Shown here piece after piece: positions 1 to 60,400 of a DNA stretch of 60,400 nucleotides. The stretch covers positions 1 through 60,400 of the IMG/VR virus record IMGVR_UViG_3300022689_000334. The stretch is one strand, 5' to 3'. Origin of the DNA: a virus. Taxonomy: Duplodnaviria > Caudoviricetes. Positions within the stretch are counted from its first letter, which is position 1. The number at the start of each line of letters is the position of its first letter. Both the position numbers and the translations under genes were made by a program. The notes under the pieces were generated by a model. The model did no database searches. It was not told the DNA's origin and saw nothing but the letters and a program-made list of their open reading frames with translations.

Positions 1-551
1 CGGCCCCGACCCCGGCCCCGACCCCGGCCCCGGCCCCACGACCGAAACCAAAGGCAACTACATCTCCTATGCCAGGTAGTGCAACCCCGGCCCCGGCCTC
101 TGATGCTGAAATTGAGGATGGGCTTGCCATTTCCAGGCGTAGGTCTTCTGAAACTGCATCACTGAGGCGGCAGCTAGAACTGAGCCAGGATGAGATAACG
201 GCCATCCTCATGCAGTACCCGAGCAAACACGGAGGGTCAGCAACCCATCCAGCTCACCTGACGGAAAATGACTATCAAACTTTCAAGTTACGCCTGGAAG
301 AGATGTTGCAACAGGATGCTGTGTCTGATGACGATGAGGTTGCACTATCTGACATCCCTGGCCTTCAGTCCGGCGCTGACCTGATGAATGGTCAGGGGTC
401 TCAGCCCCGGCAGGACACGGAACCGGATGGGGAGTCTATCCCCCTTAATGAATCTGGAGACCCCCTGGAGGAAGGGTTAGACGATGACTCAGAGGACGTG
501 GAAGATGCCGGTTGGCCGCAGGAGGACGAGGAAGAACCGGACTGGGAATAG
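1..551 (+). CDS. 5'-truncated protein with Pro-Ala-Pro-Thr repeats and very acidic C-terminal tail
   Basis: The frame of ORF 69..551 is open back to the window start (APTPAPTPAPAPRPKPK...); ends in DEEEPDWE. Confidence 0.7.
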   Translation, partial: APTPAPTPAPAPRPKPKATTSPMPGSATPAPASDAEIEDGLAISRRRSSETASLRRQLELSQDEITAILMQYPSKHGGSATHPAHLTENDYQTFKLRLEEMLQQDAVSDDDEVALSDIPGLQSGADLMNGQGSQPRQDTEPDGESIPLNESGDPLEEGLDDDSEDVEDAGWPQEDEEEPDWE

Positions 552-579
552 CATCTATCTAAAGATGTATTTCCATAGA

Positions 580-617
580 TTTGTCCTCAAGGGAAAGATT
601 TTTCCCTTGAGGACAAA
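580..617 (+). terminator. Inverted repeat / probable terminator
   Basis: TTTGTCCTCAAGGGAAA-gatt-TTTCCCTTGAGGACAAA, perfect 17-bp stem just after the stop at 551. Confidence 0.6.
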
Positions 618-772
618 ATTGCCTCTTTTAATATGTTAACGCTAGATTTATTTGCAGTAGTTCATACGAGCTACTGCAATCTTTTTTGCTCCTCTAAATT
701 GTTTTTAATGTTATTAATGTTTTACCTAGCTTTAATTTCAGGACGGACGGTAAACTTGAGCACATTTTAACA

Positions 773-1174
773 ATGGATTCAACAATCAGGGTTCGGGATT
801 CAAGGGAAAATGAGAGGGACACAGAAGATGCCATAGGAAGTTCTATCAAGAGTATTGACATTTGTCTTGACCCTCAGACATCAGTGATTAGAGTGCAAAT
901 CAATCTAGGTTCAAACAGTGATCTTCAACGCATATTTCAACTAAAGGCACTCTATGAACCAGACAGCGCTATTGCCTGGATAGACCATGAGATTGCCATC
1001 AGAAAGACAAAAGAGTCCCTTGGATTTAGCCTCCAAAGGACTCTTTTTGAATTAGATAATCCTATTGTTTACCTTGAACCCTCCCTGGATGGGGAGGTTT
1101 TAACCCGGTTCACCTGCAACTCAGTCAGGAGAGCAAGGGCCAAGATGCGTTCAGCAACCAATGTAATCCAGTAG
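773..1174 (+). CDS. Hypothetical protein
   Basis: 133-aa ORF behind an AT-rich intergenic region; no family recognised. Confidence 0.5.
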   Translation: MDSTIRVRDSRENERDTEDAIGSSIKSIDICLDPQTSVIRVQINLGSNSDLQRIFQLKALYEPDSAIAWIDHEIAIRKTKESLGFSLQRTLFELDNPIVYLEPSLDGEVLTRFTCNSVRRARAKMRSATNVIQ

Positions 1175-2191
1175 TTCCTCAACATCCCCGCCAAAAGTCT
1201 CGCCCTCAAACGGGCGCAGCATTCTGGCCAAAGTGGATAGGAACTGGAGACAATCTCTGTCGTCCTCCGGGACGCTCATATTGTTCTGCAGGTCTTCCAG
1301 CATCCTGGTGAATCGTTGGGTCTCTTTGTACCCTGAATCAGGGTTGACCAGACGGGCCATGGTCCTACCCACTTCCTCTAAGGTGGCATCGCCATGTTCA
1401 GACTGATACAGGTTGACCAGGGTGGCCAACATGGCAGCACTGTTGTTCTTAAACTGAAACTCCAGTTCATTGATCTGATCTGAGGTTAAGGCAGGGGGAA
1501 AGTGTTGGTCAGCATCTTCTTCTTCAGGTTCCTCAGATATTGACCGGACATCCTGGTTAGCACAGGTCGTGTACTCCGCGAACAGTTCGCCCATAGACCG
1601 GTTCACTTCTGCTAGTACGGTGGGGGCCTTGCTTGTTGGCACTGCCATCACAAACAGAAGCACTGACTCATCAGGCATGGTCCTGTCCAGAAACTCTTGG
1701 GTCTGCTGGGTCAGTTCACAGATGCGTTCTTCTAGTGTTGGTTTCACTTCGGCCAAAGTCTCTTCATCGTCTTCTTTGAACTCTTCATTTCTGGATAGAG
1801 TCCATAGTTTTTTAAGTTGCTTGACGGTTAGATCAATGGGCCTACTCAAGGGATCTTCAGGGTCAACCAAGGGGTCTCCAGCATCCTTAAACTGCTGAAG
1901 CGCCTCTGTTAGGCGAATGAAGGTGATATTGGCTGGTCGCAAGGTCTGTCCCTTTTCAAGAGCATCCTGGGTGCCCCGAGAGATGGAAAACTTCCTGTCA
2001 ACCCGTCTCTTGGACCCTACTCTGTTCTGAATCAACTGGAGTAAGCGCCCTATGGAAAGACGGTAACCTTCCTCGTCAGACTCATAGTCACCTAAAAAAT
2101 CGGGAGGATCTTTGACTGGGGAGTTTGTTATATGTGCCATCTGAACTACCGTTTTTATACTTTGACAACTCGACAACCGCTCCTTAAGCAT
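1151..2191 (-). CDS. Putative repressor-like regulator with N-terminal XRE-type HTH
   Basis: Segment IGRLLQLIQNRVGSKRRVDRKFSISRGTQDALEKGQTLRP resembles an XRE HTH; transcribed divergently from the replication operon (cI-like position). Start uncertain. Confidence 0.45.
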   Translation of the reverse strand: MLKERLSSCQSIKTVVQMAHITNSPVKDPPDFLGDYESDEEGYRLSIGRLLQLIQNRVGSKRRVDRKFSISRGTQDALEKGQTLRPANITFIRLTEALQQFKDAGDPLVDPEDPLSRPIDLTVKQLKKLWTLSRNEEFKEDDEETLAEVKPTLEERICELTQQTQEFLDRTMPDESVLLFVMAVPTSKAPTVLAEVNRSMGELFAEYTTCANQDVRSISEEPEEEDADQHFPPALTSDQINELEFQFKNNSAAMLATLVNLYQSEHGDATLEEVGRTMARLVNPDSGYKETQRFTRMLEDLQNNMSVPEDDRDCLQFLSTLARMLRPFEGETFGGDVEELLDYIGC

Positions 2192-2290
2192 ACTGGATAC
2201 TTAAAGTCTGACCCTACATCTAGAGCAGGGACAAACAGAAAATACATTACACGAGCAATACACGCTACATCCCCTCAAGATCCGGATCTG

Positions 2291-2319
2291 TTGACAAAAG
2301 ATACCGCCCTGAATAACAT
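2291..2319 (+). promoter_or_regulatory. Sigma70-type promoter
   Basis: TTGACA-17 nt-TAACAT upstream of ORF 2358, which has a GGAGG RBS. Confidence 0.6.
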
Positions 2320-2357
2320 TAGTGTGACACCAGATGGCTTAAGCCGGGAGGAACCGC

Positions 2358-2645
2358 ATGAGAAGCGGCAAAGGTAGAGTTGCTCAAGTGATTGAGCGCA
2401 AGGTATTGAGAATCATGCTTCCGGAGCATGAGTGGGATCGGTTCAAGACCCTGGTGGAACAATCCGGGATGCCTGAAGCAGCATATCTAAGTCTGCTGAT
2501 GGGGGAGACTCCTGAAGCCAACTTGGAAACCCAGGAGGACTACCTGAGGGCTATTCACCTCCATGCTGGAATTGCTGCATCCCTGTCTGCTGCAATGGCT
2601 ATGCGTTTTGCTGGGAGGAAAAATGAAACCCCAGAAGCCGCATAG
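2358..2645 (+). CDS. Putative ribbon-helix-helix (CopG-like) regulator in cro-like position
   Basis: LRIMLPEHEWDRFKTLVEQSGMPEAAYLSLL fits a strand-helix-helix pattern; good RBS. Confidence 0.5.
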   Translation: MRSGKGRVAQVIERKVLRIMLPEHEWDRFKTLVEQSGMPEAAYLSLLMGETPEANLETQEDYLRAIHLHAGIAASLSAAMAMRFAGRKNETPEAA

Positions 2646-2976
2646 CAAAAAGAGACCCAGTAGCAACCAGCTCCAGAGGTCTCTTTTCGGCGTATTGACT
2701 TAACCAGACTGAGTCTGACTAAGGGTTTTTCATAAAGCCTTTGGGCAGGCATTAGCTATATTTTGCCACAGAAAACGAGTCTCTACAAGGTTTCTGAATT
2801 TCTTAATATTTGTCGGATGCCTAGTGGCTTAAGGTAATCCAGCTACTTATAAAAGAGTAAACACAGGATTTCTCTTGACAAAACACCTTCAATCCCTCCT
2901 GCAGTTTACCTGTCAGTCTGCTGTCTTTACCTCTTAAGGTTAAAGGGGTGACACATCGTTTAGTGAGGAAAGTTCC

Positions 2977-3384
2977 GTGTCTGTGACATTGAATTTGAAT
3001 GAGGAGAACCGCGAGTTCCTGGAGTCCCTGGAGGACATCCGAACACAGTGCATCGTCTGCGGTAAAAACTTCTCAAGTTGGGTGCATACCGTTGGCCGAC
3101 TTGAGTTAGTGCTGGGGGTAAAAGCAGTCCCTCGGGATGACTGCCCTAAGGACTTGCAATGGGGTGCTGAAACTACCTTGGCTTTCGTTGACCTGGAAAA
3201 GACGATTGAGCCTATCGGGGTTCAGGTTGAGGTGGATGAGGACTTTCTCATCATCCGGTTGCCTGAACAAGAAAAGGCAATCCCTCTGGATTCAAGGGAT
3301 TGGGAACGGCAACACAATTTGGCCAAAGCCCTGGGATTCTGCAATTGCAGTGACGACCCAGCAACTTGCCAGGGAGGGGAGTAG
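2977..3384 (+). CDS. Hypothetical protein with Cys pairs (CIVC, CNC)
   Basis: GAGGA RBS, GTG start, abuts the replication gene. Confidence 0.6.
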   Translation: MSVTLNLNEENREFLESLEDIRTQCIVCGKNFSSWVHTVGRLELVLGVKAVPRDDCPKDLQWGAETTLAFVDLEKTIEPIGVQVEVDEDFLIIRLPEQEKAIPLDSRDWERQHNLAKALGFCNCSDDPATCQGGE

Positions 3385-4451
3385 TGCCCATAAAGTCGCC
3401 GTCTTATACCCAGTTTCCGAACGAAATCCTGGACTCCCTTCATGAACTGAAGGGCGGTGAACTGAAGGTGATTAGTGTCATCGTTCGGTACAGCCTGGGG
3501 TTTCACCGTCAGAAGACCAAGCCCCTGAGCGTTCCTAAGTTAATGAAACTCACTGGCCTCTCTGACCAGGGCGTTACCAATGCAATTAAACCACTCCTGA
3601 AACGGGACTGGGTTGAACGGGGTCGTACCAAGGAAGGGTCTGTATTTCGTCTGAAGCTGAAGTATGACGATGATGATTCAGGGGACACCCCAGAAACCGA
3701 GACCCCAGAAGCCGAGACCCCAGAGGGGGGGCCAAAAAAGTTGGGGTCTACCCCCCCTGAGGGGGCCAAATTTTTTGGCCCCACTATTAATAAATCTATT
3801 TCTAAAGAAACTCTTCCTAAAGAAAGCGCGTCCGCGCCGGAAAGTGGGGAGGGAGATGTAGATCATCAACCCGGAACCGGATCACCTGGGAAGGGAACTG
3901 GTGACATCCAGCGGTTTGAAGAACAGTTTCAACCTGGGGCTAGAAGCGCAGCAGACTATAACCGTGCCCGAGCAACCCGGAACCTGGCTCATCCTAGATT
4001 TGGTGAACTGGTGGAAACCGTTCATGGTTTCAAGGTAGGTGACATCTGGATCGGCCCGGCCCAGGCAGATTTCACCCCGGAGGCCCTGAGGGGGGCTGAA
4101 CTGCATACCAAGGACTGGACAGTTCACAAGTCCCCGGAAACCTGGCTGACGCAATGGATCAGTCAGGGGAAATGGGCTGAATTGAGAGAGGTATTGCAGA
4201 AAGGGCAACAGTCTCTAACTGCAACCCGCAAAGCCGGTTCTCACGTTGCAACCTCTGTTCCCAGGCAAGGGGAATACTTCACAGCAGCATCCCTGCCTCA
4301 GGTTGAGGCTACACCCCCTCCAGCAGGGTTCAGGGAAACGGTTATGAAACTGACTGACGAGGGAGCAGCTGAGGCCAAGGCCGCAATTCGTCAGAGATCA
4401 CGACCACGACCACGACCGCCAGGGAGGATTCCCTCAGGTCATAGTGCCTAA
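3366..4451 (+). CDS. Phage replication initiator (lambda O-like N-terminal winged HTH)
   Basis: YTQFPNEILDSL...ELKVISVIVRYSLGF...LMKLTGLSDQGVTNAIKPLLKRDWV pattern; low-complexity central linker; directly upstream of DnaB. Confidence 0.75.
   Translation: MPGRGVVPIKSPSYTQFPNEILDSLHELKGGELKVISVIVRYSLGFHRQKTKPLSVPKLMKLTGLSDQGVTNAIKPLLKRDWVERGRTKEGSVFRLKLKYDDDDSGDTPETETPEAETPEGGPKKLGSTPPEGAKFFGPTINKSISKETLPKESASAPESGEGDVDHQPGTGSPGKGTGDIQRFEEQFQPGARSAADYNRARATRNLAHPRFGELVETVHGFKVGDIWIGPAQADFTPEALRGAELHTKDWTVHKSPETWLTQWISQGKWAELREVLQKGQQSLTATRKAGSHVATSVPRQGEYFTAASLPQVEATPPPAGFRETVMKLTDEGAAEAKAAIRQRSRPRPRPPGRIPSGHSA
3689..3800. repeat. Iteron-like repeats inside the initiator gene (possible origin)
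   Basis: CCCAGAA(A/G)CCGAGAC x2 plus a partial third copy, GAGGGGGCCAAA-like x2, an inverted GGGGCCAAA/TTTGGCCCC pair, then AT-rich ATTAATAAATCTATTTCTAAA. Confidence 0.5.
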
Positions 4452-4492
4452 GTCATTGTTAACCAGTAAACACAAAACACCTAGGAATCAGG

Positions 4493-6046
4493 ATGGTCTA
4501 TTCAGGAGAACAGCAACGACAACGAAACGGCGATCTCATTAGCGCCCTGGTGAACTTTGAGGACTTGGTAGCCCCGAGCCAGGAAAGGTCTATTGCCGGG
4601 TTCATGTTGGTAGACGGTTCAGAAGCAGCCCTGGAAATCTTTGATGAGATTTCCCCGGAGGAATTTCACGGTTCTGCTTCGGCCAAAGCGGTAATGCAGA
4701 GCTGCTATGACCTCTGGCAGAGTAGTCGCGACATCAACCCCCGGTCAGTGACTCAGGCCATGCGGGAGGCCGGGACGCTCCAGGAGATAGGGGGCACGGA
4801 TGAGCTGACCCGACTACAGGGAGTTGCGGCCCTGGACGTAGCAGAGGCGCTGGGGGCCTGTCAGACCGTGCGGGAGTATGCCGGTCGTCGTGCCCTGTAC
4901 CTGCTGGGTCGGGAGACCTCTGCCAATGCCCTGAGGTTATCTACGCCCCTGGATGATATCCGGTCTCAACTGGAGGCCAACCTGCTTAACAGCATCCGAC
5001 AGGTGATCCGAGCACATCCAGAAGTGGTGAACACCGTACTTCAACAAGCTTTCAGCGAGATTGAGGAACGGAGCGTCGGGAATGTCCTTCCCGGTATCCC
5101 CTGCGGTCTTTATGACCTGGATGCTATGACCCAGGGTTTTCAACGTTCTGACCTGATTTGTATTGCTGGTAGGCCGAGCATGGGCAAAACGGCCATGCTT
5201 CTCCGGGTAGCAACCGGAATTTGCAATCTGTACCCCAGTCAACCAGTGCTGATTTTCTCACTGGAGATGAGCAAGTTGCAGTTGGTTTACCGATTGCTCT
5301 CCAGTGAGACCGGCATAGAATCCAGTCGTCTCAGGTCCGGTCGCATTGCTCAGCATGAGTGGGAAACCCTGGGTAACGCCCTATCAGTTATTTCCAGGAT
5401 GCCGATATACCTGGATGACACGGCCAATATCACTGTGTCTGAGGTTCGCTCCAAAGCGCGACGCCTGGCCATGGAACATGGAGGGGCATCCCCGGTTGTG
5501 TTCATTGACTACCTGCAGTTGATGGAAGGGGCCACCGATAACCGGGTTCAGGAACTGGCCAAGATCAGCCGGTCTCTCAAGGGTCTGGCCCGAGAACTGA
5601 ACGTGCCCTTATTCTTCCTCTCTCAGCTCAGCCGAGCCGTTGAGTCTCGCGCCAACAAGCGCCCGATGATGGCAGACCTGAGGGAATCCGGAGCATTGGA
5701 ACAGGACTGCGACCTGATCATGATGCTCTACCGGGAAGAGTATTACGAACCGGATACGCCTGAGCGGGGCATTGCTGAGGTGATTGTGACCAAACACCGG
5801 AATGGCCCGACCGGCACCGTGAAACTGCTATTTGAACCCCAGTTCACCCGTTTCAGGAACCTGGCCAGTCCAGACGGACACCAGACCGTGAACGTACCTG
5901 TTGCCCCTAATCCACCTCCCAGCCGAGGTGGAGCAGCTGCAGCAGCTCGGGCAGGGGTCTCTACCCTTGGGTCCGTTGCAATGCAAACCCTGCCCCCGCC
6001 GCCAGAGCCAGAAGAAGGAGGGATGCCCATGCCTCCAGATGATTGA
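4493..6046 (+). CDS. dnaB: Replicative DNA helicase DnaB
   Basis: GRPSMGKT Walker A, FSLEMS, IDYLQLM, LSQLSRAVESR, DLRESGALEQDCD, KHRNGPTG. Confidence 0.97.
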   Translation: MVYSGEQQRQRNGDLISALVNFEDLVAPSQERSIAGFMLVDGSEAALEIFDEISPEEFHGSASAKAVMQSCYDLWQSSRDINPRSVTQAMREAGTLQEIGGTDELTRLQGVAALDVAEALGACQTVREYAGRRALYLLGRETSANALRLSTPLDDIRSQLEANLLNSIRQVIRAHPEVVNTVLQQAFSEIEERSVGNVLPGIPCGLYDLDAMTQGFQRSDLICIAGRPSMGKTAMLLRVATGICNLYPSQPVLIFSLEMSKLQLVYRLLSSETGIESSRLRSGRIAQHEWETLGNALSVISRMPIYLDDTANITVSEVRSKARRLAMEHGGASPVVFIDYLQLMEGATDNRVQELAKISRSLKGLARELNVPLFFLSQLSRAVESRANKRPMMADLRESGALEQDCDLIMMLYREEYYEPDTPERGIAEVIVTKHRNGPTGTVKLLFEPQFTRFRNLASPDGHQTVNVPVAPNPPPSRGGAAAAARAGVSTLGSVAMQTLPPPPEPEEGGMPMPPDD

Positions 6047-6140
6047 TACCCCAAGGGATGGGGCAGTTACCAGCGCTTCCCCTCCCTATCTCACCCCAGC
6101 GTATTGACCTTTAACCAACTAAGTTGAACTGACTCAAGCT

Positions 6141-7760
6141 ATGCCTACCAAATGCAGGATGCTCACGAGCAAGAAACGTTTGCCCTGTTCCATCTGCGGG
6201 AACACGGACGGGAAATGTTCTGTAACTGCTGATGAACCCAAAATCTGGTTCTGCTTTCACCACACCCATGAACAGGATCAACCCATAGAACAACCCACAG
6301 ATGGTCACTTCTGGAAATGGCTAGGAACGGCCACGGACTCACTTTGGGCAAAGTGGCTTTATAGCAATTCAAGCAGGACTAATCCTGATCAAAGTTCTGA
6401 GAACTCAAACTCAAAACCAAGCAAATCAAAGAAAAATGGCGCAAGAAAATCTCTAGAGCCTTACAAGACCCTTAAGGCATTACCACCTGCCCAGGAACCA
6501 GCAAAACCAGTATTTTTAGAAGTTAAAGACCGAAACAGACTTTATGAAATCCTGGCTGACCACCTCACTTTGGCCGAAGTAGAACGGGAAAACCTGGAAG
6601 ACCAGAGGGGTATAGAACTTTCTCAGGCCCTTGCCTGGGGCTTTAGAAGCGTAGAACCCCAGCAGGATTTGCCTGAGGGATTGCGGGGACGCTATGACCT
6701 ACCGGGGATAGTTAACCGCTATGGCAAAGACACCCTGAATACCTCCGGGGGATGCCTCTGTCCAGTGCGTGATCACCTGGGGCAGATACAGGCCTACCAG
6801 GTGAGGATGAGAGAAAAGGCAATGGGGGGTCGGTACAGATGGCTCTCCAGCCCCGGCGAGAATGGCCAGCAAGGGGCCTCTCCCCATCTGGACACTGGGG
6901 AGTTACCCCTAGCCGTTTGCAGGCCCTTAGAACGTTTCCCAGAAGCCCAAGACCTGAAGGACTATGGTGGGCCGGTGGGCCTGACGGAGGGAACCGGCGC
7001 AAAACCTTTCCTGACAGCCCAGCGCCTGGGCATCCCGATTATTGGTAGCTCAGGGGGGAACTGGTCTGGTTCTCCAAAGGCCCTGAAAGCTGCTCTGGAT
7101 TATTTTCAACCTGCGCAGCTGGTGCTCTTCCCGGATGGGGGGAGTAGTGACAACCGGGATGTGTTGAAAAAATACTGGCAGGTATTTCAGGCCTGCAAAG
7201 ACTGGGGATACAAGATGCAGTTTGCCTGGTGGGGACAGCACATCAAAGACTCACCAGAGTGCGACGAGATTTCCCCCGAGGTCCTGCAACAAGCCTATGA
7301 ACACTTGTTACGGGCAAACCAGTATTGGCCGATGGTGAAGGGTCGCAACCTGGAGCAGGTGAGGCAGGTTTGCAATGACCTGGGCATCTCCCCGGAAGTG
7401 ATCCCTGCTGCTTATAACCGTAGATTGAACCCCGGCCCCGTCAGGGTGGCCACCCTGCCCTTGGGTGAACTGGTCTATCTGCGATCAGACCTGGAAGATC
7501 GCCTGGAACGGGGACACCTGGTAACTCGGTTGACCCGTCAGTTGCGAAGGCAGGGGGAGAGCTGGGAAACCCTCAAGCCCTGGCTGGCTGAGAAACGTTT
7601 TGCCAGCAACCCAGAGACCCCCATAGACCTGCAGGAACTCCAGGTTTCCCGATGGCCTAAGACGAAAGACCTGCGCTGGCTCAGCATGAACCTGGATGCT
7701 GCTTTGGCTGAAGTGAGAAGCAAGCCTACCCTTACCCTTACTGCACCTGCAACGGCGTAA
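6141..7760 (+). CDS. Primase-like protein (N-terminal Zn finger plus TOPRIM-like domain)
   Basis: CSICGNTDGKC...WFC Zn-binding motif; PVRDHLGQIQAYQVR, LTEGTGAKP and LFPDGG acidic motifs typical of cyanobacterial phage/plasmid primase-like proteins; follows dnaB. Confidence 0.65.
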   Translation: MPTKCRMLTSKKRLPCSICGNTDGKCSVTADEPKIWFCFHHTHEQDQPIEQPTDGHFWKWLGTATDSLWAKWLYSNSSRTNPDQSSENSNSKPSKSKKNGARKSLEPYKTLKALPPAQEPAKPVFLEVKDRNRLYEILADHLTLAEVERENLEDQRGIELSQALAWGFRSVEPQQDLPEGLRGRYDLPGIVNRYGKDTLNTSGGCLCPVRDHLGQIQAYQVRMREKAMGGRYRWLSSPGENGQQGASPHLDTGELPLAVCRPLERFPEAQDLKDYGGPVGLTEGTGAKPFLTAQRLGIPIIGSSGGNWSGSPKALKAALDYFQPAQLVLFPDGGSSDNRDVLKKYWQVFQACKDWGYKMQFAWWGQHIKDSPECDEISPEVLQQAYEHLLRANQYWPMVKGRNLEQVRQVCNDLGISPEVIPAAYNRRLNPGPVRVATLPLGELVYLRSDLEDRLERGHLVTRLTRQLRRQGESWETLKPWLAEKRFASNPETPIDLQELQVSRWPKTKDLRWLSMNLDAALAEVRSKPTLTLTAPATA

Positions 7761-7872
7761 TTGATCCATCAGCACTTCTTCCAGTGACCTCCCCGTCATT
7801 TCAGGCCGCTCTTGACCAACAAGATATTGAAGGGGCAAGGTCCATGCTTGAGAAAATTAATTCCCTAAGACC

Positions 7873-8484
7873 ATGACTGAGACCGTTATTCAAGCCAGTT
7901 TTCTTCCAGAGTTTGATGCACCTAAGACCTGGGAAACAGAAGATGACTGGGAGACTCCTACGGCAGAAGCCAAGATGGTGGCTTCTCTGGTACTGGGGTC
8001 GGACAAGATCATCGTGGATGTCGGGGCCGGGACAGGCAATATCACCCGATTTCTTCCCCCTGGCACTGTTGCTGTGGAGGCCAACCCTAAGCGCCACGCT
8101 CTGGGACTTCAGAGAGTGCCCCATGCAGATTGGCGCTGTGCGGACTTTCTGACCCTTAAGGGTCTCGCCGGCGTCGTGGATCTGGTCATCGGCAACCCGC
8201 CGTTCTCCCTCCTGGTAGCCCTGATTAACTACAGCTTTGATGAGTTGTTGGCCCCCGGTGGTCGCATCGTGTTCCTGCTCCCAGGAGATACGTTTCATAA
8301 ACCGACGATAGTTGATGGCATAAAGACTCCCTTTGCTCTGGGCGAACGCAAAGTGATCGGGCGTATCTCCTACCTGAAGGACGGCAAACCCCAGCGGGGC
8401 CGACAAATCTACGACTCAATCTTTATCCTCAGGCGATCAGGGGAAACGGACCCCCGACTTTACCGTAGACAGGATTTTCGTTAG
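7873..8484 (+). CDS. Amino (N6-adenine-type) DNA methyltransferase
   Basis: SAM motif VDVGAGTG and catalytic IGNPPF. Confidence 0.8.
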   Translation: MTETVIQASFLPEFDAPKTWETEDDWETPTAEAKMVASLVLGSDKIIVDVGAGTGNITRFLPPGTVAVEANPKRHALGLQRVPHADWRCADFLTLKGLAGVVDLVIGNPPFSLLVALINYSFDELLAPGGRIVFLLPGDTFHKPTIVDGIKTPFALGERKVIGRISYLKDGKPQRGRQIYDSIFILRRSGETDPRLYRRQDFR

Positions 8485-8525
8485 GTGTTAATATAAACAG
8501 GTAAAGACAAGACACCGGAGGGACC

Positions 8526-8714
8526 ATGCCTCAAAAAAGAATTTCGTTCACCCTGAATGTTGAGGAAGGGGTCAGTGACCAGGATTTATTGCTGTGGCTT
8601 AAGTATCAGCTTGGCATCTACGGCAGCCTGGAGTCAGACAACCCCTTGCTTGATGAAGAATGGGATGTCGTGCCCACGAGCTTGACGGTGACAGCAGTAG
8701 GGAGGGCAAAGTAA
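8526..8714 (+). CDS. Hypothetical protein
   Basis: GGAGG RBS and conserved leader motif upstream. Confidence 0.7.
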   Translation: MPQKRISFTLNVEEGVSDQDLLLWLKYQLGIYGSLESDNPLLDEEWDVVPTSLTVTAVGRAK

Positions 8715-9313
8715 TGCCCAGACCAAAAAGGCCAGGACCAGGAGACCGGGTTGTAATCTCTATGGATTGCCGCTCTCCTGGAACAACCACTGGCAAGGTC
8801 GGAATCTATATCGGGGAAATGCCCAGGGCCTATACACTCCGCAACCCCTCAGGACAGTATCAAGACGTGCCGTTTAGCTACCAGGCAGCTTTACTGCTTG
8901 AACAGAACAACATCCCTTGCCTGGACTCTCTCTATGACCAAGTAGCTCAAGAGTTGGGAGTGACCCTACCCTTAGCTGAAAATCTTGCTCCCTGGTATCG
9001 CAAATGGTTGGCCGATACCATAGTTGCCAGAATTGACCGCCTGGAGAGTGAGGCTGCAGTCTGGTTTTTCAATAAGAATCCCCTGATTGCAGTTCAAGAC
9101 GCTGACGGGGAAGTGGACTACATCTGGGGATGCGAGTGCTATTGGAGGCCCTTGACCCCTAATGAAGATCCTCTCAGTCCTGATGAAGAACGAGCTGGGG
9201 CCAAAGACTGGGCCAAGGATCTGGTTGCAGCTATGGAGACATTTGCTAAAGCAGCAGATAGAGCCAGTACAGCTATGGCAAATTTCCCTGAGGTGGCAAT
9301 AGATGAAACTTAA
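8714..9313 (+). CDS. Hypothetical protein
   Basis: TAATG coupling with the previous ORF (start MPRPKRP). Confidence 0.7.
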   Translation: MPRPKRPGPGDRVVISMDCRSPGTTTGKVGIYIGEMPRAYTLRNPSGQYQDVPFSYQAALLLEQNNIPCLDSLYDQVAQELGVTLPLAENLAPWYRKWLADTIVARIDRLESEAAVWFFNKNPLIAVQDADGEVDYIWGCECYWRPLTPNEDPLSPDEERAGAKDWAKDLVAAMETFAKAADRASTAMANFPEVAIDET

Positions 9314-9686
9314 ACTGACAGACCAACGGAAGGTCCCCGTCATCCCAGATCGACCCCGGAATTTCTTCCTGGAAGCTACGGAGTTCAACTCCCATACTCA
9401 GTTCGTGCTCTTTGCCGGGACAGTGCAACTAGCTCAACAAAAGGCCTACCCCATTCATGACCTGTATCTCACAGAAGAAGAATGCTCCCTCTGCTTTGAG
9501 GACATTGCCCCTTTTCAGGACATGATGTTCCGGTTCAAAATCCTTGGAGTTCCCTTTGTGTTTGAGTATGACGGGGAACCTTTAACCATCGGACACCCTG
9601 AGCTGGATCATGCCAATATCCTGAGTTCAGGGGGTCTCAGTTCTCCCCAGCTTCTGCACCTGATGTTCGGTCAGGAGGCACAATGA
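9303..9686 (+). CDS. Hypothetical protein
   Basis: Overlapping operon arrangement, GAGGTG RBS. Confidence 0.7.
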   Translation: MKLKLTDQRKVPVIPDRPRNFFLEATEFNSHTQFVLFAGTVQLAQQKAYPIHDLYLTEEECSLCFEDIAPFQDMMFRFKILGVPFVFEYDGEPLTIGHPELDHANILSSGGLSSPQLLHLMFGQEAQ

Positions 9687-10303
9687 CCCTAAGCTACCCG
9701 GAACATCCCAGTCACATGACAGACCTGGTTCTCAAGTGGATGGTCGTTGGATGGCACGATTATCCACTTGAGAACTTCCCCGGCACTGATCGGGGGGAAG
9801 TAAAGCTAACCATCAACCTGCTTACCGACGACCGACAAGCCATTGCTGAGGACTGGGTAAACAATCAGGCTAGGGTCCTGGGCCTGGAGAGCCTGAATGC
9901 CCAGGACAAGGTGGGTCGTAAGATCAAGTGGTCCCTTGATGTCCCCAGTCACCTGCCCCTGCCCTCTGCCCTTTGGCAACAGTATCAAGCACCCTCTGGG
10001 GAGGGGAGATGGTATGAACTTCAGGCTAAAGCCTGTCGGGCCTACATTGAAAAACGTCCTGTCCACTGCGACCGGGGCCGGTGGTTGGCAAAGATTGAGC
10101 CCCAGGGCAGCATGAAAGACATCTTGAAACTGAGCCTGGATAGCCAAGACCGTTTCCCCCGGTATTATTTCAACTTGCTCTTTGCAGCACTGGAAGTAGA
10201 GGCGTTCCTAAGGCGACGGGAGCAATGGCCCCTACCAGATGACCTTACGCCCCTGAAAATTCACGCCCCGGATGAAGGGAGGGACAATGGCAGACCCGCT
10301 TAA
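9683..10303 (+). CDS. Hypothetical protein
   Basis: ATGA overlap, AGGAGG RBS. Confidence 0.7.
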   Translation: MTLSYPEHPSHMTDLVLKWMVVGWHDYPLENFPGTDRGEVKLTINLLTDDRQAIAEDWVNNQARVLGLESLNAQDKVGRKIKWSLDVPSHLPLPSALWQQYQAPSGEGRWYELQAKACRAYIEKRPVHCDRGRWLAKIEPQGSMKDILKLSLDSQDRFPRYYFNLLFAALEVEAFLRRREQWPLPDDLTPLKIHAPDEGRDNGRPA

Positions 10304-10553
10304 GAAACCATCCCTCTGCCAGGTCCTGGGCTTAGCAGAAACCCTGACTATCCTTGAGTACCTGGAGATAGTCAACCCCTCCCCTCCCTTCCAGGGACCT
10401 GAAATGCAGGTGCTCTGGGATGAATTTGCTCGTGTTGGCAAATTGTTTGAACAAAACACTATGGCCCTGACTGAGGCTATCTCTAAACTTTCCCCTGACG
10501 CTGGCCGGGGCCTCAAAACCTACCGCATTCCTCGCCGAACCCGAGTGGTCTAG
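10287..10553 (+). CDS. Hypothetical protein
   Basis: GGAGG RBS before MADPLKK. Confidence 0.6.
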   Translation: MADPLKKPSLCQVLGLAETLTILEYLEIVNPSPPFQGPEMQVLWDEFARVGKLFEQNTMALTEAISKLSPDAGRGLKTYRIPRRTRVV

Positions 10554-10597
10554 TACGCCAAATGGCGTACTGGTGCGTCTTTTTGCCTTTACCCTAT

Positions 10598-10645
10598 TGC
10601 AACTTTGGCCGAAGTCGCTTAATATAAAAGGGTAAAGACAACGCA
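10598..10645 (+). promoter_or_regulatory. Representative cassette promoter: -35 TTGCAA, palindrome in spacer, -10 TAATAT, GGGTAAAGACAA leader
   Basis: TTGCAActttggccgaagtcgctTAATATaaaaGGGTAAAGACAAC; the same architecture recurs at about 25640(-), 34225, 45358, 46715(-), 50891 and 59302. Confidence 0.75.
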
Positions 10646-10681
10646 CCACCAAACACCGCCACACCACAGGAGACCCGCGCC

Positions 10682-10924
10682 ATGATCACTCTTTCTACCA
10701 TCAACCCCCAAACCAAGATTCAAGCTAAGGGTTGTGTCCAGTGGTTGGCCAAGAACCTGCTCACAGGTGAGTACCTGATGGCCCCTTACAAGGCTTTCCA
10801 GGTGACGACCGATGACCCCTACCAAGCCCTGGTGATTAAGGGCGACTACGGCCTAGCCCTGGATTGGCTGGATAACCGGCTGGGGGACACGGTAGAAAAC
10901 TACGACCTCGTAGAGTGGGCCTGA
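10682..10924 (+). CDS. Hypothetical protein (self-promoted cassette)
   Basis: AGGAG RBS; flanked on both sides by the 14-bp palindrome (10602, 10924). Confidence 0.75.
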   Translation: MITLSTINPQTKIQAKGCVQWLAKNLLTGEYLMAPYKAFQVTTDDPYQALVIKGDYGLALDWLDNRLGDTVENYDLVEWA

Positions 10925-11018
10925 CTTCGGCCAAAGTGTCCACACAACACCCCTTGAGCATTGTTCAGGGGGTGCTATTATTCAGGGGTAAAGACAAAAA
11001 GACAAAAGGCTACTTAGG

Positions 11019-11660
11019 GTGCTCAATCCCGACTTAGAGTTGACTTTTCTGGGGCGCATTCCTTCCAAGAAAAATAACAAGCGCCACATCACCCGCACCC
11101 GCAAGGGAGAGCAGGCAAGATTCACGGTTCCCAGCGAGTTGCATAGAGACTGGCACCGGTCTGAGTTCCTGAGCCTGGTCAGGCAACTGCCGGATGTTCT
11201 GGAGATTGCCCAGGCCGTGGACCCGTTCCAGGATTTCTCTGACCTGAGCTATCAGGGGGAGTCCGGGGAATCTCAGCTCATAGAGCTCATCAAACAGATG
11301 CGACCCTACGAAGCCGTCTACCCCTGGCCCTACCGTCTGGAGTATGAATTCTGGCCGGGAGACCTGAGACTTTTTGACCTGAGCAATGCCGTGGAAAGTG
11401 TGAATGACCTACTCGTAGACCTCAGGATTCTGCAGGACGACTCCTGGGCCTACCTCCGTGACCCTGACCCCACCGTGAAGGGGTTTGCAAAGGGGGAGGA
11501 ACACTGCGTTGTCAGGTTGTATTGTTTGCCGCGGACACCGGCTGACGATGCCCTGGAGGCCCTGAGGGACAAAGAGGTCGTTAAGACCCTGGCTCAACAG
11601 AACAACCTCTCCCAGAAAGCCATGAGGCAGGAACTTGAGGCTATGTTGAGCTGGGGGTAA
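11019..11660 (+). CDS. RusA-like Holliday junction resolvase
   Basis: GRIPSKKN N-terminus and DLSNAVESVNDLLVDLRILQDDS catalytic pattern (D-x-x-N...D...DD). Confidence 0.75.
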   Translation: MLNPDLELTFLGRIPSKKNNKRHITRTRKGEQARFTVPSELHRDWHRSEFLSLVRQLPDVLEIAQAVDPFQDFSDLSYQGESGESQLIELIKQMRPYEAVYPWPYRLEYEFWPGDLRLFDLSNAVESVNDLLVDLRILQDDSWAYLRDPDPTVKGFAKGEEHCVVRLYCLPRTPADDALEALRDKEVVKTLAQQNNLSQKAMRQELEAMLSWG

Positions 11661-11873
11661 CCCCTGGCTTAAACCGGCTTAAGGCTTAAATAGTGAAGGC
11701 CAGTCTGGGAAGGACTGGCCCGGAGATGTGAGTGATGATTGTCAGCACGAGTTAACAGTCCAGCGGTGAAAGGCTTTGTGTTTACTCGTTCATAAATTTA
11801 AGGCATACCCTTGCAATTTGTAAGTCCTTCAGGCGAAAATTAAAGGGTAAATACAAAAAAATATAAAACACCG

Positions 11874-12443
11874 ATGGGCTTAGTCTACAGTGCCAGCCTA
11901 AGACAACCTGAGAACTGTCACGGTACTATCATCCCGATTTGTCGTTCCCTACCAAGGAACGTCAGCCAAGAGGTGAAAGATCGGGCCGTGATTAATCATC
12001 CCTTGCGCAAGTTGCTCATGCCCTCTAAAGAACTGCTACAGGGGTACAAGGCGCAAGAAAAACTTTATAGCAAAGCAGTTAAGCACTGGCAGGGTAAAGG
12101 TTACACGGACCCGACCAGCTACCTGTGCCACCTGCAGGTCTGCGGGTCGTGGCAAAAGGCGCTGGAAACCCCTGAACCTGACTTACCTGAAAGGCCGGAT
12201 CTCTGGTATATCAGGGGATATCGGGAACAGATCGGAAAAGACCTGAGCTACGTCAGGGAACAACTAGGGTTGCTCTGCATAAAAGCTAAGGAAGAAGATC
12301 GGTCGCACACCCTAACCTGCTGGGAACCGGCAGGGGAATTTTGCCATCGCAACTTAGTGATGCAATGTATTGTCCGTTGGTTCCCAGAGTCCTACGGCGG
12401 GTGCGACGTTCCGGTTGACGTTCTGGTTAACTCAGGCCCATAG
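11874..12443 (+). CDS. DUF488-like protein
   Basis: PSKELL...Y and LTCWEPAGEFCHRNLV signature. Confidence 0.6.
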   Translation: MGLVYSASLRQPENCHGTIIPICRSLPRNVSQEVKDRAVINHPLRKLLMPSKELLQGYKAQEKLYSKAVKHWQGKGYTDPTSYLCHLQVCGSWQKALETPEPDLPERPDLWYIRGYREQIGKDLSYVREQLGLLCIKAKEEDRSHTLTCWEPAGEFCHRNLVMQCIVRWFPESYGGCDVPVDVLVNSGP

Positions 12444-13035
12444 CTACCATTTGTCGTCCCTGGCCCCCTTCCAGGGTATCCAGGACGACCCAGCCCAAGC
12501 TTTCCCAGTGAGCAATGACCTGTTTCTCGCCGTCGCGATTAGCATCATCCAGATAGATCACGGTCTCTGGTTTCAGTAATCCTGCTGCATCCAATACCTC
12601 AATGGCAGGAAGTCGAGACTGTGCTGTTTCCTCCGTGGTGGCCGGGGGACCATCTACCATGACTACGTCATACGTCACCCCAGGGTTAAACCCTGACAGG
12701 TCATAGAACCCGTTATCTCCCAGGGGGGCAACGTGCATTTCATAGTTGTCAACTTCTCCCAGTTGATAATCACTGATGACCTGGTCAGCATAACTTTGCA
12801 GGTGTTCAAGGCTATCCAGTCGGGCAAGGTGTCCTTCCTTGAGAACTCCGGTTAACCAATCAGTGCTCATCCCGGAACCAATCTCTAACATGGTCGGGGG
12901 TGTTTCCATGGCCTTGATGCGGTCAATCAAAGCTCTCATCAGTTCTTTGCGCACTGGACGGTAACGGAACCGTCCGCCCTGTTCATCAATTTGGTCAGGG
13001 TCGGTTACATAGGGGCTGATAGTTGAAGATGGCAT
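12427..13035 (-). CDS. Class I SAM-dependent methyltransferase (Methyltransf_24-like)
   Basis: MLEIGSGMST, SLEH, YDVVMVDGPP, YLDDANR; RBS AGAGGT before ATG at 13035. Confidence 0.8.
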   Translation of the reverse strand: MPSSTISPYVTDPDQIDEQGGRFRYRPVRKELMRALIDRIKAMETPPTMLEIGSGMSTDWLTGVLKEGHLARLDSLEHLQSYADQVISDYQLGEVDNYEMHVAPLGDNGFYDLSGFNPGVTYDVVMVDGPPATTEETAQSRLPAIEVLDAAGLLKPETVIYLDDANRDGEKQVIAHWESLGWVVLDTLEGGQGRQMVAMGLS

Positions 13036-13097
13036 AAACGTACCTCTTTTCTCATTTAGTGTGGATGGACTTTCCCTGATGAAAATATTGTTGGGCG

Positions 13098-14642
13098 CTA
13101 AGGAAAGGCCGGTTCCCTTGCTACATCCTTTGCGCATCCGATAGCTGACTCACAGCCCCTACACAACAGATTGCCAGAGCCTGGATGTTCTCCCCGTTGC
13201 ATGGCTCTAACCTGCTGCATGATCTCTCCCTGGTGCAAGTCTTGATAGTCCTGTTTTAGCAGGTTCCCTATAATGTGTCTCAGGCCAAAGTCCTGACAAC
13301 ATAGCCCGACATCTCCGTTAGGCATCAGAACATTAGAGTATTCGCGGTTTTCCGAACACCGGATTGCCGTCATTGGATCATACTGGGGCACCTGTGGGCC
13401 CTGAGTGTTGCCAGCTCGACTATTTAACACCCCTGACCATTCTGGTATCGGAGTGACCCCTAGTTCGTCCAGCAGGGCCTTGACCTCCGGGTGAAGGTCT
13501 CCCAGTGAGATAGGAACCTGATAACCCGCTACAGGTCTCTGCAGGGCATCCCTGAGCAGGTCAAGGTAACCTTTCGTGACCAACGTTGAATTCATCCGGG
13601 TGTCGTGCAGGTGGATGAAGAACCCAAAGATCCCAACATCTCTCAGGCGCTCCAGTTTTCCTGGAGTTAACCCCAGCAAGGTCGTGTAGGCATGGATTTT
13701 ATGTCCTTTGGCCGAAGCGTGTTCAACCATCTCGCATACCTGAGGGTTCAGGAAGGTTTCACTGTAGCCAGTAAAGGCAATCCGAACGTTTTTAGGCACA
13801 GTCTCTAAACACCGCCTGAACGTGTCCAGGCTCATGAACAGGTCCCCTCTGACCCCGTATTGCTTGACATGCAACCCGTTGGGACAATACTTGCACCCCA
13901 CAGGACAAGCAACTGTCGTGCTGATTGAGAGTTGTCGGGACCGAGCTGGGGTGAAATGTTTTTTCAAGTTTGCCAGGTCAAATGCCTCCAGCGTTCGGTT
14001 AGGGTGAACTGCAGCAAACTCTGCCATCGGCTGAATATCTCTTGAGCCGATCTTGCAGTACACCTCTGACCAGGCTTGAGGAATGATGCCCAGTTGGGTT
14101 ACAGCCAGAGCCATGCAAGCATCTTCATACGGTGTCCTGCGGTTATGTTTATTGGAGATATTATTAGGGTCTTTATAGTATTCTTTAAGTTCATAAAAGA
14201 CGTTCTTTTCTACTAACTTTTCTATCAATTCCCGACGCATTCCCCAACAAGAACCATGACACCCGATAACGGTGGTTCCGTCGCTGAAATGATTCCTTCT
14301 CCTAACAATACGGCCAAACCATTGCCCTTCAGGAATGACTCTAAATGGCCTTGATAAGTAAGTATCAGGATCAGTTTTTATAACCACTTCTGCCGAAGTG
14401 TGTTGAAGGATGTTCTCAAGATTTCTGGTCGTGAACTGCCATCCCTTTTGGGGGGTCTTGAGGCGTTCTCCCTCCAACACTATTGCCCCGGCCTTCCTAA
14501 GGCTAATGACGGCAAGGGGATGGATTCTGCCGTCACCAATGGCCAGGACTTCTGCATCAGGGTAATGGTTCCTGATTTGATGGATGAGCCTGATAGCTAA
14601 TGATTCATCGTTGTGAATATTAAAAAAGAAAGCAAGTTTCAT
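13098..14642 (-). CDS. Glycosyltransferase-like domain fused to radical SAM/SPASM domain
   Basis: N-terminal GT-A-like domain with KTDPDT (DxD); CPVGCKYC (CxxxCxxC); SPASM/twitch-like LMPNGDVGLCCQDF...IGNL...CRGCE. Confidence 0.8.
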   Translation of the reverse strand: MKLAFFFNIHNDESLAIRLIHQIRNHYPDAEVLAIGDGRIHPLAVISLRKAGAIVLEGERLKTPQKGWQFTTRNLENILQHTSAEVVIKTDPDTYLSRPFRVIPEGQWFGRIVRRRNHFSDGTTVIGCHGSCWGMRRELIEKLVEKNVFYELKEYYKDPNNISNKHNRRTPYEDACMALAVTQLGIIPQAWSEVYCKIGSRDIQPMAEFAAVHPNRTLEAFDLANLKKHFTPARSRQLSISTTVACPVGCKYCPNGLHVKQYGVRGDLFMSLDTFRRCLETVPKNVRIAFTGYSETFLNPQVCEMVEHASAKGHKIHAYTTLLGLTPGKLERLRDVGIFGFFIHLHDTRMNSTLVTKGYLDLLRDALQRPVAGYQVPISLGDLHPEVKALLDELGVTPIPEWSGVLNSRAGNTQGPQVPQYDPMTAIRCSENREYSNVLMPNGDVGLCCQDFGLRHIIGNLLKQDYQDLHQGEIMQQVRAMQRGEHPGSGNLLCRGCESAIGCAKDVAREPAFP

Positions 14643-15877
14643 TAGTAACACCCATTCCCTATCTGCACTCCATCGCACCAGTAAATATCAGGTGAATCCC
14701 CACTTGAACTATCATCTGGATCTTCTTCACAGTCTGGGCAGTACCATTGCATTTGCCAGGTGAAACTATCATCCAACATATAGAATGTGCCGTTCGGGGC
14801 CTGATAGGTATCCCCAGGATAGGGGTAATAACTATAGGCATTAGCATCAAAACCTTTAGACCCTGCCGGAAGCCAGTCATAATCTATTTGCCAATAGTCT
14901 GCAGGTTTAGCAATAAAAAGACGTTCTGCTCTGCCATCAAAAAAGAACCCGCCCTCAACCCAGTCTTCAGCACTTTCATTGGGATCATAGTTGCCAATTA
15001 AGACCGTAGACCCGCTCCCTACAGGTTTCCACTCAAAGCCATTCCAGTAGTAATTCTTGTCCTCTGACCCATCGTGGTATGTCCCCCCTCTTACGAACCC
15101 ATTGATTCCCACATCTGCCGGGGTCCCATCTCCCTGCGCTTGCTGTAATCGTGCTACCCATTCCCCGGTCGGGGGATCAGTCGTGTCATCGGTTATAACC
15201 CACTGAAACAACGTGAAATGCACGTTGCTCCAGTACAGGTCATTGTCAAACCGTCCAGCAGACAATCCCTCTGTCGTGGGGTCCTGCTCCCCGAATTGCA
15301 ACCCCCCTGCCGTTAGTATCTCTAACCACTCCCCGGCCTCTGCTGTCGTTGACGGTTTCCAGTACCAGAGAGATTGCTTTGCTAACGACCAAAATGCGTC
15401 ATAGGGATACCTGGCCCCGACTGGGGAACCGGTCGGGTCGCCAGTAGCTGGGTCTGGGGCATCATTCGGATCTTCTATCTCAGCAACTTGCATTCCTCGT
15501 TCAAGGGCTACCTGACTCAAGGAATTAACCACCTTCTGCAGGGGGTCTCTCCAGGTTTGGCCAAAGCCGGGAGTGCCTGAGATGACTCCCTGGCTGGCCT
15601 GAACCGGATCACCTGCCTGAATGCCGCTGGTAGCCTGAAACCCTCTGGGTCTTAGTTCATTCCCGCCCAGGGGCTTGACCAACTTCTGCCCAGCATACAG
15701 AGTGGGTTGCTCAACCCATTCATGGCGAGTCTTCTGGTCAACCTGAAACTGTATCCGTTCATTGACGCTGGACATCACTTTGGCCAAAGCTGCTTCCCGA
15801 CCTGTGGAGACTCGGGACTCAACGACCTGTTCTTCTATCAACTGTCCTCCTTCCCATCTACGCCTGATCGTGCTCAT
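14642..15877 (-). CDS. Putative tail fibre / receptor-binding protein
   Basis: Last tail-module gene; repeated DP...D(x)W/Y...L(W/Y)xW...W units typical of fibre proteins. Confidence 0.6.
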   Translation of the reverse strand: MSTIRRRWEGGQLIEEQVVESRVSTGREAALAKVMSSVNERIQFQVDQKTRHEWVEQPTLYAGQKLVKPLGGNELRPRGFQATSGIQAGDPVQASQGVISGTPGFGQTWRDPLQKVVNSLSQVALERGMQVAEIEDPNDAPDPATGDPTGSPVGARYPYDAFWSLAKQSLWYWKPSTTAEAGEWLEILTAGGLQFGEQDPTTEGLSAGRFDNDLYWSNVHFTLFQWVITDDTTDPPTGEWVARLQQAQGDGTPADVGINGFVRGGTYHDGSEDKNYYWNGFEWKPVGSGSTVLIGNYDPNESAEDWVEGGFFFDGRAERLFIAKPADYWQIDYDWLPAGSKGFDANAYSYYPYPGDTYQAPNGTFYMLDDSFTWQMQWYCPDCEEDPDDSSSGDSPDIYWCDGVQIGNGCY

Positions 15878-15886
15878 GTTCCCTCC

Positions 15887-17650
15887 CTACACTGAATCTA
15901 GCCAGATTCCTGCACAGGCCGCATAGGCTTTAGTTTCTTCCAGGGTGTAGCTCAACCCATCCCCTAAATATCTGTGTGTCGTTCCGTCTGGTTCAACGAC
16001 ATTCACCCTAAACATGGGGTCAGCACTCAACACAGCATCAGATACTGGCAGTTCAATGAGATCGCCCCGGTGTCTGCCTACCAATAAGCCTCGGAACTGT
16101 TCTGCAATCCCGGTCACCTGCTCTTGATTGAACCCGAAAGGCACTGTGAACAGACGTTTCCGGTTCCTGCCAGTTGCACCCCCTGGGTGAATCCAGGTGA
16201 CATCTGACTCATAGTGTTCTTCCTTGGTGTTGGCAGGTTCAAAATACTGTGTCTTGGGCGGTTGCACGTCCCCGTCATCCCCGTCATCCAGCCGGGTTTC
16301 AGTCTGCATTGCCCAGGGGTTTGATGAGAACTTGTCTACTGCAGAATCCAGGATGACTCGGGCGGTACTTTCCCGTTCTTTCTTCTTCCAGTTGCCGCCG
16401 CCCAGCGGTTCATATTCAATGAGCAGGCGGTGAACATCTCGCATATTCCAACGGGCTGTCCTCTCCGTCTCTGGCTCATGCAAGATCTGGGCTTCCTTGG
16501 TCCGTTCGTCAGTGCTTATGACGGTGTCGTTCTCGTCATAATCCCAGTCCTTGTCAATGCGTAGCACCTCACGGTCATTAGACAGGATGCCGTCATAGAT
16601 GATGGCTCGTTCAGTTCGTTCCACAGAAGTCCTCATGGACTCCAGCCGGTGAGGGTAGGTTGAATTGAACCGTTTCACTTCCTCCATTTCTTCATAGATA
16701 ATGAGCTGAGCCGGAATGGTCACCCTGAGGAAAACGGTTGCTTCTAATTCCCAGGTGACCACCCGCTTAGTAATCGTGTTTGGGTAGTCATAAGTCATTG
16801 ACGTTAACACCCGCCGAACGACCCCATTCCCGAAAGTCGTGGGCGAGTAGTTGCTCAGGTCATCTATGACCTCATCAATGTCTGTCCAGTTCTCAAAGGG
16901 GTCCAGGGGATAACCAATAGCCGCCACGCGAATGGTCTCTACCGGACTCTGAGGATCTTTCAGGGGTTCCCATACTCGATCATTAGTCCCAAGGTTAACG
17001 GTCACTGCAGGGGCCACAGCCGGGGAAAGATTAAGTTGGCCCTGGGTGATCTGGCCGTTAGTTCGTTGGTACAGATACCTCCAGTCATTGCTAACAGCCA
17101 GTCCCCCGGCCTGCTGAACATAACTGCTCTCCCCCTGCTTGCTGGCAGGGTAGGCAAGATCATAAGACCAGGTGCCCAGGGCAATTCTGTTAGCCGGAAT
17201 CTGGTGGGTCTGCAGCAATCGTTGGGCAACGACCTGAGAGGGTTCTGCTACCCCCAGAAATACCCCTGACTCATCTCCGTCAAATTCATAGGTATCAGAC
17301 CAGTTCAGCCAACACCCTACTTCAATTTGCTGGAGACTATCAGACCGCTTCAAAGGGTCTGGTTCTTCCAGTATCACCAGATGGCTGAACTGGAAGTCTC
17401 GGAACACTCCATTATCACCCACTACCTGCACATAGACGGATTGTCCCGGCCTCCAACGGGAGGGGTTAACCCTGGGATTTAAGCTCTCCGGGGCTAGGTT
17501 GTCTGATTGCAAGTAGAGGGAACCAGAGAACTTGAGCAGTCCTTCCTCGCTCAAACTTTTGAACCCCACGGTCAGACGTTTGGCAGATCGAGACCAGTCT
17601 TGACCTCCAATCTGCACAGTAAACCTGCGGGAAGTGACATTGGCAACCAA
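15887..17650 (-). CDS. Putative tail tip/hub protein
   Basis: 587 aa, second gene after the tape measure; call is positional. Confidence 0.55.
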   Translation of the reverse strand: MVANVTSRRFTVQIGGQDWSRSAKRLTVGFKSLSEEGLLKFSGSLYLQSDNLAPESLNPRVNPSRWRPGQSVYVQVVGDNGVFRDFQFSHLVILEEPDPLKRSDSLQQIEVGCWLNWSDTYEFDGDESGVFLGVAEPSQVVAQRLLQTHQIPANRIALGTWSYDLAYPASKQGESSYVQQAGGLAVSNDWRYLYQRTNGQITQGQLNLSPAVAPAVTVNLGTNDRVWEPLKDPQSPVETIRVAAIGYPLDPFENWTDIDEVIDDLSNYSPTTFGNGVVRRVLTSMTYDYPNTITKRVVTWELEATVFLRVTIPAQLIIYEEMEEVKRFNSTYPHRLESMRTSVERTERAIIYDGILSNDREVLRIDKDWDYDENDTVISTDERTKEAQILHEPETERTARWNMRDVHRLLIEYEPLGGGNWKKKERESTARVILDSAVDKFSSNPWAMQTETRLDDGDDGDVQPPKTQYFEPANTKEEHYESDVTWIHPGGATGRNRKRLFTVPFGFNQEQVTGIAEQFRGLLVGRHRGDLIELPVSDAVLSADPMFRVNVVEPDGTTHRYLGDGLSYTLEETKAYAACAGIWLDSV

Positions 17651-18190
17651 CTACAGTTCCTCCATCGTGAACGTGATTAACTTCAGGTCTGTCCCGTCTG
17701 CTGTGGTGCCCTCTTGTTTTCGGTGTTCCTTTGGCAACAGCAACAAGACGCTGAACTGTGCAAACCCGTAGACGTAACTTGAGTTCCATTCCTCGCTATG
17801 GCTTTCTAAGAGAGTGCGACTGTGGGGCGTTGGTTCGCTATCAACCATCTCTATCCAGTCTTCAAGGATGAGTCGGCCATCTCCCCTGGCCTTGGGAGTG
17901 CCGTCATTGTTCAGACCCTTATAGGTTCGGTCTTGCCATTTAGCCATTGCACCCAGACGCCTGGCATCTGAGATGGGCAGGTGACAGGCAATAGCCCAGT
18001 CATGTTTTTCCAGGGTGGCTGGCCCTGAAACCTGAGGGGTGCCCCAGTCGCTGCGACCCTCCAGCTCCACATATCCCCCTTCAGAACGGATATATCCCCC
18101 GCCCTGGGGCCAGTCCGTGATGATGACTGGAGGGATGTTCGGTCCCCCAGCAGGAACCTTGATGATCAGGGTGTCCCCTAGTTGACTCAT
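17651..18190 (-). CDS. Putative distal tail protein
   Basis: Directly follows the tape measure gene with ATGA overlap. Confidence 0.5.
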   Translation of the reverse strand: MSQLGDTLIIKVPAGGPNIPPVIITDWPQGGGYIRSEGGYVELEGRSDWGTPQVSGPATLEKHDWAIACHLPISDARRLGAMAKWQDRTYKGLNNDGTPKARGDGRLILEDWIEMVDSEPTPHSRTLLESHSEEWNSSYVYGFAQFSVLLLLPKEHRKQEGTTADGTDLKLITFTMEEL

Positions 18191-21100
18191 AGCCTTGCCC
18201 CCTTAACCATCTGCCTCAGGGTGGCCATATTGGCTTGAGCTGCTGTGCCCAAGGCATCGCCCCCCTGTCCATAAAAGTGATACTGCGGTGTTATCCGGGG
18301 GGCTGGTCTGGTGTTAACTGCTTTGGTTAAAGTGTCCAGCCTGGCCAAGATGTCTGCATTTCCATCACCCCCAGCAGATAACCTGGCCCCTCCGGTCAGA
18401 CTGGCCGGGGCCTGCCGCGCCTGGATGAGTTGAGCTGTCTGACCAGCGGTATAGACCACCCCTGTTGTCATCGGTTGCACCAGCTGGGGTCCCCCTACCC
18501 CGACCAGGGCAGACCCGCCACCTGAGAACTTGACCATCTCTGGACCACCCTCACCCATGCGGTACACCTGCCCCGCTTCTACGGCCCCTCCATGCCGCCG
18601 TTCCGGGATGGTGACGGTATCACCCCCGTCAGCCAGATTCACGTCATCTATGGACACCTCCGGGGCCGGTATCTGGGTAGACTCCAGGACGTTCTTCATC
18701 ATTTCAGCCGTTTCCAGGTCAAAGTCACGCATGGCCTGTTTGTGAGTTTTTTCCCGTTCAATCTTTGCGTCTTCAGCATCCCGGTCCTTCTGTCGCTCTG
18801 ACTCGTTAAACTCTTCCTCAATGCGCTGGGCTTCTTCCTCATAGCCCTTCTTCACCTCGGCAATCTCACCTTCCTTTTGCTCTTTGAAAAGAGCTAGTTC
18901 CTCTTCCTGCTGTCTGCGGAAGGGTGCAATCACGTTTTGCTCAATCTCCTTGCGATACTCAGCCAGGGCAGCTTCCTGTTCCTCGCGCAGAGGCTTGATC
19001 ACGGTCTCTTCCAGTTCAGCCCGTTTCTGGTAGAGGATTTCTTCCTGTTCCTCACGCAGAGGTTGCATAACCTCTTCTTCAAACAGCTTGGCTTCCTCTT
19101 GCTGGGCTTTCTGGAATTCCTCAGCTGCAACCTGTTGACCCTCCTGGAATGCCTTTTCCTCCTGTTGCAGTTGAGCCTCAAAGTCAGCTCTGGCCTGCTC
19201 CAACGGACTGAGCTCTAATCGCCCTTCCCGATCTGCCTCACTCAGGATGCCGCCCCGTTGCCGTAGCACCTGCTGTTCAATCTTCAGGCGTTCCTTAAAG
19301 GCCTCATCTTCCTCAGCAAACTGCCTTTCCAGGTTGGCTCGTTCCTCAGCCGTTTCAGCCTGAGCAATCTGTAACCGTCGTTCCACCTCAAGCTGTAGGG
19401 CATCAAACTCACGGTTGGCCTGGTCCCGTTTCTGTTGCATCCGGTCCTGGTGGGCCTCAGCTGCCTGTTGCTGCGCCTGCTGGAATGCCTTTGCATCAGA
19501 CTGTTGCTGTTCCTGAAAATCTTCCTCTAGGGACTGAAGTTCTCTCTGCTGGGATTTCTCAAAACTGGCAATCTCTTTGGCCGTTTGCCTCTCCACTTCG
19601 GCCAAAGTCTTAGCTTGTTCCTCCTGTCGTTGCTCAATCAGGTCTCCCTGTTCTTCTTTTAGTTCGCCCAGTTCTTCTTCATGGGCAAGTGATCTGGCCT
19701 CCAGTTCAGTAGCCAGATCCTTTTGCATTTGAGCAACTTTGACTTCCCCCTGTTCCTTCAGGGCGTTGATTTCCCTCTGGTTTTGTTTTTCACGCTTCAG
19801 ACGAGCATCTTCCTCATCCCTAGACCGACTCCGTTCATCAGCCTCAAATCCAGACTGCAAGTCTTCTTTCAGGGCATCACGAGTGTTCTGGATTGCTGCA
19901 CTGGCATCCTCAAAACTATCAGTCACATTAGCCGCATCATTGGCCAGTTGGTTCCAGTCCGTTCCTGACTCAGCCGGGTCCTCAATTGCTTCCTTGAACC
20001 CCTCAGCTGAAGTGGCCAGAGCATCCACGGCCCCGCCCGTTGCCGTTGCCATGTCGTTTAGGTTTTCAATCCCCTGGTAGTCGTTCGGGTCCCCATTCCT
20101 CAACTGAGCCAACTTGTTAAGCACCCGTTCCACCTGAGCAATCAGGGGCTTGAGGATAGGGAACATACGTTCAGCATTGGTCACCACCTGCCGGATCACC
20201 TCGTCCGTGTTGATGCCTATTTCCGTCAGGGTCTCATCTACCTTTTTCACCAATGCCCCGAGCACTTCAAATAACCCTCGGATGGCCTCAATCGTGAAGT
20301 TGATAGGGGTAGGAAAGTCAAAGAACCGGTCAAAGTTATCGCCGATGATCGGGATACCCTCTGCGGCTGACTGAAGTTGGGCAATACCATCAGCCAGGGC
20401 AATCACAAACCGAACTACTTGCCCGACCGTCCGCACTGCCCCGGCCAGGTTTTCAAAGTTGTCAGCTAGTTGTTCAACGTTTTCTTGCTCACTGAAGAAT
20501 GCGGTCAGAGCATCCAGGATTTGAGCTATCTGACTGACTACTTCATCACCAATGACCGCAAAGGCCTCTCCCAGTCGCTTAGCAACCTCCGGGTTCTCTG
20601 TGAGCGTTACCCTTAACCGTTCCCCGGCCTCGCTCATCTCGTCCAGGCCATCTGAGGCTCTGGCTGTCTCAGACAGAACATCCTTGGCCAGTTGGATCAC
20701 GGTCAGTCGGACTGGGGCCAAGGACTGACCGAGGTCTGCCAGGGCCGAAGAGAATAAACCAGACAGCAACAGAGCTTGTCTCTCAATACTCTGGTTCATC
20801 ACCTCCAGGGTTTTATCTACCTGACCCGCAGAGTTTTCCAGGTTCCCCATCGTGGTCTGGAATTTGCCATCCAACTGCTGAAGTAGAGCAAAGACAGCCG
20901 GTGCCCCCTGTCGGCCAAAGATTTTAACCGCCAGGTTGATTTGTTCTTCTTTTCCTAAGTTCTGGATGGAGTCCCGGAACTGAGTCAGAGCAGCTTCCAT
21001 CCCGACAAAGTTGCCCTCAGTATCAAACACCTGCATTCCCAGTCCCTCCATCAGGGCTTGGGCTTCTCCGGTCGGGGCCGCAAAACCGGCAATTACATTT

Positions 21101-22047
21101 CGCAGAGCTGTAGAAGCAACCCGAGCACTTACCCCGAAATCTCGCAAGGTGGCAAAACTGCCAGCCAGTTCATCAAAACTAATTGCTGATGCTGCTGCAA
21201 TAGATCCGGCCTGTTGGTAGAGCCTGAAGAACTCAGCTACCCCGCCAGTGGACCCCGCTGCCGTGGTGTTGATTAAGGTCGTGATCTTATCGCCCAGGGT
21301 TCCTGCAGTCTCCCCCATCTCGCCGAAAATGTTGACCCCGGTTTGGATAACCTTACCGGTCAATACCGGATCTTCCTGGATAGTGTCACTGAGCTTGGTA
21401 ATGTCTCCCAGGTTTTCTTCTACCTGTTGAGCACTAGCACCCAGGGTCAGCAGGGCCGTTCCCAGTTCAGCCACAGTCCCCGGAGTCTGACTGGTGACAG
21501 CGGCATACTCTTTACTGGCATCAGCTAACCATTCCAGTTCCTGTCTGCCAATATTGCTCTTTGCTGAGAACTCCGTGATTGCAGCATCCATCTGACCAAA
21601 CTCTTCATTGGCCCGAGCTACCAACGCGCCCAGGGCATCACCTGTAGCCCTGAATAGACCGAGCAGAGATTGCAGGGTTGCCATAGCTGCACCCCCTGAC
21701 ATCCCGGCTAGAACGGAATTGAAACTTTTGGTGCTGGTTGCCGTTTTCTTGGCTTCCCGGCCTACCCTCTTGAGTCCCTTTTCCACCTGGCCCACGGTGG
21801 TCTTGGTCGGTCGGGCCTTACGGTTAAGAGCCGTTACCTCAGCTACCGTTGCCTTCAGGCCCTTGCTGGCCCCCCTGGACGTAGATTCAATGTCACTGAG
21901 GGCCTGGGTGAAGTTGCGAAGGTTCTCTTGCTTAGGGAGAGCCTTGTTCAGTTTCTCCAGGTCCCTACGAATAGCCCGAATGTTCTTCAGGGTCTCAGGC
22001 GGGGTCTGGTCAATGATCCTAAAAACTAAGCGCCTGGTCTCAGCCAT
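18187..22047 (-). CDS. Tail tape measure protein (TP901 family)
   Basis: About 1290 aa, Ala/Glu/Gln-rich helical; core ASTALRNVIAGFAAPTGEAQALMEGLGMQVFDTEGNF...KIFGRQG; C-terminal RHGGAVEAGQVYRMGEGGPE. Confidence 0.92.
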   Translation of the reverse strand: MAETRRLVFRIIDQTPPETLKNIRAIRRDLEKLNKALPKQENLRNFTQALSDIESTSRGASKGLKATVAEVTALNRKARPTKTTVGQVEKGLKRVGREAKKTATSTKSFNSVLAGMSGGAAMATLQSLLGLFRATGDALGALVARANEEFGQMDAAITEFSAKSNIGRQELEWLADASKEYAAVTSQTPGTVAELGTALLTLGASAQQVEENLGDITKLSDTIQEDPVLTGKVIQTGVNIFGEMGETAGTLGDKITTLINTTAAGSTGGVAEFFRLYQQAGSIAAASAISFDELAGSFATLRDFGVSARVASTALRNVIAGFAAPTGEAQALMEGLGMQVFDTEGNFVGMEAALTQFRDSIQNLGKEEQINLAVKIFGRQGAPAVFALLQQLDGKFQTTMGNLENSAGQVDKTLEVMNQSIERQALLLSGLFSSALADLGQSLAPVRLTVIQLAKDVLSETARASDGLDEMSEAGERLRVTLTENPEVAKRLGEAFAVIGDEVVSQIAQILDALTAFFSEQENVEQLADNFENLAGAVRTVGQVVRFVIALADGIAQLQSAAEGIPIIGDNFDRFFDFPTPINFTIEAIRGLFEVLGALVKKVDETLTEIGINTDEVIRQVVTNAERMFPILKPLIAQVERVLNKLAQLRNGDPNDYQGIENLNDMATATGGAVDALATSAEGFKEAIEDPAESGTDWNQLANDAANVTDSFEDASAAIQNTRDALKEDLQSGFEADERSRSRDEEDARLKREKQNQREINALKEQGEVKVAQMQKDLATELEARSLAHEEELGELKEEQGDLIEQRQEEQAKTLAEVERQTAKEIASFEKSQQRELQSLEEDFQEQQQSDAKAFQQAQQQAAEAHQDRMQQKRDQANREFDALQLEVERRLQIAQAETAEERANLERQFAEEDEAFKERLKIEQQVLRQRGGILSEADREGRLELSPLEQARADFEAQLQQEEKAFQEGQQVAAEEFQKAQQEEAKLFEEEVMQPLREEQEEILYQKRAELEETVIKPLREEQEAALAEYRKEIEQNVIAPFRRQQEEELALFKEQKEGEIAEVKKGYEEEAQRIEEEFNESERQKDRDAEDAKIEREKTHKQAMRDFDLETAEMMKNVLESTQIPAPEVSIDDVNLADGGDTVTIPERRHGGAVEAGQVYRMGEGGPEMVKFSGGGSALVGVGGPQLVQPMTTGVVYTAGQTAQLIQARQAPASLTGGARLSAGGDGNADILARLDTLTKAVNTRPAPRITPQYHFYGQGGDALGTAAQANMATLRQMVKGARL

Positions 22048-22972
22048 CGGCCTCCCCTCCCTGAACAAGACTCTCAGGCAGAGGTGCTGAGAGATTAGGG
22101 TTATCTACCGACTGGGTTTCATGCTGGTTCTCATCCTGGGTTTTATCCTCAGGGGAAACCGTATCTACTTCGGCCAAAGTCTCTTCCTCAGCCTGGGGCT
22201 GGGGTTCTGGCTGGGGAGTCTGGGAAATAGCCCTGACCCGAGGCTTAGGGATACTGGATACCGGCGTACTCTGCGCTTCCTCAGCAGGTGTCCCGACATG
22301 GGCTGTGCGACGACCCTTTTCTCGTTCTTCCCTGGCCCAACGTTCCACATTTCGCTGGTGCCTTGCCTTAGCATCCAGCGAGAAGTATCCCAGGGCATCC
22401 AGTTCTGCCATCAGGTCTCTGGCCCCCACGGCCCGAGCCAACTGGTGCCCCTTAGATAGATCGCCCTGACAGTAGGTTGCAATCATGGCCATCCAGTCAG
22501 CCTTGTCTTGCAACTGGATACCGCCCCCGGCTCCATAGCGACCAGCGCCAATGTGATTGAGTACCCGCAGTGCAGCTCTGACCTGAAACCTTTTCTCTAT
22601 GCGGTCAAAGAGCATCCAGCCAATCATCCTGGGGCTGAACCATCTGAGCTTAATCTGGTTCATCTGGATGCACTCATTAACCAAATACCTGAACCGTTCA
22701 TTGGTTAGGTACAGCTGCTCCAGCGTGACATCTCCGGTCATGGCCTCTGACATGAGACTGACCAGATGATCTAGCTCATTCAGGTTTTCCTCAAACTCAT
22801 GAACGCCATTCTCCGGGTCCCCAGAACATCCCCTGACCCGTCGCCAGCGCCCTGTGACATCTACAAACTCCAGATCGCCACCACCCCTGAACTGATACTC
22901 AAATACCGTGTCAGGGTGATAGTCAATCACCTGAAGCTCTTGCAGTTCTTGTTCAGATGCAGGGATAGGCAT
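22040..22972 (-). CDS. Putative tail assembly chaperone
   Basis: Position between tail tube and tape measure genes. Confidence 0.5.
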   Translation of the reverse strand: MPIPASEQELQELQVIDYHPDTVFEYQFRGGGDLEFVDVTGRWRRVRGCSGDPENGVHEFEENLNELDHLVSLMSEAMTGDVTLEQLYLTNERFRYLVNECIQMNQIKLRWFSPRMIGWMLFDRIEKRFQVRAALRVLNHIGAGRYGAGGGIQLQDKADWMAMIATYCQGDLSKGHQLARAVGARDLMAELDALGYFSLDAKARHQRNVERWAREEREKGRRTAHVGTPAEEAQSTPVSSIPKPRVRAISQTPQPEPQPQAEEETLAEVDTVSPEDKTQDENQHETQSVDNPNLSAPLPESLVQGGEADG

Positions 22973-23084
22973 TAGCTAGTTTATACCGGATAAACTTTTT
23001 AACTTTTTGACAGATAGACAACTAAAGTTCTTAATGGCCAAAGTTCTTAAAGGTTAAACTTTGGCCAAAGTAAAGGCATTAACT

Positions 23085-23873
23085 TTACACCTCAACAATG
23101 GTGTCACTGTTGACCCAGATAAAGGGTTCTTCGTAGCCGGAAGGAGTGGCTGGGGTTGCGGTGATCTCCAGTGCAGGCACATCCTGGCTAAAGTCAACAC
23201 TGGGGCGACCGTCCAGCGTGACCTCAGGGAACATAATGTCGTACCCTGCCGATGGCTTGGTGCTGTAGACCTTGCCAAAGAACTTGAAGGTGCCCAGCGG
23301 TACTGAGGTGCCGGGTCCCCCGATGGCCTCAGCAGCAGCAATGTTGATAGGAGGGGTGTAGCTGAAAGGTCTTCCTGCAGCACTGGAATGAAAGATGAGC
23401 ATCCCGTTTGTGGTGTCAATCTGCACTTCATTCATGGCAGCCGGGGCCGTAGTAGCATCAGCTGTTGGGGTAAGAGGTTGAGGGGGGCTACCGGGGATAC
23501 CGGAGTTGAAGTAGACATAGAGGTCTGGACGATTGGCCTCCGTGATCTTGGAGTCAGGGAACTGGAAGGGGCCGGTATCAGGCACGTTGCCATACTTCAG
23601 TGCAGGCATATTGAACCCGGTCAGGTTCTTAGCAAAGTTGCCCATTGCAAACTGAATCTGCGCCCAGTCAATGTCATTGATCCGGAAGGTCAGGGTGTCT
23701 GTGATCACGCCCTGCGCTGAGGACTGGTCACGCAGTCGGCCCTTGACAAATTTCTGGGATTTCTTCACCTCAGCCGCACTTTCATAGGTGAAGTTGAGCA
23801 AGTTGAGTTCTATGAGCTGGTTAATGGCCAAGCTGGTCGTGATCACACCTAGATCGCCAATTCCTTCAAGCAT
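23085..23873 (-). CDS. Major tail tube protein
   Basis: Size, position and beta-rich pattern (LTFRINDID...FKFFGKV...IMFPEVTLDG...LEITAT). Confidence 0.65.
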   Translation of the reverse strand: MLEGIGDLGVITTSLAINQLIELNLLNFTYESAAEVKKSQKFVKGRLRDQSSAQGVITDTLTFRINDIDWAQIQFAMGNFAKNLTGFNMPALKYGNVPDTGPFQFPDSKITEANRPDLYVYFNSGIPGSPPQPLTPTADATTAPAAMNEVQIDTTNGMLIFHSSAAGRPFSYTPPINIAAAEAIGGPGTSVPLGTFKFFGKVYSTKPSAGYDIMFPEVTLDGRPSVDFSQDVPALEITATPATPSGYEEPFIWVNSDTIVEV

Positions 23874-24354
23874 GGGGATAGTCTCCTGGTCTGGTTTCAA
23901 AAATCAGATCCAGCTCGTAAGCGTCGTAATAGTCCCATCGCTTGCTTCCCTTGACCCGGCCCACAAGTCCCCCGGAGACATGGCGCAAGGCCCCGTCTAC
24001 CGTGTATTTCTTGTGCGAGATCTCGGGCTTGAACCCAGCCAGTGCAGTCTTGCTATACTCCCTGGCCTGGTTGCATCCTGTATTCCCTTGACGGTTGAAC
24101 ATTAAGAACCGCAACTCAATGGCAACCGTATTCTTTTCCCTGACCTTGTCCCGTCGCGCTCCCTGCAGGGGAATTGGATTAGTCCCATCCTGGTAGGCCC
24201 GAACGAGAACGATGCCCCGTTTATTTGCCTTGCCAAGACTCTCCAGGTCGTCAGGATAGGGGATGACCTCACAGAGGGGTAATAGGTCTCTATGGGTCAG
24301 TAGACGGGCTGTGACGACCTCTTCAATCAGGGAGTCTCTATCCTGTGCAGACAT
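23866..24354 (-). CDS. Putative tail terminator (Mu gp37-like)
   Basis: Position and ALAGFKP motif. Confidence 0.5.
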   Translation of the reverse strand: MSAQDRDSLIEEVVTARLLTHRDLLPLCEVIPYPDDLESLGKANKRGIVLVRAYQDGTNPIPLQGARRDKVREKNTVAIELRFLMFNRQGNTGCNQAREYSKTALAGFKPEISHKKYTVDGALRHVSGGLVGRVKGSKRWDYYDAYELDLIFETRPGDYPHA

Positions 24355-24629
24355 TAGCTATTGCTCCCTGAACTACCCCCCTGGGAAGAACTTGAGCCAC
24401 TGCCTGAGCTACTGCCTGAACTACTGCCTGATGAAGACTTGTTGTCCTCTTTGTGCTCAACAATTTTGCCCTGACTAATCAGGGCCTTGACCGAAGGGTT
24501 CTCCGAGTCAAGGTGGGCCGTGTCCCCCTGCATTAGGGTTTGTCCAGGACTGATTTGCCCCATGTCTGCACTACCGAAAGTGACGCTGTGGTCCGTTATT
24601 CGGTACAGAGTCAGGTTTGGTTTTGCCAT
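24354..24629 (-). CDS. Small virion-module protein with Ser/Gly tail
   Basis: AGGA RBS before MAKPNL; C-terminal SSGSS repeats. Confidence 0.6.
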   Translation of the reverse strand: MAKPNLTLYRITDHSVTFGSADMGQISPGQTLMQGDTAHLDSENPSVKALISQGKIVEHKEDNKSSSGSSSGSSSGSGSSSSQGGSSGSNS

Positions 24630-24660
24630 GACTAATCCTTGCCAACTTTGGCCGAAGTGA

Positions 24661-25155
24661 TTAAAAAAGCGGGTTGTTATCCCAGGCTTGATCAAGCTGG
24701 GATAGGTAAATTGCTAGATACTGGTCCTCCTTCTGCGGGGTAATGTCCAGGAACGGACGCGCCGGGATGTAGACCATCGTTCCGTTGCCAAAGGCTTCCC
24801 GGTAGTCGCCAAAGTGCTGAGTCGCGGCATAGTCCAGGTCGCTCAGGGCCTCAATCATCCCCTGATCCCCTCCGTCATTGGCAGAGACCTGAATGGTCTC
24901 TCGCAACGTCAGGGTCTTATGCAAAATGCGCGTGTCAAAACCCCTGGCCCGTTTCCAGGCCACATACTTAGGATTCAACGGTTCCCACCGACCATAAGGG
25001 CCAGTCTGTTGTTCAAAGTATTGGTCAATCGTCTCGGCCAGATCCGCCTTGATTCGGTTCCTGGCCGGACTCCGGTCCTCCAAGAACTCTTCCAGGCCCC
25101 AGAGACTCAGTTCCAGGGGTCTGGAGTCAAAGTAGACACGGAGGGCAACGGTCAT
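24661..25155 (-). CDS. Phage virion morphogenesis protein (Mu gpG / P2 S family)
   Basis: FEQQTGPYGRWEPL...ILHKTLTLR...YAATQHFG...IPARPFL. Confidence 0.88.
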   Translation of the reverse strand: MTVALRVYFDSRPLELSLWGLEEFLEDRSPARNRIKADLAETIDQYFEQQTGPYGRWEPLNPKYVAWKRARGFDTRILHKTLTLRETIQVSANDGGDQGMIEALSDLDYAATQHFGDYREAFGNGTMVYIPARPFLDITPQKEDQYLAIYLSQLDQAWDNNPLF

Positions 25156-25259
25156 TATGCACAAGTTATCAACGTCCCCAGTGTGGCTTAAGCCACCTCA
25201 TAAAAAAAGGCTAGCCCAAAGGCTAGCCCAGTTCCTGTCCCCGGCTAGGGGTTACCCCC

Positions 25260-25568
25260 CTAGAACACTTCAATTCCGTACTTTCCAGCCACCGGCTTGC
25301 AGTCATCAATAGCCGGGATGTAGTAAAACAGGTTCTCACTGCCGCGCCGCGCTGCAATGCCCATGCAGTAACCCATAGCTTGGGATTCAGGGTCTACCAG
25401 GTTAATGCGTCCCTCTACCTGGCCCATGTTCAAGGTGGAGTCGCAGGCATCCAGGGTGTAACCCTGCTCTTTCATACCCAGAACCCAGTTAATCAGGGCA
25501 TCCTGAACGGCCTCAACAGTCTTGCAATCAGAAAACTTGCGGGTCAGGTCAGCAGCTTCAATTGACAT
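25260..25568 (-). CDS. Hypothetical protein (self-promoted cassette)
   Basis: AGGAG RBS, leader motif and palindrome-containing promoter upstream. Confidence 0.75.
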   Translation of the reverse strand: MSIEAADLTRKFSDCKTVEAVQDALINWVLGMKEQGYTLDACDSTLNMGQVEGRINLVDPESQAMGYCMGIAARRGSENLFYYIPAIDDCKPVAGKYGIEVF

Positions 25569-25683
25569 GGCGGTTTCTCCTGTGGTGCGGTGGTGGTGTG
25601 TTTGTCTTTACTTCTTTATATTAATCCACTTCGGCCAAAGTTGCAAGGGGTTGGCCAGAAAAAACTTTGCCAACCCCTTGCCA

Positions 25684-25836
25684 TTACTCAAGCTCAGGGT
25701 TTTCAGGGCTGGAGATTTTAATTTCAACTTGAACGGTGCCCCGGCTTTCAACGTAGTTGGCCATAGCGTTGACCCCGGCTTGAACAAGCTGACTACCAAC
25801 GACAACGACTCCAGCAAGGGTAAGGATAATTTTCAT
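25684..25836 (-). CDS. 50-aa protein with signal/membrane N-terminus (not in ORF track)
   Basis: MKIILTLAGVVVVGSQLVQAGVNAMANYVESRGTVQVEIKISSPENPELE; leader motif directly upstream. Confidence 0.6.
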   Translation of the reverse strand: MKIILTLAGVVVVGSQLVQAGVNAMANYVESRGTVQVEIKISSPENPELE

Positions 25837-26022
25837 GGCGGTCTCTGTGGTGTTTGGTGTTTTGTCTTTACCCTTTTATATTAACACCATGCAGAGGCCC
25901 TGAACCCGTATAACTACGGGGTTTCGGGGCAATACGCCAAATTGCGTACTCTTAAAACTGCACACGAAAAAGCCCCGCATAGAGTCGGGGCTTTGCTGAA
26001 CCAGTATTAGTCTACCGGACCC

Positions 26023-26448
26023 TTAAGCCAGGTCTGAGCTGACCAGAGCAAAGGCAATGGTGCCGTCAGGGTTGAGGGTAGGAACCAGGCGAGAGATACG
26101 GCCTGATCCACGGTATGTCCTCTGCCCATTGCCGTCCTGTTGAGTATCCTGAGCAACTGCACCTGGAATAGGAAGGGGTCTGGTGGTGTCTGGCAGTTCA
26201 GGCCCCCCCTGGTCTACTGGAGTGAGGGCCAAGGGGTTTCTGTTGATAGGCACAGGGATGGGAAACCGTCGCCGTTTGGCCAGTAGCTCAGCCGGAGCTT
26301 GCGTGGAGTGGATGATGCAGCCGTCTGAAGCTGCGCCCTCAGGGGCAATGCTCGGGGCACCTGAGGGCAGGGCCGCAACAGCTGCTCCAGCAGCAACGGA
26401 ACCCAGGGCAGTAAGAGTAGTGAAGGTGATTGCAAGTGGCTTGTTCAT
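26023..26448 (-). CDS. Secreted PatX/PatS-like RGSGR-motif protein
   Basis: Signal-peptide-like N-terminus, Pro-rich body, RGSGR at residues 113-117 (nt 26098-26112); own leader motif. Confidence 0.6.
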   Translation of the reverse strand: MNKPLAITFTTLTALGSVAAGAAVAALPSGAPSIAPEGAASDGCIIHSTQAPAELLAKRRRFPIPVPINRNPLALTPVDQGGPELPDTTRPLPIPGAVAQDTQQDGNGQRTYRGSGRISRLVPTLNPDGTIAFALVSSDLA

Positions 26449-26541
26449 AGGGCGAAACTTGGTGGTGTTTTGTCTTTACCCCTTTATAATTGCTTAATCC
26501 GGGTTATTTATCCCCGGTGAGATTACCTAACTTTGCCGGGT

Positions 26542-26991
26542 CTAGGAGTGAGGGCTGATGGCGTGTTCCAGATCCAGCATGAGATCTTCTGCCCAGTTTC
26601 TGGCTTTGGCCAAAGCTTCTTCAGGGGTTAAGCCTAATGTCCCGTCTGTGTGAAACAGGAATACTCCCTGAGGGCCTGTGGTGCGTATGGCGGCGCTGGC
26701 CCCAAAGGATGTCACCCAAAGCTCTATCTTGAGCTGCAAGCTGAGGCTGGAGACTGCATAAAACTCATCCGGTCGGGATGTCTGGTCAAAGCGAATACCG
26801 GGGAAGGCAAGGGCAATAGCCCCACGGATATGGTCATCTGCAGGGCGGTTGAGTTGAGGTTGCACGTTGAATAGTTCCGGTTGAATGTGCATGTCCTGAA
26901 GGGGAGAACTCCCCTCCAGCTTAAGGGTGTACTGGGAATTTCTCTCCCCTGGCTCCATCCTGGAATACGGCAGGGACAGAGGGATGTTCAA
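26542..26991 (-). CDS. Hypothetical protein
   Basis: 149-aa ORF continuing the minus-strand accessory operon. Confidence 0.55.
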   Translation of the reverse strand: MNIPLSLPYSRMEPGERNSQYTLKLEGSSPLQDMHIQPELFNVQPQLNRPADDHIRGAIALAFPGIRFDQTSRPDEFYAVSSLSLQLKIELWVTSFGASAAIRTTGPQGVFLFHTDGTLGLTPEEALAKARNWAEDLMLDLEHAISPHS

Positions 26992-27904
26992 TCCACTTCA
27001 GGGGGGCCTTCCCCTGGATAGACCGTTCCCTGACCCAGGCGGGTCGGTCTCCCCAGGCCCAGACTGTATTGCCCCTGCCCTCTGCCCAGGCCTTAAAGTC
27101 AGCCAGCTGGGGGTCATCGCTGGCATCTCCGTACCCTGGCCAGATATCCAGGATGAAGCTATCGTAAGGGGTTTCAATGCCTGCAGCACAACTCTCCTGA
27201 TGACACCGTAGGGTTTCCCACAGGTCTCCCCTGAATGTGCCTACCAATTTGTCAGCATGGGGACTGCTTTCTGGAATGCAGTTAAAGACATCAACTACGG
27301 CAGGGTCAATCTCAATTATGGTCACGGTCTCAACTTCTGGCTTGGCCAGAATCTCAGAGGCCATCCAGCCCAGGCCCAATCCCCCGATCAACACATGACC
27401 ATGGGCAGCTTCTATCCCTGGTTTGCAGGTGATGATTTCCATCGGAGTCAGGCTCATCCAGGTGTCTTCGTTGTCCCATAGGATGGGAACGGGTATGTCC
27501 CCCGTAAAAAACGCCCAGGCATGATTGCCCTGGTCATCCCAGACTCGCATGGAATGAAACCCTGTCTTTTCCATGCCTGCTATGCCATCCCCACCGGCCA
27601 TGACCAGGCGAGTCTTTGCGTGATGCACTCTCCAGGCAAAAGCCCGGCCAGTGTCCATATCCAGGATGGCAGCAGAGATGTCAATCTGTCGTTCAAGCCA
27701 GTCAATGTAGGCATCTGCATCAAATAGCAACACCTCCCCGTTGCGCTGAATTTCCCAGTCCAAAGGGTCCGTTATGAGTCGGGCATGGTTCAGGGTGTGG
27801 GGACTTGAATCATTAAGCCCCTTCATCATGTTCACAATCTGATCCAGGTGTGCTGTCGTGATGCCGGTCAGGCCGTTGCTCAGAATTACGTCGTCATCAA
27901 GCAT
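26921..27904 (-). CDS. Spermidine-synthase-like SAM-dependent transferase
   Basis: WMSLTPME...VLIGGLGLGW...VTIIEIDPAVV...YDSFILDIW. Confidence 0.7.
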   Translation of the reverse strand: MLDDDVILSNGLTGITTAHLDQIVNMMKGLNDSSPHTLNHARLITDPLDWEIQRNGEVLLFDADAYIDWLERQIDISAAILDMDTGRAFAWRVHHAKTRLVMAGGDGIAGMEKTGFHSMRVWDDQGNHAWAFFTGDIPVPILWDNEDTWMSLTPMEIITCKPGIEAAHGHVLIGGLGLGWMASEILAKPEVETVTIIEIDPAVVDVFNCIPESSPHADKLVGTFRGDLWETLRCHQESCAAGIETPYDSFILDIWPGYGDASDDPQLADFKAWAEGRGNTVWAWGDRPAWVRERSIQGKAPLKWIEHPSVPAVFQDGARGEKFPVHP

Positions 27905-28610
27905 TAGCCAAGGTCTCCTGTGGTGTTTGTGTTTTGCAAGATGTTAGGCACCCATCAACGCATCGTTGCAGGATGTCTTCATGTAACCTTTGGCCGAAGT
28001 CATCAGCGTAGAGGCCGGACTGTTGCGCAATTTCTCGCCAGAGAGGAATCAACGCCCTGATACTGCTTACGTTCGGCGGGATGATTTGCTGGGTCAAGCC
28101 CGGTTCTGGGATGTACGCCAGGTCTTTCACCACGGCCAGAGCATTCGGGTGGCCGCAGACGACGGCAGGAAGATCAACCCGGTTGCAGGGAACACCCATT
28201 TCCTTGCAAGAGCTGGGCCACCAGATGGCGGCAAAGTCCACGACGATGATCTCATGGTCGTTGCTTTCGTCAATGACCGTCCCCGGCTCAACATCTCCCA
28301 CCAAAATATTCCAGGCATGAAACTCGTCTATGCGCCCCTCTGCCTGAGCTGCTTTGTTCTCGGCGCTGTTAAAGTCCATCTCCAGTCTCCACGGCGGGAA
28401 ACCCGAGTTATCCGGCTCGGCTACCCTGACACTGATGGAGCCAGCGCCAATATCCCAGGATTCATGGGTCAGGTCTCTCAGGGCAAAGGCCCCGATTGCG
28501 GCTGTCAAATGACAGAGCTGGTGACAATATTTAGGGGATGCCGCCATCATGGTGCGCGTGATGGAGTCCTGAAGCTGCCCCAGGGGGGCTGTGTCCTGTC
28601 CTATCAACAT
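27897..28610 (-). CDS. Hypothetical protein, possible transglutaminase/papain-like Cys-His-Asp
   Basis: LCHLTAAIG...FHAWN...VVDF. Confidence 0.5.
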   Translation of the reverse strand: MLIGQDTAPLGQLQDSITRTMMAASPKYCHQLCHLTAAIGAFALRDLTHESWDIGAGSISVRVAEPDNSGFPPWRLEMDFNSAENKAAQAEGRIDEFHAWNILVGDVEPGTVIDESNDHEIIVVDFAAIWWPSSCKEMGVPCNRVDLPAVVCGHPNALAVVKDLAYIPEPGLTQQIIPPNVSSIRALIPLWREIAQQSGLYADDFGQRLHEDILQRCVDGCLTSCKTQTPQETLANA

Positions 28611-28906
28611 GGCTGTGTCCCCGCAGGTAGCCAGAGGGAAGACCGTCTGGTAGGGGTAGTGAGGTTCTGTAAGACGCGGCGGTAGATTGCCTGATTGCCC
28701 CGGTCTATCCAACGACCCTCGCAATAGGACCATTCCCTAAAACCAGCGTGATCCGGGGTGTCTTCCGTAACGACGAGAGCCCCGTCTATCTGGGTGACCA
28801 GACCTGTCTCTGCACTGGGCAGGCCATCGGCAATGGAGACTCCTGAAACGTTCGTTTCTTCCTCAGGGGGAAGACTATACAGGTCAAGGGTGCATTGGGC
28901 TGTCAT
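28604..28906 (-). CDS. Hypothetical protein
   Basis: First gene after the leader motif at about 28920-28935. Confidence 0.65.
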   Translation of the reverse strand: MTAQCTLDLYSLPPEEETNVSGVSIADGLPSAETGLVTQIDGALVVTEDTPDHAGFREWSYCEGRWIDRGNQAIYRRVLQNLTTPTRRSSLWLPAGTQPC

Positions 28907-29043
28907 CGGGTCTTTCGTGTTTTGTCTTTACCCTTTTATATTACTCCCCTGCCCCTAACTTGTAAAGGGGTAAATAAAATAAAAACGGTATGCCTTGCAG
29001 CACACCGCTTTGAATGTTTGCAGAGATTACGACGTGGAACTTC

Positions 29044-29874
29044 TTAATAACCCATTAAGCCACTTAAACCCTTTCTCGTAAAGACTCTGGTTCCACGGCC
29101 AACGCTACCGCCCACCCTGAGGGTTTCTGGGTCTCCAGGGGTGATGGGCACCCCTCCCTCATCCAGCAATATCTCTTCCCCTTTGGCTATGCGCTTAAGC
29201 CTTGCCAGGGTGTCGTCATAGCGTTTTCGGACATCCTCTCTGGCTCCATAGCGCAAATCCAGGAAGTAACGGGCTAACTGGATATTGATGTGTGCTAAAG
29301 CCCTGGGAACAGGCTTAATGGCCCTGAGTTCCGGGATTGAGTATCGGGCTGCCAAGATTGGTTCCATCTCTGACACCCCTTGCACCAGAGCATCCCAGAT
29401 TTGCACTAGATTGATCTGTCCATTATTCAGATTATCCAGATCGCTCAGGTCCAGAGCATCCAGGCCCCCTGACTCCCCTGCGGTGCGATAGTCAACGGTC
29501 GTTGCATAGGCAAAGGGTTCATAACCAGGAATGATAACGGGGTCACCGCCCGAGTCACCGCCCGAGTCACCGCCTGGAACAGGTTGGCCGACGACGCCCA
29601 GGGAGACATATTGCTGAAACTCGTTTCCGCCCAGAGCATAGTTAAACGTCAGGGAAACGGTATCTCCGTCATCCCAAGTTTCCGGGGCCGGGAAGCTGTA
29701 TCCGTAGACCCCCTTAACAATCGACCCGTTCACCGTCACCGACACTTCTTCAACACTGATCAGCTGGGTGTTGTGAATTAGCGAGACTACGGGCAGTTCA
29801 TCAGAGTTTATAAGTCGTCCATCTGCTTCAATGGCAAAGGTATTTTCAAATAACCTGCCGGGAGTGATTTGCAT
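29044..29874 (-). CDS. Head-tail adaptor (Mu gp36 / DUF1320) with N-terminal extension
   Basis: C-terminal YAT..D...LAARYSIP...LARYFL...VRKRYDDTLARLKRIAKGE...VFTR; GGDS-repeat linker. Confidence 0.8.
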   Translation of the reverse strand: MQITPGRLFENTFAIEADGRLINSDELPVVSLIHNTQLISVEEVSVTVNGSIVKGVYGYSFPAPETWDDGDTVSLTFNYALGGNEFQQYVSLGVVGQPVPGGDSGGDSGGDPVIIPGYEPFAYATTVDYRTAGESGGLDALDLSDLDNLNNGQINLVQIWDALVQGVSEMEPILAARYSIPELRAIKPVPRALAHINIQLARYFLDLRYGAREDVRKRYDDTLARLKRIAKGEEILLDEGGVPITPGDPETLRVGGSVGRGTRVFTRKGLSGLMGY

Positions 29875-29887
29875 ACTTTGGCCAAAG

Positions 29888-30343
29888 TTACTCCGGGTTG
29901 CAGACCAACAAGGGTTTTACCTCAGGCCACTTAGCCCGAGCCGTCCCCATTAGGTCTGCCTTGTCGGGCACCTCATCCAGGGATTCATAAGGCCGATTAT
30001 CGACCACGGCCTGGGCTGACCCCCTGCCGATGCCGCTGACCTTGCTAAAGACCCGGATAAGGTCATCCAGGGAAGCTGAGTTGATGTCTACCGGCTCTGA
30101 TTCTTCTGCTGGTTCCTCATCAGTCAGTTGCACTTCTGGATTAGAAATTGCAACTTCTGTATGACCAGCAGGGTCTTCAGGTTCAATGGCCTCAATCACT
30201 TGATGGGGCAAGCTGAGTAGACGATTAGCAACATCCTCGGGGAGTTGAACAGTATCCCCTTTCACATAGGTTCCCCCATACCTGAGCCGACTGAGGACCC
30301 TATAAGACTTGAGTTCAGGGGATGACTGGGTGTCTTCTGCCAT
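29888..30343 (-). CDS. Head-module protein with helix-hairpin-helix (ComEA-like) domain
   Basis: VDINSASLDDL...SGIGRGSAQAVVDNRPYESLDE. Confidence 0.75.
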   Translation of the reverse strand: MAEDTQSSPELKSYRVLSRLRYGGTYVKGDTVQLPEDVANRLLSLPHQVIEAIEPEDPAGHTEVAISNPEVQLTDEEPAEESEPVDINSASLDDLIRVFSKVSGIGRGSAQAVVDNRPYESLDEVPDKADLMGTARAKWPEVKPLLVCNPE

Positions 30344-30352
30344 GGCTACTTA

Positions 30353-31303
30353 TCAGGGGTGAACGTCTTTGATGAGAAATCCGAACATGGGAGCAGTGAC
30401 AATCTCTTGCAGGTGCTCCCCTACGCGCACGTAGCGACCTCCATCTAAGCCGATGTCCTGGTCAAACCAGTTATAGGTTCTACGGGCACCCCATTGAGCC
30501 GTCAGGCCCCAGGTCATCCCGGATTGCACCGTAGCTGTCGGGTCAATCCGCAGAAGGGCAATGTCGTGGTCCCACAGACGAGACAGGTTTGCAGGCATAC
30601 CAGGACGGTTCGTATCCAGCCACGCGCTGCCTACGACCAACTGCATGTTGAACATTTCTTCAAAGAACGCCCTGGGCACCAGACCGTTGCGACCATCGTT
30701 ACCGTGATAGGCCGAGATCATCTTGGGATGCCGACGAATCCAGCCCCAGGTATTTTCCCCCATGATGGCCATGTTGGGCTTGGCAATCATGACGGACTTG
30801 GCTTCCTCAAGCACCCCGATGGGGTCGCTCTCAGTGGCCGGGGTCGTTGGGTCAATCGTGTAGTTGCTGAACTGGTCTGCCCCCGCCAGGGTCATCAGGT
30901 TTCCAGCAGGGTAGTTGTTGGTATTGAAAACCGTGTTAACTACTCGCAACTCGCGGTCAAGCAACATCCAGTTCGTGATGTGCTCAGTATTCTCATCCAG
31001 CGGGTCATAGCCGGGGCCTGAGTTGTCAATGTCCTTTTGCGGAACGGGATTCTGCAGACCGTAATCTTTGGTGCGGCCTTCCCGCATGTCAAAACCAAAC
31101 TCAACGTTCTGCACCTGACCTGTGCGGCCTACGAGCGTGTCAACCCGCTTAAAGGCTTCATCCAGTCGGTATTGCTTCCAGTCAAACCGTTCACCGCCAA
31201 CGGGCTTACGGGGAAGAACGATGTCTGAAATCAGTTCCTCATTTGTGTACTGGATGGCTATGGCCGTTCTGCGACGGTCTACGGGAAATTGTGCTAGTGG
31301 CAT
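30353..31303 (-). CDS. Major capsid protein
   Basis: 316 aa after protease and decoration genes; TAIAIQYTN...LLDRELRV...PN...W..IRRHPK pattern. Confidence 0.85.
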   Translation of the reverse strand: MPLAQFPVDRRRTAIAIQYTNEELISDIVLPRKPVGGERFDWKQYRLDEAFKRVDTLVGRTGQVQNVEFGFDMREGRTKDYGLQNPVPQKDIDNSGPGYDPLDENTEHITNWMLLDRELRVVNTVFNTNNYPAGNLMTLAGADQFSNYTIDPTTPATESDPIGVLEEAKSVMIAKPNMAIMGENTWGWIRRHPKMISAYHGNDGRNGLVPRAFFEEMFNMQLVVGSAWLDTNRPGMPANLSRLWDHDIALLRIDPTATVQSGMTWGLTAQWGARRTYNWFDQDIGLDGGRYVRVGEHLQEIVTAPMFGFLIKDVHP

Positions 31304-31344
31304 GGGTTACCTACTCCTTAGGGACAGGGGATAAGACAAAAGAA

Positions 31345-31761
31345 TTACGGGTGTACGCTGCGGAAAATTACGACAGGGCCTATAACTCCCTCAGCAGCAG
31401 TGATGCCGGCATAACCGAGAATCTGGTTGCCAGCAGCAGCAGTAACGGCCCGTCCCTGTGCATCAGAGGTGACTGGAGCACCCCGCTCAACGACGCCGCC
31501 GTACAGAACCCGTGGATACTCGCTCATCACGACATCCACGGTGTCACCTTCCACAAGCTTGATTTCAGGCCTCTCCTGGCCGATGGGGTAGGGGTCATCT
31601 ACGCTGTCAGGGATGTAGCTCACCCCCAGTGAAAAGTCAGCAGCAGAAGTAGCTTCAACGACATGCCCGTCATCAGCGCCAAACTTGACGATGCGATTGG
31701 GCCGGATATCACCTCCGCACCGGAAGGATGTAGTAATCCCATTTCTTTGGATTAACGGCAT
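31345..31761 (-). CDS. Capsid decoration/cement protein (DUF2190-like)
   Basis: RIVKFGADDG...YGGVVERGAPVTSDAQGRAV...G.A. Confidence 0.8.
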   Translation of the reverse strand: MPLIQRNGITTSFRCGGDIRPNRIVKFGADDGHVVEATSAADFSLGVSYIPDSVDDPYPIGQERPEIKLVEGDTVDVVMSEYPRVLYGGVVERGAPVTSDAQGRAVTAAAGNQILGYAGITAAEGVIGPVVIFRSVHP

Positions 31762-31841
31762 CTGGGTCTCCTATCAGGGGTAAAGGGGTAAAGAAAAACC
31801 GTTTGTCACGGATAAACAGACAAACAGAAGAACGGGGAAAC

Positions 31842-33518
31842 TTAAACCTGGAGATTGTTTTCAGCAATCACATGGTCAAGAGCGGCTTTGAAGTCTACTT
31901 CTTTGCCAGCTTGCTTTTGTTGATGTCGGTAGGTTTCAGCCAGTTGAACCAGATCTTCAGGGGTTACAGCTTCCACACTTTCGCCGCCATCATCCGGGGT
32001 CAGTTCCTCGTGCAAGGTTGCAAACACAGCAGCAACCGACTCCAGGTGAGACCTGAACCAGGCCCCCTGCTCTTTACCCAGGGATGCGCCAAATTCGGCC
32101 AAAGTGTATGGCTCTCCCTCAGAGTGATTCATCACCCCAGGCAGGCGCGTTGCCGTGTGGCCATTCAGGATTGAGGCTGGCAGTTTCATCTGATTGACTG
32201 CGGCCTTCCAGTCTGACTGTCTGGCTATGGCTTGTTGCTCGGCCAGAGCTGTGGTTAGGGAGTTGCGATCTGATTCCAGTTGACTGATTCGGCCCAGGGC
32301 TTGTTGGAGTTGACGTTGTAGAGCGTCCATAGATGATGCAGAAGTTTGATCAGGGGAGGGGTGAGGGATTGGAGCTGGATCTGTGTTCGGGGCCGGGGCC
32401 GGGGATGGAGCCGAAGGAGTCTCAGGCGGGGTTTCCTCTCCAGGTGGAACCGGAGAAGGAGGCCCTGACTCCTGACCCTGATTGCCGTCCCCTTGATTGC
32501 CCTCATCAGGAACGGTCGGGGTCGGGGTTGCATCCTGCTCTGGGGTTGCTGGATCAGAGTGAGTGCCTTTGGGCTTTGCACTGGATGGCATAGTGTCTTC
32601 CTCCTGGTAAACGGGTTGTCCAAGTCTTTCTTCAACCAGTGCATAGATGTCGTTGAACATCCGATACATCCGGTCTTCTAGGTCTTCTAGGTCCCTTATG
32701 TCAGCAACCAATCCTTCCCCCTGCTCCGGGGAACTGACCAGGGCTGTCATTTGGTCAAGGGTTTCTTTGGGTAGAACGGCCTCAGCTGCCTCTACCCCTT
32801 GTTCAGCGATGATGCGATCACGCATCCGCCCGAGCATGTCAGCAGAGGCGCGAACTGCATTAGACAACGCCCAGAGGTAGTCACTGGATGCAGCCCAAAA
32901 TGCAAAATCGTGAACCCCTTCGCTTGCTGAACGACTGGGTTCTTCACTGAGCAAGACGGTGTGTTCCGGGATGTTGTCCTCGGATAGGTCAAGAGACATC
33001 CCCTTCACTGCAGGCGGATCAACTCCCAACAAGGCAATGTGACGAAGCGCAAGTTTGCCGGGGCTGGGATTAGTCGGGGCATCTCCAAAGTAGATTGAAC
33101 TGGAAATGCCTGTAATCTGTCCGTTCTGAATCCACTCCCTTGCAATGGGAGCAATCTTTTCAAAGTAGGCAAACAGGCTGTCCCCGACTCTCTTAAGAAA
33201 CTTGGGAAAGCCAAATGCCAGGTTCCTGAGCAAGAGTTGTTGGTGCTTCTCTGCATCGTCCCCGGCACCATCAGGGTCCGCAAAGTGCCCGTCTACGTCA
33301 TGGCTCACGATCAACGGGGCGCGGAACACCTCAGGGTTGTAAGACTGAACCATCTCGTCCAGTTCTTCTAGGGTCCACTCCTTGCTGAACCCCATTGAGT
33401 CCGTATGCAGACCAGCCCTGAATATCTCCAGGCCAACTAGATTCTCATCCCCTTCAAACAGGACTATCCGAATTTTGTTTTTACCAGTTGGCTTTTCAGG
33501 GGCAATGGTCGTGGGCAT
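31842..33518 (-). CDS. Mu gpI-like prohead protease with scaffold domain
   Basis: EIFRAG.H, APLIVSH, SSSIY...LRHIALLGVDPPAVKGM; coiled-coil C-terminal part. Confidence 0.88.
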   Translation of the reverse strand: MPTTIAPEKPTGKNKIRIVLFEGDENLVGLEIFRAGLHTDSMGFSKEWTLEELDEMVQSYNPEVFRAPLIVSHDVDGHFADPDGAGDDAEKHQQLLLRNLAFGFPKFLKRVGDSLFAYFEKIAPIAREWIQNGQITGISSSIYFGDAPTNPSPGKLALRHIALLGVDPPAVKGMSLDLSEDNIPEHTVLLSEEPSRSASEGVHDFAFWAASSDYLWALSNAVRASADMLGRMRDRIIAEQGVEAAEAVLPKETLDQMTALVSSPEQGEGLVADIRDLEDLEDRMYRMFNDIYALVEERLGQPVYQEEDTMPSSAKPKGTHSDPATPEQDATPTPTVPDEGNQGDGNQGQESGPPSPVPPGEETPPETPSAPSPAPAPNTDPAPIPHPSPDQTSASSMDALQRQLQQALGRISQLESDRNSLTTALAEQQAIARQSDWKAAVNQMKLPASILNGHTATRLPGVMNHSEGEPYTLAEFGASLGKEQGAWFRSHLESVAAVFATLHEELTPDDGGESVEAVTPEDLVQLAETYRHQQKQAGKEVDFKAALDHVIAENNLQV

Positions 33519-33607
33519 GTCGGAACCTGTAAAAACTCCAAGATTGCTCTGACCCAAGGTATTCGCGCTTTGGCCAAAGTTTCAAGGCTAGCCTTATGAT
33601 TGTGTAA

Positions 33608-33625
33608 AGGTGGCTTAAGCCACCT
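33608..33625. promoter_or_regulatory. Perfect 18-bp palindrome AGGTGGCTTAAGCCACCT upstream of the head operon
   Basis: Seen directly; related copies at 25183, 37935 and 49208 precede other late genes. Confidence 0.6.
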
Positions 33626-33695
33626 CAGGACATGAAAAACATGCACCCAAGGACGGAAAAGCCACCCGTGCGGTTATCAAGCAAGTGAGATAGCG

Positions 33696-34193
33696 ATGGG
33701 CACTAACTCTGACGAGCTGACAGAACTATTGCAATACCTTGAGCCGGAAAGTTCAAGGCTAGCCCTAAAAGGAAATGACCCTCCGAAGTGTCAGCGCCTC
33801 CGAGAAATGCGAACGGAACTGGGCCTAACCCTGGCCAGCGTGTGCAATTTGTATGGCCTCATCCAGTCTCTTGCAGTGCTGGGAACCCTCAAGATTGATG
33901 GGGAAACCGGTCATGCACTGATTGAGTTTCCGAGTAAAGAAATCACCCTGGAATCCCTACGGGCCATCAATTTGCAAGACTTTCTAGGGCAGATGGATAG
34001 CTTGGATATAACCCACCTGAGTAAGTTTGAACGAGGCGATCAGGTGCCCTGGATTCGCGCCCGAGCCAGATTGACGCTGCTGTTTTCCCTGATCTATGGG
34101 AAACCCTTGCAGGTGAAAGACGTTTTTCCAGAACTTGAAAAATTCCCTGGCATTAAGTCAACCGTCAAGGCTGACCACCTGCTGGATGTCTAG
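33696..34193 (+). CDS. XRE-family HTH regulator (HTH split by an insertion)
   Basis: RLREMRTELGLTLASV...THLSKFERGDQVP...VKDVFPE. Confidence 0.65.
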   Translation: MGTNSDELTELLQYLEPESSRLALKGNDPPKCQRLREMRTELGLTLASVCNLYGLIQSLAVLGTLKIDGETGHALIEFPSKEITLESLRAINLQDFLGQMDSLDITHLSKFERGDQVPWIRARARLTLLFSLIYGKPLQVKDVFPELEKFPGIKSTVKADHLLDV

Positions 34194-34311
34194 AAAATAA
34201 TCCAAAAAAACTTTGGCTACCCCCTTGCAACTTCGGCCAAAGTCAGGTTAATATTAAGAGGTAAAGACAAACACCGCCAAACACCACACCACCCACCACA
34301 GGAGACACCCC

Positions 34312-34590
34312 ATGACCGCTGCCTATCCTACTTTTGAGCAAGTTATTTGCCAGGTCGTTGCTAATCCCTGCAATAAACTGCAGGAAACCTTAGCCCTGTG
34401 TCTGGCCGGGGAGTGGCCCTATGACCCAACTGAGGAACAGGTTTACTACCTGCTCACCTCTGGTCGCACCCTGAAGGATATGGTTACCCCGGATGGTCGT
34501 GAAATTGTGACCTACGCTGATTTCTGCGGCCCCTGGGTGCTCAAGGTTGACATGGATGCTTTCAAGGTCAAGTTTCCTGAGTTTGCTTAA
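34312..34590 (+). CDS. Hypothetical protein (self-promoted cassette)
   Basis: AGGAG RBS and full cassette promoter at about 34225-34275. Confidence 0.75.
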   Translation: MTAAYPTFEQVICQVVANPCNKLQETLALCLAGEWPYDPTEEQVYYLLTSGRTLKDMVTPDGREIVTYADFCGPWVLKVDMDAFKVKFPEFA

Positions 34591-35333
34591 GCCCCTGGAT
34601 AGCTCCACCTGGCCCGATAACCCCGGCCATCAATGTGAGTAAAGCCTACCCCAGCAGCTAAGCCGCCCTGAATGTGCCACCAGCGATCCAGGGCGGCATA
34701 GACCTGTTTAGGAGTGCGACTTGGAACCCGGAAGTCTACGGCATCGCCACGCATATGCCGACTCTGGCTAGCGCCTCCGACTCGCCGATTTGTTGCCGGG
34801 TCCCTGTACCAAGATGTGATGGTCACCGGCTCACTGCCCAGGCGGATGCGAACGTTTTCCATCACGCCAGCAATGCGAATGATATTCCGCGTAACTTCCT
34901 CATCGTGGGGCCTACGAAAGTTCCCGTTCCGGTCAAAGTGCAGTGCCTCGCGCCATTTGAAATGATGCGTCCCTGGGATAGCCTCATTGCTCCACAGAGG
35001 CCCCGGCAAACCTGGTATATCAAACTTGAATCCCCTGTCCTCTGCAGGGGCCTTAGCTGGTTCATCGTGGGGGTCGTTGTCGGGGCTGAACCCTGCCGGG
35101 TCAATGATATGGCCCTTAAAGACCCACCATGTATTCTTTCCGCTGTGGTGCAGTTCAGCCAGGTCTTCTGATTCCGGGTCCAACGTCACCACAAGATGAC
35201 TGCCTTCTTCTCGATAAGCAAGGACATTGAACTCCGTCCCCTCTGCCACGCTGGCCAGGTCCTGGTCAGGTAGTTCAGAAGATTGGGCTGCTGAAGGCTT
35301 GAATACGGTGTCTTGAGACAGGATTAGTTTCAT
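34587..35333 (-). CDS. Endolysin, peptidase M15A family
   Basis: ITSWYRDPATNRRVGGASQSRHMRGDAVDF...FTHIDGRG; N-terminal domain typical of cyanobacterial cell-wall hydrolases. Confidence 0.88.
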   Translation of the reverse strand: MKLILSQDTVFKPSAAQSSELPDQDLASVAEGTEFNVLAYREEGSHLVVTLDPESEDLAELHHSGKNTWWVFKGHIIDPAGFSPDNDPHDEPAKAPAEDRGFKFDIPGLPGPLWSNEAIPGTHHFKWREALHFDRNGNFRRPHDEEVTRNIIRIAGVMENVRIRLGSEPVTITSWYRDPATNRRVGGASQSRHMRGDAVDFRVPSRTPKQVYAALDRWWHIQGGLAAGVGFTHIDGRGYRARWSYPGA

Positions 35334-35339
35334 GGGTTT

Positions 35340-37934
35340 TTAGATTAAAGTGCGTAACCAGCTCGGTAGTCGGTTCTCTACGGCATCCAGGGCCGCAGTG
35401 CGATTGCGATCAACAGTCGGTGACCCCAGCCAGCTCGGGTCATCCACCAGAGGCACCAGCGTCCCGTCAACGTACTCAGCCAGTACCGGGATGCCGTCAA
35501 TCGTGATGGTTGCTGCCGGGGAAACGTCCAGGGTTACTCCCTCAGGCAGAGACGCCAGATACTCCTTCAGGCACCGGCAACCGTAGCCGTTCGGGGGGGA
35601 GTATTGCGCCCAGAATGCGTCAGTGCTACTCAGGGTGAGCATGTCCAACTTGCGATGATGCTCCCTGGCATTGACATTGGTTCGGTGTCGCCATCGGGAG
35701 TAGGGGTAGAGTGCGATCACATCCCTGGCATTCATGACCTGCTCAAATCCGGCCATGTAGGCAGACCAGACCAGCGTCATCGAGGCAAACCGTCCCCGAC
35801 TAGCCTCGGCATGACTACTGGAACTGGAATTATCACTGGCCGTCACCAGCCAACCGGCCTGTTGAGCACGTTCTGTCACTCTGGCTCTCTGGTCTGCCTT
35901 TTTCTCGCCCTTAGCCTTGGCCAGTTCCCCCTTACTCTCCATGACCCAGGCCACCAGACCCAGCAGGCTGGCCCGAGCTAGTTCCTCGCCCCAGCTGTAG
36001 GCATCCTGAATCCGGCTTGTGTTCACCCCGGCCAGAGCTGCCACCTGACTGAGCTTTTCATCAGGGTTGAGACCGGTCAGAGCCTCAAGGGTAGGCTCTC
36101 CCTCCAGCCGATCTGGAAGGTACTCAACTGTTGCACTGAACCGGCCTACTGCATCTGCAGATGCCAGTCCCAGAGCAATCTGATCTCCTAGGGCCGCTGC
36201 TACCCCCCGGAACTCTCCCCCTTTAACCACTTCGGCCAAAGCAGATTGCCATTTCTTGCTTCTGCCGGTGACGACAGGTAGGACTAAATCCCAGGTTGCT
36301 TTTAGCCCCCTGGAGAATGCCCCTGAAACGGCCTGCTCCAGTTCAAGGTAGGGCTGGGGTAGTTCCCCCTCAGGCGCGGCGTACTCGCCCTGCCTGTGGT
36401 GAGATAGCCAATGTCCGTACCCCTTCCAGACATCCCCGTCGTTCAGGGTGATGCTGGTTTCATTGGTCTCTGTTTCACTGGTCTCTATGGTTACCGGGGT
36501 TCTCTGGCCTTCCCCCGGATCACCCCCGTCACCCTCAGGGGTAACCTTGCTGCGGGGCTGGCCCTCATCTGGGTCAGGCCTGGGGTCTGCTGTGGGCCCG
36601 ATATCTTCATAGTCATCGCCATAGATACGCACGACCGCAGAGGGCTTCAGGCGATACCCCTGCTTAAAGAGTTTGTCATCCCGATCTGATCGCTCGTTCA
36701 AGTCTTCCTGGTCGTCAAAGTCGCGCCAATACTGGGGCGGCTCTGCCGTGGGAATATTTAACACGGTTAACGGGATAAACAGATATTTCCGCATAGACGG
36801 GCAAATCAGGTCACTGTCTGCCTTGACCCATTCCTGTCTTATCTCTTCATCGTTCTTGGCCGGGGCACCGCTGAGGCCCTGGGTTGCTGCAACACCATAG
36901 GCCTGGCCGGTGATGAGTTCAGAGATCTGCCCATCAATCCAGTTCATGAAACTTTCGTAGGTATTGATGGACCCGGCGCGAGCTGCTTCTAGCAGGTGAA
37001 CCTTGTAACCCTCCGGTAGGCTGGCCCAGGAGTTGCGCCCGTAGGTGGTAAAGAATTCCTCCAGCAAGCTGCCGTCTTCACCATCAGGGTAAGTCCCGTA
37101 CTTCCCTGGCTCGGCGTACTTATCTGCGTAGATAGCCCAGAATGCAACGAATTCCCTCTTGAGGGTTACTGGCCAGAACAGATCGCCGCCCACCCCCTTG
37201 CCGTTGGGGTTGCTCGTTTCACTGCCAAAGCTGTGATGGATGAACTTGAAGATGGGGGCCGGTTCCCCCTTAATCGGCTCGTCCTTGGTCAGTATTCTCA
37301 ACTCCCAGCCCATGATCTGCTGGGGCGGTAGCTTGATTCGGGAGGGCTTATCAGGGTTAACCGGATTCAGGTCATTAACCTGACTCGGGTCTTTCACCTG
37401 CCTAACTTTTTTGCTGGGGGGCCGGAAGACAAATCGTTCCCGCTTCCTGTTCCGTATCTCCCTGGGAACCGTAATCCAGGGGTAAGGGTAGGGGGGCCGA
37501 ATCACCTTCACCGTTCCGGTGCGGTCATCTTGCTCAAACTCTCCTTCGACCAAACTCCGGGGAGTAGGCCGGGTTTCCCACAGCATTTCAGCATGCCCCC
37601 GCCCCCCGATGTAAGCCTGCTTCCAAAGTTTTCGCTCCACCTCATCCCAGGGCAGGTTATCAATCACCCACTGAGAGAGGGTTGCAATGGCCACATCTTC
37701 CGGGTTCTGACTGGCAGGGCGGATCTTCCTGTCCCTGGCAGAGATGGCCTGTCCCCGTCGCTCCAAACAGGACTTGACGTGCAAGTCTTTTTCTACGGAA
37801 CCAAGCCGGGTGTAGTCTCCCCCTAGCCTGTCTCGCAGGTACGGGTCTTCAATTTCTGGTTCATCCAGGAACCGCTCAAACGGTGCATTTGAAACCCTGA
37901 CCAGCTCATCGTGGAGCAGTTTAGAAATTGCCAT
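35340..37934 (-). CDS. Portal (Mu gp29/DUF935) fused to head morphogenesis domain (Mu gpF)
   Basis: D.HVKSCLERR, NPNGKG..LFWPV..KR...W..YADKYAEP, ISELITGQ; C-terminal REHH..LD...FW...PPNGYGCRC. Confidence 0.9.
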   Translation of the reverse strand: MAISKLLHDELVRVSNAPFERFLDEPEIEDPYLRDRLGGDYTRLGSVEKDLHVKSCLERRGQAISARDRKIRPASQNPEDVAIATLSQWVIDNLPWDEVERKLWKQAYIGGRGHAEMLWETRPTPRSLVEGEFEQDDRTGTVKVIRPPYPYPWITVPREIRNRKRERFVFRPPSKKVRQVKDPSQVNDLNPVNPDKPSRIKLPPQQIMGWELRILTKDEPIKGEPAPIFKFIHHSFGSETSNPNGKGVGGDLFWPVTLKREFVAFWAIYADKYAEPGKYGTYPDGEDGSLLEEFFTTYGRNSWASLPEGYKVHLLEAARAGSINTYESFMNWIDGQISELITGQAYGVAATQGLSGAPAKNDEEIRQEWVKADSDLICPSMRKYLFIPLTVLNIPTAEPPQYWRDFDDQEDLNERSDRDDKLFKQGYRLKPSAVVRIYGDDYEDIGPTADPRPDPDEGQPRSKVTPEGDGGDPGEGQRTPVTIETSETETNETSITLNDGDVWKGYGHWLSHHRQGEYAAPEGELPQPYLELEQAVSGAFSRGLKATWDLVLPVVTGRSKKWQSALAEVVKGGEFRGVAAALGDQIALGLASADAVGRFSATVEYLPDRLEGEPTLEALTGLNPDEKLSQVAALAGVNTSRIQDAYSWGEELARASLLGLVAWVMESKGELAKAKGEKKADQRARVTERAQQAGWLVTASDNSSSSSHAEASRGRFASMTLVWSAYMAGFEQVMNARDVIALYPYSRWRHRTNVNAREHHRKLDMLTLSSTDAFWAQYSPPNGYGCRCLKEYLASLPEGVTLDVSPAATITIDGIPVLAEYVDGTLVPLVDDPSWLGSPTVDRNRTAALDAVENRLPSWLRTLI

Positions 37935-38040
37935 GGCTTAAGCCTGTGGTATCACCCTAATTAAAGCATCTTGCACGATTTTGACATCCCGTTTTACCTG
38001 GAGTAAAATAAAGGGGTAAATACAAACACCCTGCACCGTT

Positions 38041-38538
38041 ATGTTTGCAACTGAAACTCACCAAAGGTTTTGCGTAGGTTTTCCTGTCCTCACGGCAAAG
38101 CTGGCCCTGATGGAATATGAGCCAGGCCCGAGCAAGAAACTACTTCAGGGGATAGCCCTGGCTCTGCTGAAATGTCCTGACAAATTAATGTTTAGGGTTG
38201 CGTTGGAATGTCTGGAGTCTGCTAATGAATTTCAGACTGTTGAAAACGTTGCGATCATTGCCCTGACAGGAGCAGAAACAGTACCCTGCAACCTCCTTCC
38301 TGCTGCAGGGGTCAAGATTCCAGGCTTTTCATTCCATTGGATTTCCTTCACGGTCCCAACTGTAGACCCTGAGATAGGCGAGACCTTTGATAGGGTGTCC
38401 GTGTCTGTGTATGTGCAGACCGGCCTACTCTTTGACACAGACTTCATTGTTCACTCCCTCAAGGCCCTGGGGCTAGTTCCTGAAAATGCTTTCCTGGAGA
38501 ACGTTGTTAACCCCCTGGGAGTTAATCAGGAGTTTTAA
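38041..38538 (+). CDS. Hypothetical protein
   Basis: TTGACA promoter and leader motif upstream. Confidence 0.65.
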   Translation: MFATETHQRFCVGFPVLTAKLALMEYEPGPSKKLLQGIALALLKCPDKLMFRVALECLESANEFQTVENVAIIALTGAETVPCNLLPAAGVKIPGFSFHWISFTVPTVDPEIGETFDRVSVSVYVQTGLLFDTDFIVHSLKALGLVPENAFLENVVNPLGVNQEF

Positions 38539-39246
38539 GCTTTCAAGGGAAAGGGCCTTTGACCAGTACCATCCCTGACCATAGGTGCATCCATTAGCGC
38601 CTAAGAACCTGACCTGGCCTTCAGTCTCTATCCCCTCCGCTATGACGTGAATGCCCATGCGAGAGGCCATGTGCAGAGCAAATATCACTACCTCAGCATG
38701 AATGTTAGAGACCGCAATCCCAGAAGTAAGCTGCTTGTCCAGCTTGATGATTTCTGGCTGATAGGTAATTAACGAAAACAGGTTACTCCAGCCTGTGCCC
38801 CAGTCATCAATCGCGATGGGGTATCCCAACTCCCTCAGGGTGATCAGAGCATAGTTATCAAATGCAGCTTCCTCGGTAAGCTCCAAGACCAACTGGCCGC
38901 ACCCTTGATTGTCTGACAGGACTTTGGCCAAAGTCTTCACGAAGTCCCCGTCATTTATGGGGGATGGATTCAGGTTGATACTTACCCATATCGGCAGTTC
39001 TCTGGCCTCTCTGCAAGCTATCTTGGCCAGATAAAGACAGACCTCCTGTAGAATGCACCCTGATAGAAACGGCAGGAACATCATGGGGGTCTTTATGCCC
39101 ATAGGGGTAAGCCAGCGACACAGGGCCTCAGCCCCGACGACTTCCCCGCTTGAAATACGAACTATAGGTTGATAGTGCAGGACCAAAGTCCCGTCACTCA
39201 TTGCGCTTCTTAGCTCTAAGTCAAGTCCAGTTAAAGGCTCTGACAC
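38473..39246 (-). CDS. Stand-alone EAL-domain c-di-GMP phosphodiesterase
   Basis: YQPIV, EALCRW, SINL, LELTE, AIDDWGTGWS, IKLDK, AEGIET, GQGWYWSK. Confidence 0.92.
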   Translation of the reverse strand: MSEPLTGLDLELRSAMSDGTLVLHYQPIVRISSGEVVGAEALCRWLTPMGIKTPMMFLPFLSGCILQEVCLYLAKIACREARELPIWVSINLNPSPINDGDFVKTLAKVLSDNQGCGQLVLELTEEAAFDNYALITLRELGYPIAIDDWGTGWSNLFSLITYQPEIIKLDKQLTSGIAVSNIHAEVVIFALHMASRMGIHVIAEGIETEGQVRFLGANGCTYGQGWYWSKALSLESLKLLINSQGVNNVLQESIFRN

Positions 39247-39282
39247 GTTCTGACTTCAGTTCTGGTCTTGGCAAGAAACTGA

Positions 39283-39723
39283 CTAAAGGGAAGACTCAAA
39301 AAGTTCTTTATAACTGACTGGTTTTCCAGTCTTTAACAGAATGCCATAAATCATTTGGCCTGACCAGGAATCGTCACCGGCACCAGGAACTGGCTTACCC
39401 AGATATCTTATCCACGGAAAAGCACTGGCATAGAGCAGGCCGTGAGGGATCAGATTGGGGTCCCAGCTGGCCAGCCAGTACCGAGCCCGAAAATCTAGAA
39501 TCTGGTTCTCTTGCTCATGACAAGGAACCTCAATCCAAACATGGGGCGTTATGCCGTCTACCTGGCCTGAATGGTCTATCCGCAGTGCGCCCACCATAGG
39601 GATGTGCTCTACCCCGGCCTGACCGAGCAGGTGACTGATCACACGACTCATGCCGTCGCACTCCAGCGCGGACAACTCCTGGGAGTGTTGCTCCAGACTG
39701 TCCAGTAGTTCTTGAGTAATCAC
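39283..39723 (-). CDS. Transglutaminase/papain-like hypothetical protein
   Basis: ECDGMSRVISHLL...PHVWIE...ILDFRAR (Cys-His-Asp). Confidence 0.55.
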   Translation of the reverse strand: MITQELLDSLEQHSQELSALECDGMSRVISHLLGQAGVEHIPMVGALRIDHSGQVDGITPHVWIEVPCHEQENQILDFRARYWLASWDPNLIPHGLLYASAFPWIRYLGKPVPGAGDDSWSGQMIYGILLKTGKPVSYKELFESSL

Positions 39724-39875
39724 AGCAGGTTAAACCTCATCAATGCAAAGACAAGGACGAGAACGAACACGGATAGGCACTGAGTAAACAGGGGTAACCC
39801 CGTCAGGCTGATGGAGCTGCCTACCGTAAGCCCAACCAGGGCAATAATCAGGGTTTCTCTCAGGTCTGGTTTCAT
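39720..39875 (-). CDS. Small two-TM membrane protein
   Basis: MKPDLRETLIIALVGLTVGSS...CLSVFVLVLVFALM; GAGG RBS. Confidence 0.5.
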   Translation of the reverse strand: MKPDLRETLIIALVGLTVGSSISLTGLPLFTQCLSVFVLVLVFALMRFNLL

Positions 39876-39978
39876 TTTGCCTCTTGCCTGCAGGTTCCCT
39901 TTATAGTAACATAAAGGGGTAAAGACAAACACTTAAAAAACACCGCACAAAGCACCACCTACGCTACAGGAAAACACC

Positions 39979-40587
39979 ATGCTACTTGAATATAGACGAG
40001 GCAATAGCGACAAGTTTTATCGTTGTAACTTAAAGATTAATTTTTCCCTTTCAGGCATTTCTTTCCCCGTCTATCTGGGGAACCTGGACAGGCTATCTGC
40101 CCTGACTCCGATCAGGGACCATCATTATTTTGCCTGTAGACTGGCCAATGCTATTGACCAGGAAATTGCCCCAGGCACCTTCACTCAACTTTGCCAAGGT
40201 ACCGGCATGAGCCTGAATGAGTTCTATGAGGCTATGTGTCAAGCCCTGGAGCGTGACCAGGAGATAGACTACCTGCCGGATGTTCACTATGGCCGCAACG
40301 GCACCAACGGACAACACAAGACTTACCCCGGCGCAGCGTCAACGCTTCCTCCCTGGAGTCGGCTTTATCACTGCATACAGGTGTTGCGTACCAAGGCAAA
40401 TCAAAAGATCAATAAGGGTTATTTAATCATCAACACCGGCATTGATCGGGGAACTGGCCAACGGTTCACCCAGGAATCCCCGGAGGAAAAAGCCCGGAAA
40501 CAAGAACTGGTTGAATCTGAGGCTAGGGAAACTTTGGCTGAAGTCTCCGAACTGTTTGCCCCTTCAGAGCAGGTGTGGATGCTGTGA
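39979..40587 (+). CDS. WGR-domain-like protein with C-terminal WML tail (paralogue 1)
   Basis: GNSDKFY...HYGRNGTNGQ...KINKGY; ends TLAEVSELFAPSEQVWML. Confidence 0.7.
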   Translation: MLLEYRRGNSDKFYRCNLKINFSLSGISFPVYLGNLDRLSALTPIRDHHYFACRLANAIDQEIAPGTFTQLCQGTGMSLNEFYEAMCQALERDQEIDYLPDVHYGRNGTNGQHKTYPGAASTLPPWSRLYHCIQVLRTKANQKINKGYLIINTGIDRGTGQRFTQESPEEKARKQELVESEARETLAEVSELFAPSEQVWML

Positions 40588-41390
40588 AACCGGGACTGGA
40601 GTACGCCAAGCCAGACTTTGATAATCCACCCCGCTTCCTGGCCCATGCCAGGGTAGCTATCTTCCTGGAGGTGGAGCAGATGCCGGTTGTCCTGGATGAG
40701 GGTGGGCGACATCGCATTAATCGCAATCCCTATGATTTTGGGGATATGAAACTACTCCGGTTCCGGTTTCCTTTTGACACCTTTGATGATCTGGCCTGGC
40801 TGGAGCGATACCTGGACAAACACAACCTGGGCAGCGGGGCTGGTCAGCCCGAGGGAGAGAAGTTGCTAACGGCCATGGAAGAGCGCATCTCTCGCAGTAG
40901 GCCCTATAAATACCGGGAGTTCGTGAGTGCCGTAAACCTGGACAGGAGTAGTCATCGTGAGTGGTGTCACATCTCAGATAGGTCTTACGCCTTTCCGAAT
41001 GTTGATCTTAAAGAGCACATGCGGACCCACAGCCGGGGCTATCGGTTTAAGCGGTTCCTGGACTACAGGCCTGAGGATCAGCCGATGACAAGTAACCGCT
41101 TCAAGTCAGGGGTCAGGTTAACCTGCACCTGCTCTCAAGGTTCTGTCCTCACCCCGTCGCTGGGGTCAGGGGCCTTGTCTCAGCTTGTCCCCGGCCTGAG
41201 AGCTGGATTAGAGCGGTGTTTTGCCTACCAAAAGGAACTGCTTGATGATGGTTACCTGCCCATGTATCGGGTTCGTCAGTGGCAGCAGGGGCACTTTGAG
41301 GAACAAGAACGAATCCGGTCAGCCCCGGTCGTGATGGCTGAAATTGCCGAATTATTTACCCCCCTGCCTGATAAAGCCTGGATGTTATGA
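40575..41390 (+). CDS. Hypothetical protein with C-terminal WML tail (paralogue 2)
   Basis: QKELLDDGY helix; ends MAEIAELFTPLPDKAWML; start may be GTG 40584. Confidence 0.75.
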   Translation: MDAVKPGLEYAKPDFDNPPRFLAHARVAIFLEVEQMPVVLDEGGRHRINRNPYDFGDMKLLRFRFPFDTFDDLAWLERYLDKHNLGSGAGQPEGEKLLTAMEERISRSRPYKYREFVSAVNLDRSSHREWCHISDRSYAFPNVDLKEHMRTHSRGYRFKRFLDYRPEDQPMTSNRFKSGVRLTCTCSQGSVLTPSLGSGALSQLVPGLRAGLERCFAYQKELLDDGYLPMYRVRQWQQGHFEEQERIRSAPVVMAEIAELFTPLPDKAWML

Positions 41391-42040
41391 GAACTCCCCA
41401 CCCCACCCCAGACACCTGCCCCGGTGCTAACTTTTTCCTGTTCCAACGCCTTGACCTGGATACGCTGGAGCTGGAGAAGCGTATGGTTAGGGTGTGTATT
41501 GATTTTTTCCCGCCTGAATTCCCTGCAGTGACAGCCTATTTTTATGACCCAGTGAGCTGGATAGATATGGTCCAGCTGCGGAACGACTCCCGATGCAATC
41601 CCCGGCCCGTCACCAGTTGGAGAAATGTCGTTGCCAACTGGCTCTGGAGGCGCAATGAAGCAAGGAACCGCATGCAATCAACAGCAAGGATTGTCTTGAC
41701 CGGCAGCCCGAGCAATCCAATTTCCATTGCTCAGGCTGTTTCTGCCCTGGCCAAGGAAACCTACGCTATCCAAATCTATGTCCAGACCTCAGGGAGTCCT
41801 GGGGAGGCCCCGGAGGCAATTACGGGTAAGGAAGTCGGGTTCACCCCGGAGGCCCTGGGAACGGCCTGCGATGCGGCCAGACAAGCCGTAAAGTCCTGGA
41901 GATCCCAGGGCTTTGAAGACCTGAGCTATGAGGTGGGTTCCCTTGAGCGTAAACGAAAGGCCATCCTCCATGCCCGTCAGACTTTGGCCGAAGTGGATGA
42001 CTTAATGACCGCAAGACCTGACAAGGTCTGGATGTTATGA
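41387..42040 (+). CDS. Hypothetical protein with C-terminal WML tail (paralogue 3)
   Basis: VKSWRSQGF helix; ends TLAEVDDLMTARPDKVWML; ATGA coupling. Confidence 0.75.
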   Translation: MRTPHPTPDTCPGANFFLFQRLDLDTLELEKRMVRVCIDFFPPEFPAVTAYFYDPVSWIDMVQLRNDSRCNPRPVTSWRNVVANWLWRRNEARNRMQSTARIVLTGSPSNPISIAQAVSALAKETYAIQIYVQTSGSPGEAPEAITGKEVGFTPEALGTACDAARQAVKSWRSQGFEDLSYEVGSLERKRKAILHARQTLAEVDDLMTARPDKVWML

Positions 42041-42639
42041 AAGGGTTTGCCGTTAACCGCTGGGGCCGAGTCGTCCTTAACCCCCTGGATGTTGAGATGC
42101 GAACGCTGGGGGTCAAGGTTTCTCTAGGGCCGATTGAGGACCAGACCTACTCTCTGTTGATTCGTCAGCCTAACTACTGGCTGAGGTTCAGGGAGCACCC
42201 CTGGTCTGATGATGGCGGGGAACGACTCTATCGGAGTGGTATTTCAGCCATCTTATGGAGCCAAACTCGAAACCGCTATGTCATGGGTCATGCGGCAGAA
42301 CATTACGCCAAGGTGTATGGCGTTCCCCGTCCTAATGGCATTTCTGGGCGTGGTGGCATTACCTATGGGTACTATCCGGTATCCATCAGCGTTGCCTACC
42401 AGTTCGGCAGCGATCCATTCCAGGAGTGCGATCACGAACCCGGCCTAACCCCGAAAACTGTCAGGGCAGCAACCTCCCTGGCCTGGGCTATGGCAGACCA
42501 GTGGAAACGCGAAGGGTTTGACTATGACGACGGGGGCCAACTGCTCAAGAAACTTCAGGCAACGGAAGAAGCTCAAAGCATCCTGACTGAAGTAGAGGAC
42601 ATCTTTACCCCCCTGCCTGACAAGACTTTCATGCTGTAG
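42037..42639 (+). CDS. Hypothetical protein with C-terminal FML tail (paralogue 4)
   Basis: ADQWKREGF helix; ends ILTEVEDIFTPLPDKTFML; ATGA coupling. Confidence 0.75.
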   Translation: MKGFAVNRWGRVVLNPLDVEMRTLGVKVSLGPIEDQTYSLLIRQPNYWLRFREHPWSDDGGERLYRSGISAILWSQTRNRYVMGHAAEHYAKVYGVPRPNGISGRGGITYGYYPVSISVAYQFGSDPFQECDHEPGLTPKTVRAATSLAWAMADQWKREGFDYDDGGQLLKKLQATEEAQSILTEVEDIFTPLPDKTFML

Positions 42640-42733
42640 GGACTTTGGCCAAACGACTTTGCCCGAAGTGTTGACAGAGGCTTAAACCATGTTAATATTA
42701 AAGGGTAAAGACAAAACACCAAACACCACCGCT

Positions 42734-43018
42734 ATGAATACCTATGCCGCGTCGTTCGGAACCCCTGGAGTCTCTGCTGAAGTGTTGGACTTTTGCCCTC
42801 AGTGTCGTTGGGCTGGTCGCCAGTGGGCCAAGGCTGGTAATACCACCCTGCCCAAGCACATCCAGATTGGCAGTCGCGATGTCCCCATTGTCAGCTCACG
42901 ACATGAGTGGGCCAAGGCATTTGTAGAGGGATGGCGCGAGGTGCTAAGGGAACAAGGCATTACTCCTGGCAGGAAAAAATCTCGCAAACGCACCCGCAAG
43001 GTTGCCGTTGCTGCTTAA
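42734..43018 (+). CDS. Hypothetical basic protein
   Basis: ATG after a TTGACA...TAATAT promoter and leader motif. Confidence 0.65.
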   Translation: MNTYAASFGTPGVSAEVLDFCPQCRWAGRQWAKAGNTTLPKHIQIGSRDVPIVSSRHEWAKAFVEGWREVLREQGITPGRKKSRKRTRKVAVAA

Positions 43019-43061
43019 TCGTTCACCGTCGTTCACCCCGGCTTAGGCCGGGACTCTGTTT

Positions 43062-43643
43062 ATGCTCAAGAAACTTTGGCAAAGACTCCGTGGGAAAGAC
43101 CCAGACAAACCCATCGAAAGCCTGGATGAACTCTGGTACAAACTTCACCTGCTGCCGGATACTGGCTCTCTACCCTCTGAGGTAGTGGCCCCCCTGCTCA
43201 AGCTACGCCAAGAGGCCATCCAGATCAGTAAGAACGAGCAATATCAAGCCTACCTGATTCGCTGGTTGCTGTTCTCTGCCATGGAACTGGCCGATGTTGA
43301 GCCGCAAGTTTTCTCTCTCAATTTTGAGTCAGCGCATGGGCAAGGTTTTTCTGGTCGGTATTCTGGCCTTGACCTGAGGATGACTCACTGGGCTATCCCG
43401 GTGATGGCTGAGAGTCTGGGCCGATACCTGATAGAGAACGGAGGGCCAAACTACATCCAGACCGGCTTTCAGCACCCCAGCTCAAAGCGCATGTTCTCGC
43501 TCACCCTGGCCTGGGAAGAAGGCAAGATGCCAGCCCTGCAGGTGCAAGAACTGAAGACTGAGGTTGCAGAATTGAAAGCCAAGTTAGTCTGTGGCCAATC
43601 CTGCTGTGCATCTGCATTTGAAGAGGAAGAACTTTATGTCTGA
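43062..43643 (+). CDS. Hypothetical protein
   Basis: 193-aa ORF overlapping the start of the sulfotransferase gene. Confidence 0.7.
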   Translation: MLKKLWQRLRGKDPDKPIESLDELWYKLHLLPDTGSLPSEVVAPLLKLRQEAIQISKNEQYQAYLIRWLLFSAMELADVEPQVFSLNFESAHGQGFSGRYSGLDLRMTHWAIPVMAESLGRYLIENGGPNYIQTGFQHPSSKRMFSLTLAWEEGKMPALQVQELKTEVAELKAKLVCGQSCCASAFEEEELYV

Positions 43644-44652
43644 TCCCACCATCGTAGTTACTGGTTTTCCTCGGTCAGGCACCTCTGCCATGATGACCAT
43701 GCTGGGGGCTGCAGGTGTCCCCCTGTACTATGACCACCCCGTAAGCTATGAGACTGAAAAAGCCCTGCAACTGCCGGGGGAGGGGCAATGGCTTGAAGAG
43801 TGTCAGGGTTGTGCAGTGAAAATTCTGGAACCCCTGAAATTTTCACCGCCTCAGGGATTGTCCTACAAGTTTATCTGGATGAGCCGCCGCGCCCCTGATA
43901 TAGCCACCTCTCAAGCAAGGATGCTTAAAGCCCTGGGAAACCTGGATCTGGGTGCTAAGGAACGACGCGACCTGGCTAATTCCTTCATGGCCGACAAGGG
44001 TCCTTCCCTGCGACTGCTGGAGAGCTACCCAAGCAGCCAGCTTCTGGAAATCCGGTTCAGCGACCTGATCAAGGCACCCCAAAAAACTGCCTTCAGGATT
44101 GCTGAATTCCTGGACTTATCCAGCTCGGTAGTTGAGGCAATGGCCGGGGTTGTCCATAAACGCAAACCTGAACCCCTGGTTCAGTCCTGGGAGGTTCAAG
44201 CTCTGAAGAAGGTAGATGCTTACTGCAGGATGGAAGTGTTCTCCAGAGACCCTGGCCAGGAATGGGAACTGCATCAAGAAATCTCCTTCCCATTCCCCTT
44301 TGTTCTTAAGGGGGAAGACCGCAGAGTAAGCGTAGAGATGCGTTCTGGGGCTATTGTTTCAATCTTGCAGTATCCCCATAAACCCGACGTTCTGGGGCCT
44401 GCTCGAAAGGCATTTACCCCGGAGTACGTTGACCGATTCATACCAGCTCTACAGGCCTCTGGCAGGAGTCTCCTGAGAAGAGATTGGTATGTCATGGTGT
44501 ATGGCAAGGAAGCTGACTGTGATCGGGACTGGCAGTTCTTCTCCAGCATGGAGGTTTATAGGGAACTGGAAAACCACCTGCCGAACGACGGGACCCCGGT
44601 TACCTCTACTGAGGCCCCTGACTTTATCAAGTCAGCAGGAACCATTGCCTAA
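43636..44652 (+). CDS. Sulfotransferase-family protein
   Basis: PAPS-binding loop VVTGFPRSGTSAMMTML, FIWMSR...IATSQ, IRFSDLIKAP...IAEFL. Confidence 0.8.
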   Translation: MSDPTIVVTGFPRSGTSAMMTMLGAAGVPLYYDHPVSYETEKALQLPGEGQWLEECQGCAVKILEPLKFSPPQGLSYKFIWMSRRAPDIATSQARMLKALGNLDLGAKERRDLANSFMADKGPSLRLLESYPSSQLLEIRFSDLIKAPQKTAFRIAEFLDLSSSVVEAMAGVVHKRKPEPLVQSWEVQALKKVDAYCRMEVFSRDPGQEWELHQEISFPFPFVLKGEDRRVSVEMRSGAIVSILQYPHKPDVLGPARKAFTPEYVDRFIPALQASGRSLLRRDWYVMVYGKEADCDRDWQFFSSMEVYRELENHLPNDGTPVTSTEAPDFIKSAGTIA

Positions 44653-44662
44653 CCGGAGATTG

Positions 44663-44710
44663 CCCACAAAAAACCCCTGACCAGTTGCCCGGTCAGGGGT
44701 TTTTTGTGGG
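44663..44710. terminator. Bidirectional rho-independent terminator
   Basis: CCCACAAAAAACCCCTGACC-8 nt-GGTCAGGGGTTTTTTGTGGG between convergent genes. Confidence 0.85.
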
Positions 44711-44714
44711 GGTG

Positions 44715-44909
44715 TTAGCGCCAACGTCGGGCAATCTCGTCGGCCTCTACCAGTACGGCCTCATCATCGGTCAGGGTGGCCATCAACATCCGGTGAGCGG
44801 TGAGGCGCTGCTTCCAGGTGTTCCCCCGGTGCTTCCCGGCGCGGATGTCCGCTGCGGCCTGGCCAATCTCGGTCAACATGGATTCCAGGGTTTCAGGTTG
44901 TTTGGACAT
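44715..44909 (-). CDS. Hypothetical protein (self-promoted cassette)
   Basis: GGAGG RBS and leader motif upstream. Confidence 0.7.
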   Translation of the reverse strand: MSKQPETLESMLTEIGQAAADIRAGKHRGNTWKQRLTAHRMLMATLTDDEAVLVEADEIARRWR

Positions 44910-45429
44910 GGTGTGTGCCTCCGTGGCGTGTTTGTCTTTACCCCTTAATAATGCCCCGGTGCTAAATTTAATGCAACTCTGAAACGGTTACAGCGTAAGG
45001 GTTTCAGCCCTTAATCTGCGCTGGTGAATTTTGTCAGGGATATGTTACGGCAGAATCAGGGTTTCAAGGGTCTCTTATCACGAGATTCAGGCTTCGCCAA
45101 CCGGGACCATTCATAGGAATATCTTGTGGTCACTTTGGCCGAAGTGGGATAACCATAACTGCCCCCTATGAATAGCTGTACTAGAGGGGGCTGTAACCCA
45201 CCAGCAGCAAACCTTACAGAGGTTTGTTGCGAAACGGTTACTTTTTGGCAAAAGAAATAAAGGCACCGTGTTTTTTTGGGGGTCTCTTCATGTCCCCTTT
45301 ACGGAATTTGTACCTAAGCCAAATGGCGTATTGGGCCAACTTTTTGTCTTTACTACCTTGCAACTTTGGCCAAAGTCAGGTTAATATATTAACAGGTAAA
45401 CACAAACGCCCCAAAGGAGGCACACCACC

Positions 45430-45573
45430 ATGAAAACCACCACCACCACCGCCAAGCCCGTTACCCTGGACCGTGAGTTTTTCACCTGGCTGGGTTGGCA
45501 AATTGCCATCAACGTTGCTATCGGGTCTACCTGCGGCTTCGCTGCCCAGGCCGTGGTAAACAACCTTTTCTAG
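45430..45573 (+). CDS. 47-aa membrane peptide (not in ORF track)
   Basis: MKTTTTTAKPVTLDREFFTWLGWQIAINVAIGSTCGFAAQAVVNNLF; AAGGAGG RBS and full cassette promoter. Confidence 0.7.
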   Translation: MKTTTTTAKPVTLDREFFTWLGWQIAINVAIGSTCGFAAQAVVNNLF

Positions 45574-45623
45574 GCCGGAAGGCCGTTCCTGAGGCCCTGG
45601 GGCGCTGCCCTGGGGCCTTTTGT

Positions 45624-46127
45624 TTAGGGTCTGAATATTTGGGGCTGGGTGTCCCCGGCCACATACAGGGGGTGCTTTGGGGTGCCCCCTTGATTCAAAG
45701 CCAAGCAGTACACTGGCCCTTTAATCAGGCTCAAGATAGCCTGCTCCCTCTCCGGGGGGCAGTGGGTTCCCCATGCTGCGATCACGATATGAGCATCATG
45801 GGTCCATCGGGCAATAGCCTCGTCATTTCCGGGGCCGAGGGGGTCACGCGCTTGCCACATGACTTCAGGGTAGGGACTGCGAAATCCGTAAGCATTAAGC
45901 ATGACATAGCGTTCACAGTTCCAGTCCTGGGAAAACTTGATACACCGCCTAACGGTGCGGTCGTTCGTGGTCTCATCAGCGGTGCTGGGGTTTAGCCCAA
46001 TCCAGACCGCTGTTCTGGGGGTGTCCGTGATCGCCCACTGTCGCCATAGCGCATACCGCCAGGTCCTGCAGGGGGAGAATTCTGCCCCGGAGTCATCCAG
46101 TAGTCCGATCTGCACTTGCTCTGTCAT
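45624..46127 (-). CDS. DUF1643 family protein
   Basis: FSPCRTWRYALWRQW, IGLNPSTAD...D.TVRRC, IAAWG, G.PKHPLY. Confidence 0.88.
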   Translation of the reverse strand: MTEQVQIGLLDDSGAEFSPCRTWRYALWRQWAITDTPRTAVWIGLNPSTADETTNDRTVRRCIKFSQDWNCERYVMLNAYGFRSPYPEVMWQARDPLGPGNDEAIARWTHDAHIVIAAWGTHCPPEREQAILSLIKGPVYCLALNQGGTPKHPLYVAGDTQPQIFRP

Positions 46128-46411
46128 GACTTTCCCTTTGCTGTCCAGCCTGGATGCCGCCGAACCTGATTCCACTTGCACACGAACGCCTCGGGTTCCC
46201 ACAGCCATGCTTCTTTATCCGCACTGTAGCGCCCTGGGATAAATGAGCATCGTTCTGAATTAATCATATCTACATACGCCTGAGAGACCTTGACCCAGAT
46301 GCGCTTGGGAGTGACCTGGATAATCTCATTTCCGTACTGGTCAATGTCCCCCACCTGAGGGGGCTTCGTGGCCTTCAGGAATCCTTGCCGGTCTGTGGCT
46401 TTGATGATCAT
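46124..46411 (-). CDS. Hypothetical protein
   Basis: Leader motif upstream; ATGA coupling to the DUF1643 gene. Confidence 0.65.
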   Translation of the reverse strand: MIIKATDRQGFLKATKPPQVGDIDQYGNEIIQVTPKRIWVKVSQAYVDMINSERCSFIPGRYSADKEAWLWEPEAFVCKWNQVRRHPGWTAKGKS

Positions 46412-46487
46412 GGCGGTGTTGGGTGTGGTGTTTTGTGTTTACGTTCAGGCCATCCCCGGAGGTCAACGCCTCCGAGGATGGGGGTGG

Positions 46488-46646
46488 CTACTGCCGACCG
46501 AGCCAGGACACGTACTCAGCGCCAATCTGTATTTTGCGCTGCAGCTCAGGCCCATCCAGGGGTTGAGCAAAATATCTGGCCTTGTCCTGGGCTACCTCAG
46601 GGGACCAACCGTATTGCGTTTGAAAGAACTCAGATAGGGTCTGCAT
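46488..46646 (-). CDS. 52-aa protein (not in ORF track)
   Basis: MQTLSEFFQTQYGWSPEVAQDKARYFAQPLDGPELQRKIQIGAEYVSWLGRQ; AAGGAGG RBS and full cassette promoter. Confidence 0.7.
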   Translation of the reverse strand: MQTLSEFFQTQYGWSPEVAQDKARYFAQPLDGPELQRKIQIGAEYVSWLGRQ

Positions 46647-46742
46647 GGTGGTGCGCCTCCTTTAGGCGGTGTTTGTCTTTACCCCTTTATATTAAGCTAC
46701 TTTGGCCAAAGTTGCAATAGGGGACAAGAACTTTTTTTGGGT

Positions 46743-48458
46743 TTAGCCTGGGGCCATGTCCAGGATGGCCCGAGACCGGCGTTCGCCCCCTCTGAGGATC
46801 TGTCTCTTGACCATGCGGGGGGCGTTGTATGCCAGGACTGTGGCATCTTCAATGTCTGGAGACCGACCCAGATAATTCTTCTTCCTCAGGGTGTCCTTAT
46901 CCATAATTCGGATTTTGCCGTTGGAGTCCTCAAAATACTCAATCTTGGCAAAGCCTGAGAACAACCTATCTTCCAGGTGCCCAAGGGGGGCGCAGGCTAA
47001 ATCATCCCCCATTAAGCCAAGTCGCAGGTTCCAGTATTGCTGGGTGCGTAGGTTCAGGTTCTCATCAGCAACCCCGGCCTTTTCTCCCCTTCGGCCAAAG
47101 TTACACCCCACAGCGCGACACGCAACGCCCCAGGGGTTTTCCTGGGTGTTCTTAATGGCCTTAATGATGTTGCTCAATGCCCCGGCCCCGACCCCGACGT
47201 TATCCACGGCAATGCTGCCGATCTTTGTAGACAGGAGTTCAATGCCAGCGTCACCGGCCCGGCCTACGTCTTCCCGGTCTCCCAGGGTAGGGATTTCCTC
47301 TACCAGATACAGCACCGGCCCCCGCCAACTGGCTCGGGCGTGGGGGTCTCCCCCGTCACCTACATCAAGCCCATGCCGCCAGGTTGACTTCCTGGCCAGA
47401 GTATCCCAGTAGTCGGGGTCTGCATCATACCTGGCCCGTGCGGCCAGCCATGAGGATAGGGGAATGATTGACCGGGCATTATCGGTGGGGAACCACGCAT
47501 CGCACCGGCTTTTCCAGAAATTTGACCCCTCCCCCTTGGTGGCCCTGATCTTTTCAATCCAGTTAATTGACACCGCGCCGGGGATAGGGTCCCTGGGTAA
47601 CTGCTCAGGCCAAGCCGTCTGAGCCAGAACCGGGTCATCTATCGCCTCCCCGTTTTCATCCCGGTAAGTGGCTCCATCCCACCAGACCCCTGGCTTCAGG
47701 ATGAGTCGGGCTACCTCTGGCCTGAGACGATGTACCCCGCTGGACAGGTCTCGTGTATAAGCCCATCGGACGTTGGGATGATTCCAGACCGGCACTCGGA
47801 TGGCTGAGTGTCCACAGGCTGACTCAAAGGCTGTACCGCTGGCCGTTGGGTTACCAATCCTCAAGAGTCGGTTGGCTGACCCCGTCACGCAGGACAGGGC
47901 CGCATCGTCAATCTCCTCACTGATTCCGTTTGCCTCGTCCAGGATCAACAGCAATTTTTCACCGTGCTTCCCCTGAAAGGAGTCCTGGGCATAGTCCTGG
48001 GCAGTGAATCCGATTGCCTGAGCTGCTTCACTCAACCTGAGCCGAAGTGTCAGGCATTCTCCCCCTAACCTGGAACGATTACGCCGGTAGCTTAGGCGTA
48101 TCTCGTGCCAGAGAATATCCTTCACCTGGCTCTCAGTGGGGGCCGTAGTAAAGACCCTGCCCCCGACCGAGAACACGAACCAGAGCACCAACTGGGCAGA
48201 GAGGAAGTCCTTGCCTACCCCGTTGCCAGCGGGGACGTTCGTGATTGCCCGGTCTCGCACACTCTCAGCAATTCGCACCTGTTCTTCAGTCAGGTGCTCA
48301 ATGGCTAAGACTTCACGAATAAACCCTACCGGGTCATGTTCATACTCAGGGAACGGAACGGGTTCATTAACGATGGAGAGGACGCTAAGCGCCTGGTACA
48401 CCAATTGTTCTTTGGATGTCTGCTGCGATAAGTGCCTTTGCTGTAGGGTCGGTGACAT
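46743..48458 (-). CDS. terL: Terminase large subunit
   Basis: Walker A AGNGVGKD, TAPTESQVKDILW, Walker B LLILDEA, IGNP, nuclease GLDVGDGGD, GRSPDIEDA. Confidence 0.92.
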   Translation of the reverse strand: MSPTLQQRHLSQQTSKEQLVYQALSVLSIVNEPVPFPEYEHDPVGFIREVLAIEHLTEEQVRIAESVRDRAITNVPAGNGVGKDFLSAQLVLWFVFSVGGRVFTTAPTESQVKDILWHEIRLSYRRNRSRLGGECLTLRLRLSEAAQAIGFTAQDYAQDSFQGKHGEKLLLILDEANGISEEIDDAALSCVTGSANRLLRIGNPTASGTAFESACGHSAIRVPVWNHPNVRWAYTRDLSSGVHRLRPEVARLILKPGVWWDGATYRDENGEAIDDPVLAQTAWPEQLPRDPIPGAVSINWIEKIRATKGEGSNFWKSRCDAWFPTDNARSIIPLSSWLAARARYDADPDYWDTLARKSTWRHGLDVGDGGDPHARASWRGPVLYLVEEIPTLGDREDVGRAGDAGIELLSTKIGSIAVDNVGVGAGALSNIIKAIKNTQENPWGVACRAVGCNFGRRGEKAGVADENLNLRTQQYWNLRLGLMGDDLACAPLGHLEDRLFSGFAKIEYFEDSNGKIRIMDKDTLRKKNYLGRSPDIEDATVLAYNAPRMVKRQILRGGERRSRAILDMAPG

Positions 48459-49095
48459 GGGCGTTGACGGACTCTGAGATTACCGTGATCAGGTCTAGGG
48501 CTTCCTGGGTTGAGATCCATTCCTGGGCAGAACGTACCCGCCTCAGCTCAGTCTCAGTGACCCGTCTTCGCGTCTCGATTACCTCCATCATTTCATCCCA
48601 GTTGTCAACGTCATGCACACCCCGATTAATCGCGATGTGCAGGGCATTCAGAGCCTCCCCGACTGCATCAGTGTTGCCGCTCTGCATGGCACCGGTCAGG
48701 TTTCGCATGGCTACCCTCACCTCGCGCCATCGCCTCCCTGACTCTGCCGTGTCCAATCGACTACAGAGTTGAGAAATCCTTAGGTCTAGCAAAGCAATCT
48801 GCTCAGAGTTGCTGAGTCGGTCGCCATTGCTACTGACCTGTGCAAACTGGTCCCTCAGTTCCTCCGGTAAATACTGCCGGAAGCTAAAGCCCTGTTCGGT
48901 CACCTGCTGAACCCCAGCAGCAACATCCTGCATCAGGTCCTCAACTTCTGCGTGAACCTCCACGGCCTGGGCTGTCTGCTCAGCCCGATTAGCAGCCTGT
49001 TGCCGATCCCACCTGGCCCGAGCTGCTGCCTGTGCCCGTTGTCGCCTCTCTTCCGGGGACAGCCTGGGATTCCGCCTGCCGTCAACGTTGGTCAT
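48385..49095 (-). CDS. Putative terminase small subunit
   Basis: Immediately upstream of terL; helical, basic N-terminus. Confidence 0.6.
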   Translation of the reverse strand: MTNVDGRRNPRLSPEERRQRAQAAARARWDRQQAANRAEQTAQAVEVHAEVEDLMQDVAAGVQQVTEQGFSFRQYLPEELRDQFAQVSSNGDRLSNSEQIALLDLRISQLCSRLDTAESGRRWREVRVAMRNLTGAMQSGNTDAVGEALNALHIAINRGVHDVDNWDEMMEVIETRRRVTETELRRVRSAQEWISTQEALDLITVISESVNAHVTDPTAKALIAADIQRTIGVPGA

Positions 49096-49106
49096 CCCTA
49101 CTCCCT

Positions 49107-49336
49107 ATGCTAATCATGCTAATAAAGTGCCCATCCATGCGGGTTTCGGTCCCTATTTCTGATGCTAATCTTGGCAACCGGGAACCGATTTACTAAGGTT
49201 TCGGCCCTGGCTTAAGCCACTGACCCCCTTATTCTGCAACGGATGAGGCCGTTTCACCAGTTTATGCTAATTATGCTAATTGTAAAATCCCTGAAATGCC
49301 TGTCCTGCAAGGGTTCATACTAATTCTTATGCTAAT
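49107..49336. repeat. ATGCTAAT octamer cluster upstream of terS
   Basis: Exact copies at 49107, 49116, 49162, 49264, 49273, 49329; variant at 49317. Confidence 0.75.
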
Positions 49337-49402
49337 TGTTTGCCCCTGCCTAAAATCGTGGTAATATAAAGAGGTAAAGACAACACCACGACAAGAGGGC
49401 CT

Positions 49403-49639
49403 ATGTCGCAAGACCAACTAGAAGACATCATTGAGGCCATGCACCGGAACCTGGCTTATCTGGAATCCCTGTTTGATGCCTCGGGCCGACACTTCCAGAA
49501 CTACCCAGAGGCATACACCAGCGATGCCAAGACGATGCACCTGAACCTTGAGAGCAGGATCGGGCGTAAGCGGACAGCTATTGACCAGTACGAAGCTGAA
49601 TTAGTTGCCCTGTTGGAAAGGGAGAGGCAACATGCTTAA
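49403..49639 (+). CDS. Hypothetical protein
   Basis: Leader motif and GAGG RBS. Confidence 0.7.
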   Translation: MSQDQLEDIIEAMHRNLAYLESLFDASGRHFQNYPEAYTSDAKTMHLNLESRIGRKRTAIDQYEAELVALLERERQHA

Positions 49640-50054
49640 GACCCCGGACTGGGTAGGCTGGATGCAAGCTTACCTGGATCACGTTGACCGACAGATGAAC
49701 CGGACCCAGCGCCTGGTTTATGAAGAATGGCCGCACTACCGCCCCACCCCTGACAATTGGTTCAGGGTTGGCAACCTGCTAGCTACCCTGATTCTGTTTC
49801 TGGTAGAGGTGATGCCCATCTTGCTTTGGTATGGCTTCTTCAGGGATAAGGTCAAGAGAGCAGAGGCCCTGAGGCAGATTGACATAGAGCTGGAAACCCC
49901 GACCACGATTTACTACTTCACTCCCCAAGCTATGGTCGGGCAATGGCTCTACCAGAACGAACCTGCTGCGTGGTGTCTCTACAAGGCCCATGCAGATTTG
50001 CAGGGGGTCCAGCTGGCTGACCCCGTAGACAGACCCCGTAGAGAGGTCTCATGA
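49632..50054 (+). CDS. Hypothetical membrane protein
   Basis: One hydrophobic segment; GAGG RBS before MLKTPDW. Confidence 0.65.
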   Translation: MLKTPDWVGWMQAYLDHVDRQMNRTQRLVYEEWPHYRPTPDNWFRVGNLLATLILFLVEVMPILLWYGFFRDKVKRAEALRQIDIELETPTTIYYFTPQAMVGQWLYQNEPAAWCLYKAHADLQGVQLADPVDRPRREVS

Positions 50055-50401
50055 GTGAATTAGATTTCAACCCTTTCTTTGACGAACTAAATCGCCGAAA
50101 GTTGATTGCTCACCTGGAGAGAGTTATGCCCAGCTTTGTTGACTGGAGAGGCATTGAAGACGATCTGAATGCCCTGCAGGCGTTGACTGATGCTATGAAG
50201 CTGCAGGTGTCTCGTGCCCTGGATGAAACTGTTTCCCAAGCCTCAGCACTGTATGGGGGCTGGGAAAAATACGAGGATGCCCTTGCCTCTCTCAGCCTGG
50301 AGCAGCTGGAGCAGGAAATTAAGTATCGCAATGCCCTGACGGAACAAGCTCTAGTCGGTCTCACTTCAGCCAGAGTAAGGGGACAACTTGACCGGCGTTA
50401 A
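50051..50401 (+). CDS. Hypothetical protein
   Basis: ATGA coupling, GAGGT RBS. Confidence 0.7.
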   Translation: MSELDFNPFFDELNRRKLIAHLERVMPSFVDWRGIEDDLNALQALTDAMKLQVSRALDETVSQASALYGGWEKYEDALASLSLEQLEQEIKYRNALTEQALVGLTSARVRGQLDRR

Positions 50402-50690
50402 AGAGCTAAATGCTTTTTCCCTTGGAATTAAAGAGCTAAATGCTTTTTCCCGTTTTGCTCTCACATTATCCGCTTAAAGCATCCAAATAGAGAAAACCCC
50501 GAAAGCATGAAGCTTTCCGGGGTTTTCTCTCACACGAGCTATTTAAGAGGGGTTTTCCTCTCACACGAGCTACTTAAGAACAGGGTCAGACGATTTAACT
50601 AAGTTGGCCAAAATGTCCGTTCTTGTCAACTAAAATAGATCCCCAAAACGACGAAACCCCGGAAGCGCAAGGCTTGCCGGGGTTCCGTTT
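50398..50690. repeat. Non-coding block of direct and inverted repeats
   Basis: 24-bp direct repeat at 50398/50428; about 30-bp direct repeat at 50519/50549; hairpins at about 50489-50530 and 50647-50690. Confidence 0.75.
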
Positions 50691-50714
50691 GTAAACACAA
50701 AACACCACAGAGTG

Positions 50715-50845
50715 CCACCGTATGGAGGGTTTTCTGTGAGGTGTAACACTGGTTTGGGCACCACCCCTCTGCCAGATGACTCAACTCTAACAGAACTGCC
50801 CGAACCCTGCAATACGGCAAACCACCTAATCCCCCCATAGCCTGA
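50715..50845 (+). ncRNA. Candidate 6S-like RNA
   Basis: ORF-free stretch that folds by eye into a rod: closing stem, central bubble, GGUUUGGGCA/UGCCCGAACC stem and apical stem-loop. Confidence 0.45.
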
Positions 50846-50973
50846 CTTAGAGGGATGGCTTAATACCTGGCTTAAATTTTCAAAATACCCTTGCGACTTT
50901 GGCCGAAGTACCTTACACTTATTAACAAGTAAATACAAAACACCATTACAGGCCCACAGCGAGGTAACACACT

Positions 50974-52320
50974 ATGACGTACTCAACACTCAACCGACAA
51001 CTTCAGGGATTCGGGATTAGCACAGAAGTTTTCTTGATGGACTTTGTCCTACAGGCTGGTCGCAATGAAGCCAGTCTGCCAGCCAAGATCTTGCAGAAGG
51101 AAGGACTAGACCTGAGCGATGAAGGGGTTACTTCTTCCTCAGTTGCCAAGGAACTGTTTCAAGCCACCTATCAGGGTGAGCTGGTGACGGTGCTTGACCA
51201 GAATGGCGAGGAAGTGCAATTGGTTAAGCCGGGGGAAACCGTGACTCTGTCTTGGGCGCGGAACAAGCTGGCCAACCTCGTTCAGTGGATTCAGGAATTA
51301 GGAGAGCACCTGAGCCGTAAAGAGGGCTGGATGTTCTCGCGGGAGGACTTACCTGAGGTTATGCGTAGGGTAGAGTTCATCCAGAACCGGCGCGATCAGG
51401 TCTTGCAAATCCTGATTGAGGTTCACGCTGAGGCTGAGGAAGCCTGGTACAGCCGGGTTGATCGCATCACGGCCAAACTGCAACGGGTGCTGGAATCCGA
51501 GATTGCTGCAGCTCAGGCCAAGGTAGACCAGGCCCAGGCGCACACCGGGGGAGTTCAGGAGGTTGATCAGAAGCGCCTCCGGAACCTGCAAAAGGAACTG
51601 GAGAAACTGCCTCAACTCACCGCAAAGCTACGGGATAAGTTCCCCTCCGTGAGCGAGTTACGGGATGGGTTTATCTTTAGCAACACCACCCCCAAAGAGA
51701 TGCCCTCCATCCTGGCCAACCTGCAGGGGAACGCCCAGGCCATGGACGCTATCGTTCAGGCTGAGACTGCCGAGCAGGGACAAGCCTATGCCCAGGCTCT
51801 CCGCAACGGAATTTCCCTCATGGGTGAAACCATCCGGGAAAAGGTTCAGGACTTGAGCGATGCGTTCTACGGCCATATTGCTGACTCCCTGGCTCTGCTG
51901 GAAGACCTGGGGCCGAACAAGAAGTTTGGAACTAAGGTGTCTGGTCAAATCGAGGGACACATCCAACGAATCGGGGTCCTGTACCGTCTTCTCCGGGGCT
52001 TTGAGGCCCTGAACGAGGGTAACGGTATTGACCAGTCTGAACTCATGGTCAAGCTGGAAGAGTTTAGGAACGCCTTTGCAGAGGATGCTAAGCAGGATAA
52101 GAACCGCTGTGTAGGCAATGGTCGGGATGCGCTCATTTCTCGTCTACAAGCCTTCCGCAAAGATCTGCAGCAGGTTACCCTGATAGCCGAGATTGAGGAC
52201 CTGGGATTGGGCGGTGAACGGTTCATTGAGTGGCTGGATGTGCCGCCCGAGGAAGTCATTGCCGAGGCACCCATCACCCGCCAGGGGGCTGATGTGAGCG
52301 AACTGGCTGTAATGCTCTAA
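50974..52320 (+). CDS. Coiled-coil protein, DUF3150-like, with C-terminal AVML
   Basis: GWMFS...helical run...FPSVSELRDGFIF; family call tentative. Confidence 0.55.
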   Translation: MTYSTLNRQLQGFGISTEVFLMDFVLQAGRNEASLPAKILQKEGLDLSDEGVTSSSVAKELFQATYQGELVTVLDQNGEEVQLVKPGETVTLSWARNKLANLVQWIQELGEHLSRKEGWMFSREDLPEVMRRVEFIQNRRDQVLQILIEVHAEAEEAWYSRVDRITAKLQRVLESEIAAAQAKVDQAQAHTGGVQEVDQKRLRNLQKELEKLPQLTAKLRDKFPSVSELRDGFIFSNTTPKEMPSILANLQGNAQAMDAIVQAETAEQGQAYAQALRNGISLMGETIREKVQDLSDAFYGHIADSLALLEDLGPNKKFGTKVSGQIEGHIQRIGVLYRLLRGFEALNEGNGIDQSELMVKLEEFRNAFAEDAKQDKNRCVGNGRDALISRLQAFRKDLQQVTLIAEIEDLGLGGERFIEWLDVPPEEVIAEAPITRQGADVSELAVML

Positions 52321-52408
52321 TTCACACCGCAGGGAGGTGGTTGACAGGCCCCTCCCTGTCCCCTAAAATTATTAACAGGTAAATACAAAACACCGGAGGC
52401 TTAAGCCA

Positions 52409-53050
52409 GTGAAGCAAACGATTTACGTTTCCCTCTGCCAGGAAGATCAGGACGTTGATTTTCAGGTACTAAACATCCCGGTTCCTGAGGGTGACCCGGA
52501 TGGCGATGAAGGATACTTCTTTGGCAACTGTGTCCCTGCTGAAGTTTCTATTCGGGATGCGGTTGAAAAGGCGGTCAGAGAGGCCATGCAAAAGGGACAC
52601 CAGGTCTTAGACCTAAGCCCTGCCCAGGCGCGGGAACGGTTTAATTTGGCGTCCTATGGGGAAGAAGACTTTGACAACTTTGAGGTAGAGCTACCTGACC
52701 CTGACCTGAAGCCTTTACCGGGGGAGTCTCCGATTCAGGCCCTAGCGCGATTGGCTCTCCAGATCTCTGGCAGTGCCTCAGAACTGAAGACCGTCGCTGA
52801 ACGGCTGGCCCTGCCCTCCTATGTGCAATTTGACCTGGAGGGTCCCCAGCAACGCCTGAGGGGAGTTGAACTGCCTGACCCTGACACCCTGGACAAGCTA
52901 AGTAAGCTACCCATTAACATCCTGGAACTGCTCCGAGCGTTTGAAGCGTTAGCCACTGACATCCTGCTGGAGCAAGCTGCCCAGGGGGATGAGGGCATGG
53001 GCAACGCTGAGTTTGTGCAATTCCTGGAGGGGGAAAATCCTGATGAGTGA
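52409..53050 (+). CDS. Hypothetical acidic protein
   Basis: TTGACA promoter, leader motif and GGAGG RBS. Confidence 0.7.
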   Translation: MKQTIYVSLCQEDQDVDFQVLNIPVPEGDPDGDEGYFFGNCVPAEVSIRDAVEKAVREAMQKGHQVLDLSPAQARERFNLASYGEEDFDNFEVELPDPDLKPLPGESPIQALARLALQISGSASELKTVAERLALPSYVQFDLEGPQQRLRGVELPDPDTLDKLSKLPINILELLRAFEALATDILLEQAAQGDEGMGNAEFVQFLEGENPDE

Positions 53051-53657
53051 TCTGGGAGATGCCATCAAGCAAAACCTGGGGGCCGGGGAAGACGCAACCA
53101 TCCAGGTCACCCCTGATGCCCTGGTTATCACCCCGGCCCCCATTGACCCGGAGGGGGAGGGGTTCACCTGGAACGGGGTTACCTATCGCCCCGGCGACTG
53201 GGTGCGCCATCGTCGGCCCCATGAGAACGACTGGGGCGTAGCCTTCCAGTTGGCTACCTGCAAGATTGCTGCAACCTTTGACCGGGGGAACCCGGATGTC
53301 AATTTCTCATGCCGGTTCCCGATGGGCTTAGGCACTATGCGCTACGGCGATCAGGTCAAGTTTGCCACCTGGCAGGATTATGATGCGCTCATGTCTCGGG
53401 CGCTAGAAGCTCATCCCCTGGCCTTCAACCCTGGACCCCAGCTAGGGGGGAGAACCAAGAAGAACGACTACAACCGCCTGGGAGAGCTATACACAGACAC
53501 CCCGATAGGGGCTATTGACTGGGCAACCTGGAAGCGTTGTGACAAGGCTCAGAACGGTGAATACTTCAAGGTTGTGATGTGTAATGCCGTCCTGAACGAT
53601 CTGGAGAAAGCCCGTGAGTTGAGCCAATGGTTGAGGGGGCGTAACGATGGCCTCTAA
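53043..53657 (+). CDS. Hypothetical protein
   Basis: GGAGG RBS before MSDLGD. Confidence 0.7.
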   Translation: MSDLGDAIKQNLGAGEDATIQVTPDALVITPAPIDPEGEGFTWNGVTYRPGDWVRHRRPHENDWGVAFQLATCKIAATFDRGNPDVNFSCRFPMGLGTMRYGDQVKFATWQDYDALMSRALEAHPLAFNPGPQLGGRTKKNDYNRLGELYTDTPIGAIDWATWKRCDKAQNGEYFKVVMCNAVLNDLEKARELSQWLRGRNDGL

Positions 53658-53985
53658 CTTGCTGTGGGACATGCTCAACCTGGCCATCCCTTTGCACATG
53701 GCTCGACTGAAAGAACAGGGTGGGCCCACAGACGCAGACTTAGAGACTTTGGCCGAAGCGCAGTCTGTCTTAGAACGGGCTGACTCCGTGTTGTTGTTTC
53801 ATACCCAACAAGCCAGACCAGGGGAGGTTGCTGATGCCTTTAATCTCACAGCTCGGGCCTATGCCATCCTGTCGTTCTGTCCTGGAGGGGTGACCTTTGG
53901 CGGGGTTAACTACAGTGCAGAGCAGTTCAGGCAAGCACTAGACGAAATAGACAGATCTTACGAGGTGGATAACTCAGATGGGTAA
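53647..53985 (+). CDS. Hypothetical protein
   Basis: Overlapping operon arrangement; LSFCPGGVTFGG motif. Confidence 0.7.
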   Translation: MASNLLWDMLNLAIPLHMARLKEQGGPTDADLETLAEAQSVLERADSVLLFHTQQARPGEVADAFNLTARAYAILSFCPGGVTFGGVNYSAEQFRQALDEIDRSYEVDNSDG

Positions 53986-55063
53986 GAGCACAATCCAGTG
54001 GACGGACAACACGATTAATCCAGTCCGCCCGAAAGAAGACCCGGATGTTCCGGGTATCTATGGCTGGTTCTGTCAAAAGGTTTCTGGGGACCCGGCCTGT
54101 GCAAACTGTTACTCAGAGGACTTGAACTTAAGTTCCCGCATGGGAGGCAACCTGAGACCTTTTCAGGGGCAACCGCCTGAGATGGAGCTGGTCACGACCC
54201 GGCTGGACGAGTTCCTGAGGAAGACTAAGGCTGAGATCTGGTTTTGGGGGAGTATGACAGATCTGTTTGGGGCCTGGGTGCCTGACGCCTGGCTCATGGA
54301 TATCCTGGATACGGCCTACGCCAAACCAGAAATGAGAAGCCTGTTTCTGACCAAACGTATTGACCGGGCCTATTTCATCATCAAGCGTTGGCTCAAGCGT
54401 AAGGGTCTGGAGCAACTGCCCCTGCACATAGGGATAGGAACCACGATAGGCAACCAGCGTTGGGCCAATGAACGTTTACCCTGGCTGGTCTCCATCCCGG
54501 CAGAGTTCCGGTTTGTCAGTGCTGAACCCCTAATCACTGGGGAACGCACGTTGCAGATGCCCCGATATTTTCCGATGCCCCGAGCCTTGCATGAGACCCT
54601 GGGATTGACAAAGGCAGTCACAGAGTCCAGCATTGAGGTCTTTCCTCGCCATTCCCCGGTCATCCACTGGGTAATGATGGGCGGTGAGTCAGGCAGTATC
54701 AAAAAAGTTCGGCCCTTCTTCCTGGGGCCTGCAGAGGACTTTGCTAAGCGTCTGTCTGAGACCGGGGCAAAGGTGCTCTGGAAACAACTGGGGCGATACC
54801 CCATCATCCCCAGCCTTGACCGAGACCCGGAAATCCGGACCGGATGGGACTTGGTTGAGTACATGCAGGAATGGCCAGATGGAACCACCTTCGGCAACCG
54901 GAAGACGGGGGCTTACTACCGTCCCCGGTTCAATGGCCGTCAGGTGATTCTCAAGCACAAGAAAGGCGGGGACTGGGATGAATGGGCACCCCGCTACCGA
55001 GTAAGAGAGTTCCCGTTTGACCTGGCCAGCTTAGCTGAGGCAAGGGGAGGGGTAGCAGTTTGA
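53978..55063 (+). CDS. DUF5131 (phage Gp37/Gp68) family protein
   Basis: STIQWTD.T.NP, C.KVS..CANCY, SMTDLFG, LTKR, FVSAEPL, WVMMGGESG, WKQLG, KKGGD..EW...VREFP. Confidence 0.9.
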   Translation: MGKSTIQWTDNTINPVRPKEDPDVPGIYGWFCQKVSGDPACANCYSEDLNLSSRMGGNLRPFQGQPPEMELVTTRLDEFLRKTKAEIWFWGSMTDLFGAWVPDAWLMDILDTAYAKPEMRSLFLTKRIDRAYFIIKRWLKRKGLEQLPLHIGIGTTIGNQRWANERLPWLVSIPAEFRFVSAEPLITGERTLQMPRYFPMPRALHETLGLTKAVTESSIEVFPRHSPVIHWVMMGGESGSIKKVRPFFLGPAEDFAKRLSETGAKVLWKQLGRYPIIPSLDRDPEIRTGWDLVEYMQEWPDGTTFGNRKTGAYYRPRFNGRQVILKHKKGGDWDEWAPRYRVREFPFDLASLAEARGGVAV

Positions 55064-55686
55064 TACAGGGTTCACATCACCCTGCACACATCCCTGAGTC
55101 GTTACGACAACTTAGGGATGTTCCGTTGGCCCCGATACAACCCCTCCGTGATCGCAGGGGGATGGGTCGATATGCCTGGTGCATGGGCGGGATAAAGTCC
55201 CGACATTGGCGATATACCGAATGGGGAGACCTGCAGGGACATCCCGTCTGCCCAGAATGCGCCCTGATCGTCATGCAACGGGCTGGGCTGGGTAGACGGT
55301 TCCCCTATAAGACCGAGATCAAGCCTGAGCTGGGCGGGGTGGCCAATGGCAGGCCCAGGCGGATCATGGCAGGGTACCGGATTAAGCCGGGGCCAAGACC
55401 CGCAAGAACCAAGCGTAAATCCCTGAGGGACAAACGGAGACAGGCCGTAGCTCAGGCCCTCATGACTGGCCCCAAGACCCGCAGACAGTTACTTGCCCTG
55501 ACCTACCCGGATGGGTCGCCCGTCTTCAAGACCCTGAATGCGCTCAGCACTTTTCTCAGTAAGCACATGCGTGAAGACCTGACTGGCCTTAGGTTAAGAG
55601 GGAGGGGGGCAAACAAAATTGAGTTAACAACTTTGGCCAAAGTAAAGTGGGGAAATAAATTTAAGCCACCCCTTGACATCCCATAA
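55060..55686 (+). CDS. Basic hypothetical protein (CPEC motif, possible C-terminal winged helix)
   Basis: Coupled to the DUF5131 gene, GGAGG RBS. Confidence 0.55.
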   Translation: MIQGSHHPAHIPESLRQLRDVPLAPIQPLRDRRGMGRYAWCMGGIKSRHWRYTEWGDLQGHPVCPECALIVMQRAGLGRRFPYKTEIKPELGGVANGRPRRIMAGYRIKPGPRPARTKRKSLRDKRRQAVAQALMTGPKTRRQLLALTYPDGSPVFKTLNALSTFLSKHMREDLTGLRLRGRGANKIELTTLAKVKWGNKFKPPLDIP

Positions 55687-55761
55687 GCCAGACCCTATCA
55701 TTAAGTTATTAACGGGTAAACACAAACACCCAAAAAAACACACGCTATCGCAGAGGACTGT

Positions 55762-56397
55762 ATGTCGCATTTCACCACTCTTAAAGGCAAGTTTGCATCT
55801 GTTCGACAGATGATTGATGCCCTGCAATTTATGGGCGTTCCCCTGAACGAAATCCTGATTGACAAGGCCCTGGGAGTCTTTGAGGGTACCCAGCAAATGG
55901 ATGCCCCCCGCAAGACCGTATCTTCCCGGTTCAGGAACACTCGCAGCGAACAACCCTGTCAGATCATCGTGACCGAAAAGGGAATGAAGGCCATGGCTGA
56001 AGCTGCTGAAGCCAAGCAGAATTGCGGCTACAGCATGAGAAAGAGTGAAGGCAACATCGGTATCTTCAAGGATCAAGATGCTGAGTTTGGCTTCTATGAC
56101 TGTGGCTGTGAGGAAAATCCCGGCTTTGTGCCAGCAACGGACCCCTATGTATCGGGTGAAGAAATGGTCGGTTACTTCACCGCCTGCTACGAAATCATGG
56201 GCCTCCGGGGGAACAAAGACCTGGAGGTGAGCCAGATTGCTCGGGATGAAGACGGTAACTTCATCCTTCAGGTTCGCAAACCTCAGAAGCAAGGCAAGTT
56301 TGCTGCACTGGGCAGTGCATTTGGCGGCCTGGGTGGCGGCAGCGGCCTGGGCAGTGGCAAGCGTCGTCGGGGAGTTCTCGGCCTCGGTTCTCGTTAA
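55762..56397 (+). CDS. DUF1257 / Ycf35-like protein
   Basis: MSHFTTLK...ALQFMG start, IGIFKDQDAEF, EDGNFILQV. Confidence 0.75.
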   Translation: MSHFTTLKGKFASVRQMIDALQFMGVPLNEILIDKALGVFEGTQQMDAPRKTVSSRFRNTRSEQPCQIIVTEKGMKAMAEAAEAKQNCGYSMRKSEGNIGIFKDQDAEFGFYDCGCEENPGFVPATDPYVSGEEMVGYFTACYEIMGLRGNKDLEVSQIARDEDGNFILQVRKPQKQGKFAALGSAFGGLGGGSGLGSGKRRRGVLGLGSR

Positions 56398-56453
56398 CCC
56401 CTAATCCGTTTCAATTTCCTACTTCTAAACCTTCATTTTTTAGGACTGAACCC

Positions 56454-56753
56454 ATGCGATTTAACCTGAACTTCTCCCTTCCCAAATTCCTTAAGGACTG
56501 GAATGCTAGAGCCTTTGCCCCTCGTGAGGATGACGAACTGTACGCCAACCTAGTCATTAGCCCTAAGACCGGGGAAATGACCATTGACGTAAAGAACGGT
56601 GACGGCACCAACTGTCAGGAATTGACAGCAGAGATTGAGAAATCCCGAGGTGGTGCAGATAGCAAGGAATTCAAGCCCGAGTTCCGTCGCACTCAGATCG
56701 GCACTGAACAGCACAAGACCCGGTCTACCGGTCGCAACACGCTGAGTCACTAG
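56454..56753 (+). CDS. DUF2997-family protein
   Basis: ISPKTGEMTIDVKNGDGTNCQELTAEIEKSRG...KPEF. Confidence 0.7.
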   Translation: MRFNLNFSLPKFLKDWNARAFAPREDDELYANLVISPKTGEMTIDVKNGDGTNCQELTAEIEKSRGGADSKEFKPEFRRTQIGTEQHKTRSTGRNTLSH

Positions 56754-56913
56754 GCTCACCCTGGGGCGGCTTAAGCTCTAACCCTGACCCTGCTTAAGCC
56801 GCCAAATTTATTGAAAATATTGTTGACACCTGATATTTTTTTCGTTAAAGTTGTAAACAGGTAAAGACAAAACACCTAACACACCACACCACGACACCGA
56901 GAGGAATTTTCCA

Positions 56914-59052
56914 ATGGCTCAAGTAACCACCAAAACAACTGCTTCCAAGACCCGCAAAGTTCGGGCACCTCACAGGACCAACGCTGACTTGATGGCTGAG
57001 ATCAGCGCCAAGTTTGGTTCTGCCACCTCCATCATTTCCGTCACCTTCCAGGACAGCCAAGAACAGACTGTTCTGCATGACCTGGCTTCCCTGACCTGTC
57101 CCCGGTTCAATAAGTATCGGAATAAGGGACTATCTGACGCTAAGGCTACTGAACGGGCGCAGGCGCTCATCACCGGCTACGGTAGTGACTACCAACTTCC
57201 CGAACAGTCGTTCATCCAGGACGTGCTCAAGAAAGGTGAAGTCGGTATGAGTATTGACTTCGGTATCTATACCTTTGACACTGGTCGGGGAATTTGCCGC
57301 GGCGTAGTCATCGGGGGTCGCCTGGAGTTCCTTACCCTTCAGGAAGTCGGCACTCGCCTGGAGCGGGTGATGAGCGCTAAGAAACGCGCTGCTAACATAG
57401 CCACCTCCAGCACCATCAATACCCAGCAGCTTGATGCTCTGGCCAGTGAATTCAACCTGCAGAATAAGACCCCTGAGGAAATCGTTAACTTCCTGCAACT
57501 GCATGGGGAAGTGCTGACCAACGCTTTCAACTCCATGGCAGGGCTGGAGATTGACAAGAACAAAATGAATGAGGCTCAGCTTCTGGCTACTTTCCTGGAC
57601 TGGCTCGGGCCTGAAGGGGATGCTGGTAACGGGGTTTTCGTTGCCCTGGACTTTCACAACGTCATTCAGCACAATGACCGTTTCGTGTCTGAAATCCAGC
57701 GTCGCATTAAGAACCTGGCTCATTACCTGCCTCGGGTTCACCGTCGCCTCATCCTGGCCGGTTCCCGCATGGATCTCACCAGCGCAGTGGGCGAGGGTCT
57801 GGTTCCTCATCTGGAGCTAAAGCTTCCCCAGCAGGAAGAACTTGCCTTTCGCATTGACCGTAAGCTGGAGTCCATCAAGGTCAGCGTCAGAGAGCGCAAG
57901 GTGATAGACACCCTAAGCCCTGAAGAGCGCACCTTGCTTCACAGAGCAGCGCAGGGTCTTCCCGTCGAGGAAGTTGAAACGGTGTTGCTTGAGAACACGA
58001 TTGGTTGCGCCGTAGGGACTGAGAACCCTGTCGTGATTGACAGTCGGTTGATTGAGGCCATGAATGCGGCCAAGATTGCCAAGCTCAAGAAGTACAAGGT
58101 TGAACTGGCCCCGGCCCCGGATGTTCCCGCTGGTGGGATGCCTAACCTCAAGGTTCTGCTCAACCGGTCAAAGCGTCGGTTCTGGGCCGTTGAGAATCAG
58201 GCTGAACAACCTACCGGCCTGAAGCTCAAGTTGCCTAACGGCATCCTGATTACCGGGATTACCGGATGTGGTAAGAGCTTGATTGCCAAGACTGTGGCCA
58301 AAGAGTGGGGAGTTCCCCTGATTAAGCTCAGCATTGGCGGTCTCTACAGCAAGTTCGTTGGAGAAACTGACGAACGGTTCCGCAAGGTTCGCGAACTCAT
58401 CAATGCCTGTGCCCCTGCTGTGGTCCTGATTGATGAGATTGACAAGGGCCTAGGTGCTGCTGCCTCTGGACACTCCGGGGACTCTGGCACCAGTGATCGC
58501 CTGATCGGTGACTTCCTTACCTGGATGCAAGACCGTGAGGCCAACATCTTCTTCATTGCCACTGCCAATGACATCTCTGCCATACAGCAACATAAGCCGG
58601 AACTACTCCGCAAAGAGCGCTGGGATCACATCGTTTTCGTTGACCTGCCCAATGCTCAAGAACGGGAAGAGATCTTGGCCACCCACCTGCTGGATATTCA
58701 CTACGGGGATGAGAGCAAGGTGTTTACCGGGGATGAGATGGCCCAGGCCGTTGCAGCTACGGCCAGCTTCGTCGGGGCTGAGCTAGCCAGTGCGGTCGGT
58801 GCTGCTGCTGACTTTGCTCTGGATGCTGGACGACAGTTCATCTCCCTGGATGACTTCCTGCAAGCCGCAGGGGAGATCAAGCCCATCGCAGTATCCACTA
58901 AAACAACCGTGGATCGCCTCCGGGGCTGGGCGGCTAAGAATGCCGTCCGTGCCAACGGTGACCCTGACCCTGAGACTACCGGTCAGGCCACCACTCCTAC
59001 CCGACGCAGCGAGGTAGAAACCCCTTCCGCTGACAAGGCCGTTATGTTGTAA
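56914..59052 (+). CDS. Ycf46-like AAA+ ATPase with C-terminal DKAVML
   Basis: GGMPNLK, GILITGITGCGKSLIAK, IDEIDKG, DSGTSDRLIGDFLTWMQ, ATAND, PELLRKERWD..FVDLP, LRGWA. Confidence 0.9.
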   Translation: MAQVTTKTTASKTRKVRAPHRTNADLMAEISAKFGSATSIISVTFQDSQEQTVLHDLASLTCPRFNKYRNKGLSDAKATERAQALITGYGSDYQLPEQSFIQDVLKKGEVGMSIDFGIYTFDTGRGICRGVVIGGRLEFLTLQEVGTRLERVMSAKKRAANIATSSTINTQQLDALASEFNLQNKTPEEIVNFLQLHGEVLTNAFNSMAGLEIDKNKMNEAQLLATFLDWLGPEGDAGNGVFVALDFHNVIQHNDRFVSEIQRRIKNLAHYLPRVHRRLILAGSRMDLTSAVGEGLVPHLELKLPQQEELAFRIDRKLESIKVSVRERKVIDTLSPEERTLLHRAAQGLPVEEVETVLLENTIGCAVGTENPVVIDSRLIEAMNAAKIAKLKKYKVELAPAPDVPAGGMPNLKVLLNRSKRRFWAVENQAEQPTGLKLKLPNGILITGITGCGKSLIAKTVAKEWGVPLIKLSIGGLYSKFVGETDERFRKVRELINACAPAVVLIDEIDKGLGAAASGHSGDSGTSDRLIGDFLTWMQDREANIFFIATANDISAIQQHKPELLRKERWDHIVFVDLPNAQEREEILATHLLDIHYGDESKVFTGDEMAQAVAATASFVGAELASAVGAAADFALDAGRQFISLDDFLQAAGEIKPIAVSTKTTVDRLRGWAAKNAVRANGDPDPETTGQATTPTRRSEVETPSADKAVML

Positions 59053-59383
59053 CCCCGATGGGGGGGCGGGGTCTTCCCGCCCCTTCCAGGGGCCGCAGAA
59101 TAAACACGAAAACACCACCTAAAGCCATGAAACCGCAACTACCGTTGACCCTGTATCACAACCTCATCCTTAGAAGCCTGGACAACCGTTGTCATCCCTG
59201 AGGAACCGAGCATCCAAAGAATTTAAGTTTTCCAAGTTTGGTAGCGTGGTGTGCTATCGGCAGGGGGGTCGGAGATTGACCCCCTTTTTTTTGAAAAATA
59301 CTTGCCAACTTTGGCCGAAGTCGTGTTATTATTAAGGGGTAAAGACAAACACCGCTAAACACCACCCCACAGGAGAAACCGCC

Positions 59384-59521
59384 ATGCCCATGCTGAAATC
59401 TCACGAGTCCCCCCGCTCCACCGGTCGCAACGCCAAGGGAAAGGGCGGGTCTGCCAGGGCGCGGCAGCTCAAGAAGCGCACCCAGGTTCTACGCAAGGGC
59501 TTGAAGGCCAAGTCTGAGTAG
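59384..59521 (+). CDS. 45-aa highly basic peptide (not in ORF track)
   Basis: MPMLKSHESPRSTGRNAKGKGGSARARQLKKRTQVLRKGLKAKSE; AGGAG RBS, full cassette promoter, downstream hairpin. Confidence 0.7.
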   Translation: MPMLKSHESPRSTGRNAKGKGGSARARQLKKRTQVLRKGLKAKSE

Positions 59522-59627
59522 GCCGACCCCCTATGACCCCTGACCCGGTTAACCCCTGTCAGGGGTCGTAGAATGGCCCTGATACTGAACACCGCAAGAC
59601 ATCACAGACACCACAGGAACCCTGACC

Positions 59628-59882
59628 ATGACCCCACAACACCCGCTACAAGGCAACGACCTGAACGAACTGTTTGCAGCTGCACAAGCTCTGATCCAGG
59701 AAGAGGCTCAGCAATATCTTGCCGAGGCTGAGACCCGCAGGCAAGAACTGGATGAAAAACTGACCCGACTACTGCAAGGACAGGGCACTCACCCTCAGGT
59801 CAACACCGAGGATGTGATGCGGACCCTGCAAGATATAAACCTGCGCATCCTGCTGGCAAAGAAACGTATCCAGCTTGGTTAG
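59628..59882 (+). CDS. Hypothetical coiled-coil protein
   Basis: AGGA RBS, CACCAC-rich leader. Confidence 0.65.
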   Translation: MTPQHPLQGNDLNELFAAAQALIQEEAQQYLAEAETRRQELDEKLTRLLQGQGTHPQVNTEDVMRTLQDINLRILLAKKRIQLG

Positions 59883-59990
59883 CAGTAAGCAGGGGCGCTC
59901 AACCTGCCAGCAGGTGTTGACAACGCCCCTCCCTGCCCTTAAAATTATAAACAGGTAAATACAAACATCACACCACAGGAGACCCACACC

Positions 59991-60400
59991 ATGAGTCGCT
60001 ACGACATGACCGCTGATACTGTCTTGAGATTGGCCCGAGGGGGTCAGGCTACCCCTGGATGGGCCATTGTTCATCTGCTCAGAATCCTTCGTCGCAACAT
60101 CACCCGGTTTCTGCTAGCAGACCTCTACGAACTGCTTCAGGCTATGGACTGCACCCTGGAAAAGTTGGATGACAAGTTGGATGAGGCAGCGTCCACGATT
60201 GAAGACCTGGATCGCCTCATGTTGGAGAGCAAGTTTGAAGACCTGGATGAGAAGTTGGAGGGGTTGAAGGACGAGCTGGAAAGTATTGCTAGTAGCGTCA
60301 GTGCCTTTGCGTACAGTAATGGCGGAGTTGCTTCAGCATTAATTTCACTGCCATTACGCTACATGCATACCACCGTAGAGATGGTGCACGAAGCAGATGT
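59991..60400 (+). CDS. 3'-truncated hypothetical protein
   Basis: MSRYDMTADTVLRLARGG... open to the window end; TTGACA promoter, leader motif, AGGAG RBS. Confidence 0.65.
   Translation, partial: MSRYDMTADTVLRLARGGQATPGWAIVHLLRILRRNITRFLLADLYELLQAMDCTLEKLDDKLDEAASTIEDLDRLMLESKFEDLDEKLEGLKDELESIASSVSAFAYSNGGVASALISLPLRYMHTTVEMVHEAD

Follow-up and report, generated by a model that had tools for sequence, protein, structure and literature searches.

A possible phage-encoded mimic of the exported pre-peptide PatX in a tailed phage likely to infect filamentous cyanobacteria

Nearly every filamentous cyanobacterium has HetR and PatX, and what they do outside the heterocyst formers has been called a mystery (PMC11298460). 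An open reading frame (ORF) at positions 26023-26448 of an uncultured viral record encodes a small protein with an RGSGR motif, which raises the question of whether a phage copies PatX, the exported RGSGR pre-peptide of its host. The window, that is, the whole stretch of DNA that was analyzed, is the entire IMG/VR record of 60,400 bases; it is classed as linear, is estimated to be 61% complete and has a G+C content of approximately 53%. We found that a phage-encoded mimic of PatX is the best explanation of this ORF, and we place the probability of this reading at roughly 0.55.

The ORF lies on the minus strand, starts with ATG and encodes an orphan protein of 141 residues, which consists of a signal-peptide-like N-terminus, a Pro-rich middle part, one RGSGR motif and a tail of 24 residues. 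The N-terminus begins with MNK, is followed by about 24 residues that are mostly hydrophobic or small, and resembles a Sec signal peptide. By sequence reading and a hydropathy heuristic, the putative signal peptide, with its hydrophobic stretch and AxA-type sites, was placed approximately at residues 1-28 (26365-26448, minus strand). The best Kyte-Doolittle mean over 15 residues was 1.75 in the phage protein, inside the range of 0.50-2.29 found for 30 PatX ORFs of the likely host order, 26 of which had a maximum of at least 1.45. The hydrophobic, signal-like N-terminus described in the initial annotation was thus borne out by this heuristic, and the protein is probably secreted. The Pro content of 12% over the 141 residues agrees with the Pro-rich body described there. 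The motif stands in the context RTYRGSGRISRL; YRGSGRIS occupies residues 112-119 (26092-26115, minus strand), and the core RGSGR corresponds to residues 113-117 (26098-26112), near the C-terminus as originally noted, with 24 residues on its C-terminal side.

When the 60.4-kb window was searched in six frames, RG[ST]GR occurred once, in this ORF. From composition, RGSGR was expected 0.029 times in a crude proteome of 18,670 residues (mean of 2000 shuffles, 0.0285), and the expectation decreased to 0.00027 when Y or W was required before the motif and I, L or V after it. Judged by these two expectations, such flanks would arise by chance in about one of every hundred motifs. The annotated frame had a codon score of 0.073, the best of the six frames (the others reached at most -0.073) and at the low end in comparison with the long genes of the phage (0.074-0.298). 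The score was above 0 in each 35-codon slice along the ORF, and two ORFs of 104 and 73 residues overlap it in other frames.

The ORF is preceded by a promoter/leader unit of the phage (26463-26488, minus strand), in which TATAAA at 26483-26488 is followed by the conserved element GGGTAAAGACAAAACACCA at 26463-26481, and the unit ends 14 nt before the ATG. The window contains 12 copies of this 19-nt element, with an expectation of 0.03, and each of them faces a start codon downstream; the copy at the ORF is an exact 17-mer match. In the aligned copies, a TATAAA/TATTAA-like box precedes each element, some copies additionally have TTGACA about 17 nt further upstream, and in most of them a start codon follows about 8 to 42 nt downstream. 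The repeat is presumed to be a phage promoter with a conserved leader. On the other side of the ORF, 30 nt past the stop codon, a terminator-like hairpin (25967-25993, minus strand) is formed by AAGCCCCG, an 8-nt loop and CGGGGCTT, and is followed by a T-run. The hairpin is GC-rich, with a folding energy of -17.3 kcal/mol and a z-score of -2.67, and was absent from the list produced by a terminator consensus scan. The next cassette (25684-25873, minus strand) contains the same promoter/leader element at 25855-25873 and a 50-aa ORF at 25684-25836 with a hydrophobic N-terminus, which had no family match in Pfam, PHROG or NCBIfam. As evident from the promoter/leader of its own, the terminator and the second promoter cassette, the gene lies in an accessory island (approximately 25260-28733) between the head and tail genes, and the proposed self-promoted accessory cassette was confirmed by the 19-nt element and TATAAA before the ATG and by the hairpin after the stop codon. 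The neighbors of the ORF are the Mu gp36-like head gene and the tail-completion gene; with its own promoter and terminator inside the block of structural genes, the ORF has the organization of a phage moron.

The gene content clearly marks the window as a tailed phage. We found a large terminase (46743-48458), a Mu-type portal fused to a Mu F-like domain (35340-37934), an M15 peptidase (34587-35333), a head protease (31842-33557), a major head protein (30353-31303), a Mu gp36-like protein (29044-29874), a tail-completion protein (24661-25164) and a tape measure protein (18187-22068), and the other arm of the record carries a replication-protein-O-like gene together with DnaB. In the 60.4-kb record, there were no tRNA genes, no match to HetR_C and no recognizable receptor gene for a peptide signal.

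The DnaB and endolysin matches suggest that the host is likely a thin filamentous cyanobacterium of the Nodosilinea/Leptolyngbya type. DnaB had 527 relatives among the genome_contigs, and the best 80 were cyanobacterial where named, except for one locus (L076) from Candidatus Sericytochromatia; Nodosilinea, Leptolyngbya/Leptolyngbyaceae and Phormidesmis led these 80 with identities of 52-58%, and of 67% on one partial locus. Among 1142 phage records, the best identity to the phage DnaB was 41%. The endolysin DNA matched 36 of 173 genomes of the Nodosilinea/Leptolyngbya order, nearly always within positions 34588-34955, with identities of 66-74% for the longer matches and up to 89% for short ones, and the protein showed an identity of at most 37.5% to cultured phages. 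The head genes count against this host link, being as close to Pseudomonas B3-like phages as to a few cyanobacterial prophages. In particular, the major head protein showed an identity of 45% to Pseudomonas phage B3, and within the cyanobacterial order it matched 3 of 173 genomes, at 41%, 35% and below 30%. The portal showed 30% to Pseudomonas B3-like phages and 37% to cyanobacterial prophages, with matches of 30-38% in 6 of 151 genomes of the order and no relative among the viral_contigs. An AAA ATPase of the phage matched FtsH-like genes in all 173 genomes of the order at 34-41% and, like the portal and the major head protein, does not discriminate between hosts. In the one third of the window that was searched, there was no match resembling a CRISPR spacer or having prophage-level identity. 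The likely host genera Nodosilinea, Leptolyngbya and Phormidesmis are ones that we take to be non-heterocystous; on this account, the earlier proposal that the phage keeps neighboring cells vegetative is inapplicable as written, and the heterocyst part of that proposal is not supported.

HetR_C was present in all five genomes to which the DnaB loci led, and a sample of 61 genomes from the Nodosilinea/Leptolyngbya order contained it in 60 cases. The expectation that the host has hetR therefore holds for the likely host order, the assignment of the host itself being indirect. In Leptolyngbya BL0902, patX is located immediately upstream of hetR (PMC11298460), which led us to examine the hetR-adjacent DNA of 34 loci. 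In 33 of them, this DNA encodes a protein that combines a hydrophobic N-terminus with 2-9 RG[ST]GR motifs, and a contig end cuts the 34th. Among the 118 motifs of these host PatX proteins, the preceding residue was Y in 40, D in 29, H in 27, F in 11 and W in 4, and the following residue was I in 43, L in 29 and V in 25. Upstream DNA of sufficient length was available for 27 loci; all of them have TCCTGA 58-65 nt before the start codon, and the canonical TCCGGA was found within 120 nt in none; the fixed distance of this promoter supports the start codons assigned to the host ORFs. Thirty of the 33 proteins were aligned (three lacked a start codon or were shorter than 70 residues), and the consensus of their last motif was vAYRGSGRIs.

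Upon comparison with the host proteins, the phage motif TYRGSGRIS was found to carry the commonest host PatX residues on each side, with Y before the core and I-S after it. In hhalign, the phage motif was placed on the last-motif consensus of the 30 host proteins (12 columns, E-value of 4.7e-5, probability of 68%), and nothing aligned beyond these 12 columns. The phage protein thus resembles PatX in having RG(S/T)GR in its C-terminal part and, by the heuristic, a Sec-type hydrophobic N-terminus. Its gene has no DIF1-type promoter: TCCGGA is absent from the 200 nt that precede the ATG, and TCCTGA from the nearest 80 nt. The sequence CCCGGA, about 55 nt upstream of the phage ATG, was considered as a DIF1-like site and rejected, since the hosts use TCCTGA, whose distance is fixed and whose downstream box is not the same. 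The linkage to hetR that is seen in 33 of 34 host loci is likewise absent from the 60.4-kb phage record. A complex prediction with two HetR hood domains (genome G002) and phage residues 100-141 returned no answer (score of 0.00) and bears neither way.

Searches for relatives of the whole protein revealed no family. In a word-index search of 5.8 billion clusters, the protein matched itself only, and phmmer against 1.84 billion representatives returned, besides the protein itself, a single 1905-aa repeat protein (P0002) that matched query residues 7-88 and was judged a low-complexity artefact. There was no tblastn match among cultured phages, and a scan of the genome_contigs (185,579 species genomes) gave 440 pattern matches, none of which was confirmed as a relative. 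No Pfam, PHROG or NCBIfam model matched, the Pfam and NCBIfam results being empty even at an E-value of 10, although this negative may not speak on PatX because the presence of a PatX model in these libraries is not established. The best feature score in the ESM Atlas was 0.78, below the useful range, and the Atlas model had a pLDDT of 0.49 and a pTM of 0.18, without a confident fold. Two host PatX proteins (L083 and L101) used as queries yielded no viral relatives.

To compare the motif with those of other phages, 2.9 million IMG/VR contigs were scanned with the record of the window left out, using codon patterns for YRGSGR[IM] (four scans) and AYRGSGRI; the scans covered some codon combinations in the contexts Y-RGSGR-[IM] or AY-R-G-x-G-R-I. 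YRGSGR[IM] matched 96 times, of which 13 matches were in ORFs of at least 60 residues with a start codon. Only one of the 13 ORFs (L172) was clearly signal-peptide-like; in another (L224), which is Arg-rich, an internal start is followed by hydrophobic residues. L172 lies on a 23-kb record (G152; 19% complete, 44% G+C) and encodes about 70 residues, which comprise MKKMKRMK, a hydrophobic stretch, one AYRGSGRIS and a tail of 21 residues. The flanking tail genes are on the other strand, a hairpin lies behind the ORF, and about 107 nt of the ORF are shared with the end of a 221-aa phosphatase-like ORF. A query of the word-index protein database gave no candidates, the protein itself included, which suggests that gene calling had passed it over. 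An 843-aa tail protein of G152 matched 5 of 50,697 phage records, all of them phages of filamentous cyanobacteria: Planktothrix PaV-LD (two records), Aphanizomenon CL131, and Pseudanabaena PA-SR01 and Pam2. G152 is a second, unrelated phage with the same predicted layout of a signal peptide and a single motif. Both this replicate and the flank test postdate the hypothesis.

Five complete phage records were examined by an RGxGR codon scan with a frame check. PaV-LD, PA-SR01 and Pam2 contained no RG[ST]GR strings, and the G+C-rich Leptolyngbya phage Lsp-JY19 contained several, mostly in Arg-rich frames. Aphanizomenon phage CL131, which infects a heterocyst former, has two annotated coding sequences with RGSGR: gp091, with HRGSGR at residues 6-11, and gp103, with ERGSGR at residues 131-136 of 145. 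Two occurrences compare with an expectation of 0.0216 (Poisson, 2.3e-4, uncorrected for the five records examined), and both proteins lack a signal peptide. The hexapeptide PatS-6 has the sequence ERGSGR (PMC7476756). The gp103 motif was rejected as a conserved family feature, as it is kept in two close homologues and reads RGSER in one of 44% identity, and an RGTGR string in CL131 is antisense to gp132. The main text of the CL131 genome paper makes no mention of PatS, RGSGR, HetR or heterocysts. We tentatively consider, at somewhat worse than even odds, that RGSGR peptides have been gained repeatedly by phages of filamentous cyanobacteria as a means of usurping the HetR/PatX developmental signaling of their hosts, in secreted form in the window and G152 and in cytoplasmic form in CL131; the exported form would act through the shared periplasm as a viral morphogen mimic.

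The mode of action of a PatX mimic can be outlined from what is reported for the host protein, although the expression, export and processing of the phage protein, its binding to HetR and its benefit to the phage are all features that we infer. In Nostoc, PatX has to leave the cytoplasm by way of its Sec signal peptide and is then processed by PatP, a peptidase that is widely conserved, and the PatX hexapeptide binds HetR and prevents it from binding DNA (PMC12756182); RGSGR and ERGSGR also bind and inhibit HetR (PMC7476756). The phage gene would form an accessory transcription unit of its own, driven by one of the repeated promoter/leader units, and its product would be exported by Sec into the periplasm and trimmed by a PatP-type peptidase of the host to a short peptide containing (Y)RGSGR. 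This peptide would then act on the PatX/HetR pathway of the host, most simply by binding the HetR hood domain, so that peptide-bound HetR would be blocked from DNA binding, in the infected cell and possibly also in neighboring cells of the filament. In non-heterocystous clades, the PatP-PatX module has been proposed to control filament growth, perhaps via necridia (PMC12756182), and one may speculate that the phage gains by damping this response of its host.

Four other explanations were weighed against the PatX mimic. The main rival, which we regard as unlikely, is that the motif is coincidental together with its flanks, and that the ORF is one of the usual orphan accessory genes of phages, with a secreted or membrane product acting for example in superinfection exclusion or envelope modification. 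The protein indeed has no family, its single RGSGR is not C-terminal and it lacks the host-type promoter; moreover, the ORF was picked from a very large scan in which some chance RGSGR is expected overall, and 83 of the 96 YRGSGR[IM] matches in IMG/VR fell outside ORFs of at least 60 residues. Set against this are the low expectations per proteome (0.029, and 0.00027 with the flanks) and the independent coincidences that chance would have to add, namely the signal-peptide context, a host clade with hetR and patX, and a second phage with the same layout. Rather less probable still is an open frame that is not a gene and merely crosses an intergenic or regulatory stretch. This very improbable reading draws on the lack of a homologue, the weak codon score and the two overlapping ORFs, whereas the annotated frame scores best of the six and positively in every slice, the promoter/leader repeat stands at the same distance from the ATG as in other genes, and the terminator follows directly.

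Two further explanations accept a connection to PatX. A PatX-type signal could work through another receptor or effect in non-heterocystous filaments, such as filament growth or fragmentation, and we kept this as a separate explanation because transcriptomes of BL0902 suggested that PatX effects are largely independent of HetR (PMC11298460). When both patX and hetR are deleted in BL0902, the strain resembles the one lacking patX and not the one lacking hetR, and in the view of the authors PatX basically acts without HetR (PMC11298460); the filament growth or necridia control proposed for PatP-PatX in non-heterocystous clades would also fit (PMC12756182). We nevertheless consider a route without HetR improbable, as patX adjoins hetR in 33 of 34 loci and RG(S/T)GR peptides bind HetR directly in Nostoc (PMC7476756; PMC12756182). 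The ORF could also be a functionless, drifted remnant of a captured host patX that lost all motifs except one and had its promoter replaced. One motif instead of 2-9, the longer tail, the lack of detectable similarity outside the motif and a codon score at the low end of the phage genes are what such a remnant would show, yet the frame is intact, the gene has its own copy of the phage promoter/leader and a terminator, the surviving motif keeps the modal flanks, and the second phage is also single-motif, which makes drift quite improbable. We therefore retain the PatX mimic as the preferred reading. The interpretation in the initial annotation is partly supported. Its core, a phage-encoded PatX-like pre-peptide, held up in the tests that were run: the host clade with hetR and patX, the matching flanks and the second phage speak for it, and the missing family match, host-type promoter and hetR linkage speak against it.

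If the phage copies PatX, then the HetR/PatX pathway matters during infection, and the phage gene would be a natural single-motif tool for probing this pathway. It would apparently also be the first case of a virus with a mimic of a bacterial developmental inhibitor that is able to reach neighboring cells of a multicellular host; in the literature covered, which leaves out many subscription journals, we found no report of a phage-encoded PatX, PatS or HetR inhibitor. The claim is open to direct test by published assays, including heterocyst suppression, EMSA and ITC with HetR, and mutants of BL0902.

To understand how the phage protein relates to known systems, we compared it with PatX, with other RGSGR proteins and with phage-borne peptide cassettes. 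PatX of filamentous cyanobacteria was reportedly described by Elhai and Khudyakov in 2018. Both proteins are small, with 141 residues in the phage and 77-139 residues in the 30 host proteins, both combine a hydrophobic Sec-type N-terminus with RGSGR in the C-terminal part, and the phage motif has the flanks (Y-RGSGR-I-S) that are most frequent in PatX of the likely host order. They differ in the location of the phage gene between head and tail genes, away from hetR, and in the use of a phage promoter repeat instead of a DIF1-type TCCTGA promoter. In addition, the phage protein contains one motif, while all 33 host proteins contain 2-9; the tail after the motif is 24 residues long, compared with 0-13 in the hosts; and the similarity ends outside the motif. 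We thus regard the phage protein as a phage-borne variant that probably works like PatX and not as a member of the family by descent, since the motif and the N-terminus agree with PatX while the promoter and the hetR linkage do not, and since it has one motif, a longer tail and a profile similarity confined to the motif.

HetN is a reductase-like protein, and its reductase-type domain with an internal ERGSGR differs from the phage protein, which has no Pfam domain and carries Y before the motif. PatS is a very short peptide that ends in RGSGR, whereas the phage protein has 141 residues with the motif 24 residues from its end. Both PatS and HetN share with it the same HetR-binding pentapeptide, and in HetN an internal motif can be active (PMC7761841; PMC7476756). 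PatS and HetN are thought to be processed in the cytoplasm (PMC12756182), in contrast to the phage protein with its signal-peptide-like N-terminus.

The phage gene resembles the morons, the accessory cassettes in late operons of phages, in being a separate unit that brings its own promoter and terminator and is inserted where the head genes give way to the tail genes, a likeness of gene organization and not of function. In Rap-Phr cassettes and the arbitrium system (AimP) of Bacillus phages, a pre-peptide with a signal sequence is exported and cut to 5-6 residues, the peptide is re-imported and binds a cytoplasmic regulator, and some cassettes alter developmental decisions of the host. The phage protein is similar to these in being a phage-encoded pre-peptide with a predicted signal sequence. 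In contrast, those systems carry their own receptor (Rap or AimR), whereas the target here would be a regulator of the host; and the host here is multicellular, so that along its filament a peptide, once exported, could get to neighboring cells.

A conserved unit of approximately 30 nt, TA(A/T)TATAAA(A/G)GGGTAAAGACAAAACACCA, was found in 12-13 copies in the window, distributed over both arms of the genome and each followed downstream by a start codon. The copies lie at 8499, 10630, 10986, 42703, 50689, 50927, 52377 and 56859 (listed without strand) and, on the minus strand, at 25873, 26481, 28933 and 46444, with an additional minus-strand site at 46675-46691. Some copies are preceded by TTGACA, approximately 17 nt upstream, and judged from sequence the unit looks like a phage promoter joined to a conserved A/C-rich leader. 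One copy precedes a 50-aa ORF (25684-25836, minus strand) directly after the RGSGR cassette, which carries the PatX-like ORF. This small ORF has a hydrophobic N-terminus and showed no family match; it may encode a second exported small protein.

We also found RGSGR-bearing ORFs in other phages. In L172, a locus of an uncultured phage (IMG/VR record G152), an ORF of approximately 70 aa (7557-7769, plus strand) combines a strongly basic signal peptide, as read from the sequence, with a single AYRGSGRIS and a 21-aa tail. Approximately 107 nt of this ORF are shared with a phosphatase-like ORF, at the 3' end of the latter. It apparently lacks a gene call, and the tail protein of this phage matched only phages of filamentous cyanobacteria. 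In the cultured Aphanizomenon phage CL131, RGSGR occurs in two annotated proteins against 0.0216 expected for the proteome (Poisson 2.3e-4, uncorrected for the five phage records examined). These are the hypothetical proteins gp091 (MG209611.1, 81116-81514), with HRGSGR at the N-terminus, and gp103 (87056-87493 of the same record), with ERGSGR near the C-terminus; the main text of the CL131 genome paper does not mention the motif in either protein.

In the likely host order, 36 of 173 genomes contained genes that match the endolysin in its C-terminal M15 peptidase part (34588-34955), with nucleotide identities of 66-74% over the longer matches, which suggests recent exchange of this part with host or prophage genes. 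One ORF of 864 aa (35340-37934, minus strand) encodes the portal as a fusion of Portal_Mu (aa 47-439) with a Mu F-like domain (aa 715-788). Accessory enzymes in the window include a radical SAM/SPASM protein (13098-14678, minus strand), which adjoins tail genes, a sulfotransferase-family protein (43591-44652, plus strand) and a DUF5131 protein (53978-55063, plus strand).

At loci beside hetR in the likely host order, each PatX contained 2-9 RG[ST]GR motifs, and that of one genome carried nine near-identical DRGSGRIT repeats. The patX promoters of this order have TCCTGA instead of the canonical TCCGGA, fixed at -58 to -65 in all 27 of 27 loci and followed by a conserved GTAACA-like box.

What the first reader, a model, noticed from the sequence alone, without database searches (positions are those of the whole stretch)
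39979..59052. Shared C-terminal '-(W/F/V)ML' tag links four WGR-like paralogues to a distant AAA ATPase and a DUF3150-like protein
Seen: six proteins end in ML-COOH with a similar preceding context: ELFAPSEQVWML (39979), ELFTPLPDKAWML (40575), DLMTARPDKVWML (41387), DIFTPLPDKTFML (42037), GADVSELAVML (50974) and ETPSADKAVML (56914, Ycf46-like AAA+ ATPase). The last two are unrelated in fold and lie 8-16 kb away, so the tail is not simply inherited by gene duplication. All lie in units carrying the same leader motif. Inference: a terminal docking or sorting signal (common adaptor, protease degron, capsid-loading or membrane-complex recruitment). It would define a multi-component system: AAA motor, DUF1257/DUF2997 partners, DUF3150-like scaffold and diversified WGR-like subunits. 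I know of no description of such a system.
Basis: partly seen in the sequence, partly recalled or inferred. Interest (0 to 1): 0.85.

Follow-up and report, generated by a model that had tools for sequence, protein, structure and literature searches.

The report
Shared C-terminal tail in phage ATPase module
Six proteins of a cyanophage-like genome, including an AAA+ ATPase and proteins unrelated to it, end in the same short hydrophobic peptide, which most likely docks them all onto one partner inside a gene module of unknown function found on phages and plasmids.

Summary
Six of 61 ORFs of 100 aa or more end in [W/F/V]ML-COOH, against about 0.12 expected, and no other ORF of 50 aa or more in six frames does. 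The terminal Leu uses four different codons and three different stop codons follow, so the signal is in the protein, not the DNA.

The ATPase tail matches the tandem proteins' tails over 13 residues. None of 601 background C-termini scores as high.

The 448-aa protein, the ATPase, a DUF1257-like and a DUF2997 protein form a conserved module. It recurs in two Nodosilinea elements, where the two orthologues again end hydrophobically (..GLLI/..GILI and ..GLNL). A shorter form on Nostocales plasmids adds a WGR-domain protein.

Five of eight distant homologues of the 448-aa protein carry a linker ending in a hydrophobic L/I tail.

Best reading: a docking peptide comparable to the proteasomal HbYX/GQYL tails. 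The receptor is unidentified.

"Four WGR-like paralogues" is only partly right, and the leader motif occurs across the whole genome. A crude test of tail sharing across eight lineages was not significant (p = 0.13).

The parts
39979..40587 (+). Tail-bearing protein 1 (202 aa), borderline WGR-like, ends ..ELFAPSEQVWML. First gene of a four-gene operon.
   Evidence: ORF. Pfam WGR 22.7 bits against a cut-off of 22. It shares only the last ~25-30 aa with the other three.
40584..41390 (+). Tail-bearing protein 2 (about 268 aa from the GTG at 40584; the ORF list starts it at 40575), ends ..ELFTPLPDKAWML.
   Evidence: GTGA stop/start overlap. The C-terminal 40 aa are related to proteins 3/4 (hhalign prob 93%). 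No family hit.
41387..42040 (+). Tail-bearing protein 3 (217 aa), ends ..DLMTARPDKVWML. ATGA overlap with the gene before it.
   Evidence: Full-length paralogue of protein 4 (BLASTP E 6e-12).
42037..42639 (+). Tail-bearing protein 4 (200 aa), ends ..DIFTPLPDKTFML. Last gene of the operon; the next promoter is at 42671.
   Evidence: The AF2 model was unusable (pLDDT 32) and there were no Atlas leads.
50974..52320 (+). DUF3150-like protein (448 aa) in its own transcription unit. A disordered tail (residues 426-448) ends ..GADVSELAVML.
   Evidence: Eight remote homologues. Nodosilinea orthologues at 35-38% identity. AF2 pLDDT 71 overall, with the tail at about 30. DUF3150 leads only; no Pfam hit.
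55762..56397 (+). DUF1257-like protein (211 aa); no ML tail.
   Evidence: BLASTP E 5e-12 to the Nodosilinea protein in the same position. The N-terminal 43 aa match true DUF1257 proteins (hhalign prob 90%, E 1.4e-6). No Pfam hit at E<=0.1.
56454..56753 (+). DUF2997 protein (99 aa); no ML tail.
   Evidence: Pfam PF11211 33.5 bits against a cut-off of 24.1. Homologous to the Nodosilinea and Nostocales module proteins.
56914..59052 (+). Long AAA+ ATPase (712 aa), classical AAA clade. It has an N-terminal region (about residues 1-237) not matched in the ~500-aa homologues found, and a ~30-aa P/T/S/G-rich C-terminal extension ending ..ETPSADKAVML.
   Evidence: PF00004 E 4e-25. Similar to PAN/FtsH/CDC48. 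Homologues of about 500 aa lack the tail. Nodosilinea orthologues are 38% identical over residues 15-695.
50927..50943 (+). Leader motif copy ahead of the 448-aa gene (one of 15 across the genome).
56823..56875 (+). Sigma-70-like promoter (TTGACA-17-TAAAGT) plus leader motif ahead of the ATPase gene.
39918..39929 (+). Variant leader motif ahead of the four-gene operon.
1151..2191 (-). 346-aa protein. About 100 aa of it resemble the gene that sits just upstream of the DUF3150-like gene in Nodosilinea. Possible further module neighbour.
   Evidence: BLASTP 34-35% identity, E 2e-9 / 1e-8. No family hit.

Best explanation
The tail is a short linear docking peptide. Its consensus is acidic-x-[A/V/T/G]-[hydrophobic]-[M/N/L]-[L/I]-COOH. 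In the ATPase and the DUF3150-like protein it sits at the end of a disordered linker. In the four tandem proteins it follows a conserved helix and a 'TPLPDK' turn.

I propose that all six tails fit one socket, and that the socket belongs to the module itself: the AAA / DUF1257 / DUF2997 core or the ATPase's extra N-terminal region. The DUF3150-like protein and four proteins with different heads (one WGR-like) would thereby be brought to the ATPase as adaptors or clients. The ATPase's own six tails would use the same socket, either for ring-to-partner docking or for self-competition. This is how the unrelated proteasome activators Mpa and Bpa share GQYL.

Shown: the tail is real, selected at protein level and shared by unrelated proteins; the module is conserved; and the tail is kept in kind in orthologues.

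Inferred: that the tail binds anything, that there is a single receptor, and that the receptor is encoded in the module.
For: (1) Enrichment and position. Six of 61 proteins carry the tail against about 0.12 expected, and it is almost exclusively C-terminal.

(2) Protein-level selection. Of the 7 degenerate codons that give identical residues in the ATPase tail and the tail of tandem protein 2, 5 differ. Nucleotide identity is 24 of 42, so this is not a recent DNA copy.

(3) The ATPase tail is related to the tandem tails over 13 residues (scores 33/30/20; background maximum 11 of 601).

(4) The tails are appended. The ~500-aa homologues end at the conserved ..LR.WA..R..PA segment, whereas the phage ATPase runs about 30 residues further. 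Residues 426-448 of the 448-aa protein are predicted disordered.

(5) The module is conserved. All four core genes have homologues side by side in Nodosilinea loci L008/L009 (37%, 27%, 36-39% and 38% identity). Short-type clusters were seen in 5 further genomes and on 27 Nostocales plasmids.

(6) Orthologue test.
- The Nodosilinea DUF3150-like proteins end ..DLGLLI/..DLGILI. The last 6 residues score 13 against the phage tail, which 0 of 505 background tails reach.
- The Nodosilinea ATPases end ..SDGLNL.
- The pattern [AGVT][VLIWF][MNL][LI]$ hits 4 of 601 background ORFs, and all four are these orthologues. Within their contigs it hits 2 of 45 and 2 of 74 ORFs.

(7) Of the 8 remote homologues of the 448-aa protein, 5 have a P/A/T/S-rich extension ending hydrophobically..RALMI..AFAML..VELLI..LTAYL and ..AGLNL. 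The last equals the Nodosilinea ATPase tail.

(8) Precedent. Bpa was found because it shares the last four residues, GQYL, with the AAA ATPase Mpa, after a poorly conserved stretch (PMC4254994, passages read).
Against: - No receptor is identified.
- Conservation of the ATPase tail between phage and Nodosilinea is weak by score: 34-38 of 505 background tails do as well.
- The within-Nodosilinea similarity of the ATPase and DUF3150-like tails is modest: 4-13 of 505 over the last 4 residues and 21-39 of 505 over the last 6.
- A pre-set, crude permutation test over 8 lineages was not significant (ATPase tail against the best neighbour tail; matched mean 15.0 against mismatched 13.6; p = 0.13). Tail sharing is therefore not shown to be a general property of such modules.
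- Only two independent long-type lineages are available.
- One homologue (P0066) and the Nodosilinea LEGE locus L010 lack the tail. In L010 that loss is part of the same single deletion that removed DUF1257, DUF2997 and the ATPase gene, so it counts as one event, not as independent co-loss.
- The four tandem proteins have no homologues anywhere searched, so their tails cannot be checked in relatives.
- The pattern used in (6) was widened after seeing the Nodosilinea tails.
Confidence: 0.5

Rival explanations
1. The tail is a degradation or remodelling tag. A non-polar C-terminus on a flexible linker would be engaged by an unfoldase pore, either a host protease (ClpXP or FtsH type) or the phage's own AAA ATPase. 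This would give these proteins a short, timed life or make them clients of the ATPase.
For: - The ATPase belongs to the unfoldase clade (PAN/FtsH/CDC48 models).
- The tails are disordered and terminal.
- Recognition of non-polar C-terminal residues by bacterial cytoplasmic proteases is established knowledge (recalled; no paper read here).
Against: - The tail does not match the recalled ssrA-type ..LAA ending.
- The ATPase itself carries the tail.
- The tail is kept on plasmid-borne orthologues, where timed phage expression is not an issue.
- In the four tandem proteins the conserved unit is 25-50 aa including a helix, which is more than a degron usually needs.
Confidence: 0.2
2. The tail binds a conserved host hub used in DNA replication or repair, for example the sliding clamp, whose partners also carry short hydrophobic C-terminal peptides.
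For: - In other phages the AAA-DUF1257-DUF2997 genes lie next to replication genes: O-like initiator, DnaB and PolI in Rhizobium phage RHph_I4; O-like initiator in Aeromonas phage HJ05; HTH protein and DnaB in Rhodobacter phage RcTiptonus; ParB, Ku and a clamp gene in Mycobacterium phage Dylan.
- In this genome an O-like initiator and DnaB follow within about 7 kb across the record's ends.
- The phage encodes no polymerase among the proteins scanned.
Against: - The recalled clamp-binding consensus (QL[SD]LF / QLxLxL) needs a Gln that no tail has.
- Tails differ between phage (AVML) and Nodosilinea (GLNL/GLLI), and short-type modules end in basic/aromatic peptides. That is unexpected if the receptor were a highly conserved host protein.
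- No binding test was possible.
Confidence: 0.12
3. The tail is a capsid-loading or sorting signal that sends these proteins into the procapsid or to a membrane complex.
For: C-terminal cargo peptides are known for HK97-fold shells (encapsulins; recalled).
Against: - The orthologous module sits beside ParB on cyanobacterial contigs and plasmids without head genes.
- The phage's major head protein, its scaffolding-like protein and one further protein share a different tail, VHP. That tail is the better candidate for a head-related signal.
Confidence: 0.05
4. There is no common function. The four tandem tails are inherited by duplication, and the two distant ones arose by chance or by an old transfer of a short segment.
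For: - Four of the six are neighbours that share a C-terminal module.
- Short-peptide similarity is noisy: mismatched lineage pairs scored up to 22.
Against: - Even counted as three independent families the excess is large (about 0.12 expected for ML alone).
- The heads of the tandem proteins have diverged beyond recognition while the tail module is kept.
- Synonymous sites in the tails are scrambled.
- Orthologues and remote homologues of the 448-aa protein keep a hydrophobic L/I terminus.
Confidence: 0.1

Closest known systems
HbYX / GQYL C-terminal docking motifs of proteasome activators (PAN/Rpt, Mpa, Bpa/PafE, Cpa)
   Same: An AAA ATPase and proteins unrelated to it in sequence share the last four residues, placed after a poorly conserved stretch, because all dock on one partner. 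Bpa was discovered by exactly such a genome search for a shared C-terminus (PMC4254994, passages read; PMC8142254 and PMC6017811 seen as search listing and abstract starts only).
   Different: There is no Tyr at the penultimate position, where the tails have M/N/L. No 20S proteasome is expected in cyanobacteria (recalled). The docking partner is unknown, and six rather than two or three proteins carry the tail.
Ycf46 / Ycf35 (DUF1257) / DUF2997 genes of cyanobacteria and plastids
   Same: The ATPase is 33-36% identical to Ycf46-type proteins over about 50-60% of its length. DUF2997 and DUF1257 genes are known neighbours in cyanobacteria (PMC4284462, one passage read).
   Different: The phage and Nodosilinea ATPases have an extra ~237-aa N-terminal region and a tail. 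Housekeeping Ycf46 proteins end ..EYQR(L/M)EF (13 of 59). The mobile-element module adds a DUF3150-like protein and a WGR protein. No function is published for any of these families in the library searched.
Class II PDZ-type C-terminal ligands (hydrophobic-x-hydrophobic-COOH)
   Same: [W/F/V]-M-L-COOH fits the recalled pattern.
   Different: No PDZ domain was found among the phage proteins scanned. Bacterial PDZ proteases are mostly extracytoplasmic (recalled).
Hub-binding C-terminal tails in replication (SSB acidic tail, clamp-binding peptides)
   Same: Many unrelated proteins share a short terminal peptide on a flexible linker, and related modules lie among replication genes.
   Different: The sequence fits neither recalled consensus.

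Membership tests
HbYX / GQYL proteasome-docking tails | Hydrophobic residue, then Tyr, then any residue at the extreme C-terminus (GQYL in actinobacteria). | tested here: not met
   All six tails have Met, not Tyr, at the penultimate position. The Nodosilinea tails have N or L there.
HbYX / GQYL proteasome-docking tails | The same terminal motif is shared by an AAA ATPase and non-homologous partners, after a variable linker. | tested here: met
   The ATPase and the 448-aa protein both end in AVML, after linkers that are poorly conserved or disordered.
HbYX / GQYL proteasome-docking tails | Docks into a ring-shaped protease core. | not testable with these tools
   No receptor is identified.
AAA (PF00004), classical clade, Ycf46-like | AAA domain plus lid, with similarity to SpoVK/Ycf46/Vps4-type ATPases. 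| tested here: met
   PF00004 at 89 bits. AAA_lid_3 at 19 bits, below its cut-off. Ycf46-named homologues at 33-36% identity.
DUF2997 (PF11211) | Score above the Pfam gathering cut-off. | tested here: met
   33.5 bits against 24.1 for 56454-56753.
DUF1257 / Ycf35 (PF06868) | Score above the Pfam gathering cut-off. | tested here: not met
   No Pfam hit at E<=0.1 for 55762-56397. Only the first 43 residues (the MSHFT.. start) match true DUF1257 proteins (hhalign prob 90%). The gene's position next to DUF2997 and the ATPase agrees. It is therefore called DUF1257-like, not a member.
DUF3150 (PF11348) | Score above the Pfam gathering cut-off. | tested here: not met
   No Pfam hit. Leads only: Atlas feature score 0.90 and TM 0.54/0.69 to clusters in which 13-14% of members carry DUF3150; a BFVD row named DUF3150 at prob 0.82.
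WGR domain (PF05406) | Score above the Pfam gathering cut-off. | tested here: inconclusive
   Protein 1 scores 22.7 bits against a cut-off of 22, covering residues 79-148 only. A profile comparison with five true module WGR proteins gave 1% probability, although it aligned the WGR signature. Proteins 2-4 have no hit.
Clamp-binding peptide (QL[SD]LF / QLxLxL, recalled consensus) | Gln at the first position, with hydrophobic residues at positions 4 and 5/6. | tested here: not met
   No tail has the Gln; the position holds D/E/S. The consensus is recalled and comes from no call.
ssrA-type ClpX tag (..LAA-COOH, recalled) | Terminal Ala-Ala. | tested here: not met
   All tails end in ML.

The most novel reading that the evidence does not exclude
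The ML tail is the docking code of an undescribed AAA+ remodelling machine carried by phages and plasmids, built from an ATPase, DUF1257, DUF2997, a DUF3150-like protein and a WGR-type protein. In it the ATPase and its adaptors or clients compete for one socket, as proteasome activators do. This phage has expanded the adaptor set to four tail-bearing proteins with diversified heads, perhaps to recognise different DNA or protein targets during replication, partition or counter-defence.
Probability: 0.3. Interest if true: 0.8.

Novelty: new variant of a known kind. Interest (0 to 1): 0.62.

Why it matters
DUF1257 (Ycf35), DUF2997, Ycf46-type ATPases and DUF3150 are widespread families with no assigned mechanism. 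They occur in cyanobacteria, plastids, phages of several phyla and large plasmids. The full-text searches for these names found no functional study.

A shared terminal peptide gives a direct experimental handle: peptide pull-downs and tail deletions can define who binds whom in the module. This approach revealed the proteasome activator Bpa.

The conserved placement beside replication, partition and DNA-end genes suggests where to look for the function.

Tried and rejected
Close relatives of the phage.
- IMG/VR scans with the 448-aa protein, the ATPase and the terminase found none.
- GenBank phages have no match to the 448-aa protein. Matches to the terminase, portal and ATPase are distant, about 35% identity or less.
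- A degenerate DNA pattern for 'PDKxWM(L/F)-stop' gave 7 IMG/VR hits, all in non-coding frames.
- Word-based protein searches found only self hits for the 448-aa protein and for the four tandem proteins.

Contigs of the remote homologues.
- P0065 and an alignment of the three closest sequences were not found in JGI metagenomes or IMG/VR.
- The first genome scan failed. The second gave the three Nodosilinea loci.
- No match to the 448-aa protein in PLSDB plasmids.
- The long N-terminal region of the ATPase was found in only 1 of 401 (phylum sample) and 2 of 173 (order) cyanobacterial genomes.
- The long-type DUF3150-like profile was found in 2 of 401 genomes, one of them weakly.
- An IMG/VR scan with the ATPase alignment returned 66 loci. 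I examined the six best: four carry a DUF2997 hit (one of them also a weak DUF1257-like hit), and none had a DUF3150-like or WGR hit with my profiles. The other 60 were not examined.

Structure.
- The AF2 model of tandem protein 4 was unusable (pLDDT 32), and the Atlas gave no lead for it.
- The 448-aa model has no PDB match at E<=0.001.
- Profiles of the DUF1257-like, DUF2997 and DUF3150-like alignments have no meaningful relative among solved structures.

Complex prediction. ATPase residues 1-430, the DUF1257-like protein, the DUF2997 protein and a 40-aa tail module returned 'no answer' (score 0.00, controls not run). This is evidence neither way.

Defence libraries. PADLOC gave only generic AAA similarity (IetA, TRIP13) and a weak ZorA stretch.

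Rejected readings.
- A nucleotide-level motif.
- The leader motif as a link between the units.
- General tail covariation across eight lineages (p = 0.13).
- Independent co-loss of tail and ATPase in L010; it is a single deletion.

Not seen.

Full report
What the window is. The window is a complete 60,400-base virus record. It carries head, portal, terminase and lysis genes on the minus strand, and replication and accessory genes on the plus strand. It has no close relative in GenBank phages or IMG/VR by the terminase, portal, ATPase or 448-aa protein. The nearest relatives of the genes studied here are in Nodosilinea, a filamentous cyanobacterium.

The observation.
- Among 61 non-overlapping ORFs of at least 100 aa, six end in ML, where about 0.12 are expected. 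No other ORF of at least 50 aa in any frame does.
- [WFV]ML occurs only four times internally in about 17,000 residues.
- The terminal Leu is coded four different ways and followed by all three stop codons. A DNA or RNA motif therefore does not explain the tails.
- Scored in register with BLOSUM62, the ATPase's last 13 residues (SEVETPSADKAVML region) score 33, 30 and 20 against tandem proteins 2, 4 and 3. The best of 601 background C-termini scores 11.
- The ATPase and the 448-aa protein score 17 over the last six residues, which none of 601 reaches. The 448-aa tail resembles the tandem tails less well: 3-12 of 601 background tails score as high over the last six.
- Between the ATPase tail and the tail of protein 2, 8 of 14 residues are identical. 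Five of the seven degenerate codons behind those residues differ. The similarity is therefore old and kept at protein level.

The four tandem genes. They form one operon with overlapping stops and starts (GTGA, ATGA, ATGA), ending just before a promoter at 42671.
- They are not four recognisable paralogues. Proteins 3 and 4 align over their full length (24% identity, E 6e-12).
- Protein 2 shares only about 40 C-terminal residues with them (hhalign 93%).
- Protein 1 shares only about 23-30.
- The constant element is a C-terminal module: ..A..TLAEV.ELFTPLPDK.WML.
- Only protein 1 touches the WGR model (22.7 bits against a cut-off of 22). A profile of true WGR proteins from related modules aligned just its WGR signature, at 1% probability.
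- None of the four has a homologue in the 5.8-billion-protein collection by word search or in the related loci.

The module. The 448-aa protein had no word-search relatives. An exhaustive HMMER search of 1.84 billion representatives found eight, from 50% down to 22% identity.

A genome scan then found three Nodosilinea loci. In two of them (L008, L009) the homologue is followed by a DUF1257-like gene, a DUF2997 gene and a 718-720-aa ATPase. That ATPase is 38% identical to the phage ATPase over residues 15-695, including the N-terminal region that ordinary Ycf46-type proteins lack. ParB and a ParA-sized gene lie nearby.

A shorter form was found in five other cyanobacterial genomes and on 27 Nostocales plasmids, 17 of them typed conjugative and including pCC7120alpha.
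- Its gene order is a 352-362-aa protein, DUF1257 (once or twice), DUF2997, an 85-aa protein, a ~540-aa ATPase and a WGR-domain protein. This order holds in all nine loci I inspected.
- The 352-362-aa protein is related to the 448-aa family by profile comparison (95%, E 1.7e-8).
- The WGR protein scores E 1.4e-20.

ATPase-X-DUF1257-DUF2997 cores also occur in phages of Aeromonas, Rhizobium and Rhodobacter, next to O-like initiators, DnaB or PolI. In Mycobacterium phage Dylan the ATPase lies next to ParB, Ku and a clamp gene.

In this genome an O-like initiator and DnaB lie about 4-7 kb downstream of the ATPase gene, across the ends of the record.

I found no paper on the function of DUF3150, DUF2997 or DUF1257. 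The searches were for 'DUF2997'/'DUF1257' (5 papers; passages read in two), 'DUF3150' (1 paper, listing only) and 'Ycf46'+'Ycf35' (17 papers, listing only; the 15 titles shown concern organelle genomes).

Are the tails kept in relatives?
- Ycf46-type homologues do not have them: 0 of 59 end in ML. The 13 cyanobacterial 503-506-aa proteins end ..EYQR(L/M)EF. The phage ATPase runs about 30 residues, rich in P, T, S, G, D and E, beyond the family's usual end.
- The Nodosilinea orthologues do keep a tail of the same kind: DUF3150-like ..DLGLLI/..DLGILI and ATPase ..SDGLNL.
- The pattern [AGVT][VLIWF][MNL][LI]$ hits 4 of 601 ORFs from all other loci, and all four are these orthologues. Within their contigs it hits 2 of 45 and 2 of 74 ORFs. 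I widened this pattern after seeing the Nodosilinea tails.
- By score, the DUF3150-like tails of phage and Nodosilinea agree well (13 over six residues; 0 of 505 background). The two ATPase tails agree poorly (34-38 of 505). Within Nodosilinea, ATPase against DUF3150-like is modest (4-13 of 505 over four residues; 21-39 of 505 over six).
- Of the eight remote homologues, five carry a P/A/T/S-rich extension that ends ..RALMI..AFAML..VELLI..LTAYL or ..AGLNL. Two stop at the end of the globular part, and one (P0066) has a short non-hydrophobic end.
- P0066 resembles the Nodosilinea LEGE locus L010. There a single deletion removed the last 25 codons of the gene together with the DUF1257, DUF2997 and ATPase genes. 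That is one event, so it is not independent support.
- A crude test over eight lineages asked whether an ATPase tail resembles the best neighbour tail more in its own locus than in others. It was not significant (15.0 against 13.6, p = 0.13). I therefore do not claim a general rule, although the Nostocales proteins do end in look-alike basic/aromatic peptides.

Structure. With nine sequences, AF2 gave a usable model of the 448-aa protein (pLDDT 71). It has an alpha/beta domain with a long helical hairpin, then a helical bundle, and residues 426-448 are disordered. It has no PDB match. Its best viral matches are uncharacterised phage proteins, one named DUF3150 and one from phage Dylan, in line with the Atlas leads. 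'DUF3150-like' is therefore a fair label but not a family assignment, since Pfam gives no hit.

Interpretation. The data fit a short linear docking motif: terminal, on a flexible tether, shared by unrelated proteins that belong to one conserved gene set, and kept in kind in orthologues.

The closest precedent is the GQYL/HbYX tail. The AAA ATPase Mpa and the unrelated ring protein Bpa share their last four residues because both dock on the 20S core, and Bpa was found by searching a genome for that shared ending (PMC4254994).

I place the receptor inside the module, for three reasons:
- the tail sequence differs between phage, Nodosilinea and short-type modules;
- the tail travels with the module on plasmids;
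- the ATPase itself carries it.

This placement is inference. A degron, a host hub such as the sliding clamp, and capsid loading remain possible and are weighed under the rival explanations. Capsid loading is the weakest, since the head proteins share a different tail (VHP). The one complex prediction allowed gave no answer and counts neither way.

Verdict. The mechanism is plausible but unproven. It is a new variant of a known principle, set in a module of unknown function.

Noticed in passing
window 30353-31303 (-), 31345-31761 (-), 26921-27904 (-): There is a second shared C-terminal tail, VHP-COOH. It is on the major head protein (phrog_1005, E 1e-66), a head-scaffolding-like protein (phrog_673, E 2e-23) and a 327-aa methyltransferase-like protein (phrog_15480, E 6e-7). 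The codons differ between the three, so the signal is at protein level. By my own rough arithmetic, about 0.004 such endings are expected in 61 proteins. It could be a head-assembly or capsid-targeting signal.
   Followed up: partly
window, 15 sites, e.g. 52377-52393, 56859-56875, 25857-25873 (-): A leader motif, GGTAAAnACAAAACAC, occurs across the genome just downstream of TTGACA-N17-TAAAAT-type promoters, on both strands. There are 15 matches at <=2 mismatches against 0.15 expected. It is followed by C/A-rich leaders. Its function was not examined.
   Followed up: partly
L058-L061 and L042-L046 (Nostocales plasmids and contigs): In the short-type module the three large proteins end in look-alike basic/aromatic peptides..S(F/L)K(F/L)R..(R/K)(F/Y)RNMN..RFRTN..RFRNLN or ..RFNLN; and ..KN(F/L)WRH(F/L/I). 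The DUF1257 proteins end ..RR. This is suggestive of the same principle but is not supported statistically.
   Followed up: partly
L010 against L009 (Nodosilinea): One deletion (L009 11257-14768) removed the tail-coding end of the DUF3150-like gene together with DUF1257, DUF2997, the ATPase gene and the start of the next gene.
   Followed up: yes
L064 (Mycobacterium phage Dylan), L057 (Rhizobium phage RHph_I4): The related ATPase gene sits beside ParB, Ku and a clamp gene in Dylan. In RHph_I4 the ATPase, DUF1257 and DUF2997 genes sit beside an HTH protein, DnaB and PolI. This hints at a role in DNA transactions.
   Followed up: partly
window 35340-37934 (-): The portal protein (Mu-type, E 4e-60) carries a C-terminal Mu F-like domain in the same 864-aa ORF.
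   Followed up: no
window 59991-60400, continuing at 1-78: An ORF runs off the end of the record. If the ends are joined it closes after 162 aa in a GPDP-repeat stretch. This suggests a circular or circularly permuted record. No terminal direct repeat of 11-200 bases was found.
   Followed up: partly
window 43591-44652, 45624-46208 (-), 53978-55063: Accessory genes in the region: a sulfotransferase-like protein, a DUF1643 protein and a DUF5131 protein.
   Followed up: no
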